From: Chiloscyllium plagiosum
Lineage: Eukaryota
Length of the DNA: 64,000 nucleotides
NCBI RefSeq assembly: GCF_004010195.1
Contig: NC_057754.1
Span: 9,515,516-9,579,515 of the forward strand
Direction: 5' to 3'
Within the stretch, counting starts at the first letter, position 1, and each line of letters starts with the position of its first letter. Of this stretch, positions 1 to 64,000 are shown piece after piece. The notes beneath the pieces were generated by a model. The model was given only the letters and a program-made list of their open reading frames with translations, was not told the origin of the DNA and made no database searches. The position numbers and the translations under genes are program-made.

Positions 1-255
1 GCCCCCACCCCCTCTCCGGCCTATCACCCTCACCTCAACCTCCTTCCACCTATTGTATTCCCAACGCCCCTCCCCCAAGTCCCTCCTCCCTACCTTTTAT
101 CTTAGCCTGCTTGGCACACCCTCCTCATTCCTGAAGAAGGGCTTATGCCCGAAACGTCAATTCTCCTGTTCCTTTTATTGCTGCCTGACCTGCTGCGCTT
201 TTCCAGCAACACATTTTTAAGCTCTGATCTCCAGCATCTGCAGTCCTCACTTGCT
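1..255 (+). mobile_element. Penelope-like (PLE)-derived terminal-repeat/short element, truncated by window start
   Basis: Contains hammerhead core at 131-158. The downstream block (tgctgcctgacctgctgcgcttttccagc...tccagcatctgcagtcctcac) recurs at ~4203-4280, 12886-12978, 41125-41184, 55840-55948 and 60030-60200. Confidence 0.65.
131..158 (+). ncRNA. Minimal hammerhead ribozyme motif
   Basis: CTGAAGA-A-GGGC-TTAT-GCCC-GAAAC-GTC: CUGANGA and GAAA cores, 4-bp stem II, GUC triplet. Stem I is weak. Confidence 0.6.
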
Positions 256-259
256 CCAA

Positions 260-850
260 ACAGATATTGGTACCAGTTAACTGTCTGCACTGGGGTGGGG
301 GTGCTGGGGAGTCCTTGGACCATGTATACATTGGGTGTGGGTGTTTGCATTCCCGTTTTAGTTATCTAAAAGACCTATCTTTGGTTGCACGTCAGCCCCA
401 TGATCTTGATCTTTGGGCATCGGTTGGAGGATCTCCTCATGGATCTGCTCCTGGGCCTGGTCAGGCTGGCTATTAACAGGTCCAGGCAGTGGGCCGTGGA
501 GGGGATTGTTTCTGCTGACTGCCTGTCCCTCTTCTGTGGTTATGTTCGAGCCCGGGTGTCCTTGGGGAAGGAGCATGCGGTCTCCACCAAACCTCTCAAT
601 GTCTTTAGGGTGAGATGGGCACTGCAGTGAGTGGAGTGCTTATTTTTCCCCCTTCCAACTCCATTTTGATTTGATCCCTACTTTGTCCTACACATTTTCT
701 TTCACATAAGCATTGCTCCTACTGAGCTTCACTTGTTACTGGTTCCCAGGCCACGAGTGTTTTCTTAGTGGTGGAATGTTGAATAAAATTAGTTTGAACG
801 TGATGTTTTTACTGACTTACACACGCATAATATAGTTGCAAAAAATAAGC
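260..850 (+). mobile_element. Tx1/L1-group LINE 3' fragment (ORF2 C-terminus, 3'UTR)
   Basis: Frameshifted CLHW..ESLDHVYIGC zinc-knuckle-like motif followed by LLLGLVRLAINRSR..GYVRARVSL, then AATAAA and an A-rich tail. Confidence 0.6.
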
Positions 851-899
851 AGCGCTGCTGTACGGCAATAGTGTAGGGGTGCATTTTAAAAAAGAGAGA

Positions 900-1048
900 A
901 TGTAAACAGAAAAAAAAATACAGTCAGGAGATTAGAATCTCCTCAGTTCAGGGGACTGACTCCAAGCTGGCTGGCCACAGCCAGTGTACTGTGCCCAAGT
1001 AAATAAAGAGTGACTTGATGACAGGACACCGGCCTCTGTTATTTCACA
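900..1048 (+). mobile_element. Gypsy LTR fragment
   Basis: aataaagagtgacttgatgacaggacacc..ctctg matches the LTR at 62092-62295 that precedes a Gypsy gag. Confidence 0.45.
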
Positions 1049-1317
1049 GAGAATGCAGAGAAGATGTTTTGCCTTTTGGCTGAGGCCAGCACTAGAGGCA
1101 CTGTCTTACAATTAGTGGTGTCCTTTCAGGGCAGAGATGGGGATAGTTTTTCTGGTAGAGGATTGGGTCACTTTGGAACGCCACCTCCGAAAAGATGCAG
1201 GAGGCAGAGTAGTTGAATATTCTTAAGGCAGAGGTAGACAGATTTTGAATTAGGTAAGGAATCAAAGATTTGCAGAAGGTGAATAGAAATGTGAAATTCA
1301 AATCTCACACACACCAG

Positions 1318-2338
1318 CTACGATCTCTGGTAAGGAAGGAAACTTTGGAAGAGCAAAAGCTGGTGGAACCCCTAATCCCTGAATAAAAACCTGCAGGTTT
1401 CACATTTGTAGCTCTACAGCAATTTTCTGGAAGCAGACTTAGATTCATGTTTGCTCTTGCAAATGTTGATTTCTGGGATGCCTTAGGTGGATTCATTGCT
1501 ATGAATCCTTCTTGCTGATATCAGTCTGAGCTATTGATACAATCAGGGAAGGATGCCCTCAGAAACTCTTTGGCAAAACACTGGCACGATTTTGATGAAC
1601 TGGAACAGGTATGTTAAATATTACTGAGTAGTCAGTTGATTGCATCTGAGCTATTGGAATGCACCTTGTCGGGTTCAAGTTAAGATTAGGAACACTTTAT
1701 TAATTTAGCTGCTTATAATACTAAGAACAATCAATGAAGCACCATATGCCCTCTGGAAAACACATGCAGAACTCAAAGAGGACATATTGATTAGCTCTTC
1801 CTGGGAGTAATATTTTATGTTCTCATGGAGAGTGCTTACCTTCTGACGTCAGTTACTTCCAGGTACTCACTGCTTATACTACAGCTAATTTTTGGATTAT
1901 AGTAGGACTAATGGATGGCCACACTGTATGTTCGAGAGACTGACATTTCTCAAACTTCATCCCACAGTTTTGTCTCAGGGTTGAATTTGATGAAAAAAAA
2001 TCTCATCTGTTGAGCTCACAAGGATCCTTGTTTGCTGAACAAACAAAGACCTCAGCAAGGATGGAATTCCAGTTGAACCATTCAACTAAAGAAATATATA
2101 TTTATTTATAAAGAATTTATACCATACATATACAGTATTGTGGAGTGTTTCCCAAACACTCTTTTACTACAACTATCAGGAAAACAGTGTTTATGAGACA
2201 ACCCTATCCTGGGTCACACTAAATAACAACCCCTTGGAAGTGGCCCTCCGAGTTCTATCACCTTTGTCGCTGTGGCACTATCTCTTTCTTCCACGCGGAA
2301 CTCGACACACAGATAAATATGAGAGGTGGTACATTTTG
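1318..2338 (+). pseudogene. Putative decayed multi-exon protein-coding fragment, family not recognised
   Basis: Protein-like frame with isolated stops (..RLRFMFALANVDFWDALGGF..HWHDFDELEQ), GT at 1609, AG at 1707-1708 with matching phase 0 (LLIILRTINEAPYALWKTH..), a second ~100-bp GT..AG intron at 1863-1967, and a gtaag donor at ~2339. Confidence 0.4.
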
Positions 2339-2821
2339 GTAAGAATAGCAGGGAGGTTACTCGTTGTTGGAAAGTTTCAGTCTCCAGAGGGCAGAGGAGC
2401 CGAGGGAACGTGAAGTAGAAAGACTACAATCTCAAAAAGGAAGTTTAAATATAGATTAATAAGACCAATAAAGAAAATTAAGAACTATACTTCATTTTTA
2501 GAGGGAGAGAAATGAAAAATAGGGAGATTGTGCCAAACTTGTGTCATACCTCAGTTAGACCAGTTTGGAATACTGTACGCTATTCTCGTCACCACACTAT
2601 AGAAAGGGTAGAGAGGCACTGGTGTGGATATGAAGTGATTAAAATCATTTATTTTGATGTTATTTGTTCAAACACAAATTAAATAAAGGGGATTCATGTT
2701 ATTTGAATATCTCAAATGGCTTTATTAACTGGTTTGACAACAGTTTACTGTTACAGGTAACATATGTACAACCTCCTGCTTTCGTTTCTTGCACACAGCA
2801 GCCAGTCATTTTTTTTTTAAG

Positions 2822-3129
2822 ATTAGATTCGATTCCCTACTGTGTGGAAACAGGCCCTTCGGCCCAACTCGTCCACACCGGCCCTCCGAAGTGTAACCCA
2901 CCCAGACCCATTCCCCCTAACTAATGCACCTAATTCTACGGGCAATTTAGCACGGCCAATTCACCTAACCTGCACATCTTTGGACGGTGGGAGGAAACCA
3001 GAGCACCCAGAGGAAACCCACGCAGACACGGGGAGAATGTGCAAACTCCACACAGACAGTCACCCGAGGCGAGAATTGAACCCAGTTCCCTGGCGCTGTG
3101 AGGCAGCAGTGCTAACCACTGTGCTACCC
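2822..3129 (-). mobile_element. HE1-type tRNA-derived V-SINE
   Basis: Reverse complement of gtggttagcactgctgcctcacagcgcc..gggttcaattc..tgtgtggagtttgcacattctccccgtgtctgcgtgggtttcc..gggccgaagggcctgtttcc with an (aatct)n tail. Confidence 0.9.
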
Positions 3130-3240
3130 CAACTTGGTTCTTGGCTCATTAGCAACCACAGCTCTTAAAGCATTAACACAACAATTCATTTAATCCCTGC
3201 AGACACTTGTGACTGATTGTGCAGTAAATTAAATCATCAT

Positions 3241-3578
3241 GATTCCCTACAGTGTGGAAGGAGGCCAATAGGCCTATTGAGTCCACAATGACCCTCGGAA
3301 CAGCATCCAACTCTGACTCATCCTTCTACTCTATCCCTGTAGACCTGCATTTTCTATGGCTAATCCACCTAGCCTACACATCCCTGGATACTAGAGGCAA
3401 TTTTCCATGGCCAATCCACCTAACCTGCACATTTTTGGCCTGCGGACAGAAACTGGAGCATCTGGAGGAAATGCACAGGTAGAATGTACAAACTCCACAT
3501 AGACTGTCGCCTGAGGGTGGAATCAAACCTGGGTTCCTGGTGCTGTGAGGCAGCAGTGCTAATCACTGAGCCACCGCA
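3241..3578 (-). mobile_element. HE1-type V-SINE (more diverged)
   Basis: Same head and V-domain as other copies. Confidence 0.85.
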
Positions 3579-4289
3579 GTGACTGAGTGCATCTCTTCCC
3601 ATACACAGAGCAAGTGAAAAGTCTACCATCAGTGACAATGTTTTTGTGATTTCAGGAGATGCAATTTCTTTTTTCGGTCACAGAACTTTGAAGACATCTC
3701 TTACTGGTGTGAATATATTCTATACACTGAGGTGGACTGTGTCCCCACCCACACCTGGAATAGGGTGATCTGTCTCTCTGCAATGAGAGTGCGCTGATGG
3801 ACACTGATCCCACAGTGGGAGCACACACTCCTCAGTGGGAACATACTGATTGTACAGCAGCTCCCTGAAATCTTTCTAGCACTTCCTGCCTTCTGGAGAA
3901 TCACTGAACTGCTTCTGACAGTGAGGGCAGATGAATGGAGTGGAACTGATTTGAATGCACTGGCGCGCCCAATGAATGTGGGTTTTACAAAGTTTTTGCC
4001 ACTTTCAGAGGAACATAGGAGCAGGAGTAAGCCATTGATCCTGGCCCAATATTCAATATGATCAAGGCTGATCAAACACTGGAAAGCCATTTGCCCACTT
4101 CATCCCCATCACCTTGTACATCATCAGTAGTGTAAGATAATAAGACCATAAGATGTAGGAGCAGGATTAGGCCATTGAGGCTTCTCTGCAATTCGATCAT
4201 GGGTGAGGACTGCAGATGCTGGTGAAGTCAGAGTTGATGAAGTGTGATGCAGGAAGCAGCACAGCAGGTCAGGCAGCATCTGGCAGATG

Positions 4290-5590
4290 AAAAATAAATA
4301 CTTGAATTCACCCTTAATAAATCTGCCTGTCGCAGATGCATCCATCCATGACAGCATCAGTTAGAGCGACTACTGCACAGTGCCTGTGGAGACGGAGTCC
4401 CACCTTAACATTAAGAATAACCTCCATATTGTGTGGCACTATCACCATGCTAAATGGGACAGACTTTGAATACATCCAGCAACTCAAGACTGGGCATCTA
4501 TAAGGCACTGTGGGCCATCAGCAGCAGCAGAATTATACTCCAGCACAATCTGTAACCTCATGGTCCCTGCAACCATTACCATCATGCCTGGGGGATCAAC
4601 ACTGGTTTAATGGAGAGTGCAGGAGGGCATGCCAGAATGGCACCAGAGACATCTAAAAATGAGGTGTCAACCAGATGAAGCTACCAAACAGGACTACCTG
4701 TGAGCCAAACAGAATAAGCAGTAAGTGACAGGCAGAGATCGGCGATCCCACAACCAACAGATCAGATTTCAGTTCTGCAGTCCTGCCACATCCAGTCATG
4801 AATTAAACAACTCACTGCAGGAGGAGGCTCTACAAGTATCCCCAATGATGTAAGAGGACAACACGTTAGTGCAAAAGGCAGAAACATTTGCAGTAACCTT
4901 CAGCCAGTAGTCCTAAGAGGATGATCTATCTCAGCGTCCTTGAATGGTCCCCAGTGTTACAGACAGCAGTATTCAGCAAATTCAATTCACTCCATTTGAT
5001 ATCAAGAAATGGTTGGAGGCACTCGATATGGCAAAAACTACCGTTCCAAACAATATTCCAGCAAAAACTACTGAAGACTTGCACTCCACAACTTGCCGCT
5101 CCCCTAGCCAAGCTCTTCTACTCTTGTTACGACATTGGCATCTATCTGTCAATGTGGAAAACAGCTCAGGTGTGTCCCATATACAAAAAAAAGGACAAAT
5201 CCAACCTGCCCAATTACTGCCCTATCAATATTCTGTCAATCATCAGTAAAATGATGGAAGGTGTCAGCAGTGCTATCAAGCAGCACTTGTTCAGCAATAA
5301 CCTGCTCAGTGACACCCACTTTGTGTTCCACCAGGACTACTCATTCCAGCCGAGATCAAACATGGACAAAAAAGCTGAATTGCAGAGGCGAGGTGAGAGT
5401 GACAGGCCTTGATATCAAGGTCGCATTTGACAGAGTGTGGCATCAAGAAGCTTTAGTAAAAGTGGAATCAATGAGCATAAGGGGGCAAACTGGTGTCTGC
5501 TGGTTGGAGTCATGCATGGCATATAAGATGATAGTAGTGCTTTTGGATGTCAGCAATCTCAGCTGCATGACATCTCTACAAGAATTCCTC
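4290..5590 (+). mobile_element. CR1/L2-superclade non-LTR retrotransposon RT fragment
   Basis: WKTAQVCPIYKKKDKSNLPNYCPINILSIISK and LDIKVAFDRVWH RT motifs, frameshifted. Confidence 0.85.
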
Positions 5591-5841
5591 ATAACTGAGT
5601 GAATCCCTTCCCACACACAGAACAAATGAATGGCTTCTTCTCAGTGTGAATGCATTGATGGTTTTCCTACAGGAATAGTGAATTGAATCTTTACTGCAAT
5701 CCTCACATTTCCAAGATTTCTCCATAGTGTGAGGGTCCTTGTGTCACTTGAGCTTTGATGAGCAAGTGAAGCCATGTGCACATACAGAACATGTGTAAAG
5801 TTTCTCCTCACCGTGGGTGGTGTAATGTTTTGCTCAGGTTG

Positions 5842-6010
5842 TGTATCTGGTTAAAGTTCTTTCATAGTCAGTTCACTGTAACACTCTCATTCGGATTTGT
5901 AACTGGTTAATGTTCTTTCCACGGTCAGTTCACTGGAACACATACAACCAGGAGTGTAACTTGTTAAAGCTCTGTCCACAGTCAGTTCACTGGAATGCTC
6001 TCACTCAGGT
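5842..6010. repeat. Three tandem ~56-57 bp units (degenerate half zinc-finger)
   Basis: tgtaactggttaaagYtctttccacagtcagttcactggaa units start at 5842, 5898 and 5955. Confidence 0.7.
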
Positions 6011-7129
6011 ATATTTCTTGATTCTTTTCCAGTCACGTTGATGTTCGATATATACTCCCTTCGACAAAACAGACAAATGTTACTGACAAAAAAAGACAAA
6101 CATTTCTCCTTCCACATTCAAAGGCCAATGACATGGAGGTTCTCTTTATGAAAGGAAGTTTGTTTTGTGTTTCCATTCTGTAAATCCTCTCATTAAAAAG
6201 CTCTGGAAAATAAGTTTACAAAACCCTTGGCTGAAAGGACAGGACAGACATTCAGAAGAAAATTCTAGTTTCTATGGAACATCATTTTCCTCTCTTGTTT
6301 GCATGACTGTGCAACTCACACATACACTCTCATCCCTGAAATCCATACGCATTGCACCACTTTTTTCCTCCACTATCAGCTTTCACTCCCCATTAACTCT
6401 GGCTAGGTCCATTTCTCCACAGATGTGTGCAGATTGAGGAAGATATCAATGGTATTGGAAATCAAGCAATTCTTGTTTTCCCTGACAACGGGGATATCAA
6501 ATTCCCTCCTGCTCTATTGCATCACCAAGACAGACGCATTTCCTCCTGAATCCAAGTTAGTTGTCATTAACCAGAGCCTGTCCCTGGGACAAGGCACAAG
6601 AGCTGCAGATACAGGATCTTCAGATTCGTATTTGGACTTTTCGGTCTACACAAGGTATTTCTGAAGCCTCCAGGCATCCCAGGATTTGCTTCTGAACTAG
6701 AGAACTCACTGTGTTATAAGCAGGAATTCTGTTCTATTGACATGTTAAATACTAGAATTTTGTCACAGTCTTTCCCATTATTAACCACACTCTCAATCTG
6801 TTAATCACTTTCTGCCCAGAATGAAAAAAAAAGCAAAACAAATCTCGAATGAACAAGTTAGACAAAGGAGAGCCAGTGGATGTGATCTATTTGGATTTCC
6901 AGAAGGCTTTTGGCAAGGTGCCACACAGGAAGTTGATAAATAAGATCCCACAGTGTTAGAGGCAAGGTAGTGGTGTGGATAGTGGATTGGCTAACTATAA
7001 AAGCCTGCACGAGTTGAAAATGAACATACCAGGTGTACTGGAGTTCTATTTTGAAATATACAACATGAGACAGACCAGTATGTGTTATTCACAGCTTTCA
7101 CTATTTTTTCCTGCTGGACGATATCATTT

Positions 7130-7775
7130 AGAGTCAGAGTCACAGAGATGTAGAGCACGGAAACAGACCCTTCAGTCCAACCCGTCCATGCCGACCAGAT
7201 ATCCCAACCCAATCTAGTCCCACCTGCCAGCACCCGGCCCATATCCCTCCAAACCCTTCCTATTCATNNNNNNNNNNNNNNNNNNNNNNNNNNNNNNNNN
7301 NNNNNNNNNNNNNNNNNNNNNNNNNNNNNNNNNNNNNNNNNNNNNNNNNNNNNNNNNNNNNNNNNNNNNNNNNNNNNNNNNNNNNNNNNNNATAGGAAGG
7401 AGACCAGAATTGCACGCAATATTCAACAGTGGCCTAACCAATGTCTTGTACAGCCGCAACATGACCTCCCAACTCCTGTACTCAATACTCTGACCAATAA
7501 AGGAAAGCATAACAAACGCCTTCTTTACTATCCTACCTACCTGCGACTCCACTTTCAAGGAGCTATGAACCTGCACTCCAAGGTCTCTTTGTTCAGCAAC
7601 ACTCCCTAGGACCTTACCATTAAGTGTATAAGTCCTGCTAAGATTTGCTTTCCCAAAATGCAGCACCTCACATTTATCTCAATCAAACTCCATTTGCCAC
7701 TTCTCAGCCCATTGGCCCATCTGGTCCAGAACCTGTTGTAATCTGAGGTAACCCTTTTCGCTGTCCACTACACCC
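7130..7775 (-). mobile_element. CR1/HER1-type LINE 3' fragment (spans N gap 7268-7391)
   Basis: MLHFGKAN..RDLGVQVH..LYKTLVRP..KGLEGYGPGAGRWD. Confidence 0.9.
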
Positions 7776-8689
7776 AATATAATGAGCAACTCCACAACAG
7801 ACTTGGGAGATTTTTATTTGTGATTAATAATAATTCTTGTCCCACATTTTAAAATTGGAGTTCAAAATTCTGCCAAATCCAGAAATGTCAGTGTTTCCAG
7901 CCATCTCTCTCTGGGAAGCAGCAGCAGCAGTTCTCCACCTGTCACCAATCTGAGTAGCTTCTCTGTGTATTGTCTCTAGTTTAACACCCAGTCCATTTTG
8001 TCTGATCTACATGACCTCACTCTGCAACTCTCTCCCTTTCCTAGAGGGCTGGATAGTCAGAGAGACCTGGTGGCAAGACAGTGACAAAAGCAGAAAGGAC
8101 TTTGATTTGTTTAGAATTTGCCATATGTCAGTTAGTTTTAATGAGGAATGTCTGCCAGGTGCTCTCTTGTGAGATTCACTGGAGACACATTGGTTCAGTG
8201 GGTTTTGGAAACTGAAAGTTGCACATGAGCAGCTTGCGGGACTATTTCAACTCAATGTCCAATTCATGTCCCAGCTCACCAACTTAGCAACAAGGTCCTC
8301 AGTTCCTTTGTCCAGATCTTTAATGTGTAACACAAGTAGTTTTGGTTTCAACACTGACCCCTGCAGATATCCACTGATCACCAGTTGCCGTGCCATAAAA
8401 CAGAAACTGCTCTCTTCACCATGCTCCAGACACCATGACAACAAACACTCTTACGAAGTGTTCTGTGTGACTCCTCTGTTGTTACTCAGATTACGTGGAA
8501 CTGGAAAGAAGCCAGGAAGTAATGGAGGAGATGTTGGCCATTGCTTTATTCACGAGGGACTACTTGCTATTTCTTTTCTATAAACGAAACAATGAATTGC
8601 ATACGCACTTGAATAGCTGCATAACTTCGATTCTAATTGTATGCATTGCATCATTCTCCACCGACTCAAACTCGACATCATAGCAAAAT

Positions 8690-9180
8690 GAACTCACTCA
8701 CTCATGGCGGCTTCTTTACCCAGCAGTCCCAGCGCTGGCGAAGGTCCCCGATCAACATCACAATGGAGTAGTGCGCAGGCGCCGTGTCGGCGAGCCTTCG
8801 GAGCATGCGCAGTGAGGGCAATGGCAAGGGGAAAGATACTCCTTTGTCACATTCGCCGTCGGTAAACATTGACAGCCGCGGAGGGAGCGACGGAAACCGC
8901 GGGGACACAGAAGAAGTTTCTAAGCACCGGTGGAAGGCAACGAAAGCTGAATACAAACCTACGGGTGCTGTATCTCCAGATTCAGGCCTTTTCTCTGGAA
9001 GCGGCTCCAGTTTAACGGTCGCCATCTTGTTCCCGTCTGGGGTCTGTGCACGCGCAATCAGCGACGTCACACGGTGGGTGGGTCTCCAAGGGTCTCCGCT
9101 GGGTCCTAGCGCCTGCCGTGAAGTCACATTCAACAAGGGCTTTCAATCGTTTCACCCATCCCCAGGCTGCAGCTGAGTAT
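8690..9180. promoter_or_regulatory. CpG island, probable bidirectional promoter of head-to-head ZNF genes
   Basis: Only strongly CpG-rich segment in the window. NRF1-like GCATGCGCA (~8803), YY1-like CGCCATCTT on + (~9020) and CCGCCATG on - (~8710), CRE-like GACGTCAC (~9063), outward-facing donor-like sites GTGGGT (+, 9074) and GTGAGT (-, 8701). Confidence 0.7.
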
Positions 9181-10200
9181 GCAGCCTTGAATGCATTCAG
9201 TGAGAGTGATTTTGGTGTAGTTACAGGAAGCTTGCAACTTCTATTTGAGGTACCTCTAGTTTTGCTGTCAATTCAGCCACAACTGTCTAATCTTTGGCTG
9301 TCAAGGTGGAGAAGAGGCAGCCAGTCAGAAAAAATTGGCTAAAACAGCAACTTGTGGGACTCGACGAAGCTGGGTCAGGGGTTTACGGAATTTTCTTATT
9401 TAAGAAGTAGGTATGGTAGTCAGGCCAGCAAGCTTTCTCTATCATTCGGTTGGATCATAGCTGAACAAATTGTGACTTTAATTCCAGTTTCCTGCCTGAC
9501 CTCTGTTGCATGGTTTTCTCCTTGCCCATGCCACACAGTGTCCCCATTAAGCTTGATACCTTCCACAAAGTTAACACCTCAGCATACAGTACATCTCATA
9601 GACACTGGGTGGAAGATTTTGTTTCAGTTAGGGGGTTCCCTTTCCTTTCTTTATTTTAAAAGTTCTTTATTTTTGCTTCTGTTAATTTGAGTGGAAAGAA
9701 TGTTCCATCACAGAATCATAGAAATGTTATGGTGCAGAAGAAGGCCTTTTGGTGAGCACTGGCTCTCCAAAAGAGCAACCTGACTGAGTGACCGTTTAGC
9801 TAGAATTATTTGTTCTGAATTTCCATCAATGGACTGATCATGATACTGACATTGTGCATTCCTTTTCCAGGGGATTAAGAGAAGCTGATTTGCAAATGGA
9901 AATCTCAAACTAAACGTCATCTCACAAAATCTGACTATGATCCACCTTTCACTGTGGAAGTAGAAATGCTTGTCTGTTTGGGAAAATGTCATCGGTTTGA
10001 ATGGAAAATTATTGTGAGACACACAAACACCCAAGTGAGAGTGTTGCAGTGCACTGACTCTGGAAAGAGCTTTAACCAATTATGATGCCTGAATGAGCCT
10101 TCCAACATTCTCAGCCCAGAGAAATTACATGTGTTTGTTTTTATATGAATGAGTCTTCAGAAAATCATCCAACCTGGAGAGGCACAAAGACACCGGCATC

Positions 10201-10959
10201 ATGGAGAAACGATGGAAATGTGAGGACTGTGGGAAGAAATTCAGTTGGCCATCCCAGCTGGAAATACATCGACGTACTCACACTGGGGAGAGGCCATTCA
10301 CCTGCTCCAAGTGTGGAAGGGGATTCAGAGAGTCATCTAACCTGCTTGCTCACCAGCGGGTTCACACTAACGTGAGACCTTTTAAATGTTCAGACTGTGG
10401 AAAGTGCTACAAATGTTCTGGGGACCTGATGTCCCATAAGCGTGTTCACACTGATGAGAAACCTTTCAGGTGCTCTCACTGCAAGACTGGGTTCAGAAAA
10501 TCATCTGAACTCTCTGTACATCAGCGGACCCACACTGGCGAGAGGCCATACACCTGCTCAGCATGTGGGAAGGCATTCATTAATTCATCCAACCTGTTGA
10601 GACACCAGCGAGTTCACACTGACATGAGAACTTTTAAATGTTCGGACTGTGAGGAGAGTTTTAAAAGCAGCAATAACCTGCTGAGACATCAGCGCACTCA
10701 CACTGGGGAGAAGCCATTCACCTGTTCTGTGTGTAGGAAGGGATTCACGCGGTCATCCACCCTGGTGACACACCAGCGAATTCACACTGGGGAGAGACCA
10801 TTCGCCTGCTCCATGTGTGTCAAGAAATTCACTTGCGCATCCCACCTTCTGAAACACCAACGCACTCACACTGAGGAGAGGCCATTCACCTGCTTTGTTT
10901 GTGGGAAAGGATTCACTCAGTCATCCAATCTGCTGCAACATCAGCAAGTTCACAACTGA
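10201..10959 (+). CDS. C2H2 zinc-finger protein, 9 tandem fingers, 252 aa, no KRAB/SCAN seen
   Basis: Intact ORF with nine Cx2Cx12Hx3H units and TGERP-type linkers. Terminal exon probably starts at acceptor ttttccag|9871. Confidence 0.92.
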
Positions 10960-11389
10960 CTGTAGTGGTTCGATTCTGATGGTATTGCTGCTGTTCGTGG
11001 CAGCCAGGACTGACCTGGTAAGTTGATCTTGAGGAAAGCAAGAGATGTATTCCAGCCACTTTCTTCCATGGTTCACAGCTCCTAGCCACAGAACAGAACA
11101 TCCTTTACAACTGTCTTTAGAGTCAGAACTAACAAGGATGAAAGCTGAAAATGTGCTATCATTTTGGAGGTTAGTGTAGAACTATGACCTTTCCTGACTG
11201 GAAGTGAACTGGCAGGTTTAAGTTTTCCCTAATATTGGTAAAGACAAAACAGGAGCAGAGCCTTCCATTGCTAGTATGTCATCTCTCAGCCTTCCCTTAT
11301 TTAAGGACAAGCGCATCAGGCTTTCTTAGTGAGTATAACTTATCCCTTCATGTGATATTTGTGGCTGAACTTCCTTTATCCTTTGGAAT

Positions 11390-11885
11390 TATGACAACAG
11401 CAGGCACGTTTCATATCTGAGGGATTTCAGTTTGGCTGTTTTACATTTATAACAACGGTTCTCTCTGCGTTTGTTGGCTAACCATAGGAATTTGGTATTC
11501 AGTCTGTTTAAATGTTGTGGTTCTGTTCGAGCTGGGAATTTGTGTTGCAGACATTTCGTCCCCTGTCTAGGTGACATCCTCAGTGCTTGGGAACCTCCTG
11601 TGAAGCGCTTCTGTGATGTTTCCTCCGGCATTTGTTGTGGTTTGAATCTGCCGCTTCCGGTTGTCAGTTTCAACTGTCCGCTGCAGTGGTTGGTATATTG
11701 GGTCCAGGTCGATGTGTTTGTTGATAGAATCTGTGGATGAGTGCCATGCCTCTAGGAATTCCCTGGCTGTTCTCTGTTTGGCTGTGAGTTGTTGTCTGAG
11801 AGTGGCTGTTGGTTTGTGTGCTGTTATGAGTCCTAGTGGTCGTAGTAGTCTGGCTGTCAGTTCAGAAATGTTCTTGATGTATCAA
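11390..11885 (-). mobile_element. Penelope-like element fragment (GIY-YIG C-terminus plus pLTR)
   Basis: Minus strand REFLEAWHSSTDSINKHIDLDP. The pLTR is shared with 26458-26700 and carries a hammerhead. Confidence 0.8.
11547..11586 (-). ncRNA. Minimal hammerhead ribozyme motif
   Basis: GCA-CTGAGGA-T-GTCACC-TAGACA-GGGGAC-GAAAT-GTC-TGC. Confidence 0.65.
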
Positions 11886-12097
11886 AAAATACATTTTGCA
11901 TGGAATCGAACCTGGGTCCCTGCTGCTGTGAGGCAGCAGTGCTGACCACTGTGCCACCCCAGAGTTTTGTGCAATAAACGTCTCCATGCACAGCTGCTTC
12001 ATGCCCTGGAACCAATCTGTAGTTCATACTTTCACAAGAGAGACACAGATCCTCTTTAAATCCAATGCACTCAAACATCTCATCAAGAGCCCCCACC

Positions 12098-13053
12098 TGT
12101 TGTGATCCCAGCTGGGCAAATAAGACAGCATCCTGAAATTGTGATTTGTTTTAGTTTTGACAATGTGGTTTCTCACTGAAACATAAGCATATAACGCTGC
12201 ACATTTTTGCTTTAACAATAAAAGAGAAGTTTATTAACAAAAGAGATTAATATAAAAGAACAGTCCAAACCATTTACTTATAATACAAATTCAAAGGATT
12301 TTAAAAACCACATTAAAAATATAATCCCAAAATTTATCTTTTAAAGTGAAAAGAAACAAAACAGCTTTTGTATAATTCCCAACGCACCATTCATTGAAAC
12401 AGAGAAACTTGTGGAAGGAATAGGTCATTCAGCCCTTTGAGATTGCTCGGCCGTTCAGAATCGAACCAGGGACTCTGGTGCTGTGAGGCAGCAGTGCTAA
12501 CTACTGGTGCTGCCCCTGTACTGTACTGAATGAAACACAAACAAAAAAATAACCAACTTAATCTATCTGAAAACCCATTCGACTCTATTGCAACTTATTG
12601 ATGTTGTTTCAAGTTGTTGCAACATCCCATAACACCCCCTTGGCAAAAAGATGAATTCAAACGCGGGTTCTTACAGGAGAGAGATTGCAGAGAGGGAGTG
12701 AGGATCAGCTGTTTCTTTGGGTCCAGCAGCTTCTCCCTCCGCCCCCAGCAGAAACTAAACTAAACCAAAAAAGAAACCATTCTGAACTGGGAGAACTGGC
12801 CACTCCCCTTTCATTGTACAAGTGCTTTAAAAAAATAGACTTAAGCCTTTCCAAGGAGGTATTTCCAGGCGTATCAGAACCTCTGTCTAGATTAGAGTGG
12901 TGCTGGAAAAGCACAGCAGTTCAGGCAGCATCCGAGGAGCAGGAAAATCGACGTTTCGGGCAAAAGCCCTTGCATCAGAACCTCTGCCTTTAAAGACCCC
13001 TCTGAAAAAAAATGAGGACAACATAACCTTGTCAAAGGAGCAGCATTGTCACA
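12098..13053 (-). mobile_element. Gmr1/Gypsy-type LTR (solo or composite) with nested SINE fragment and PLE insert
   Basis: TG..CA ends. The right end aggacaacataaccttgtcaaaggagcagcattgtcaca matches LTRs ending at 20712, 40757 and 56531. Confidence 0.65.
12886..12978 (-). mobile_element. Short PLE-derived insertion with degenerate hammerhead and flanking duplication
   Basis: atcagaacctctg duplicated at 12873-12885 and 12974-12986. Minus strand CTGATG(C)AA-GGGC-TTTT-GCCC-GAAAC-GTC. Confidence 0.65.
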
Positions 13054-13379
13054 CATTGAAGAAGCTTTTCCCTATGCGCTTTGGCAATGCAAGGGCTTTG
13101 GATCAAACGCTGGAAATGGGATTAGAACACTTCGGTGATTGTGCTTGACTGGAAAAGGCTCAGTGGGCCCAATGGCTTTTATCTGTCCTGTAGACATCTC
13201 TGACTTAATCTAATCTGGTCCAACAGACCCATTCCTGCCATTTCAGGGGATTAGACTGGTAGTCCCTCATTGCACCCCCTCCATAGTCCGAACATCCTTC
13301 CTCAGATAAGCAGACTGAAACTGCATTACCATACTCTATGCGTGATCTCAGCAAGGCCCTGTGTAGCAGGCCCTGAGGA

Positions 13380-13990
13380 GGTTAATAGTATAAATGTGCC
13401 ATGAAGTTGTAAAACGGCTTTGACAGAAAGACAAGTGTAACACGGTGGCATGCAAAACAAAACTCACAAGTGGGAGGACAGAAAGTAAGTTTGTGAAGTT
13501 GAGGTTGATTGTAGAAATCTGTTAAGTGCCTCCTCAGAAAAGGAGATGGGGTTCCTCAACCTTCACTTTAAGTCCCACTGGAGCATTACAGTTGGTCAAG
13601 GACAGAAATGTCCCACTTGACAATAGGTTGGGGAATTGAAATGGCAGTGCACCGACATAGGCAGAGATGGGTAGAAATCAGAAACTTCAGTATCATGTTG
13701 AAATCCCATCTCGGGATAAGGTTTGACACCGTGGTGAAAAACAGAGAGCTCTCAGCATTAGCAAATCGCGAAAGAGAAGGATGGTATGAATGGAGCAGGA
13801 ATAACCTTTGGAGCAGGGATGAAATCCCACTGGCTCAGTTTTCCAAAGTTTCTGCTCATCCATGACAGCAAAGCTAATGGCAACAAAATAGACCACAATG
13901 GGGGAGTTCCCAGAGCTGGTTCTGAGGTCAAAACTGGCTGTCATCAGCCTAGATGTGGAAATTAATCTGTCCCTTTTTTAACCACGTGAC
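13380..13990 (-). mobile_element. Old L2-like LINE fragment
   Basis: Degenerate RT-like segment (minus strand: ..ctaggctgatgacagccag.. YADD-like) and L2-like composition. Confidence 0.4.
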
Positions 13991-14209
13991 TGATAGGAGG
14001 TTCCTCAACCAGAAATTGGTGAGAAAGTGAAATCATGCAGAGGGAATCTGGAACTCACTGCCTATACGGGTTGGTTGTGTCGAGGGAGCCATTGGAGAAT
14101 CATGGATAGATTGCTGAGGGAGGTCACACAGTCTGTGTGTGGGCCAGTGTTTGTGATAGTGTGTGTGAGTGAGAGGCTCAATGCGAGTGGGTGAGTGTGT
14201 GTGGGTCAC

Positions 14210-17200
14210 TATTATGGATCAGAACCCCTCAAAATATATTAAGCTTTGAAGCAACATGCACTTTATTCACACACTCTGGTTAAAATACAACAAAAGAAAA
14301 GAATTGCCTTCGCTGTAACTCTATATTGAAATGCTTAACGAATTAATAGATTGGTTATCTACTACACAGTAACTCTTCTGAATTCGCAACACCCCACAAA
14401 CACACCCTTCGCAAAAGGGAAATTCAGAAAACAGATGGTCTCACATGCAACTGCAGCAGCAGAAAGAGAACACCCAGTTTTTGGTGAGAACTAAGAGAGG
14501 GAAAAATAGCTTCCCCTTCTTCCAGACCTCAGCAGCAACTGCGACTGAAAAACTAAGAAACTCAAAATCCTGGTTCTGTGAGAGATTACCTACACCTATT
14601 CAGGTTGTTTCTACTGCTACAACTTTGGGAAAAAAATACCCAAGGCTTCTCAAACTGTTTGCTTTAGTGGATCTGTGGAGACTGCTCTACACCTCTACCT
14701 TGAAACCTCTCTTTAAAATAAATGACAAAGTAATGTCTAAAAGCCATCATGTCATCAGACCTCCCCTCTTTAAAGAAATGAACCATCAATATACAAAGAT
14801 GATTTCATTTCTAAAAGCCTTCCATTTAATGCTATTAGTACACTGCATAAAATATAGGTTACAGTGACCATAAGCATGCAAACACTCATTACTGTATCTA
14901 TTTCAGTCCATTTTGTCCTATGACAGAATGCCTCCATCTTTCTTAACACAGTCGGGAAAACGTGTCGGCAATTAGGTTTTCTGATCTGTTCTGGATATAG
15001 TTTTCAAAGTGAATGGCTGCAATAATAAGCTCCCTCTAAACAGCCTGGAAGTTTTGTCCTTAACCCCTTAATGCTTTCGGAAGACTTTATGATCAGTATA
15101 TACAATTGTCCGAGACACATTACTGGCAGTGTAACTGTCGAAATGTCGTAATGCCAACCCTAAACTCAAGGTGTCCTTCTCAATTGTGGAATATTTCTGT
15201 TGATGATTATTCAGTTTTCTGGACAAATACCCACTAGGTCTTTCCATCTTCTCATTGTTTTCTTGCAAGAGCACGGCACCGACACCCACATCACTTGCAT
15301 CGAATTATGGTTTTGCATAATTAGGCTAACACTGGAGCAGTAGTTAACATAACTTTCAGGCTGTCGAGTGCCTTCTTACAGCCCTGCATCCACTGAAATT
15401 TCAGACATGTTTTCAATAAGTCAGTCAATGAAGCAACCACACTGCTAAAGTTTGGTGCAAACCCTTGATGAAAACCACTCAGTCCCAGGAATCATAGTAC
15501 CTCCCTCTTCATTGATAGTGTGGACAACTTCCCAATAACTTTTCTCTTCACAACCTGTAGGGGGCACATGTCCATGTCCAATGACATGGCCCAGGAACGT
15601 GAGTTGGACTTTTGTGAAGTTACTCTCAGCCCAATGTATTGCCAAACCCGCTTCCTGAAGTTGATCAGAGTTCCGAAAGATGCTCCAAATCTTTCTTCCA
15701 TGTGTGACCAAAAATCACCAGGTCATTGACATATACCACACAATTGGGTAATCCTGAGATGACTTTATTGGTTAGTCTTTGAAATGTGGCAAGGACATAT
15801 GTCATACAAAGTTGTACAACTTTTAATTGGTACAGTCCATTCAATGTCATGAAATCCAAAATTTTCATTGTTCTTTTTAAAGGTACCTCCTCTGAGTTGG
15901 TTCGACTTAGAAATATAAGTTGCTTGTCCAACCTTCTCAGTACAGTCCTCCAAACTGGTATTTGAATCGGATTTTCTAACTGCAGTGACTTTGCGATAGT
16001 CCACGCATAATTGTTAGTTGTCATCTGGTTTTGACACGATTATTATAGGTGAGCTCCATTCACTGCAACTCATTTCATTATGTTGTCTTTGAGCATGCAT
16101 TTAATCTGTGCCACTTTAGAGAGTTAAGTCCAGAAAGGTGTTGCTTCACTGAAACAGCATTTCTTGCATCTATATCATGGGCAATTAGACTAGTACTTCT
16201 TAGCTTATTGCCACATATCTTCCTAAGTGATTGGAATACCTCTTTCAGGTCATCTTGATTTTTCTCTGAAAGGAAACTCCATCATCTATTCCAATTTCTG
16301 GGAACATTCTTCATTGTCCAACTTAATTTGAGGAATGTCTAATTCTGAATCATCTGATCTTGGTACATCACTCTGTGTTCAGTAAGACATTCTCCTTATG
16401 TTTTCCTTCCATAACAAAATGTTCACATGGCACATTCTGTGAGATTTCTTTCCATCTAATTCATCTCACTCAATTTCCTTTCAATTTGATAACGCCCACT
16501 AAACCTTGCTTGGAAATGTTCACTTACCACTGGAAGTAAGACTAACACCTTATCTCAGCTAGCACAATGCAAATTTTTGATTTCTTGACTGCTTCCTGTT
16601 TCATCACATGCTGTACTATTTTCAAATGCTGTCTAGCCAACTCACCCACTCTATTTAATTTTTCTCTAAAATTTGACACAGAGTCCAAACATCTGAATTT
16701 GGACTTAGTAATTTCTCCTTAATCAATTTTACTGCTCCTCTCATTTCCTGCTCAAAAAGTAATTCAAACAGACTGAATTTGGTTGACTCATTTGGTGCAT
16801 CTCTGATCACAAACAGTACAAACAGAATTCCCTTATTCCAGTCATCGGGATAGTCTTGACATGGTCTTTAATGTCTGATGTCACCTTTCCAGTGCTCCCT
16901 GCGACTCTGTTTGGTACACAGTAGATTTGAATTGTTTTATTCCTAAGATGTCCATAACTTCTTTAAATAATTTTGATGTGAAGTTTGACCCTTGCTCTGA
17001 TTATATCTCCGTCAGTAGTCCGTATGTAGTGAAAAATTTGAGCAATTCCTCTATAATCCTTTTAGCTATGATATTGCATAAAGGAATGGTCTCTGGAAAT
17101 CTAGTGGACACATCCATTATTGTTAACAAATACTGATTCCCACTTTTTGTTGTAGATATGGGTCCTATGCAATGAATTAAGGCTCTTGTGAAAGGTTACT

Positions 17201-20200
17201 AAAATGCAGGATTAGGTATTAAAGCTTTGGTATTTATTACTGCCTATGGTTTTCCAATTACCTGACAGATATGACATGTCTGGCAAAATTCAACTGCATT
17301 TTTGTGCAGTCCAGGCCAGTAAAAGTGCTTTTATATTTTAATTTGAGTTTTTCTCACCCCTAAATGACCTCCTGCTGGTAGTTCCTGCACCACCCACAAA
17401 ACCTGTGTTTGAAAACCCACTGGCAGTATGACTTGAAGAATATCTGCCTATTTCTCATCTGCCTGAAAATGTGATGATCTCCATTTCCTCATCAAGACAT
17501 CTAAGATAGTAGCATTCAGGGATAGATTCAGATTCGTTTTCCGTGTATGCCTTCTGATACAATCACAATAAAATTTCATCTTCCTGCCGTAACTCAGTTA
17601 ATTTCTCTGAGCTAAAGCTGTCTGCTCCTGGTTTGTGTCAACCTTCGAATCAAACAGGGTCTCTGCTAATTCCACTTCAACTTTCTTCTTTGTACTCTCC
17701 TGTTTCAACTGGTGACTTTGTGACCTCATTACCAATCAGTTGGGAAACATCCCAGGATATGTGTCCTGCGGTAGTTCAGTTGCCTGAGTTTCCACTGGTC
17801 TTTCAACCACAGCAGGCAGCACTCCTAACTGTGAACCAGCTATATTATACGCAAGGACAAATGATATTCCTGGAGCTGAGAGTTGGTCCAGGATTCCTAC
17901 CATGACTGTCCACTCTTCACTGGACACTCTAACCCCACTTTACATAATTGAGAGCTTCTTGTCTCACCGTGAATTCCTGTTACTAGTACATTTTCTGGCA
18001 ATAGTCCTTCAGAGGGACATATCTCCTCATCTTTCAACATCAAAGATTGAGACGATCCTGTATCTCTTAATATTGTCACCTCTTTGCCTGTTGTTCCTGG
18101 CCTATGTGAATGAACTTTACCTTCGCAGGTATATGGTTGAAGATGATCCTTACCCAACCTCCAACCAGTTTGTACACTCTGGTGCAGCTTTCTAACCTCC
18201 ACTGTGCTTTCCGTTACCATTACAACAAAATTCCCTGTCTTATCCTGTCATCCTACATCTGGCTTCCCAGTGCTTTTCCCTAACCCACCAACACTGTGAT
18301 TTCATGTGGCCTACTTCATTGCAGTGAAAACACTGGAAATTTATAATTTCTCTGTCCCCTTCATGAGTTTCCTTTTGACCCTGTGGTAAGTTATTCTGAT
18401 GATCTTCACTGAGATCTACCTTTCCCTTTCCACGTGAGGATTTCTCTTTTCCCCAATTTCTACCCCTCGTGGATTGAAATTGATTTTGGAACCCAAACTT
18501 TGATTTATGGACCGACTCATAATCATCAGCCATTTCAGCTGCTAACCTTGCTGTTTTGACCCTCTGCTCTTCCTCATGAGTTCTCACTACGTCAGGAAGT
18601 GAAGTTTTGAACTCCTCCAAAATAATCATCTCTCTAAGAGTATCATAGTTTTGCTCAATGTTTAATGCCCTGTCATCGATTAAAATTACTTTGTCTGATC
18701 CTTTCAAACTCAATGTAGGTTTGACCAGGGTCCCTCCTTCCATTCCTGAAACACTGTCTATAGGCTTGTGGCCCAGGCTCATATGCACATAAGATGGCTG
18801 TCATCACCACCTCATACAGCCCAGATACCTCCTCTGATAGGGATGCGAATACCTCACTCGGTCTTTTGTTTGGATAAACAAAACCCACATGGTCACTGGC
18901 CATCACATTTGTTTAGCCATCTTTTCAAATGAGATGGAAAAAGCTTTCACATCCTTATCATCAGATTTAGACAAAGCTTGAATATATTTAAACAGTTTCT
19001 CACCAGGTTTTTGGCTACCATGGGTTTGCTCATCCTCACTGAGCTTACCTTCAGCTTTCATCTCCATCTTTTTAAGCTGACTTTCCTGTCTCAGTCCCAA
19101 TTTCCAAAGTTCAAACTCCCTCCCTTTCTTCCTTTAGTTTCTCTCCTTTTCTCTCATCTCTTGCTCTCTCTTTCTCTGTCTCTTTCTCTTTTTTCTCTCT
19201 CTTGCTCTCTCTTTTTTTTCTCTTTGTTCTGTTCAAGTGATTCATTCTTCTCTTTCCTCTGCTTTTAATCGGAATTCAAACAGTTTCATTCCTTTTGCCC
19301 TTTCCTTGTTTTTTGCCTCCAACTTCGGGGCAGCACGGTGGCTCAGTAGTTAGCACTGCAGCCTCACAGCGCCTGGAACCTGGGTTTGAATCCATCCTCA
19401 GGCGACTCTCTGTGTGGAGTTTGTACATTCTCCCCGTGTCTGCGTGGGTTTCCTCCAGGTGCTCCGGTTTCCTCCCACAATCCAAAGATGTACAGGTAGG
19501 GTGAATTGGCCATGCTCAATTACCCGGTAGCATTCAGGGATGTGTGGGTTTGGCGCAGTCGTCAGGGGTTACTGTAAAGTAAGACGGTTCGTGAATGGGT
19601 CTGGCTGGGTTACTTTTCAGAGGGTCGGTGCGGACTTGTTGGGCCGAAGGGCCTATTTCCACACTGTAAGAATTCTAATGCTAACTCACGCTGCTTCATT
19701 TTCAATTGAACCTTCGCCATCTCTAAAGATTCGGATGGTGTTTCCAGCAAATCTAAATACTGAGCTATTAATGTAATTATCTCTCTTTTCCTCACGGAAG
19801 GAAGCAGCTCCAGCTCCAGCTCCAGCTTGTCTGTTAATTCCAACAGCTTGGCCTTAATCACCTTTTTGTCAAACAGCCAAAGTCACTTTGCCAGCCCCAG
19901 AAAACTCTTGGTTGACTGAAAGAGCCATTGTTGTCCCAAACACTTAAACCAACTGAAATTAACACCAAGAACAGAAGACACGAATACCTGCCACTCGCAG
20001 CCTTTGAGTCCAACAACCCCAATCCCAATTTGGAACTATAGAACAAATCCCGGCCAATCCCCTAATCTGTTATGGACCACACCACACCAGACCCCCTCAA
20101 AACATTCCAAGAAAATTGTCCGGACTCTTAACTTTGTTTGTTGTTTTAAGCAGGTGTAAAGTAGATATTGCAGGAGTGATGCAGCCCAACCATTTAGTTT

Positions 20201-20712
20201 CAAAGAAAACAGAATTTGTTTGCAAGCTTACCGAATGAAAGACAGACAAAGGAGAACAGAATACTGAATAACGTAACTTCTCTGAAAACCCAACAGGATT
20301 ATCCCAACTTAATGTTCCAAATACTTGCAACATAAACACCGCATGGCACAAAGGTAAAATCAAACACAGGCTCTTCCAGGAGAGATGTCAGAGGCAAAGA
20401 TGGCAGGAAGTTTCAGCATGGAACACCTTCTCCCACATAGCTCTTTTTTTTTACAGCAGCCTCAAAGCCTACTAACTGTTTTCAGTGAACAGCCAGATTG
20501 CTAAAACCCAACCAAAAATAACCAAACCAAACCGAAAAAAGGTGGGCTGAGAGAACTGGTCACTGCCGTTTCATTGTACAAGTGTTTTTCTTTCGACTTG
20601 AAAGCATCCTCAAGTCGTCAAAGCCAGACATTTTGGAATCGCTGCTTTTCCGACCTCCTGAAAAGAAAAGCCAAGGACAGCATAACCTTGTTAAAGAAGC
20701 AGCATTGTCTCA
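14210..20712 (-). mobile_element. Near full-length degenerate Gmr1-like Ty3/Gypsy LTR retrotransposon (gag-PR-IN-RT-RH)
   Basis: 5' LTR 20068-20712. PBS 20047-20064 (TAGGGGATTGGCCGGGAT, 14/18 to the tRNA-Pro PBS). SCAN-like gag plus CFHCNEVGHMKSQC knuckle (~18240-19860), PR ILRDTGSSQSL (~17900-18220), IN (~16400-17600), RT (~15445-16100), RH (~14950-15300), PPT ~14760-14772, 3' LTR 14210-14757. Confidence 0.88.
19327..19680 (+). mobile_element. HE1-type V-SINE inserted in Gmr1 gag
   Basis: Full head, V-domain and tail. Confidence 0.9.
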
Positions 20713-21683
20713 CATTCCCCCACCCCCCCACAAACGTGACAAGAATGCATTCACTTCCATTATCGAAGTCATTCATATATATTTGGAATAATTTTGACCC
20801 CAGCACAGACCATATTGCACTCCATGACTTGCATGTTGCGATCCTGAAGCAGCTTCTTTATCCTAATTGCTTGACTTCTGTTAGTTAGGCAACCCTCTTC
20901 CATGATAACAAACCGATCGGACACAATGTGTCTTGCGGTACCTTTTCAAATGGCTTTTGGAATATATCTAAAGGATGCCCTTTATCTGTCCTGCTTTTTC
21001 CTCAAAGAAATTTAATACATTTGTCAAACACGGTTTTCCTTCCTTGAATCAATGCCGACTCTGCTTGATTATGGGATGTAATTTTATGTGCTCTGCTATT
21101 ATAATATTATATATATTATTACAGTGAGCAGCCCCTTATGTAACTAGGTATTAAGGAAAAACTATGAAGAAGAATCAACTCTGGTCTTAAATTGGTCCTT
21201 TTTAACATGTAATCCTAAGGGAACTAATCTAACTTGAAATAACAAAGCAGTCAGGATCTGTCCTGAAACTCATAGTCAGGTCCTCACTGCTTTGCTTCAT
21301 TGAGATTTTGTTTTAACTGACATGTGATTGAAGATTTTGAGACAACTGCATACAAATAAAGTTAAAACACAGACCACTATTCACTCCTTCGTGTGAAACA
21401 TTCATCTTCAATGTGCTTGGTTTTCCAATGCAATCTGAATTGTCCAGTCTTTTAAGTTTTCCAATTCAATATCCGAAGGGAGTATAGTCATTGACAGCAG
21501 GTGCTTAACTCAATGTCATAATGTGGTTGTATTTTTCCAATCCCTATGGAACGATGTTGTAACCCCAATGTACTCGCAGAGAGCTGACACGGTATAAATT
21601 AATGGGATTGGCAATGGGTCTCCTTGGAGTTTAATGCGAATTGTTGCTGGCAGCACAAAGGATAGGATCATTTCACTCAGAAA

Positions 21684-21750
21684 ATGCGTGAGGCATTTTA
21701 TAGTGTTGCTAAGATATATTACCTGATCATTGCCATCGTTGGTGCTCCTG
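21684..21750 (+). CDS. GPR139-like GPCR gene 1, coding exon 1 (MREAFYSVAKIYYLIIAIVGAP)
   Basis: ATG 21684, phase-1 donor G|GTAAGT at 21751, start of TM1, TATAAA at 21593. Homologous to exon 1 of the other two GPCR loci. Confidence 0.82.
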
Positions 21751-21889
21751 GTAAGTGACAGTAGTTGTGCAAAGCTGAGTTTTTGAGCTGGTCATTGTAT
21801 GTATTTTGTCACTAATGTTACATGCTGCTCTACTGGTCGTATTACTGTGGTAAAAAAAATTAGTGAATAATTTTGTCAAGGCAAACGAT

Positions 21890-23340
21890 TTGAATGATCT
21901 CTCCAGTTATTTTGTTGGGCATGGCGAGCACAGCATTTATTGCCAATTGCCTTTGACAGCATAACCCTATCCCTTACCTTATCCCTACCCCGACTGCAGG
22001 TTATGGTGTTTCCATGTGTCTGTTGCCTGTCTCCTTCCAAAATTGGGATGTGTTGTTGAAGGAGTCTTATAGAGCTGGTGTGGTGCAGCTCATAGATGGT
22101 ACACATTGCTGCCACTGTGCGACACTGGTGAAGGAAGTTAATAGTTCGGGATGGAGTGCTAGATGACTGGGACCTTGTGTCCTGGATGGAGTTGAGATTC
22201 TTAAGTGTTGTTGGAGCTGTACCTGCCCAGGACAAGTGGAGAATATTCTATCAGACTTGTGCCCTTTAAATGCTGCACTCACTTCAATGGGTTATCAGGT
22301 GTTGTTCACCACAGAAGTCCCAGCCTATAACCTGCTCTTGTAGCTTCAATATTTATATGGCTACCCTAGTTCCACCTCTGATCAATAGTAACCCACATTA
22401 CGTAAATATGGGGGATTTAACAGTGGCAAAGGCATTGAATATCTAGGAGCGATAATTTGACTCTCTTCTGTTATTGATGGTCACACTTTGAGAACTGATG
22501 ATGTAAATGCTTCATTTGTTTTTCCCACAGCAAGGTTTGAGAATCTGTTGGCCCTGTTTGCTGAATATCTTTAGCCCTCTAAGACAGAGTCACGGTTCTG
22601 TGTAACTGATTATGTTTTGACGGGTCAGCTATCACCGCTGATCAGTCCTTATATTTTTCACTCTATCAACACTTTGTTGTGTGAGGCCTGTTCCAGACAG
22701 GAGAGGTGCCTGTAACTGTGGCCATACATGTTGGGATTGCATCATACAGAGGACAGAACGCACATTCCTAAAATTGTACTGACGACCTTATTAGTCCACC
22801 TTTTTCAATTCTGATCTGATCCAGCTGAAAATAATTATACTCCCTCAAGCATATAAATCTGCGACTCTTTTAAATAAAAGGTCTTTCTTAAAAATTCATT
22901 CGTAGGATGTGGTATATCACCAGCTATTCCTGCACTCATTGCCAGTTCCCGGTTGAACCTTGTGAAGGTGCTGATGAACTGCTGTAGTCCACATGGTGTA
23001 GGTGGATGCATAATGCCCCTTGGGAGGGAATTCCAAAATTTTAACTCAGCGTCACTGAACGAAAGGTGATATATTTCCAAGTCAGGGTGTTGAGTGGCGT
23101 GGAGGGGTTCTTGCAGGTGGCAGTCTTCCCATGTATCTGCTCCTTTTGTTCTGCTAAATGGAAGAGGCCGTGGGTTTGGAAGGTACTGACGCAGGACGTT
23201 TGGCGAATTTCTGTGGTGCATCTTGTCAACGATATGCATTGCTGCAGCTGAGCATCAGTGGTGGAGAGAATGGATGCTTGTGGATGTGGCACCAACTTAA
23301 GCCGGGGCTGCTCTGCCCTCACTGCATTCAAGCTTCTACT
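21890..23340 (-). mobile_element. Two 3' fragments of the CR1/L2-superclade LINE family seen at 4290 (~21890-22450 and ~22890-23340), in the GPCR1 intron
   Basis: Mutually similar ORF remnants (APTTLKNLNSIQD..LHQCRTVAAMCTIY; KMHHRNSP..LRQYLPNP..WNSLP). Confidence 0.65.
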
Positions 23341-23935
23341 GTCACAATTATCCCCTCTCCGAGAGCTATCACCTAATTTTCAATTAACCCAATTGTCTTC
23401 AACAATCATCTCTTTTAAAGCTGAATTATTCCATTAACAGCATTACAAACATTCATTTTTGGTCCTCTCTCCCCAATACCCAACATTTCTCGAGCCCTCC
23501 CATTCTTTTAATATGCTCAATATCCAACATCTTCCAGGTTTGACCAAAGGATATTGGCCTGAAATGGTAACACCGTTTCTGCCTCCTTACATGTTGATTT
23601 TCCAACTAATTATTCTCAAACCTTTCCTGTGTTAATCAGATTTACATACTCATGTGTATAATACATGAAGACAAAAACTGGCTGGCTATAGAAATACCCA
23701 TAAAAACAGGTCAGTACAGACATTTTCATTCATTGTCTACATATCAGCTGTTCTGATTTGATTCACTCTGGAAACTAGAATGTCAGAAGTGCATTAGAGT
23801 TGGAACTGAGATTTTTGTGATTGCGATTGTTCCTTTCTAACCAGAACCTAACCAGTCCTAAAATCCTTCTTTTGATCCCTGTGCCTGATTTTGTTGTCAA
23901 TATTTTAAGTACCTTTTGCTTTTTCTCTCTTATAG

Positions 23936-24831
23936 TTAACTTAGTGGCGATTGTGATCTTTTCCCGAAGAAGGTGTGGCCTCTCTATCTGCAGCACTCGC
24001 TACCTGATAGCCATGGCAATGGCTGATCTGCTGGTGATTATCACTGAAATCATAATGAGGCGGCTCAATTCTTATTATTTCCTATTTTGTTTCCTGAATA
24101 TCGTCCCTGTGTGCAGTATCATTGCTGTCCTGATTCGTGCGGCTGTAAACTGCTCTGTCTGGTTCACTGTGACTTTCTCATTTGATAGGTTTGTGGCCAT
24201 TTGCTGCCAGAAACTAATGACAAAATATTGTACTGCAAAAAATGCGATTGTGGTTCTTGCAACAACCTGCGCCCTGCTCTGTTTAAAAAATGTTCCCTTT
24301 TACTTTGTATTTGAACCCGGGCTGAGAATCGACCGTGTTTCCTGGGACTGCTATATTAAACCAAGCTACTTCACTGAACCTGGATGGGTTAGATTTCACT
24401 GGTTTGATATGATTTTAACCCCAGCGCTACCATTTGCTTTAATTCTGCTGCTCAATGCTCTGACAGTAAGGCACATTTTACAGGCAAGTCAACTCCGCAA
24501 AGGACTGAGGGGTCATAGAAGCCCAGGGGATCACCGTGACCCAGAGGTGGAGAGCAGAAGGAAATCTGTGGTATTACTCTTCACCGTTTCTGGTAACTTC
24601 ATCATCCTTTGGTTGGTTATTGTTATCGATTTTTTTTATGATGAATTTACAGGAAAAGAGCCTCTTGATTACACCAATTCAGAATATATATTCCACGAAG
24701 TGGGAATCATGCTCCTGAATTTGAGTTGCTGCACTAACACATTCATTTATGGAGTGACTCAGTCCAAGTTTCGAGAACAGCTCAGGAGCATGGTGACATA
24801 TCCACTTACAGCAATCGCTCGTTGTATTTAA
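23936..24831 (+). CDS. GPR139-like class A GPCR gene 1, exon 2 (spliced product ~320 aa)
   Basis: Polypyrimidine tract plus tatag| acceptor in phase with exon 1 (G+TT AAC = V-N). TM2 AMADL, TM3 FSFDRFVAIC, TM7 SCCTNTFIY, helix 8 KFREQL. No stops. Confidence 0.9.
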
Positions 24832-25189
24832 AACCAAAACATTTTACAACATCCCAGAGCCGGGTCACAGGGTTTCGAGTTCACAAACCTACTCAAAGCC
24901 TTCCAAGAGAGGACAAAGTGAAGTGCACAGGGGGAAAGAGATTGGAGTTCCGCAAGTAAGTTCAAGAGGAGAGACACAGCACCTCCAGAGGTCAGCAAGG
25001 GAACAGCACTCAGAGTGGTTGGAATCTCGCTTCTTTCTGTCTGCTGCAGAAGAAAAATCTTAGTTGTGTAAGAGCAAATTCTACACATCTCCTGGTGCAC
25101 AGTAAATGCAACACAAGCCAAGGCTTCAATGTGCACCTGGATCCCTTGCCCAGGTTTGGAAGGACCAAAAGGAAAGGCAGTTGGAGCTT

Positions 25190-26130
25190 TTGATGTTGCT
25201 GTGAGTTGCTCTCTCTCCTCAGGTTCTATCCCTCGCTACATCCAACCGGCCATTCACATGCCTCTGCTGAAAAGCAGCACCCCATCCTCCCTGGCAACTC
25301 AATTTCCCAAACCCTTTCCCCACTCTTTGTGATCTTACATCCCTGATCTGTGCCAGAGCTTAACATTGAGACCTTCCATTCAGGTCTCAGCCCAGAAAGA
25401 TTACGGAAATATTGAGGGAAGGAATTACATCTTATTTGATGTGGGCGAAGGCGGAATACCTATTCTCCTTCATAACTTGCTCGCTGACATTGACACTCCT
25501 GCCCCAGCATCTTTCTCCATTAAGTCTCTATGAATGTCAAGTCATGTGGAACAGCACCTGTACAGTCTTCTTGACCCCATCCTCTCACTGTTCCTTGGCT
25601 GCTTCAGATTCCTCAAATTTCACATGTAAAAAACAGTGTAGGTTCCTACATGCAGGTTGGAGATATCCATCTCGACCAGAACACTATCTCTTTTGACCTG
25701 TCCACTGTCTTCATCCTTGCTCTCTGCGTATGGAAACTCATAAATGCCACCATGAAGGTGATGTACTGATACTTCCCTGAGATCATCAGACTTCACCCCC
25801 TGCCTCAGTTCAAGGGATGGCCGAGACCTATCCCATGAGTCTGCTTTAACTCCAAATATCAATATTGCAACACATTCCTGGTTGGCCTCCTATAATTATC
25901 CCCCTAGTGTGTTCAAGATCATCCAAACCTCTATATCTTTACTCACAGCAAGTCCCATTCATGATCCCTCCTGCTCGAAGAATTCACATTCCTCGACAGT
26001 CAAGCAATGCCTCGAGGTAAATAGTCCATCCTTGTTTTATAAAGCCCTCATTCCTCTCTCTGTTTCTGTCCCTATTGCCCCATCTCTTTAGCCTTCCTGA
26101 GCCACATATCCCTCCCCATCTCAGGAACTT
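25190..26130 (+). mobile_element. Old L2-like LINE 3' fragment
   Basis: C/T-rich degenerate L2-like RT C-terminal sequence. Confidence 0.45.
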
Positions 26131-26457
26131 CTTTCATCTCTGACAGATACATGATGATGATGATTCAAGTGGTGCAATGCAAGACAGTTTGAAGCCAACA
26201 GGCTGAATTCAGGAGCTGGAAATGAGCTGGAAATTTGCTGCAGCTATTTCTTACGTGAAGAAAGCATTTGCAAATTTGCCCAAACCAGGCTGAGCGAAGG
26301 AGGACTTCCTTTCTGTGAAAACTGTGGCCCAGATACTCTGGTCAGTTGTCCTCTGCTGACAATTAGACTGTATCTTGGAAGGGGAACTAAAATTTCCATG
26401 AGGTACACACAGTTTTGAACGAAATTGGTGATTGATATAATGAGAGATCTTTACTGA

Positions 26458-26700
26458 TTGTTGTGGTTCTGTTCGCCGAGCTGGGAATTTGTGTTGCAGA
26501 CGTTTCATCCCCTGTCTAGGTGACATCCTCAGTGCTTGGGAGCCTCCTGTGAAGCGCTTCTGTGATCTTTCCTCCGGCATTTATAGTGGTTTGTCTCTGC
26601 CGCTTCCGGTTATCCGTTCCAGCTGGACCCAATATACCGGCCACTGCAGCGGACAGCTGGAACTGACAACCGGAAGCGGCAGAGACAAACCGCCACAGTG
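26458..26700 (-). mobile_element. Penelope-like pLTR with internal inverted repeat and hammerhead (26496-26535)
   Basis: ttgtctctgccgcttccggtt (26591) is inverted at ~26668-26690. Minus strand GCA-CTGAGGA-T-GTCACC-TAGACA-GGGGAT-GAAAC-GTC-TGC. Confidence 0.8.
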
Positions 26701-26788
26701 TTCCAGTATGATTGAAGCCTACCACAGGACCAGAGACAATGGTAAGAGCCTGGATGTAGGTTTGCTCGCTGAGCTGAAAGGTTCATTT

Positions 26789-26828
26789 TCAGATGTTTCG
26801 TCACCATACTAGGTAACATCTTCAGTGA
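26789..26828 (-). ncRNA. Minimal hammerhead ribozyme motif
   Basis: TCA-CTGAAGA-T-GTTACC-TAGTAT-GGTGAC-GAAAC-ATC-TGA. Confidence 0.65.
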
Positions 26829-27480
26829 GCCTCTGGACAAAGCAGTGCTGATGATTCCTGCATTCTGAACACAGTCCGCAGATATCACAGCAACAAACCC
26901 AAACAAACAGACAAAACATGTCCAGAAACCCTAGCCACTCTCCCCCTACGTCAAAGACATTCTGGAAATGACTGCTAGATTACACAGACCCCTTGGCATC
27001 ATGGTAGCCCAAAAACCCATCAACACACTAAAACAGCAGCTAATGAACTTGAACGACCCTATACAGACAACAAGCAAAACTAATGTCATTTACAAAATAC
27101 CGTGCAAGGACTGTAATAAACACTACATTGGACAAACAGCAGAAAACTAGCCACCAGGATACATTACCATCAACTAGCCACAAAACAACGTGACCCTCTC
27201 TCACTAGTATCCTTACATACAAACAAGGAAGGACACCAAATCCATCGTAGGACAGGCCAAACAGAGACGCACGAGAATTCCTGGAAGCATGGCATTCCAA
27301 CCAGGACTCTATCAACAAACACATTGAGTTGGACCCGATTTACCACCCCCTGAGAAAAAGAACAGTAAATGACATCACCATAGGAAATTACATCACCACA
27401 GGAAATGACATCACCAACCCCAAGAAACCCAAACATATAAATAGAAAGCAGGAATCATCAGCACTGCTTCGTCCAGAGGT

Positions 27481-27520
27481 TCACTGAAGATGTTACCTAG
27501 TAGGGTGACGAAACGTCTGA
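27481..27520 (+). ncRNA. Minimal hammerhead ribozyme motif (best preserved)
   Basis: TCA-CTGAAGA-T-GTTACC-TAGTAG-GGTGAC-GAAAC-GTC-TGA: stem I TCA/TGA, 6-bp stem II, GUC. Confidence 0.75.
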
Positions 27521-29869
27521 AAATGAACCTTCCAGCTCAGCGAGTAAACCAACCTCCAGAACCTGAAAGCTACAAATCTTCTCAAAACTGGTTAATGGGT
27601 AAGAGTGCCCGTGCCAACTTGGGACATGTTGAAAATACCCCTGGTTTAAATTGTGACAAATGGTCCAGAGCCAAGTGGACCCTGTGGAGAATCTTCAACT
27701 GTAAAGCATGGGTCCTACTGCAAATTGATATCTTCCTTGCGTTTTCCCAACTATCTTCCCATGCCTCTGAGGAGACCTCAACACCTAGCTCTCTCTCCCA
27801 CACCCTGCAGAGTCGATTGAACTCATTGAGGGGGAATTCCTCAAGTGATGGTATAAAGTGCTGACAGAAAGTGTACTTTTAGCACTGAGCACCCTCCCCC
27901 CCCCATGTCAGATTTGTGGGGTCAGTCAAAAGTGTAGTCTTTTTGAATAAAATCCCTAACTTGAAAAAAGCGAAAGAGGTCCCTGTTAGATAGCTTGTAT
28001 TTCCATGCTAACTGATCAAAGAACATCATTGTGTCTCCCTCAAATAAATTGCCCATGCAAGACACACCGCTGCCCAATGTTTGAATCCTGAATCTATCAT
28101 CCCCGGTTGAAAACCCGGCATACCCACTATAGGTATAAAAGAAGATGCTTTGCCAATATTGCCTTCCCTCTGCTGAATTGGGCCAACATGCTTTAACAGT
28201 ATTGATAACTATTGGGTTATGGCAATATTCCCTAACTGTCCTCACTTTGTCCAAAAACAGCAAACTGGTAAGGGGGCACCTTGCCTGGGAGGTTTCAATA
28301 TCTAACCTTATTGAAAGAGAGTCCCCACAGGCCCAATCACTCACATAGGATAAAAGCGAGCTTAGTTGGTAGCTTTTAATGTCTGGGAGATCCACTCCCC
28401 CCAATCTGTGAGGCAGCTGCAATTTAGCTAATTTAATAAGAGGCCACTTACGATGCCAAATAAAAGAGCTGAACCAGCCATTCAGTCTCCTGAATGTTTG
28501 CGTATTGAAAATCGGGGAGGGGGGGGCATCCGTATAGGGTATAACAAACGGGGGAGAATATTCATTTTAATAAGCGCTGTCCGACCTAACCACGAGACTG
28601 GAAGCGCCTCCCATCTTTGAAGGTCTTGTTTGATTTTGTCAAATAATTGAGTAAAATTGGCTTTGAACAGCCAATCCAGAACTGGAGTGATAAATATGCC
28701 CAAATACACAAAGCCCCCGTGTGACCACTTGAATAGGAATCGATATACGCCCTCAAGACCTAGCACCTTCATAAGACCACCCATAGGCTTAGCCTCTGAT
28801 TTTGCAAGATTAATCTTGTACCCTGAAAAGGCACCAAACGCACTGATACCTTGTATCAGGTGAGGCACCGAAACGGCTGGATTTGACAAAAAAAAATTAG
28901 GACATTGTCCGCGTGCAACAAAATCTGATGTAATTTGGACCCCACACCTGGAGCTGATATATTGGGATCCCCATGAATGGCCTCGACCAATGGTTCAATC
29001 ACCAACGTAAAAAGCAATGGTGAAAGGGGACAGCCTTTCCAGCCGCCCCTAAAACTGTTAAAATGACTGATTGTACCCCATTGGTGATGACCGCAATTGG
29101 AAGGTCACTGTAGAGAACCTTTACGCACCTTATAAAGGCTTTGCCCAAGTCAAACTGCTCTAGAGTATAAAAAGATATGGCCACTCAACTCAGTCAAACG
29201 CCTGCATCTACAGAAATCACCACTCCCTATATTCTCTGTTGTTGACATGCTTGAATTACATTAAGCAGCCTCCTAACATTATTGGAGGATCTGCAGCCTT
29301 TTATGGAGCCCGTCTGGTCCTCTTTAACATTAGAAGGTAACACAGTGTCCAGCCTTAACGTGAGAGTCTTAGAGAGGATTTTAAAGTTCACATTTAAGAG
29401 TGAAATGGGCCTGCATGAAACACAGGCCTCCAGGACCTTCTCTTTTTTTAAGATTAAGCGAAATATTGGCCTCTCTCAGTGATGGCAGGAGACAATCATG
29501 GCTGTATAAGTCATAGGGCATGTTGAGCATTGGGCCTGACAAACCCTAACTCCACACACAGATCCACTAATTCCTTATAGAATTCGCTGGGAAGTCCACC
29601 AGGACTGGGTGCCTTTCCACTCTGCTTCACAGCCTCCCACACCATATCAAATGGGGGCATTGAGAAAAGACTCTTGTTCAGGGGTCATGCCCGAGAGGTC
29701 CAGATCCTTGAAAAAGGACTCCATTTTGGCCCACCCCTCCTCATAACCCTCAGATTGATATAACTTGGAGTGAAATCTCTGGAATGCCACATTAATCTTT
29801 TTGGAGTCACATGTTCGATTCCCAGACTCTTCCCTAATTGCCATAATGGCTTGAGGGGCGCTCTTTTAA

Positions 29870-30345
29870 GACCATAAGACATAGGAGTGGAAGTAAGGCC
29901 ATTCGGCCCATCGAGTCCACTCCGCCATTCAATCATGGCTGATGCGCATTTCAGCTCCACTTACCAGCGTTCTCCCCGTAGCCCTTAATTCCACTAGAGA
30001 ACAAGAATCTATCAATCTTCGCCTTGAAGACATTTAGCGTCCCGGCTTCCACTGCACTCCGTGGCAATGAATTCCACAGGCCCACCACTCTCTGGCTGAA
30101 GAAATGTCTCCGCATTTCTGTTCTGAAATTACCCCCTCTAATTCTAAGGCTGTGTCCACGGGTCCTAGTCTCCTCGTCTAACGGAAACAATTTCCTAGTA
30201 TCCACCTTTTCCAAGCCATGTCTTATTTTGTACGTCTCTATTAAGTCTCCCCTTAATCTTCTAAACTCCAATGAATACAATCCCAGTATCCTCAGCCGTT
30301 CCTCATATGTTAGACCTGTCATTCCAGGGATCATCCGTGTGAATT
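29870..30345 (-). mobile_element. CR1/HER1 LINE 3' fragment inserted in L1
   Basis: YEERLRILGLYSLEFRRLRGDLIETYK..TRGHSL..WNSLP. Confidence 0.9.
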
Positions 30346-30816
30346 TCCTGATGAGTATTTGCCTGGCCTGTCACCATGCTCATATAACCTTTGCTTTGCA
30401 CAAGTAAGGTCTTTCTTTGCTGTCTGTGTGAGCACGGAATTCAATGCAGACCGCAGCATTGTATTCCTCTGTAACTTGACCAACGAGGGCCTGTCAAAGT
30501 AGGCCTTCTCAGCTGCCTTCAGCCGTGCTTCGAGGAGACGTTGCTGCTCATCCTTCTGCCGCTTCCTCTTGGCAGAGTAGGAAATAACTAATCCCTGGTA
30601 TCAGCTTTGGCAGTTTCCCAAAGGACGGATGGGCTACTAACCGAGCCTGAGTTCATGTCTCGGAATGCCTGAAATTCCCTAGTGATGTACTTCACAAACT
30701 TATTATCCTCGAGGATAAAGGGATCCATTTGCCAGTGCCTCGGACCCACTGTAACATCCTTAAACTTAACCAAAAGGTAAACTGGAGTGTGATCGGAGAT
30801 GATAACATAACATTTA

Positions 30817-31130
30817 GGGCGGCACTGTGGCACAGTGGTTAGCACTGCTGCCTCACAGCGCCTGAGACCCGGGTTCAATTCCCGCCTCAGGCGACTGACT
30901 GTGTGGAGTTTGCACATTCTCCCCATGTCTGCGTGGGTTTCCTCCGGGTGCTCCGGTTTCCTCCCACAGTCCAAAGATGTGCAGGGCCAGGTGAATTGGC
31001 CATACTAAATTGCCCGTAGTGTTAGGTAAGGGGTCAATGTAGGGGTATGGGTGGGTTGCGCTTCGGCGGGTCGGTGTGGACTTGTTGGGCCGAAGGGCCT
31101 GTTTCCACACTGTAATCTAATCTAATCTAA
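30817..31130 (+). mobile_element. HE1-type V-SINE (young-looking) inserted in L1
   Basis: Near-complete, with (taatc)n tail. Confidence 0.92.
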
Positions 31131-32134
31131 TTACCAATTGTACAAGATGCCACCAAGTCCAGGGTGGTCATGGGGGTCAGAAAAAAAAATCAATCCTGGT
31201 ATGACATCTGTGTGGATTCGAAAAAAACCGTAAAATCCCTGCCTATAGGGTGGCGACGCCTCCAGACATACACCAACTCTAACTCCACAAACAGATCCAT
31301 TAACTGATTAGTTTGTACAAAGGGTATCGAGGGGCCTTTGAGCAACCTGTCCACTGTGGGATCCATGAGACAATTAAAATCTCCCCCACAATGATATGCC
31401 GGGACTTGAGACTGATCAGTTTAGAGAACGCATCTACCAAACATTTGAGGGGATGGGCCAGAGGGCAATAAGCATTTAAAACACCCTGTTATTCCCCGTT
31501 TATCAGGTCTTTGAGAATTACCGTGTGTCTTTAACACACTCTGGTACCTTAAATGGGAGATTCCTCCGAACCAATAGAGCCACTCCCCAACTTCTGGTAT
31601 TAAAGATGAAAAGCAAACACAAAGCCATTCTGCTCTAGTTTCAAATGCTTCCTATCATCCAAGTGTGTCTCCTGTAACAAAGCAATATCCACCTTCTCTT
31701 TTCGAAGACTCAAAAGTACCTTCTTCCTCTTAATTGGTGAGTGACACCCCTTGATATTCCAGGTACATCATTAGCCATAACCTTCTGCAGTAACATTTAA
31801 ATTCCAGAGAGGAGGAACTCGAACCACAAATCGCCGAGCCTTAGTGTCACCTGATCCATCGAACATTAAAACTACATAAACTAAACCCACCACAGTTAAC
31901 AAACACTCAAAGCTATCAAAGATTATATACAACAAAAACCAAAATACAAACCAACATATAAGGAGCCAATGGCGCTGAATATGGGAACTCACCCCCTGCC
32001 CAAAGGGGGCAACTACCCATCCCAAAACCCAATTTCCCATCCCGTTGCCAAGATTGCGGCCTGGGCATTTAAATATAAACTGCCCGTAAGTAGGCATCTA
32101 GCCATGCCAACCATATTCCCTCCTCCTAGCTAGA

Positions 32135-32382
32135 GAGGCCCTTTGGCCCAGCAAGTCCACACCAACCCTCCAAACAGTAACTCACCCAGACCCATTCCCC
32201 ATTATTCTATATTTACCCCTGACTAATGCAACTAGCCTACACATCCCTGAACACTGTGGGAGGAAACCGGAGCACCCAGAAGTAACCTACCCAGAATGTG
32301 CAAACTCCACACAGTCGCACGAGGCTCAAATCGAACCCAGGTCCCTGGCGCTGTGAGGCAGCAGTGCTAGCCACTGTGCCGC
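32135..32382 (-). mobile_element. HE1-type V-SINE with internal deletions
   Basis: Head and partial V-domain. Confidence 0.8.
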
Positions 32383-33372
32383 TGAGTCCTACCAGGGACA
32401 AAGGGATTAATAAGTCTTGAGGTAGAGTTCAGAATACTTAATGTGTTTGCTGTCTTGGCGTTTATTCAGGAAGAGATAACAGCAAATTTATCAGTCGTGA
32501 GAGTGAGTTCGTGTGAATGTGAGGCTGTGCGTGCCTGAGAAATTGTCAGAGCATGAATGAGAGTCTGTGACAGAGTGACCAGCTCTGCCTGTAATGGAAC
32601 ACACTTTGAATGAATTAATCAAAATGCAATGAGTCAACGTCTCAGAATCTCTCTGTCTCTCTGTTGTTTGAAGAGGTAAAGTGCCACCCTCTGCTGGCCT
32701 CCCCACATCACTGCACAAGCTCCACATTTCTCTCTGTTTGCCCTCCTTTTGTCTTCTAATCTTCCAGGGGGACGGATCAATCCCCGATCACATGAATCAT
32801 CCAGTCCATCAGAGGATGGATCAATTCCCAACCACATTGATTCCCCAGTCTTCCGGGAGGTGGGGATGGGTCAACTCCCCACCGCATCGATCACCCAGTC
32901 CTCCTTCACATTGAGGTATCTAATAGTCTAACTTTTGCTGAATTTATACAAAACCCTCTGAAGTTGAAATGGATACTTTTGGAGTGTTCCAGGCCTGAGA
33001 CAACCTCCCAGGGGGATCTTCAATGTCCCGAGCGATTTCTTCAAACTCTGCAGAAATGGGGATTCCACAGGATCTCTGTTGACAATGGTGAAGCAGTGGT
33101 GGAAGACTTTCCTCAAACAATATCTTTTCATATTCTTAAACTATTCAAAGTCGTGGCGGAATTATGGCAACAAGGGAAGCTTTTCACCGTATGTTACTGT
33201 ATTTTTCCACTGTAAAATATACACAGCAGTGAAAAATATCATTCATTTATTCATTCAACACGAGTTATGCTCAGGGCGGGAGGCTTTAAATTCAAAAATG
33301 AGCAAGCTCACCTATGTCCAGTTCTGGTCATCCTTTTATAGGAAGGACATTATGAAGCTGCAGAAGATATTG

Positions 33373-34338
33373 TTACTGAAACAAGTTCCCATTCAGTGCA
33401 AACAAATATTTTGCCAAATGCTTCAGTTCCTCTCTGAACTTTCTCTGCACAATTCCACAGATGGACGCATTTGTGTCGGAACCCAGAAGCTGCAGTAACA
33501 ATCCAACCTGTTGAGTGATGTACATCGGATTACTGAGGGTATTTGCCTGTGTCACAATAATTTATCACTGGCCAATTTACCGAACGTACAATATACGTCA
33601 TCTAAAGGAATATGAAATTAGCAGAAATACTGAAAAGCAAAACCACGGTGTTCTCTGATTGTTCCATTCAGGACCGTTCTGGTTGCTGCTGTTACTCAGA
33701 AGTCCCCTGCATAATCTCTTAGCAAAATCCTGAATGGGAAATCTCATTCGTGGACCAAACGCTGGTTAGTCCTTGGGGAAAGTGGGAAATGGAAAATATG
33801 ACAAGTATATCGCACACCAACAAAAGAAAATTGTCGATTTTCCGTTCGCATTAACCCAGTTAATAAGCATGGAAATTATAGGTCATCATTGATAAAGACG
33901 CTGGATACAAAGACATGCAAACGAGACAGAGTTCTGCAATGTAACATGTGAAATAATTTTGCAAAGAAGCAATTATTGAAACCACCTTGATATAAGCATT
34001 ACAGCAACTTTAGCGTTGAAACATTCAAGAAGTTGTAATTCATTTCTCATCTGACATCAGTGCCCTCCTAGGTCAGAGTTTCTCTCTGAAACTTCAAAGA
34101 CATTAACTGTTTCAACATAGCCTGAGGTGCAAATTGCAATTTGTGAACCACTTTACGAAAATAGGACATTCTCTTTACATTAAACAAATACCAGCAAGCA
34201 GAAAATGGATGAAATTTAATTTTGCGCATTGGTATTCAACTTGTACTATATTTTTTTCACTCGCTTACCAAGAATACTGATAGCAGCAAGAATTGGCTAG
34301 GAAATAAACCTGATCTGAAAAATTGTGGGATATCCCAT
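33373..34338 (-). pseudogene. GPR139-like GPCR pseudogene (exon 1 plus TM6-TM7-helix 8; TM1b-TM5 not found)
   Basis: Exon 1 34338-34269 MGYPTIFQIRFIS*PILAAISIL-G|GTAAG. 33730-33373 reads ..VLLFSISANFIFL*MTYIV..QQVGLLLQLLGSDTNASICGIVQRKFREELKHLAKYLF, aligning with the C-termini of both intact GPCRs. Confidence 0.8.
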
Positions 34339-34819
34339 TTCTTGCGAGAAACTCCAATGTTTGCACTGCCAGGCAATCTTTTTCTGACTGTGTGTAAGCA
34401 CCGAATATACTCAGAGTCACTTACTTAAATGAAAGAGATGTCTCCATGGGATAAGATCAGGGATATCAATGACATTCCACTGAATAAACAAATGCACACG
34501 AACTTTTCTGATTCCAGGGATTTGTGAGTAACACAGATCATTCACCACAGTGTATGTCAAAATGCTCACCACCCCCCCCCCCCCCCCCCCACTGCCCATC
34601 CTGGTAGCACTCATCTCATATTACAGAGCTGCACAAGGTCTCTTCCACTCCCTCCACCCGATCCCAGCCAGCTCCACATTCCCCAGTGCTTGCCTCTCAC
34701 CTCTTCCACACCCCCGGTGTCGACCGGTTGACCCACATCATTGCCACTGGGCAACCTTTCAAAATTGCTTCAGCCTTCCTGATTACCTGATGTACCAGCT
34801 TTCTGAGTTCCACCCGCAG

Positions 34820-36050
34820 TTACCTCTTTGGACAATGAATCTGTGGAACTCATTGCCACAGGCGCTTGTGGAGGCCATGTACTTGAGAGCATGTAAGGAT
34901 AGGTTCCTGACGAGTAAGGGTATCAATGTTTATGGGGGGAAGGCAGGAGAATGTGTTTGAGAAACATATTGGCCAAGATATAATGGCAGAGCAGCCTAAA
35001 TGGGTTGAATGGCCTGATTCTGCTCCTGTCTCTTACAGTCTTACACCCTAAGTCCATTTCTTCTGCAGTGTCCTGCTGTCCTTGCTCCATTTAACTTGTC
35101 CCATTGTTCTCCCTTCCAAAATGAACAACTTCGCATTTTCCTGCAATAAACTCAATGCGACAAATTTTACTCTGTCACTTCACATATAAGTATATGCCTC
35201 TCACGACTTGTCTTTCCACCTATTTTTGTGTCATCTGCAAATTTGGCAACAGTACATTAGCTTCCTTCCTCCCATTCATTCATACATATTGGAAATAGTT
35301 GCGTTCCCAGCACTGATCCCTGTGGAAACCGATTATAGGTTTCCAACTTGAAAAGGTATCCCTTATCCCATCTGCTGTTTCCTGCCCGTCTGCCAGTTCT
35401 CTACTCATGCCACATTACTACGTCGACACCACCAGCCCTTAGCTTATGATGTGAATCCTTGTGAGGTAACTTGCTGTACACATTCTACTGGCCCGCATCA
35501 ATCCACTCTGGTTGAAGCCTTATCAAAATCTGAAGATCCTGGTTCCAGGTCGCTCTACCATGCGGGGCATCCTGTTCCGTTCTATGTGATGAAAGATTTA
35601 GGCCTCGAGCCAGTCTGTTAAGTCATATGGAGTTCCACAGTAGAAACTCAAGATTGATTGGCTGCCATCCTTAAATGGAGGAATGGGCGCTCGTTACCAA
35701 ATCAATAATTAGCAATGTTATTTCCACACTTTCTGCAACAGCTATCGGAAGGATATTATTAAATTGGAGAGGGCTCAGAAAGGATTTACCAAGAATTTGC
35801 TCAGAATGGAAAGTGTGAGTCGTAAAGTTAGGCTGGATGGGCTAGGCCTGTTTTCACTACAGCATGGGAGGTTGAGGAGTGACCTTATCGAGGTTTATAA
35901 AATCACCAGGGGCTTGGATAAGGTAAATAGCCGGGGGTCTTTTTCCCTAGGGCGGGGGCATTCCAAACTGGTGGGCATATTTTTAAGGTGAGAGAGAGAG
36001 ACACAACGCTTATACACCGAGTGGTTCGTGTGCGGAATGAACTGCCAGAG
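34820..36050. mobile_element. Cluster of CR1 fragments (~34820-35040 +, ~35080-35520 -, ~35740-36050 +)
   Basis: WNSLP..GYGGKAG tail; ERAQKGFTK..RLRSDLIEVYK. Confidence 0.75.
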
Positions 36051-37759
36051 AACGTGTGATAATAGAAATGCTTAAGAGGTTGTCCTGTTTTCTTTAGAAG
36101 GGCGGTTTTAAGTCAGAGGTAGTGAGGTGCCTATTTGAAAAGCTAATAAAGTAAACAGCTTGTGAGACTTTTTCTTTAAATTAGAACGATAGAAGCAGTC
36201 TGAAAGGGTATTGTCAAACTCCCACAGAACCAGGATTTTTAGTTTCTCAGTTCTTCAGTAGCAGTTACAGGGTCATAGGGTAATACAGCATGGAAACAGA
36301 CCCTTCAGCCCAGACTGGTCCACAGTGACCCTGATGCCCACTCAGCTAGTTCCAACTGGCTTCATTTGGCCCATATCCCTCCAGGAATACACTTTATCCT
36401 GGCTAATGATATAGCTGGATCACAGGGGGTGAGTGAGGCCTGTTGTGGTTGAAAAGCCTGTGGAAAATCAGGCAACTGAGGAAACATACGCTGGGATTTT
36501 TCCTGACTGTATGGTAACAAGGTCACAAAGCCACAGGTAGGAACTGTAGGAGAAATCAAAGAATAAAGATAGGGAAGTTGAAGTTCAATTATCAGACACG
36601 ATGTTTGATCAAATGATTGAGAAACAAAAACAAACACAGCTGGAGGACGAAGTGGACAATTTTAGTTCAGAGAAATTAACTGAAATACAACAGAGAGATG
36701 AGAAACTAAAGCAGTTATATCAAGGCATGTACACAAGAGAAGAATCTGAGTGTATCCCAGAATGTTACTATCTTAAAAATGGTGTTTTAATGAGGAAATG
36801 GAGACCATCACGTATTCATGCAGATGAGAAATGGGCAGAAAATCATCAAATTATATTAGCGATGGGTTATAGAAAGGAGGTGTTGCAGGTAGCATGTGAA
36901 TTACCAGTAGGAGATCATTTAGGTGTAAGGAAAACTCAAGCCAAAATACAAAAACATTTTTATTGGCCTGGACTGCATCAGGATGTGTTTGAATTTTGCC
37001 AGAAATGTCGTCCGTGTCAGGTAATTAGAAAACCAGTACTCTTAACACCCATTCTGGCATTTGAAGAAACCTCTACAAAGGTCTTAGTTGTTTGTGTAGG
37101 ACCCCAATCTAAAACAAAAAGTGGGAATCAGTATTTGTTGACCATAACTGATGAGTCCACTAGATTTCCAAGGCCATTCCATTACGGCTATAAGGATTGG
37201 CGAAGAGTTACTCAAAGTCTCCACCTGATATGGACTACCTACAGAGATACAATCAGATCAAGGGTCAAATTTCACATCAAAGTCATTTAAAGGAGTTCAG
37301 AATAGCTGAACAAAGAAACAATTCAAATCCACTGCATACCATCCAGAATTGTAGGGAGCATTGGCATCGAACTTTAAAGACAATGTTGAGGGCTTATAGC
37401 CAAGACTATCCAGCGGATTGGGAAAAGGAATTCCACTATGGAAGTAGAGATGCACCAAATGGATCTACCAAATTTAGTTTTGGGGCATGAGATGAGAGGA
37501 CCACTAAAAGTAATGAAGGAGAAATTGGTGAGTCAGAGTTCAGAGACCACATGTTTGAACAATGTGTCAATTTTTTGGGAAAGATTAAATAGAGTGGGTG
37601 AGTTGGCTAGACAGCATCTGAAAATAGCACAGCATGTGATGAAACAGGAAGCAGGCAATAAATCAAAAATTCGCAAGTTTGCTAGCGGAGATCAAATGTT
37701 AAGACAAGATATAGCAGACCTTATCAAATTGAACAAAAACTGAGAAAGATTAACTATTT

Positions 37760-38066
37760 CATAGTCATAGTCATAGTCATAGAGATGTACAGCATGGAAA
37801 CAGACCCTTCGGTCCAACCCGTCCATGCCGACCAGATATCCCAACCCAATCTAGTCCCACCTGCCAGCACCCGGCCCATATCCCTCCAAACCTTTGTAAA
37901 CCTCTATAAGGTCACCCCTCAGCCTCTGACGCTCCAGGGAAAACAGCCCCAGCCTGTTCAGCCTCTCCCTATATCTCAAACCCTCCAACCCTGGCAACAT
38001 CCTTGTAAATCTTTTCTGAGCCCTTTCAAGTTTCATTACATCTTTCCGATAGGAAGGAGACCAGGA
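37760..38066 (-). mobile_element. CR1/HER1 3' fragment
   Basis: [24 protein letters not shown], (atagtc)n tail. Its 3' end closely matches 7130-7260. Confidence 0.88.
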
Positions 38067-38371
38067 TTCTGGGTAATCCAAAATGGAGGACAGAAAAAAT
38101 TTCTGGCTGTAAGAGCTGCTCCTTTTTTTGAGGTATTTTAGGTTTTGGAGATGATTTCCTTGAATTCTAGGAGCAGCAATTACTGTTTTATATGCTGTTG
38201 CAGTGTTTTGGAACTTTGGAAAAAAAATAAGATTGCCAGATAGAAAGAAATCTCACAGAGTGTGTCGTGTGAATATGCTCAAACGTTTTTGTTTGAGGGA
38301 AGGAAAGCAAAAGGAGACTGTGTTACTGATAACAATTCAGAGTGAAGAAGCCAGCTCAGATGATTCTGAAA

Positions 38372-38890
38372 TGTCATGATGTGGAGGTGCCAATGTTGGA
38401 CTGGGATGGGCAAAGTTTAAAATCACACAACACCAGGTTAGAGTCCAACAGGTTTAGTTGGAAGTACAGGTAGACAATCCTTTATCCAAAACCCTTGGGG
38501 CCAGCTGGTTTTCGGATTTTGGATTTTTTCCGGATTTTGGAATAAATGACATTTTCACAGTGAAATAAAATAAACTGACTGAGCAGCACAGGTGTGACTA
38601 CTATGAGCACTGAGACAAAACTGGTGCCTGCCAGCGCGGGGCCATGCCACCAAGTCATGTCTGAGTGACGTGGGTCAAGTGGGTGTGGAGTCGGGTTAAC
38701 TGTTTGCATGCCAAACTGCCTTGTTGTGGAGAAAAAAAACTTCACAAAGGAAGCTTCAGACTTCAGAGCTCTTTGGATTTCAGAATTTCGGATCAAGGAT
38801 TAGTCTACCTGTACAAGCTTTCAGAGCGCTGCTATTTCATCAGGTAGCGAGTAGGGCAAGATCCTATGACTGGTGTTATGTGATGTTTAA
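38372..38890. mobile_element. PLE-derived short element with degenerate hammerhead (38815-38843, -), split by a MITE
   Basis: Minus strand CTGATGA..AGC-AGC-GCT..GAAAG-CTT. aaatcacacaacaccag and ctggtgttatgtgat form an inverted pair. Confidence 0.55.
38467..38811. mobile_element. Tc1/mariner-pogo (Tigger-type) MITE, 345 bp
   Basis: TIRs CAGGTAGACAATCCTTTATCC / GGATCAAGGATTAGTCTACCTG, TA duplicated at 38465-66 and 38812-13. Confidence 0.85.
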
Positions 38891-39049
38891 TTGATTCTAA
38901 ATTGGACATTTCTCAAATTAAAATGGACAATGAGGAAGTTCCCAAATGGGATGGATTACTGGGTTACCTTGCAGAAGGAAATCAAAATGACCTGAAAGAA
39001 TTATTATACTCACATGAAGAGATATGTGGGAATAAGCTGGGAAGAACTA

Positions 39050-39960
39050 ATATAAGACCATAGGAGCAGAAATTAGGCCATTCAGCCCATCAAGCCTACT
39101 CTGCCATTCAATCAGGGCTAATAAGTTTCTCAACCCCATTCTCCCGCTTTCTCCCCATAACCCTTGACCCCCTTGATAATCAAGAACCTATCTATCTCAG
39201 TCTTCAATATCCTCAGTGACCTGGCCTCCACAGCCTTCCGTGGCAGTGAATTCCATGGATTCACCGCTCTCAGGCTGAGGAGGTTTCTTCTTATCTCCGT
39301 TCTGAAAGGCCTTCCCTTTACTCTAAGTCAATGTCCTCGGGTCCTAGTCTCTCCTACCAATGGAAACATCTTCTCAACATCCACTCTGTCCAGGCTATTC
39401 AGTATTCTGTATGTTTCAATTAGATCCCCCCCTAATCCTTCTAAACTCCATCGACTATAGACACAGAGTCCTCAAACATTCCTCATATGTGAAGCTTTTC
39501 ATTCCTGGAACCATTCTCGTGAACCTCCTCTGAACACGCTCCAGGTCCAGTACATCCTTCCTGAGATATGGGGCCCAAAACTGTGCACAATACTCCAAAT
39601 GTGGTCTGACCAGAGCCTTATAGAGCCTCAGAAATATATCCTTGCTTTTATATTCAAGTCCTCTCAAAATAAATACCATCATTGCATTTGCCTTCCTAAC
39701 TACTGACTCAACTTGCAAGTTTTACCTTGGGAGAATCCTGGACTAGAACCCCCAAGTCTCTTTGCACCTCAGACTTCTGAATTTTCTCCCCATTTAGAAA
39801 ACAGTCCATACCTCTATTCTTCCGACCAAAGTGCATGACCTCACACTTTCCCACGTTGTACTCCATCTGCCACTTCTTTGCCCACTCTCCGAACCTGTCC
39901 AAATCCTTCTGCGGCCTCCCTGCCTCCTCAATGCTACCCGTCCCTCTGCCTATCTTTGCA
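39050..39960 (-). mobile_element. CR1 LINE 3' portion
   Basis: WAKKWQMEYNVGKCEVMHFG, LYKALVRPHLEYCAQFW. Confidence 0.9.
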
Positions 39961-40111
39961 CCAGACCATTGGACAGTGGATGGTATGGAGCTGTCCAAAC
40001 ATGCCGAATGCCATTCGACTGTAGGAAATACTTGAAATCCCTGCTGGTAAATGATGACACATTGTCCGCGACCAATACTTCCGCAAGTCCGTGTAGCGTG
40101 AACGATGCTCA

Positions 40112-43100
40112 TGTCATAGACCAAGCCAGACCCCCTCAAAACATTTCAAGAGGTTAGCCCAGACCCTAACTTTGGTAGTTGTTTTAAGCAGGTGTAGAGT
40201 AGATATTCCAGGAGTGATGCAGCTGTCCCAACCACTTAGCTTTAAGAAAAAGAAAGGATTTATTTGCTAGATTACAAACAAATGAGAACAGAACACAGAA
40301 CAACTTAATCTATCCTAAAACCCAACAGATTATCCCCAACATAATAATGCTATTCCAACTATTTGCAACAATCCACATAAATGCCCCTTGGCACAAAAGG
40401 TGGAATCAAACACAGGGTCTTCCAGGAGCGAGAGAGAGAGAGAGAGAGAGATGGCAGAGAGATTCAGCAAGGAACACCTTCTTCCACGCAGCTGTTCCTT
40501 GCATCAAAACGCACCGCTTTCAGTGAACAGCCAGAGTGCTAAAAATCCAAAACCAAACCAAACCGGAGTAAAGCTGAGCTGGGAGAGCTCACTGTGCGAC
40601 TCGAACGCCTTTTGCCTGAAGCAGTACTTGTTAGCTATTATCAAACCGGCCCTCAAACCCTTTAAACCTAGTCTTTTCAGAATCACTGCTTTTATGACCT
40701 CTCAGAAAAGAAAAGCCAAGGACAGCATAACCACATTAAAGGAACAGCATCGCCGTACCTCCCCCCTTTAAAAAAAAGACCCATCAATATCCAAAGATGG
40801 CTTCATTTTAAAACCCTTTAATCTTAACCTGTTAGCACTCGAAGACACACGTATACGTTACATTGACGATGATCATGCAACGCGCTCTACTACATTTCGT
40901 TTCAGTCCATTTTACCCCTGCCACCGAAAGCCTTCCTTTCTTATTCAAGTCTCGACAACGCGTCAGCAGTCCGATTTTCTCATCCTGCCCCATGCACAGT
41001 TTTCACATTGAGTGCACGCAACAACAAGCCTCATTGAAATAGTCTGGAGTTTTTGTCCTTAAATTTCTCCATAAACTTCATTCGGTCATGACCAGTGTCT
41101 CAGATTGTCTCAGATACATTACTGCTGAAAACGTGTTGCCGGAAAAGCGCAGCAGGTCAGGCAGCATCCAAGGAGCAGGAGAATACATTACTGGTACATT
41201 ACTGTCTCAGATACATTGAAATGTTGTAATGCTCAAAGTCTCCTTCTATACAGTCAAATATTTCTGCCTATGAATGTTCAGTTTCCGAGTGAAATGCCCG
41301 ATAGGTCTTCCTAACTTCTTCCTGTAAGAGCACAGCATCGACACCCACATCACTTGCATCAATAGCCAATCTGAATGGTTTTGTGTAATTAGATGTGGTT
41401 AACACTGGGGCAGTGGGTAACACAGCTTTCAGGCTGTCAAATGCCTTCAGACAGTCTGCTGTTCACTGAAACTTCTTACCTTTCTTTAGCAATTCAGTGA
41501 GTGGAGCAACTAGCCTGCCAAAATTTGGTATGAATGTTCGATAAAATCCATGAATGTTCAATCCCAGGAATCATAGTACTGTTCTTTTTGTTGATGGTAT
41601 GGGAAGCTCCCCAATTCCCTTTGTTTTTTGCATTCTGTGGAGCCGTTTGTTCATGTCCAATAACGTGGCCCTGGAAGGTGACTTGGGTTTTGGCAAATTC
41701 ACTCTGAGCTCGGTTTCTCAACAAGCCCGCCTCCCGAAGTCGATCAAACCGGTCTGATAACTGTTGCAAATATTCCTTCCATGTGTGACTAAAAACTACC
41801 AGGTCATCGGTGTATATGATACAATTGGGCAATCCCCAAGTCACCTTATTGGTTTGTCTCTGAAATGTAGCTGGGCCACTTTTCAGACCGAATGGCATGA
41901 CTTTAAACTGATACTGTCCATTTGGCGGGATGGAAGCCAAAAGTGTTTCATTCTGAGCAAGTCCAACTTAGACATTAAGCTGCTTGTCCCATCTTTTCAA
42001 CACAGTCTTCCAAACATGGAATCAGATATGCATCAGTCTTTGTAACTGCATTGACTTTGCAATACTTCACACATAACTGTTGGGTACTATCTAGTTTTGG
42101 CACCATTACTATGGGTGAGCACCAGTCACTGTAACTCAGTTTGATTATGTCATCTTGGAGCATGCAAATAACAAACAAAGAACAAAGAAAATTTACGGCC
42201 CTCCAAGCCACTGTCTAAACCTGTCAGCCAATTCCTAAGCATCTGCATCCCTCTGCTCCCCACCTACTCATGCATCTGTCCAGACGCATCTTAAATGAAT
42301 CTACCGTGCCTGCCTCTACCACCTCTGCTGGCAACACGTTCCAGGCACCCACCACCTCTATGTAATGTACTTGCCGCGTGTATCCCTCTTAAACCTTTCA
42401 CTTCTCACCTTGAGTGCGTGACCTCGCGTTATTGAATCCCTCATCCTGGGAAAAAGCTTATCTCTATCTACCCTTTCATGATTTTGTAGACCTCAATCAG
42501 GTCCCCCCTCAATCCTAACCCACTCAAAGGTTGAGTGGGTTAGGATTGTTTTCATGAGAAAAAAACAACCTCTCTTCATAGCTAGCACCTTCCATACCAG
42601 GCAACATCCTCGTAAACCTTCTCTGCACCCTCTCCAAAGCATCCACATCCTTTTGGTAATGTGGCGACCAGAACTGTACACAGTATTCTAAATGCAGCCN
42701 NNNNNNNNNNNNNNNNNNNNNNNNNNNNNNNNNNNNNNNNNNNNNNNNNNNNNNNNNNNNNNNNNNNNNNGCAAACTTGTTGATCATACCAACAGTGCCC
42801 TCTTCCAGATCATTTATGTACATTACAAACAACAATGGCCCCAACACTGATCCCTGTGGAACACCACTGGTCACAGGTCTCCATTTTGAGAAACTCCCTT
42901 CAACTACTACTCTCTGTCTCCTGTTGCTTAACCAGTTCTTTATCCACCTAGCTAGAACACCCTGCACAACACGTGACTTCACTTTCTCCATTAGTTTACC
43001 ATGGGGAACCTTATTAAACGCCTTACTAAAGTCCATGTATGTGACATCTACAGCCCTTCCTTCATCTATCAACTTGGTCATTTCTTCAAAGAACTCTATT

Positions 43101-44468
43101 AAGTTGGTAAGGCATTATCTTCCCCGCAGAAAACCATGGTGCCTTTCGCTGATAAGCCCATTCTTTTCCAAATATAAATAGATTTTATCCCTCAGTACCT
43201 TCTTCAGCAACTTTCCCACCACGAATGTCAGGCTCACTGGTCTGTACTTATCTGGAATATCCCTACTACCCTTCTTATACAGGGGGACAACATGAGCAAC
43301 CTTCCAGTTCCCCAGCAACTCTCCTGTCTTTAAGGGTGCTACAAAGATATCTGTCAGGGCCTCAGCTATGAGTTCAATCATGTTTTGAACCCGTGTCAAC
43401 TTGAGAGGGTTGCGCCTGAAAGGATGTTGCTTAATTGGAACAGCATTTCCTATATCTACATCATGCATAATTAAGTTAGTACTTCCCAGATTACTTCCAC
43501 ATATCTCCCCATGTGATAGAGATAACTCTTTCAGATCATTTCAATTTATCTCTGGAAGGTAACTCAATAATTTGCCCAAATTTTTTTAGAACTTCTTCAT
43601 TGTCCAATTTAATTTGAGGAATGTCCAATTCAGAATCCTCTCTGCTTGGTTCTTCCTTCTGTGTTGTGACCGATAACACAGTCTCCTTTGGCTTTCCTTC
43701 CCTGTCAAAGTACCTTTTGAGCATATTCGCATGCCACACTCTGTGAGATTTCTTTTTTGTCAGATAGTTCACCTCACTCAATTTCCTTTTGACTTGATAC
43801 GGTCCACTAAACCTTGCTTTTAAAGGTTCACCTATCACTGGAAGTAACTTTATCCTCAAAAGCAAAATTGCGAGTTTTTTGATTTCTTGTTTGCTTCCTG
43901 TTTCATTGTATGCTGTGATACTTTGCTATCTAGCCAACTGCTCTGCTCTATTTAATCGTTCCCTAAACCTTGACACATACTGAGACCATGTGGTATATGA
44001 ATTCTGACTTACCGATATGTCCTTAATCAATTTTAGCAGTCCTCTCACTTCCTGCTCAAAAACGAATTCAAACGGACCGAATTTGGTCGATTCATTTGGT
44101 GCATCTCTGATCACAAAAAGCACAAATGAAATTCCCTTATCCCAATCACCTGGATAGTCTTGACCATAAATCTTCACATGGTCTGGAATGTCTGATGTCA
44201 CCTTTCCAGTGCTCCCTGCGACTCTGGTTGGTACACAGTAGATTTGAATTGTTTTATTCCTAAGCTGTTCACAACTTCCTTGAATAATTTTGATGTGAAG
44301 CTTGATGTTTTAAAACTTGAAAGCCCTTTTTCTGAGGCAGTATCTGTTAGCCCTTAAACTGGCCCTTAAATCCTTCAAATCTAGACTTTCAGAATTGCTG
44401 TTTTCATAACTTCTCTGAAAACAAACCCAATGAGAGCACAACTTTATTAAAGGAACAGCCTCATCACA
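40112..44468 (-). mobile_element. Internally deleted Gmr1-like element with 4-bp TSD CTCA
   Basis: CTCA at 40108-11 and 44469-72. 3' LTR 40112-40757, PPT 40758-40770, RH, RT (YQFKVMPFGLK..YTDD), IN (ARFSGPY), residual 5' LTR end ~44310-44468. Confidence 0.88.
42165..43375 (-). mobile_element. CR1 LINE RT fragment nested in Gmr1 element (spans N gap 42700-42770)
   Basis: [29 protein letters not shown]. Confidence 0.9.
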
Positions 44469-46434
44469 CTCACAGCATTTTAATCATCATCCCTGAGTTT
44501 GCCAAATGAACTCTATGCATGTCCCGCCATTTTGAATGGGTATCCAGAGTGACCAAGCACATTGACTCCATGAAAAGACCGGTGTAGTCCACGTGTGGCC
44601 AAATCCAGGGATAACCCGGCCATTCCCACAAATGTGGGGGACGCTGCTGGTGGTAATTTCACTCTGTCTTGGTGCTTTGGGCACCGGTCCATCGACACAG
44701 CTATTTCAGCACCCAATCCCGGTCACCAGACACAACGTCTTGCCAACATTTCCAATTCAGAAAGCCACTGGATGACCCTGGGAGAGTTCAACCAGTATCT
44801 GATGGCGACCTTTACTCATGAGAATCACTCTTACTTCCAACAGTAATGTGGCATTTTCTACGGTGATCGGGTCTCGCTGGCTTGAGAAAGGTTTCAATCC
44901 TGCTTGTCATGGCCACTGCTGAATTCAAGCAGAAGCTAGGGGTGTAAAGACTTTAGCCTTCTTTTTGTAGCCCTACCAGGTGTTTGTCATCCATTATTAT
45001 TACAAATTTATGTCCGTAAAGTTATCAATGGAACTTTCTCATGCCAAGGATGACTGCCAATTCCTCCTTCTCTCTGGGCATATTTGCGTTTGGCAACTAC
45101 CAACATCCGGACAGCCGAAGCTATGGGTATTCCCCTCCTTTGAGCCACCGGTCAGCCAACGCTACATGATACTGTTAGTGGAGGGAGCGCCTGTCAGCAC
45201 CACCTCACGCTCAGGATCAGAACGGCCAACATCTTGGATGACGATGGTGCTTTTTTCACTTGTTTAAAGGCTGCTTCTTGGTGATGTGGCCTTTTCCAAG
45301 AATGAACCTTTCTCAATAGCAAGTGCAAGGGTTCCAGTGCGGAGACCGAGTGACTTATGAATTTTCCGTAATAATTCACCAGCTCAAGGAAAGACGTAAG
45401 CTCAGGTGCAGACATGGGAGCTGGGATACTTTTGCTCACCCTCACTTTATCTTCCAATGGGAATAACCCAATCTTGTCAACTTTGTAGCCCAACTTGATC
45501 ACTTGGGGTGCCTGGAATATACATGTTTTCTTCCCTTCTAAGGCATGCATCCACCTGGGAGAAACATTATGAGCACATGATCAGATGAATAGCAACCTGG
45601 AGTCGACCTTGTAAAATGTTCTCTATCGTCCACTGGAAAAGGGGCACAGGCTGGTCATACCCCAAATGGCAGCCTCGTATATTGGTAGAAACCGTTACGT
45701 GTATTCATTTGTGGCGTTCTTCTGGGACACCTCATCCTGCAGGTCCATCTCCAGCTTTGTGCAGGACCGCTGCCCCACCCCTCGACAGTTTTGTGTCCAT
45801 ATCCTCTGTGTGAGGGATTGGGTATTTATCCAGCTATAAGAAGTGGTTGACCATTTGCTTAAAGGCAAACTGACCCACCAGGCTTCACCATCGGTACAAC
45901 TGGTGCTGCCCGTTCTGCAAACTACACGAGCTTGATAATTCCTTCCCTTTCCCGCCTCCTGATTCTGCCTCCACCTTTGCCCTTAAGGATCACAGAATTG
46001 CTTCCTGGTCAATACGTAAGGTGGCTTTGGCTCTTTTGATAGTCACCAGGCCTTGTTGGATAACCTCCAGGTATTTATTTAGGACTTCACTCAGGCTAGC
46101 TATTTTCTCATTGGAAAATGTTGAGCCAATCGAGGTGAATCTTTCCGAACTGATTCCGAACCATAAAGCTTAGGCCCGAGGCTTTTGCTACAGTCAGTGG
46201 GAACTGCTTCTCGTAGGAGACAGGAACTGAAGTCTTGCCCTTAATATGGAATGGTTCCCCAGTGTATGTTCTCAGTCTAGCTAAGGTCTTGCACAAACTT
46301 AAAGGTTGGAGTCTAGAACGAATCTTGTTAAAGACTGGTTCTGCAAACACTGATATAGAGAGCGAACGGAGAAACTGAAATCCAAGATCTCCATGACAAC
46401 CGGGCGACCATTTAACCAGACATATAGTTTCGGT

Positions 46435-47060
46435 GGATTGGACATGCTAAATTGCCCCGCAGTGTCCAGAGATCCGCAGGCTAGGTGCGGTTAGGGGGAT
46501 AGGGTAGGGAAACAGGCCCAGATGGGATGGAAAGGGGCAAAGATTTACGAGGATGTTGCCTGGTCTGGAGGGAAGGTCTTATGAGGAAAGGCTGAGAGAC
46601 TTGGGTCTGTTCTCATTGGAAAGAAGAAGACTAAGGGGGTTTTGATAAAGACATACAAGATGATCAGAGGATTAGATAGGGTAGACAGTGAAAGTCTTTT
46701 TCCTAGGATGATGACATCAGCTTGTACGAGAGGGCATAACTACAAGTTGAGGGGTAATAGATTTAAGGCAAATGTCAGAGGCAGATTCTTTACTCAGAGA
46801 GTGGTAAGGGCGTGGAATGCCCTCCCTGCTAATGTAGTTAACTCAGCCACATTAGGGAGATTTAAACAATCCTTAGATAAGCACATGGATGATGATGGGA
46901 TAGTGTAGGGGGATGAGCTGAGAATAGTTCACAGGTCGGCGCAACATCGAGGGCCGAAGGCCTGTTCTGCACTGTATTCTGCACTCTATGTTCTATGTCT
47001 TTGGAGGGTCGGTGCAGACTTGATGGGCTGAATGGCCTCTTTCCCTGCTGTAGGAGTTCT
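46435..47060 (+). mobile_element. V-SINE 3' half split by a CR1 3' fragment (~46531-46998)
   Basis: catgctaaattgccc.. then [21 protein letters not shown], then gagggtcggtgcagact.. resumes. Confidence 0.75.
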
Positions 47061-47748
47061 ATGATGCGGCGTGATGTTCTGCAATTTTTAATATCTCTCT
47101 TCAATACATGTTACATTCCCCATGTTACATTAAATCACTGAGTGAGCTTGGTGTGGCACAGTTTTTAAGAAACCCACGTCCATAACCAGGTAAAAACCTG
47201 TTCCGTTTTCAAAGCAATGGATAATTTGTTTCTTTCCCTGGCTTGTCCAAATGTCCGACAGACCCAGTTTAACTTTACAGTCAGTAGTTCTCAGGTCGAT
47301 CATTCTCACTGCCAATACTTCCCTCAAACAGGTTGTGACTTTTTTCATTGGTCCACTCCCATATCCTGTAGGTATTAATACTTTAGGGTCATATCCTTTT
47401 GTCCTTCCATCAATATTTCTGGTGTACCCTATCAGGACTGAATAAAACTTTTGCACAATTCTGTTCAAAAAAGTGTCTGTTTCAAAGGGGTTAATAGACT
47501 TGTTTGTTCAGTGACTGCAATTAAAGTCAATCCACAGCAGCGTTAATTGTGTCACTGGAGAATTGAGTTATTTCCAACAAAAGGCCCTCCTTTCAGCATC
47601 TTTATCAACACCTTCAGGGGAAGCAGCGCTCCTGGCACGTAAAGAGCACCTTGGTTCTGTAGAGAGTGAGCGGAGAAACTGAAATCCGAGACTAATAGAT
47701 TGGAACGATTCATCAGTGAGCTAATAACTGGGAACCACACAGACCGGA

Positions 47749-47941
47749 ATGAGAAAGAGAATGGGTTGGAATCTAAAAGCGACAGATTTCAATACTACAA
47801 CAGAGGACAGGAGTCTATCTCTTTGGCTTGACCGTCTTTCGGCAGATCAAACGTGGATCACATTGGCGGATCAGATCTATTGGATTCTTCGCATCATTCA
47901 ATTTGTTTACTATCCCATCCTCGCTGTTATTGGGGTCCCTG
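47749..47941 (+). CDS. GPR139-like GPCR gene 2, coding exon 1 (start could be 47749 or 47761)
   Basis: MRKRMGW..DFNTTT (N-glycosylation sequon)..YYPILAVIGVP, phase-1 donor G|GTAGGT at 47942. Confidence 0.82.
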
Positions 47942-48499
47942 GTAGGTATCACTACTCACCCTCTGACATTTTGAAACCATGTGGAATCCTATTCCTGCTC
48001 TTACCACACACTCTCCTTTTCTGTTGCTGTTGGTGTTCCTGCTGTGTCCAACCATTAGATCCAAAAATAACGTTTCATTTCATGTGTTTTTGATGCTTAT
48101 CTGATGGAGTACATTAGCTTCAACGCCCGAGACAAGCATTGTACACTGTCCATCCACCCAAAAACCTTTCACCTTCATGTCTAACATTTGCATGAGACAT
48201 TTCACATTCTTGCTGACTGTTTTGGACTTGAACTGATTTCTGACCCCACATACTAACCATTAGCTCCTCCAACCGACATACTATCCCTCCCCCGCACAGC
48301 ATGGCTGTTCAACTGTATCTTGCCTGAGATGATCTGTAGTTCATGGTTTAAATTTTGGGAAATGTCCCTGCTCCAAATTCGAATAAAATACAGCCCATGC
48401 CAACCTATACCTGCTCCATCTTAATCAACAGCAAATTTCTTGCATCCATCATTCCAGTGATAGAAGATAGGTACCCAAGATATAATTTATAATTCAAAA

Positions 48500-49650
48500 G
48501 ATAAAAATGGCAGATGAGATATGCAAATTGTTCTTCACGTTGGAAAATACAGTAAGTCTCCCAGTAGTTATTGAGACCACATTTGGAGTACTGTGTGCAG
48601 TGCTGGTTGCCTCACTTTAGGAAAGATGTGGAAGCTTTGGAGAGGGTGCAGAGGAGATTTACCAGGATGTTGCCTGGAATGGAGAATAGGTCGAACGAGG
48701 GTAGGTTGAGAGTGCTAGGCCTTTTCTCATTGGAACGGCGAAGGATGAGGGGTGACTTGATAGAGGTTTATAAGACGATCAGGGGAATAGATAGAGTGGA
48801 CAGTCAGAGACTTTTTCCCCGGGTACAACAGAGTGTTACAAGGGGACATAAATTTAAGGTGAAGGGTGGAAGGTATAGGGGGGATGTCAGGTGTAGGTTT
48901 GTTACCCAGAGAGTGGTGGGGGCATGGAATGCGCTGCCTGTGGGAGTGGCAGAGTCAGAATCAATGGTGACCTTTAAGCGGCAATTGGATAGGTACATGG
49001 ATGGGTGCTTAAGCTAGGGCAAATGTTCGGCACAACATCGTGGGCCGAAGGGCCTGTTCTGTGCTGTATTGTTCTATGTTCTATCTTCTGTGAGGAACTG
49101 ATGTGAATGAGGAACTCAAAAACCAATAACGACACAGTAACACTGGAGAAATAATTGGAGCTGAAAATTGACAGATTTACTAACATGAATTATAATGCGT
49201 CCCAGGGAGTTGAAAGAAGTAATTGTGGTGAATAATACTTCATTGCTGGCCCGCTGTCAACATTTTACAGCTTCTGAATTGGTCCATTAGGATTAGAGGG
49301 TTGCAAATGTATCACAGCTATTTACAAAAAAGGGAGAGGGATAAAACAAAGAACTATTGACCCAGTTGGTTGACGTCAGTATGAAGAGAAATGATAGAAT
49401 TTCTTGTAGATGGTGATGTGATAACGGGACACTGAGAAAACACTGATCTGATTGGGCCACAATCAACATCAAATTATGAAGGCGAGACCATGTTTGACAA
49501 ACACGTTCGAGATTGCTTGAGTATGTTCCTAAGATGACAGATAAGGAGACCCAGTGGATCTGGTGCTGATTAGATTTGCACAAGCCTTTCAATCAGTTCT
49601 TAAACAGGAGATTTGCAAATAAAGCTAAAAGGACATGGAGTGGGGTTTCG
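48500..49650 (+). mobile_element. Young CR1 3' fragment (48571-49085) within older CR1 fragment
   Basis: RPHLEYCVQCW..RGDLIEVYK..WNALP, (tgttcta)n tail. Flanks show RVANV..KKG and LDLHKPF remnants. Confidence 0.85.
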
Positions 49651-50006
49651 GGTGTAAATAAACTTGCCAGGGTTAACAGTTAATTATCTATAATTCTAAA
49701 TGTGTTGGATAGTGATGGGATCCGGACTGAAACAGGAATACAACAGCTTTAAGGCCAATGACTGTGTATGGAATTGGTGCTCTTAAAAAAAATGTCACGT
49801 TACTAAAACTCATTGAAAGTTTTATTTTCGGCGATTTCCTTGAAGGAGAGACAAGAGGCGTTGGTCCTGAAGTGTGTGAGAGTGACATTCATCCAGGAAC
49901 AGTTGTGCATTATTTTGTGAAATTGTGATCAATTGTTGAAGCCGGATGTCATCAGCCTGATGTCCATTCTCTGACTGGTGAACCAGTTGACAGTTTACAA
50001 TAGAAG

Positions 50007-50039
<33 letters not shown>

Positions 50040-50182
50040 GGAGAGAGAGAGAGAGAGAAGCTTGCAGAGTGTTGAAGGCACAGTTTCTCTTGAAATAAAT
50101 GAAGCCGCAGAAAAACAATTGTTTTCTCCCCATCAGTTTCTCTCTTTAAACAGTAAGTATGATATTATAATGAGCATTGCAA

Positions 50183-50455
50183 TTAGATTACTTACAGTGT
50201 GGAAACAAGCCATTTGACCCAATGCTTTGCCTATAACCCTCTATTTATCCTGGCCAATCCACCTTAAGCTACTCACCTACGGGCAATTTAGCATGGCCAA
50301 TTCACCTGACCAGCACATTTTTGGACTGTGGGAGGAAACCGGAGCAAACCCACACAGACACGGGGAGAATGTGCAAACTCCACAGTCGCCTGAGGTGGGA
50401 ATTGAACCCAGGTCTTTGGCGCTGTGAGGCAGCAGTGCTAACCACTGGGCCACCC
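50183..50455 (-). mobile_element. HE1-type V-SINE inserted in left IR arm
   Basis: Absent from the right arm. Confidence 0.85.
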
Positions 50456-50618
50456 TGTGATTTCAGCAATGGCGTCCACTCAGGAGATCAGAGAACAGAA
50501 AATCCTGGGAAGGAAAAGTAACATGTCATTAAAACATCTGGACTGGTGCCATTGAACCATGTTTCCCTCCTGTTTCCTCCATTCATAACACCAGTGTTTT
50601 GTTTTTGTTTGATTCTGT

Positions 50619-51270
50619 TGTTAGGGCCTAGGCCAGACCACTCAAAACATTCTTAAGCAGGAGGACCCCCAGACCATAACTTTGTAATTTGTTCCAGTAA
50701 GTGTGCAGTGAAAATTACCCTGAGTAAGTTAGCAAGGTTGACTACCAGGTTTTAAAGCAGACAAAAATGTATTCACAAAATTACACAATGAAACACAAAG
50801 AATAGAATAAGGAACCCCTGCAGAACTCAGTTTATCCAAACGAGACTTAATAATGCTGTTCCGAATATACACAACAATCCTAATATGCAAACCTACTTAA
50901 AGACCAGTGAGAAAAGTGCAACTAATGTTTACAGGTTGAAGTTAAAAAGACAGAAGGAGAGAGAGAGAGAGCCTGTTTACATAGTCCACTGCTGAACTCA
51001 CAATGAGTTCTGGACTGAACTGCTCAGCTAAGAGAGCTGACCACTCCCCTTCCATTGTACAGGTCACTTCTAAAACATGACCACTTTGGCCTGAAGAATC
51101 GTCTGTTTACATATAAACAAAAAGGCCTCTCAATACCCTTTTCACCTCTGTACCGAGCTCGTCTAATCGGAACTGGGAGAATTTTTGACCCCTCTGAAAA
51201 AGATCAAGGACACAGGATCCTTGAGGAAAAGAACAGCTTTCAGAAAGAAAAGGGGACCAGCTTTGTGACA
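50619..51270 (-). mobile_element. Solo Gmr1-type LTR, 4-bp TSD CTGT/CTGC
   Basis: TG..CA ends. The empty site (gattctgcccatg) is visible in the right IR arm. Confidence 0.85.
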
Positions 51271-53677
51271 CTGCCTATGCAGCAGAATTCCCCATTGCAG
51301 AGCTTCTCCTGTGCATGACTTGTGCTGAATTAGAGGGTTGCAAATGTGTCACAACCACTTTTAAAAAAGGGAGTGTGATTAAACAAGGACCTGTTGACCC
51401 ATTAACTATAGCAGGAAATACACTATTTCTAATTTTGTGAATGTCATATTAAGTATGTGAATGACCTATGTGTTATTTTATGTTGGTGAAAACATGCAGA
51501 GGATCCTCGTAGTTTTGGGTGATGTGGAACAGTGATTATGTCTAACAGTTCGTGTGTTATCATGCAATCTGGAGAATATGAGGTTGTCCACTTTGGGAGG
51601 GAGAACAGAGAAACAGTTTAATTCATAAACAGCGAGAGATTGGGAGTGATCGGTGTCAAAGGGACCTCAATGTCCTTCTTTATAAGTCTCTTGCAAACTA
51701 ACATGGAAGTGCAACAAGTCATTAGAAAGCCAAAGGTTTTGCCAGCTTTGTCATGACAGGATTGGATCAACAGAGTACAGAAAACATATTTCTATTGATA
51801 AACCTCTGTGATATTGTACCTACAATATTGTGTACAGGTTCCCTTAACTGGTCTGACTCTCTTCACTCATCCCCTCAAAATGCATTACTTCAAGCAAATT
51901 CCATGCTAAGGAAATATTTAAGTGCAATGTTAAATGCACAAATAAACAAGACTTGTTGCTCTTGTAGTTCTGTTTTGGAATCTTAAATTCTTTTCATCCC
52001 CTGTCAATGTTGCTCACCAACAACAGCAGATCATTCTATTGTAAATCGTCCGAAGAATACAAACGCTTAGGAACTCAAACGTAAGCAATCAGATCTGGAA
52101 CAGTGAGTTTCATTCACAAGTACAGATACCACTGTCTACCATTGGACTGCTTACTTCCTGTGTGTGTGTGCTGTTTGTTCCCCCAGAATTGCAGCGTGAC
52201 AGTGGTTTGTTCTGAAATGAATGCTGCAGTTGTACCTGAGCCTGCCCTCCTGTTTGTCCCACTGCCTGTCTCAGTCTCTCTGCTGGTATCAAACCTATTC
52301 TGCTGTCATTCAACTCCATTTCTCCTTATTCTCTGTGTTCCCCTCTTTTCAACATTGGCCGGAAAAAGCACTGGGACCTCAAAAATTAAATATTATCACA
52401 AATCTAATAAAGCGCAAGTCTTTGTGATTGATTTAAGTATCAATTTCCACTTCTATTTGCTCTTTTCACATCGTTATCTGCTGGATACCCAAAATCCACA
52501 GTTAACCTCTCTGATGGAATCAGGTCAACAGAAATTATTGACCCGTTTATCAACTTAACAAGAGCTATGACATTCAGAAAATGAATGAACACTGGTCACA
52601 GGCAAAACAGAACTACGACCAACTTTAAGTCTACTACCTGAAACACCAACTGTCTTGTAAAACTTCTGCACAAACACATGGGCAGAATCAAACAAAAACG
52701 AAACACTGGTGTTATGTGTTTCAGGTAGTAGACTTAAAGTTAGACTTAAAGGAAAACAGGAGGGAAACATGCTTCAATGGCACCAGTCCAGATGTTTTAA
52801 TGACATGTTAGTTTTGCTTCAGAGTATTTTCTGTTCACCAATCTCCTGAGTGGGCTCCATCACAGAAATCACAGGGCAATTGTGATGCTCAGTATAATAT
52901 CATACTTACTGTTTCAAGAGAAAAACTGACAGAAACTGATGGGGAGAAAAGAATCATTTTGCTGCGTGCTTCATTTACTTGACTGCCAAGAAAGATCAAG
53001 AGAAACTGTGCATTCAGCACTCTGCAAGCTTCTCTCTCTCTCTCTCTCTCTCTCGCTCCCCCCCCTTCCTCTCTCATCTCTCTCTCTCAACCCCTCCCTC
53101 CCTCTCTCATCTCTCATCTCTCTCTTCCTTTCTCTCTCTCTCTTTCTGTCTATCTCTCTCTCTCTCCCACTATTGTAAACTGTCAAGTGGTTCATCAGTC
53201 AGAGAATGGACTTCGGGCTGATGACTTCTGGCTTCAACAATTGGTCACAATTTCACAAAACAACGCACAACTGTTGCTGGATGAATGTCACTCTCACACA
53301 CTTATCTCTTCTTATCTCTCTTTCAAGGAAATCACTGGAAATAAAACTTTCAAAGAGTTTTAGTAGCATTTCATTTTTTTTATATAGAGCAGCACTTCTA
53401 TACACAGTCTTTGGCTTTAAAGCTGTGTTCTTCCCATTTCAATCCAAATCTCATTATATTCCAATACATGTAGAATTGAGAAGGTGCCACCTTTTCACTT
53501 ATGGATAACTAACTATATTTAAACCAGGTCATGGAAGGTTATGATCAATGTTGCAGTCACAATTCGAGTAGATTTTTAATGATCTAATCTCTCTCACATT
53601 TAATTCAACATTATTGAATGCAGTGTTACGGTGACAGGTCCAGCTTTACAATCCACCCTTATCTATTTTCCTTGCAG

Positions 53678-54576
53678 CAAACATAATGACGATGGTGATC
53701 CTGTCACGGGGAAAATGTGGTCTCTCAAAATGTATTACTCACTACTTGGTAGCCATGTCAGCATCGGATCTACTGGTCATTATACTCAACTTAATTTTGA
53801 GGCACATTCCAATTGTTTTTTCAGAATATTTTTCATTTGTGAAGTCCATCCGTGTGTGTAATATCCATGCTGTCCTACTGTATGCAGCTACAGACTGCTC
53901 TGTCTGGTTCACCGCTGGTTTCACCTTTGACAGATTTGTGGCTATTTGTTGTCAGAAGTTGAAATGTACATATTGTGTGGAGAAAACTGCAGTTATAGTT
54001 CTCGGAACAGCCATTGTGCTGAGCTGTTCAAAGAACATCACCTGGTACTTCATGTATACAGGCAAGTATTGGCTGATGAATGTACCATGGTTTTGCGTGT
54101 TAACAGAGGATGTTCAGTATTCTTGGATCTGGGGAACAATTGAGTTTGTCCATCACATTCTAACTGCTGCCGTCCCATTTGTTATCATTTTGCTTCTCAA
54201 TATTGTCACTGTGAAACATATTATAGTGACCAACAGAGCCCGATGGAGACTCTTGGCTCACAACAGTCGGGGGATTACAAGAGATCCTGAGATGGCGAGT
54301 CGGCGGAAATCCATCATTTTACTCTTTGTTATTTCAGTGAATTTCATTCTGCTGTGGGTAGTGTTCTTGCTGTATAGTATATGGCGACGCATGTGGCATG
54401 TGGGGTATCGGACCTTATGGCTCGATCGCTCTGCACGAGAATTGGGGTTCATGCTTCAGCTCTTGAGCTGCTGCACGAACACCTGCATTTATGTCGCGAC
54501 GCAGATTAAATTCAGAGAACAGTTGAAGCACATGTTCAAATATCCCTTCATTGTCATGTGCCAGATCGTTCACTGA
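53678..54576 (+). CDS. GPR139-like class A GPCR gene 2, exon 2 (spliced product ~363 aa)
   Basis: Acceptor ttccttgcag| in phase (G+CA AAC = A-N). SASDL, FTFDRFVAIC, SCCTNTCIY, KFREQL. Intact. Confidence 0.9.
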
Positions 54577-55952
54577 TGAGTATACCTGGATCGCTGGCAA
54601 TTGAGAGTGCCTTTTTGATTCCTATAAGAGGTTCAATCTCAGCAGTCTAAAGGCCTCTTGAGGAAGGTAGAGATAGAAAGAAGTCTCTGACTGTGGAGAA
54701 AGATCCGGAATGCAGCCTAGCATTATGGTGTCAGAGTGTCTGAGAGTCTAGTCACACGGGGATATGAATCCAGCCTGTGAGCAAGCCCAGATGGATGACT
54801 TGCTTGCATGCGTCTGTGAGTGAGTCAATGGGCTGGAACATGTTGACTGGGGATACCAGTCACTTATCACCGTGAGACAATGATATGAACTGGTGAAGAA
54901 GGCATACCAGATACTTACCTTCATTATCCAAGCCATGGATTTTAAGAGCAGTGAGATTATTCTGGAAATGGACCAGAGGAGACTGAGAGGAGATATGACT
55001 GAGATGTTTAAAATTATAGAGATGTGGGTCGACAAAATAAAATTTTCACCTTGATGGAGGGTGACCAGGGTGCGTGAATTGGAGGGTAAGCGACAGGAAT
55101 CATCTTATTTTAATATCTTCAGATAAAATAGCAATGTAATGTTTTTCCATTCCAAACTGCTGACCTGAACCTACATCAGTCCAAGGTGAGGCAATGCATG
55201 AGAAACTCAGCAGCTCTGACATCAACCGTGGAGAGAGAAACAGCCAATGTGTCACTCTGTTAGGACTCTTCTTCAGAAGATCCTCAATGTTTGAAACATT
55301 AAATTCTACTTTCATCACTCTCCATTCAGTCAAAGTGGGCATGGGGCAGAACTTGTAGTCACTTAACAATCCTCATTTGTAGCAGATGTAAAGTGGATGG
55401 GGTGAAAAATGGAACAATATAGATTACGCTTTTATGAGATTATGTTTGGGGAAGTGAGCATAGAATATTGAATGGGAGCTTTGACATAGATTGGTTCAAA
55501 CGATCCAGTGTTTAAGCTTCAGGATAGAATTATTTTCGCTCGACGTCTAATCAAATGCTCTCCCATATTTCATATTGAAATATGTAGTATGGACATTAGA
55601 AGCTGAACGTGGGCTTTTTGTCGATGTGTATTCTTCCTTTGAAAGGGTCAATTTTTCCATTTTTCAGTTTCAAACAGCAGGCCTCCATACGAACATGGTT
55701 TGAAACTGGAACGCTCAAACGTTTTCTTTTTGGAAAATGGCAGGGCGTTTGGATGCACACCATCCATCTCTTCCAACAAAACAGTAATGTGCTGGTTAGC
55801 AAGAATGGTTGGGACCAGTTGCCACAGTCATGGCTAATCCCGAAACGGCGATTTTCCTGTTCCTCGAATGCTGCCTGACCTGCTGTGCTTTTCTAGCACC
55901 ACTCTAATCTAAACTCTGGTTTCCAGCAACTGCAGTCCTCACTTTTGCCTAA

Positions 55953-56531
55953 TCTTATGGACCAGGCTAGATCCCCCACTTTGAAATGTTTTCAGAAGGT
56001 AACCCAAACCCTAACTTTTCTATTATTATTTGGGCAGATGTGAGGTGGATATTCCAGGAGTGACGCAGCTGGTCAAACCACTTGGCTTTAAGCAAAACAG
56101 AATTTATTTAAAATTACAGATGAAACACGAACAAATGAAAACAGAATTTAGAATAACTTATTTAATAGCCCAACTGACACAATATCACAACTTAATGAAG
56201 CAGTTCCAATCCCTGCAACCCCCCCATAACACATCCCTTGACCAAGGTTAAATTCAAACACAGGGCCTTACAGGCAGGAGAGGATTCAGAGAGGAAGTTC
56301 AGGCACAACCTCTGTTGAAACATGGAACCTTTTTCCACTGTAGCTGCTTCTCTAGGTCACCAGCTAAAACTAAGCCAAGCTAGAAAAATAACCTGAACTG
56401 GGAGAACTGGCCACTCTCCTGCCATTGTTTTTAAGTAGACATTTCCAGACGTATTGGAACCTCTGCCTTTACGACCCCTCCTGAAAAAAAACAAGGGCAC
56501 TATTACTTGTTAAAGGGGCAGCATTGTCACA
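55953..56531 (-). mobile_element. Solo Gmr1-type LTR, TSD CTAA
   Basis: CTAA at 55949-52 and 56532-35. Similar to LTRs at 20068 and 40112. Confidence 0.88.
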
Positions 56532-56665
56532 CTAATGAACATACAAAATATGCACATTATTTATTTCATGTGGCAGCTCCCACAGGACAACAACACTCCA
56601 GTTCTACCCAAGTGACATCTGGGTTCATATCTGGGTGGAACATATTGAATGGAGCCATTAACTAA

Positions 56666-57300
56666 TGTGATGATGCTGTAGCTTTAAGGGGTGATTTTGT
56701 CCTGGTTTCTTATGTGAGAGAGTTTAATGAGAGGCGGTGAACAGTCTGCAGTAGCATGAACAGCCTGCGAGGACTTGGGTTTTTTTAAATGTTGGAACAG
56801 GAGAAGCAGCCTGGATGGGTGTGGCCAGGTCTCACAGACCAGGATATGTAGCGTTTCTAGTTTTTTGCTTTGATTAGCTTTTAGAATCAGCAGAGGCTGA
56901 CGGAGACTTGAAGAAGGAGAAGCTATTTTCCCTTCTCTCAGTTACAGCTAGAAGCTCAGGTTTCTCTTCCTACTGAAGGCATTGGGTGAGTGAAAATCCA
57001 TTTCTGAAATTGCCTTTTTCCAAGAGATGTTTCTGTATTGGAACAGTCAATTATTAATAGTTACTGGAACTATTACTCTGTTACATTTTCCACTAGAGTT
57101 GAATTATTCTAAGTTCTTTCTTTTACTGTGTTTTAACAAGTGTATTTAAATAAATTGTGTTTTGCCTAACATTGAGTAGTTTGACCAGTTGAATTGCATC
57201 TGGAACACGCCACTTTACATTTGCCTTTCAAATAAGAAAAAGTTAGGGTCTAGGCTACCTTCTTAAAATATTCTGAGGGGGTCTGGTCTGATCCATAATG
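56666..57300 (+). mobile_element. Solo Gmr1-type LTR, opposite orientation, TSD CTAA
   Basis: CTAA at 56662-65 and 57301-04. Ends gagggggtctggtctgatccataa (reverse complement of the family terminus). Confidence 0.85.
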
Positions 57301-58550
57301 CTAAATTTCGAATCAGCACAGAGAGAGAAGTTACCTCTGTGTATTGGTTCCTCAAGGTCCTGCAACTGAGTCTAAATTGAAACCAGACTCCCACAATCCA
57401 CGCTCATCTGCCTTTATTACTCTGAGACAAAACTAGGGAGGTTGTCTGAGGAGATGGATGCAGCTTTCTAGAGGCAGGGATCATCCCATCTTCAGGTTTA
57501 TACAAATCTAGCTCAGTGTGTCCATTCATCAAGCCAGGAATCCTTTTTGCCTTATCTACCACTTCCAGATAGTTGTATTTGTGAATCATCTCCATCCAGC
57601 TCCTGTTGTTTCTTTTCATACTTGGGAATAAAAACACATTACCTCACACTTCTCCACACTAAATTTCATCTGCCACATGTCAGCCCATTTTCCCAGCCTG
57701 ATTATATTTCCTTAAATCCAGTGAACTGTCCTCCCTCATGTTTACAATGCTTGCGTCATCTAGAAACTTTGGAAGTGCATCTTAGACCTGATCGTGTGAA
57801 TTTCATTGGCACCTTCTGGGAGCTTGTGAAAGAGGGAACTGACCACAATGCCAGAATTAGCTCAGAACATTTCTTCACTGTACACAGAGGCATGGTCAAA
57901 TAGGGCTTCACTTGTACTTCCTCCAGTTTGTTCTCAGTCCCAGGTCAGCTGATATCAACACAATTGATGCATGTGGACACTCCTCACCAACACTTCTCAA
58001 AGTACCAACACCAGCCCCAATGAAACGCCACCGTAGACTTCTCTCTGATGTGAATACCAACCGTCCACCTCTGTCCTCTGATTTCTGACCCTTTAACGTT
58101 TTGTAACGAGGCTGTCACTGTCTGTTCAATTCCACGGGCATTCAAATTTTGCCCAAAGGCATCTTGTGTGACATTTCATCCAACACCCTTCGAAATGTTA
58201 TTAACACGTCATCCACATGAACTTCATCACCCCCTCACTGATATTCCGTGGGATGATCAACTAATTCCCTGGGAATAAGGAATAGAGGAGATCTTCCATC
58301 CCATCACGCACGTACCATCCAATTTCAGACCATGTCCCGGTTTTCTGATGTCAATCCTGCAAATTAGTTCTGTCCATAAAACAATAAGGAATAGGAACAG
58401 GAGTAGGCCATCCAGTAATTGAAGCCTGCTCTGCCATGCAGTAGGATCATGGCTGATCCAAAATTCGTCACGTATACTTTCCTGTGACACCCTCGTATCA
58501 CAAGATTCCCCCAACTGTTTGTGAACTGTAAAATTTGACTCTATTTCCCT

Positions 58551-59050
58551 NNNNNNNNNNNNNNNNNNNNNNNNNNNNNNNNNNNNNNNNNNNNNNNNNN
58601 NNNNNNNNNNNNNNNNNNNNNNNNNNNNNNNNNNNNNNNNNNNNNNNNNNNNNNNNNNNNNNNNNNNNNNNNNNNNNNNNNNNNNNNNNNNNNNNNNNNN
58701 NNNNNNNNNNNNNNNNNNNNNNNNNNNNNNNNNNNNNNNNNNNNNNNNNNNNNNNNNNNNNNNNNNNNNNNNNNNNNNNNNNNNNNNNNNNNNNNNNNNN
58801 NNNNNNNNNNNNNNNNNNNNNNNNNNNNNNNNNNNNNNNNNNNNNNNNNNNNNNNNNNNNNNNNNNNNNNNNNNNNNNNNNNNNNNNNNNNNNNNNNNNN
58901 NNNNNNNNNNNNNNNNNNNNNNNNNNNNNNNNNNNNNNNNNNNNNNNNNNNNNNNNNNNNNNNNNNNNNNNNNNNNNNNNNNNNNNNNNNNNNNNNNNNN
59001 NNNNNNNNNNNNNNNNNNNNNNNNNNNNNNNNNNNNNNNNNNNNNNNNNN
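58551..59050. other. Assembly gap (500 N); other gaps at 7268-7391 and 42700-42770
   Basis: Runs of N. Confidence 1.
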
Positions 59051-59064
59051 AATATTTATTAAAA

Positions 59065-59226
59065 TGTGCAGGTTAGGTGAATTGGCCATGCTAAATTGCC
59101 CGTAGTGTTAGGTGAAGGGGTAAATGTAGAGGAGTGGGTCTGGGTGGATTGCTCTTAGGAGAGTCAGTGTGGACTTGTTGGGCCGAAGGGCCTGTTTCAA
59201 CACTGTAAATAATCTAATCTAATCTA
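59065..59226 (+). mobile_element. HE1-type V-SINE 3' half
   Basis: gtgaattggccatgctaaattgccc..gggccgaagggcctgttt, (taatc)n tail. Confidence 0.85.
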
Positions 59227-59229
59227 GTG

Positions 59230-59760
59230 CATCAACAGGTTTGGTGAGCGAGTGAACAACCGCTCCATTGTCTCGATGAGTTCTCAGTTCCGACGAGTAA
59301 ATTAATTCATTTCCATAGCTATCATATCTCCGCTGTCTTTCCATGGTGCAGGTTTCCTTGTGTCATCTCAGCTCCCACCTGTACTGTCTCTCCCTACCGT
59401 CAACGGTGCAATGTCCTTCCAGGCTACTTCAACGGTTAAAGTACTCTCCAAGATCAGCACCCTAGAAACTCTCAGACCTGGTGACTTGATGGGTTTTTTT
59501 CCAGTGACCCTGATGGTAAAAAAAACTGTTTCCCACAGACAGAACAGACAAACATTTCTCTCCCTAGATTCAATGGGTGATGATACACAGGCCCTGATTG
59601 TCTGTAAAATTTTCACATTGTGTTTGATTTGACTTTACTAACTACTGGCTCTCTCCTGCTAATATCCAGTAAAACGAGGTTAGAAGTGACAACAATTCCA
59701 GTGCAGAATACAAACTCTGACCAAACAATATTAGTTACTGTGGGAAGATTTTCTTACTCT
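59230..59760 (-). pseudogene. Highly degraded C2H2 ZNF paralog remnant
   Basis: Collinear with 5720-6300 (acagacaaacatttctc, ggttaaag, ccttgtgtca, intron end). ATG 59344 reads MERQRRYDSYGNELIYSSELRTHR versus [24 protein letters not shown]. Confidence 0.6.
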
Positions 59761-60021
59761 GAAGTGATAAATCATTGTCTCCCACTTTTCCTATTCCGAC
59801 ATACCTTCCAATCAAAGCCAATTTCATTGTTACAATGGGCTAAGGACCTCTCTCTGTGCCCTAGACTCTATCTTACTATCCTCTATTCTTTTTCCCAACA
59901 TTAGCGTCCCCTGGAGAGAGCCATACATGTTTCCAGCTTGGAAATGTCCCCTTTGGCCCAATTTGACCAGTTTTCACAATTAAACTCGTCCCATTTGCCT
60001 GCATTTGGTCCACATCCCTCC

Positions 60022-60215
60022 ATGGAGACAGTGAGGTCTGCAGATGCTGGAGATCAGAGCTGAGAGTGTGTTGCTGGAAAAGCGCAGCAGGTCAGGCAGC
60101 ATCCGAGGAGCAGGAAAATTAACGTTTCGGGCCAGAGCCATTCTTCAGGTCCGAAACATTGATTTTCCTGCTCCTCGGATGCTGCTTGACCTACTTTCCA
60201 GCACACGCTCTCAAC
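60022..60215. mobile_element. PLE-derived short element with inverted repeat and hammerhead motif (60121-60148, -)
   Basis: gcagcatccgaggagcaggaaaat is inverted as attttcctgctcctcggatgctgc. Minus strand CTGAAGA-A-TGGC-TCTG-GCCC-GAAAC-GTT. Confidence 0.7.
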
Positions 60216-60239
60216 CCACATCCCTCCATAATTATCCCA

Positions 60240-61550
60240 CTCTTGTACCCACTCCTGCTTCTTAACTTGTACTCGCCTCTGCCACTACTTCTACGCCATT
60301 GTCAACACTCACCACCCTCTGTGTAAACAAATTGCCCATTTTTACACTTTCGTATCTCTCCCCTCTCACTCTCCCCTCTCCCCTCTAGCTTTGCACTCCC
60401 CTACCCTGGGGAAAGGCTGTTGACTATCTACCTTATCTATGCCACTGCGATTTTATAGATCTCGATAAAGTCACCCCTCAGTCTTCTACAATCCAGGGAA
60501 AAAAGTCCCAGCCTATCCAACCTCTGCTTATAACTCAAACCTTCCAGTCCCGGTAGCATCCTAGTAAATCTTTTATGTGCTCTTTCTAGTTTAATCATAT
60601 CCTTTCTATAACAGGACAACCAGAACTGCATGCAGTATTCCAAATCCGGCCTCACCAACATCTTATACAGCTGTAACAAGACTTCCCAAAACCTATACAC
60701 AGTGCTCTGACCAATGAAAGCAGGGATGCTGAAAACCTTCTACCTGTGACTCTACTTTCAAGGAGCTATGAATCTGTATCCGTGGATCTCTTTGTTTTTA
60801 ACACCCCCCAGGGCCCTGCTATGGGCTGGGTAAGTCTTGTCCTGATTTGAATTACCTAAATGCAACAACTTGCATTGATCTAAATTAAACTCCATCTGCC
60901 ATTCCTCAGGCCACTGGCCCAGTTGATCAAGATTTCACTGTGTTCCCACCTTCTCCACTGTCCACTATACTACTAATCTTAGTGTCATCCACAAACTTAA
61001 TAACCATACCTCATAAATTCTCATCCAAATCATTTATATAAATGATGAATAACAGTGGACCCAGCGCTGATTCCTAGGGCACACCACTGATTGAAAAACA
61101 ACCCTCTACCACTACCCACTGTCTTCTACTTTCAAGTCAATTTTGTGTCCAGTTGGATAGCTCTCTCTGGATCCCATGAGATTTAACCTTAGTCAACAAC
61201 TGCCCATTCAGTAACTTGTCAAAGGTCTCGTTAAAGTTCACGTCGACAACATTTACTGCACTGCCTTCATGTACTATCTTGGTCACCCATTCAAAAAACT
61301 CAATCAAATTCGTGAGATACAATATCCCGTACACAAAGGCATGCTGACTATCTCAGGTGAGACCTTACCTCTATGAATACCTGTACATCCTGTCTCTCAG
61401 AATCCCCTCAAACAACTTACCCACCACAGATTTCAGGCTCACCGGTCTGTAGTCCTCAGGCATTTCCCTGCAGCCTTTCTTAAATAGTGGCAGAACATTA
61501 GCTGTCCTCCAATCTTCAGACACTTCTCCCATGGCTGTCGATAACACAAT
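60240..61550 (-). mobile_element. CR1 LINE RT-3' fragment
   Basis: [33 protein letters not shown]. Confidence 0.88.
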
Positions 61551-62091
61551 GTGCTAACTCTTGGATTCAGTTTCAATACCCTCTATTCTCCTCCAGAATA
61601 TGTCGCCCCAGCATCCAACAGAAGTTAACAAAGTATTTTTCAAGGGGATGTCACAGTCACAACCAGGGACGATTCACATGTACTTGATGTCCTGGTTAGG
61701 TCACTCCACTTTTCATCCTATTTCTTGTCCCAGTTTGAAGAATGGGCTCTGGCAGCTTAATGATATCTAGAATGCACACACTTCCCTTCCCTGTGGAAAC
61801 CACTCAGTCTACCTTGGGGCCAGTTGTCAGGACTGCACATGTGCCAATAAAACAAGCTTTCCTCAAGTACCATATTCTGATTCAGTAGAATATCAAAGTT
61901 CATTGAAGTGTTCTTGTTGTTCAACAGGTCACAGGGGTCAAAGTCTCTCTGAGCCCCACATCGTCCTGGCTTCGCTTCACCAAAAGACGTTGTGCGGCAG
62001 TTGACTTGTATTTTTATGGCTGCTTGTGCTTGTTCCTTTCTCAGTGGCAGGTTTCTCCCTATCTAGCCCTCTCAAGATTTTGAAAACATTT

Positions 62092-62945
62092 TGTCATGAT
62101 TGGAATCAGGTGGACCTCATAGAACATGAGTTCCCTGTTACTCTGGCGCAGTCAGGGAGCTCTGGTTGACAGATGTAAACAGGAGTGTCAGATATCCAGT
62201 TCACTCTGAGAGCTGGTTCTGAGTGAGGCCAGTGTCACGTACTATGCACGTGTAAATAAAGGGTGACTTGGTGACAGGATACTAGTCTCTGTGGATAGAA
62301 ATGAAAATGCCCCGACAACATTTGCTTGCAATACTCAGAACTTAGTACGTTACAGTGCAGTTCAACCTCTTCAGCCCTCGATGTTGCGCCGACCTGTGAA
62401 ACCAATCTGGTCTTTTTATGTTGGGGTAAGCATTTCTGGCATCATGCTGTTATTTGGGAAGCTTGGCTCTTTCAATCCTCCTGTTGAAGACTGGGCCCAG
62501 TACATAGAAAGAATGCATTTTTATTTCTGGGCAAACAACATCGAAAATCAACGAGTAATTCTCCTGACACCTTGCGGACCCGCAGCCTTCTCGGTCATTA
62601 GGCGCCTTACTTTTTCTGAGGCGCCAGATAATGAAACCTTTTAAGAGTTGATGGATTTAGTTAAGGAATATCATGAGCCCCAACCTCCTCTAATTCTGAG
62701 GTGCTATCAGTTTTACTCGGCAATTAAAGAATCAGGGGAAAACTTGTTGAAGTTTTTGATGAGGTTAAGATGACTGGCAGAGGCATGTGACTTTGATTTA
62801 ACCTTCAATGAGATGTATGTGGGATTGGTATGTGGGATTAAGTATGTAACCATGTAAGAGCACTTACTAGCTGAAGCCCAGTTGGACTTCAAACAGGCAC
62901 TACAACTGCTCTCTCATTAGAAAATACAGCAGGTGGAGCATATTT
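62092..62945 (+). mobile_element. Gypsy LTR plus degenerate gag N-terminus
   Basis: LTR with aataaa, then FGKLGSFNP..EDWAQYIERMHFYFWANNI..RLR*LAEACDF. Confidence 0.75.
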
Positions 62946-62949
62946 TTAA

Positions 62950-64000
62950 AAAAATGATAGTAAGAAGCCCAGGGAACTGTAGACCAGTCAGCCTGACATC
63001 AGTGGTGGGCAAGTTGTTGGAGGGGATTCTGAGGGACAGGATTTCCATGTATTTGGAAAGGCAAGAACTGATTAGGGACAGTCAGCATGGCTTTGCATGT
63101 GGGAAATCGTGTCTAACTTGATTGAGTTTTTTGATAAAGAGGATTGATGAGGGCAGAGCAGTGGATGTTGTCTATGTGGACTTCAGTAAGGCCGTTCAAC
63201 ATGCTTCCACATGTAATTTGGTTAGCAAGGTTAGATCACACAGAATACAGGGAGAACTAGCCATTTACATACAAAATTGGCTCAAAAGTAGGAGACAGAG
63301 GGTGGTGGTGGAGGGTTACCTTTCTGACTCCAGTCTGTGACCAGCGGTGTGCCGCAGGATCAGTGCTAGCTCCACTGCCTTTTGTCATTTATATAAATGT
63401 TTTGGATGTGAACATAGGAGGTATGGTTATAAGTTTGCAGATAAAACCACAGTTGGTGGTGTAGTGGAGAGTGAAGGTTAGCTCAGAGTACAACGGGACC
63501 TTGATCAGATGAGCCAATAGGCTGAGGAGGGGCAGATGGAGTTTAATCAGGATAAATGTGAGGTGATGCATTTTGGAAAGGCAAATCAGGGCAGGGCTTA
63601 TACTCTTAATGGTAAGGTTCTGGGGAGTGTTGCCGAACAGAGACCTTGGAGTGCAGGTTCATAATTCCTTGAAAGTGGACTTGCAGGCAGACAGTGTAAT
63701 GAAGAAGGCCTTTACTGGTCAGAGCATCGAGTATCAGAGTTGGAATCCTGTGTTCAATTCTGGTCTCCCTCCTATAGGAAAGATGTTGTTCACCCAGAAA
63801 GGGTTCAGAAAAGATTAACAAGGATGTTGCCAGGGTCGGAGGGCTTGAGCGACAGGGAGAGGCTGAATAGGCTGGGGCTGTTTTCCCTGAGCATCAGAGG
63901 TTGAGAGATTTATAAAATCATGAGGGGCATGGATATAGTGAATAGACAAGCTCTCTTCCCAAAGGTAGAAGAATCTAAAACTGGAGGTCATAGGTTAAAG
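62950..64000 (+). mobile_element. CR1 LINE RT fragment (runs off window)
   Basis: GNCRPVSLTSVVGK, SQHGF..SCLT, YVDFSKA, RDLGVQVH. Confidence 0.9.

Follow-up and report, generated by a model that had tools for sequence, protein, structure and literature searches.

A GPR139-related receptor family of well over a thousand loci in Chiloscyllium plagiosum, a possible chemosensory repertoire

Main finding and background

The receptor genes described here, located in a 64-kb stretch of shark DNA (hereafter the window), are part of a family that numbers well over a thousand loci in Chiloscyllium plagiosum. These receptors probably act as chemical sensors that have so far escaped notice, possibly serving smell, in animals thought to have only a few dozen. 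For cartilaginous fishes, 20–62 olfactory receptor genes each are reported in PMC10869828, and the large olfactory organs of sharks, credited with only ~10–60 olfactory receptors, have been explained by discrimination traded for sensitivity (PMC10116579, PMC10869828). The whale shark genome paper describes GPCRs as relatively few in cartilaginous fishes; a receptor family of ~2,000 loci contradicts such paucity, whatever its function. The expansion is undescribed in the literature found, subscription journals being mostly outside its coverage. The terms "GPR139" and "receptor 139" are absent from the main texts of PMC11979771, PMC8455134 and bioRxiv 2022.10.17.512540, as well as from the three supplements of PMC7677710 and 12 of the 24 supplements of PMC8455134.

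Receptor loci in the window

The window contains two intact two-exon class A receptor genes and, on the opposite strand, a decayed third copy:

21684..21750, plus strand: coding exon 1 of locus 1 (subfamily A), first half of TM1 preceded by a very short N-terminus, phase-1 donor at its end
23936..24831, plus strand: exon 2 of locus 1, remainder of the seven-helix receptor, intact
33372..33713, minus strand: exon 2 remnant of the locus 2 pseudogene, from ICL3 to the end, with stops and frameshifts (nhmmer E 3.4e-26)
34269..34314, minus strand: exon-1 relic of locus 2, with a splice donor at 34269 and an in-frame stop
47749..47941, plus strand: coding exon 1 of locus 3 (subfamily B), longer N-terminus with an N-T-T sequon, phase-1 donor at its end
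53678..54576, plus strand: exon 2 of locus 3, remainder of the seven-helix receptor, intact

The products of loci 1 and 3 consist of 320 and 363 amino acid residues, respectively; the exons of the former are separated by a phase-1 GT-AG intron, and the first exon of the latter is homologous to other B-type first exons. A single architecture had been assigned to all three loci in the preliminary description, which holds for loci 1 and 3, the middle locus being a minus-strand relic that retains the last ~38% of exon 2 (33713-33372) and for which a search for the first ~60% of that exon gave no match. The two intact proteins, judged by eye to be roughly 40–50% identical, share 143 of 307 positions (47%), and the cytoplasmic motifs named beforehand, CGLS, DPE..SRRKS and KFREQL among them, are all present.

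Both proteins match the Pfam family 7tm_1 above the cut-off and no other family, and the seven helices together with R3.50, W6.48 and N7.49/Y7.53 place them in class A. The alignment-based AlphaFold model of the locus 1 receptor (pLDDT 87.4) exhibits seven helices and a β-hairpin in ECL2; with this model, Foldseek ranked peptide, opioid and chemokine receptors about equally (TM ~0.7), singling out no ligand.

Family size, turnover and genome setting

Three motif scans of the genome yielded 935, 1,356 and 1,393 exact matches against 0, 0 and 1 in the controls, which points to roughly 2,000 loci; the overlap estimate is 2,100–2,400. Of 40 sampled matches, 38 were family members. The similarity to loci 1 and 3 is not due to chance, since the best 132 genome matches of each intact gene all have E < 1e-100, save one extra fragment row. 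For comparison, 38 near-full-length class C matches are found on the V2R-bearing contig C13. The expansion in elasmobranchs proposed previously is thus real and very large, and the opposite outcome envisaged at that time—a few copies with 1:1 orthologs—was contradicted by both the motif scans and the ortholog search.

The family is large and clustered and undergoes birth-and-death turnover, exon 2 being intact in 17 of the 32 resolved sampled copies and broken in the remaining 15. An exon 1 homologous to that of locus 1 is present at 38 of 60 fetched family loci; at the other 22, chiefly of the young B clade, none was found within 8.9 kb, and their promoters do not enter the counts given below. 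The AG acceptor occupies the same place at 59 of the 60 loci, which rules out retroposition as the copying route and shows that the family grew by DNA-level duplication with introns retained.

The copies are concentrated on the small chromosomes and near the ends of chromosomes; many matches lie on unplaced scaffolds, and zinc-finger and histone arrays are present on the same contigs. The young B copies have several kb of intron in common, including tandem repeats, at 78–90% identity. These features, together with the share of broken copies, would also suit a mostly passive amplification, in which segmental duplication of small, repeat-rich chromosomes and of chromosome ends copied a dispensable gene, the count being partly inflated by unmerged haplotypes. 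We regard this explanation as improbable: members are found across sharks and rays, the 17 intact copies of the sample are at most 89% identical to their nearest neighbours, and the selection, promoter and poly(A) data presented below speak against it as well.

Relation to GPR139/142 and other relatives

The nearest characterised relatives are GPR139 and GPR142, vertebrate class A orphans activated by Trp/Phe (PDB 7vug, 9m42), which provide the best solved-structure match (E 7e-8; profile E 9e-31). The phase-1 TM1 intron, located just before N1.50, is at the identical place, and GPR139 is also the name that databases give to family members. On the basis of this nearest relative and the intron position, the family falls into the GPR139/142-related orphan group.

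Orthology to GPR139 itself was rejected. The shark possesses a single true GPR139 on C21 (L122/L061; 527 bits to human GPR139), with a likely GPR142 elsewhere in the genome (L123, 56%), and the AU test gave p 1.6e-105 against a clade of the family with GPR139. The GPR139-like identity proposed earlier therefore stands as regards the nearest characterised relative and fails as regards orthology, and the family cannot be said to derive from the amino-acid sensor GPR139. Unlike GPR139, its members have C3.25 and an ECL2 Cys, mostly lack P6.50, and lack R6.51, F3.33 and the TM7 Asn. According to PMC5430874, activation of GPR139 by Trp/Phe needs F3x33, H5x43, W6x48 and N7x38; the corresponding residues are R, D, W and I in locus 1 and Y, H, W and F in locus 3, so that W6.48 alone is retained in locus 1, and W6.48 together with the TM5 His in locus 3. 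The disulfide and the ECL2 hairpin would make peptides likelier ligands than free Trp/Phe.

In the evolutionary tree—from which nine of the 52 rows were left out (L126 as empty; L013, L029, L041, L129, P0182, P0438, P0265 and P0325 for speed)—the base, where a sister relation of the family to GPR139/142 would appear, has a support of 62/25. The sister of the family, with 100/99 support, is a low-copy amphibian/sturgeon orphan automatically named "probable GPR139" (Pleurodeles XP_069092602.1, Xenopus XP_031757816.1, Acipenser RXM35349.1), which shares with it the motifs DPE..RR.S and DR..I.C..L..YCT. Unlike the shark family, the orphan is present in about one copy per species (20 amphibian clusters, each named after a different species, plus the sturgeon), and its pocket residues are conserved between salamander and frog. 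Its 119 shark matches fall in a narrow band of 128–156 bits (29–37% identity), with no 1:1 shark ortholog standing out among them; a word-based search found no teleost or amniote match, and no function for it was found.

Beside GPR139/142, three orphan gene sets (GPR210A, GPR210B and an unnamed third) have been described by Rinne et al. 2019 (PMC6504862) in coelacanth, gar and fishes, and three groups of this kind with 99/97 support are seen also in our tree. Unlike the case of the shark family, no expansion of these sets is given, and the word "shark" does not occur, in the main text of that paper. Invertebrate receptors are the next matches after the vertebrate orphans; the protostome receptors for MIP/sex peptide, FMRFamide, proctolin, RGWamide and myosuppressin have been reported to share a common origin with GPR139/142 (PMC8514136), but they are only 24–30% identical to the family and their placement relative to it is not settled by the tree.

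Selection and variability

The dN/dS values of 0.22 for 49 A copies and 0.33 for 35 B copies (84 loci in total, copies with stops, Ns or duplicates having been dropped) indicate overall purifying selection, which, maintained over deep divergence, argues from the coding sequences for a receptor function kept and against passive amplification. The outer face is, by comparison, diversified: in 16 disjoint close pairs, pN/pS was 0.63 in the outer half vs 0.32 in the inner half, reaching 0.94 in ECL2 and 1.45 in ECL3 (for ECL3 above 1, p 6e-6 against global pS and p 0.16 against local pS), and of the 44 sites at which pN exceeds global pS, 33 are extracellular (Fisher p 1e-4). Within subfamily A, entropy amounts to 2.3–3.4 bits at positions 3.28, 3.29, 3.32, 3.33, 6.51, 7.35 and 7.39, with R3.50, W6.48, N7.49 and Y7.53 invariant. 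The pattern anticipated from the two window proteins, in which the ligand-facing side varies and the signalling side is conserved, is thereby borne out over the 84 copies.

Clustering, birth-and-death turnover and a variable pocket are features shared with the OR, TAAR, V1R, V2R, T1R and T2R repertoires, from which the family differs by the intron inside TM1. Membership in any of these six was rejected, 7tm_1 being the sole Pfam match and the nearest relatives being GPR139-group orphans in a tree without TAARs. It should be noted that TAARs also fall under 7tm_1.

The family may represent a chemosensory repertoire, probably olfactory and in microvillous neurons of the nose, a reading that we hold to be evenly poised; support for a sensory role is indirect and comes from the promoter data given below. 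The rapid turnover and the variable outer face fit equally well an immune repertoire, displayed on leukocytes or barrier cells and recognising microbial or damage peptides in the manner of formyl-peptide or MRGPR receptors. The crowding of copies on small chromosomes and chromosome ends and the chemokine receptors among the fold matches may be counted in its favour. So may the enrichment of immune genes on the fast-evolving chromosomes of this species, stated in PMC7677710; the immune gene table of the same paper, on the other hand, has no GPR139 entry. More than a thousand loci is also beyond the usual size of immune GPCR families, and we consider this alternative unlikely.

Promoter elements

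The following predicted elements were located upstream of the first exons:

21541..21551, plus strand: O/E(Ebf)-like site upstream of locus 1, one mismatch to the V$NOLF core, predicted
21553..21564, plus strand: conserved subfamily-A element ATGTTGYAAY, in 21 of 32 promoters vs a shuffle mean of 2.4
21593..21599, plus strand: TATA box of locus 1, from sequence and positional peak
34441..34451, minus strand: O/E-like site upstream of the locus 2 relic, sequence match

TATA boxes peak, with 21 matches, in one 20-nt bin upstream of the donor (-160 to -141), and 21 of 32 promoters are positive. The O/E consensus was taken from Table 1 of PMC3247239, which concerns mouse OR promoters. In counts that ignore kinship, paralogous promoters not being independent samples, the O/E core with up to two mismatches occurs in 27 of 32 A promoters (shuffle mean 7.4, maximum 11; L065 omitted for too little upstream sequence) and in 14 of 19 V2R promoters of this shark (shuffle mean 6.1, maximum 10). 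With up to one mismatch, it is present in 9/32 A and 7/19 V2R promoters vs 0/13 crystallin promoters (7 of 20 loci lacking an exon-1 match set aside) and 0/16 of histone H3. A narrower O/E regular expression recovered only six of the 32 A promoters, and the strict TCCCNNGGGA palindrome none of them. An O/E site and a TATA box near the start are common to subfamily A, the mouse OR promoters (PMC3247239) and the V2Rs of this shark.

The strongest promoter element of subfamily A, ATGTTGYAAY, was found in none of the 19 V2R promoters. Homeodomain sites are not specific, occurring also in 8 of 13 crystallin promoters, and no promoter module was seen by eye in five B promoters. A genome-wide scan for the two-element module gave 43 matches vs 6 in the control; a family exon 1 lay downstream in only four of the first 30 fetched, so that the two-element pattern alone is not specific. 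The elements are positionally conserved, the best promoter motif having an LL of 102 vs 44 in introns, which again opposes passive amplification.

Ebf acts in B cells and in neurons generally as well, and ATGTTGYAAY may resemble a C/EBP-type site; the combination would fit B-cell or myeloid control and hence an immune repertoire, against which stands the parallel O/E enrichment in the V2R promoters of this shark.

Expression and proposed function

In the single-cell run X9, of unspecified tissue, sense reads are piled over the 3' UTR of one subfamily-B clade, with untemplated poly(A) behind AATAAA/ATTAAA. These genuine poly(A) sites, too, disfavour passive amplification. The signal amounts to a modest 307 of 12.96 million records and comes from paralogs, only two of the 307 reads reaching at least 99% identity; opposite-strand reads are also seen, over the intron/exon-2 boundary. 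At locus 1, depth over exon 1 was zero in all four RNA runs mapped, and only repeat and paralog fragments covered the locus; a search for RNA data sets containing locus 1 listed none.

A repertoire for chemosensation or nociception could instead operate elsewhere than in the nose, in taste buds, skin chemosensory cells, gut endocrine cells, sensory ganglia or sperm. All the coding-sequence evidence applies equally to this reading, the poly(A) reads from the unspecified tissue of run X9 would suit it, and Ebf acts in many neuron types. We judge it rather improbable, since those organs have small repertoires in other vertebrates (cartilaginous fishes average 4.1 taste receptor genes; PMC10869828) and a promoter site like that of the V2Rs suggests olfactory neurons.

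Under the olfactory reading, the family genes would be activated in sensory neurons by Ebf-type factors, with one or a few of them in use per cell; every receptor would recognise its own molecule carried by the water, and the G protein used for signalling would be common to all. In a more specific form, which we advance tentatively and at somewhat less than even confidence, the family would be a seventh vertebrate chemoreceptor family, its approximately one thousand intact GPR139-related members serving as the main odorant receptors of microvillous olfactory neurons in sharks and rays; the repertoire of sharks would then seem tiny because only the four known olfactory families have been counted. 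If the genes prove to be expressed in the nose, the history of vertebrate olfaction would have to be rewritten, and one more case of GPCRs independently recruited to smell would be known.

The catshark list of the top 50 "brain and olfactory epithelium" genes, in PMC11979771, includes no GPCR; V2Rs, being GPCRs, are missing from it as well. According to PMC10116579, the olfactory neurons of catshark are arranged in a nearly unbroken monolayer, in which the V2R co-receptor probe labels only 5.94 cells/mm and other probes 0.45–2.76; the sparse labelling of such a monolayer suggests to us, albeit not to the authors of that study, that the nose has room for further receptors.

The receptor genes and the extent of their family

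The window holds three copies of a large family of two-exon class A receptors, the two intact ones belonging to its subfamilies A (locus 1 type) and B (locus 3 type):

Locus 1: exon 1 21684–21750, exon 2 23936–24831, plus strand; intact, 320 amino acids, 7tm_1 match
Locus 3: exon 1 47749–47941, exon 2 53678–54576, plus strand; intact, 363 amino acids, 7tm_1 match
Relic between loci 1 and 3, minus strand; exon-1 remnant and the final third of exon 2, interrupted by stops and frameshifts

The two intact proteins are 47% identical, in line with the 40–50% estimated in the preliminary description. A database protein labelled 'probable GPR139 [Chiloscyllium plagiosum]' is identical to exon 2 of locus 1, and P0001, the database model of locus 1, lacks half of TM1 because it uses an alternative first exon (23652–23709) within the locus 1 intron; homology supports 21684–21750 as the true first exon. 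Upstream of the cluster, an exon with a C2H2 zinc-finger array (Pfam zf-C2H2) occupies 10153–10956. Decayed Gypsy-like LTR retrotransposon fragments (ORFs, by eye) are found at 36550–37740 (plus strand), 41000–45600 and 15600–18800 (both minus strand), and CR1/L2- and L1-like LINE pieces are spread across the whole window. Paralogs of locus 1 (L002 and L003, 87–91% identical) lie about 0.9 Mb off, and locus 3 has a paralog of 94% identity (L032, G000:C45:6844253-6845089), its exon-2 start disrupted, at a distance of 2.7 Mb.

Used as queries, locus 1 and locus 3 each returned 132 scored genome loci (E < 1e-100) from about 8,300 first-look candidates, the two lists having, by inspection, almost no overlap. 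The possibility of just a few copies, raised in the preliminary description, falls with the exact genome scans, in which the TM3 motif matched 935 and 1,356 times (no match in either control) and the TM7 motif 1,393 times (one match in the control); on 60 known loci, the narrow TM3 pattern recovered 28 and the TM7 pattern 47. Among the matches listed for contigs 1–8, 43 of 77 TM3 matches also had a TM7 match, and capture-recapture from this overlap yields 2,100–2,400 loci, the union being about 1,700. Forty loci drawn from the first 100 TM7 matches listed, all on contigs 1–8, comprised 17 with an intact exon 2, 15 broken, six left ambiguous by assembly gaps and two outside the family. Extrapolated, a share of about one half would put the number of working genes at several hundred to a thousand, a count that allelic duplicates on unplaced scaffolds may inflate.

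Many contigs carry copies, which are packed densely on small chromosomes and close to chromosome ends. The intron acceptor is kept in 59 of 60 loci and long intron stretches are common to the copies, and the family has therefore spread by DNA duplication. In a young B clade (L104, L111–L116, L121), the long common introns carry a tandem repeat of about 65 bp, which may help the cassette to spread. Named relatives come from sharks (horn, sevengill, saw, basking, cat, smooth-hound, zebra and whale sharks) and batoids (skate, stingray, devil rays), no chimaera being named among the relatives listed. Family proteins are already present in databases, where they carry an automatic name. Nothing in the literature searched describes the expansion; supplements and subscription papers could still mention it. 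The passages on GPCRs in the whale shark paper (PMC8455134) speak of their relative paucity in cartilaginous fishes.

Relationship to GPR139 and other orphan receptors

The evolutionary tree, based on 43 rows of which 22 belong to the family, unites all of the latter in one clade (95/91), with an orphan of amphibians and sturgeon as its sister (100/99). These and two more low-copy orphans of jawed vertebrates group together (99/97), separate from GPR139 and GPR142, and a single clade of the family with GPR139 was rejected (p-AU 1.6e-105). The GPR139 motif occurs once in the shark genome, and the gene carrying it scores 527 bits against human GPR139, versus 35 for locus 1; a second shark gene, 56% identical to shark GPR139, is likely GPR142. 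Each of the two lies 60–130 kb from a lower-scoring 7tm_3 match, which would fit the human linkage of GPRC5B with GPR139 and GPRC5C with GPR142.

The amphibian orphan, represented by 20 clusters each under a different species name, has no one best match in the shark genome, and the whole family therefore looks co-orthologous to it. The two further low-copy lineages (L127 with P0264; P0287/P0290 with P0236) are automatically named GPR139, and their conservation spans sharks through bony fishes. One reaches reptiles, two of its models being labelled TMEM183A. The orphan sets named 'GPR210A/B' beside GPR139/142 in the pertinent part of Rinne et al. (PMC6504862) are probably the same groups. A kinship with GPR139 nevertheless remains, from the common intron position and from GPR139 being the top profile match among solved structures. 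The Trp/Phe residues of GPR139 are mostly replaced in the family.

Selection and putative ligand

For dN/dS, subfamily A gives 0.22 and subfamily B 0.33; passive duplication is the least probable of the readings weighed here. Conservation is lowest in ECL2 and ECL3 (49% and 32% identity in subfamily A), and in 16 disjoint close pairs pN/pS reaches 0.63 in the outer half versus 0.32 in the inner half, bearing out the divergent extracellular loops and conserved cytoplasmic side noticed earlier; ECL3 reaches 1.45, a value with statistical significance when set against global pS but none when set against local pS. Subfamily A varies deep within the pocket (TM3, TM6, TM7); in the copies of subfamily B sampled, the deep pocket is almost fixed and positions 6.58 and 7.35, ECL2 and ECL3 are variable. 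The predicted structure, with seven helices and an ECL2 hairpin, is closest in fold to peptide, opioid and chemokine receptors, suggesting a peptide-type ligand.

Promoters and proposed role

Exon 1 was located in 38 of the 60 fetched loci. The A-type promoters have three positionally fixed elements, ATGTTGYAAY, TCCCCNTGG and TATAAA, at about −198, −180 and −157 from the donor. The core of the O/E site—the Ebf-type site of olfactory promoters—was taken for scoring from the corresponding part of Young et al. (PMC3247239). At two mismatches or fewer it is present in 27 of 32 A promoters (shuffles 7.4) and 14 of 19 V2R promoters of this shark (shuffles 6.1), these being counts over paralogs and hence non-independent samples; far-upstream and intron windows showed no excess over shuffles. 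Neither crystallin (5/13; shuffles 2.8, maximum 6) nor histone H3 promoters (10/16; shuffles 10.0) were enriched, and at one mismatch or fewer none of these 13 and 16 contained the site.

The reading we prefer, and credit about as much as we doubt it, is a chemosensory repertoire of olfactory microvillous neurons. Against an olfactory-type promoter stand the lack of specificity of homeodomain sites, the absence of ATGTTGYAAY from this shark's V2R promoters, and the A-type module not being seen in the five B promoters inspected. Ebf is, moreover, also a B-cell factor, and an immune repertoire, albeit unlikely, ranks next after the olfactory one. As regards the latter, the relevant portion of Syed et al. 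(PMC10116579) describes catshark olfactory neurons as all TRPC2/Go-positive in an almost continuous layer, known receptor probes labelling 0.45–5.94 cells per mm; on our assumption of a cell-body width of about 10 micrometres, most neurons are left with no assigned receptor, a conclusion that is ours and not that of Syed et al.

The V2R/OlfC cluster (G000:C13:63.7-65.9 Mb, L130–L189), with 19 first exons located, has a TATA box just before the ATG and O/E-like sites, a CAGGTG box being common to one subgroup. In the gamma-crystallin cluster of about 30 genes (L250–L269, G000:C7:10.7-11.1 Mb), TGCTGA is conserved upstream of the TATA box.

Evidence of transcription

No RNA run was listed as containing locus 1, and its exon 1 had zero reads. 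For L059, a young B-clade gene, 307 of 12.96 million records of the single-cell poly(A) run X9 were placed, with depths of 55, 46 and 26 over the stop codon and 3′ UTR on one strand versus about 1 on the other, the deep strand being sense on the assumption, made for this library type, that the second mate is in sense orientation. Loose poly(A) ends occur at 2639 (seven reads) and 2658 (nine reads), the latter with no A-run in the genome. Ahead of them lie AATAAA (2621) and ATTAAA (2634), and of 17 B loci compared 14 retain the signal, the other three being cut short or divergent. Some members are therefore transcribed weakly into polyadenylated RNA in the tissue sampled by X9. Sensing outside the nose is doubtful, placed behind an immune role and ahead of passive duplication. 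Across the intron/exon-2 boundary (L059:1336-1760), X9 also has reads on the opposite strand that show an oligo-dT end at 1362, possibly reflecting an antisense transcript or internal priming.
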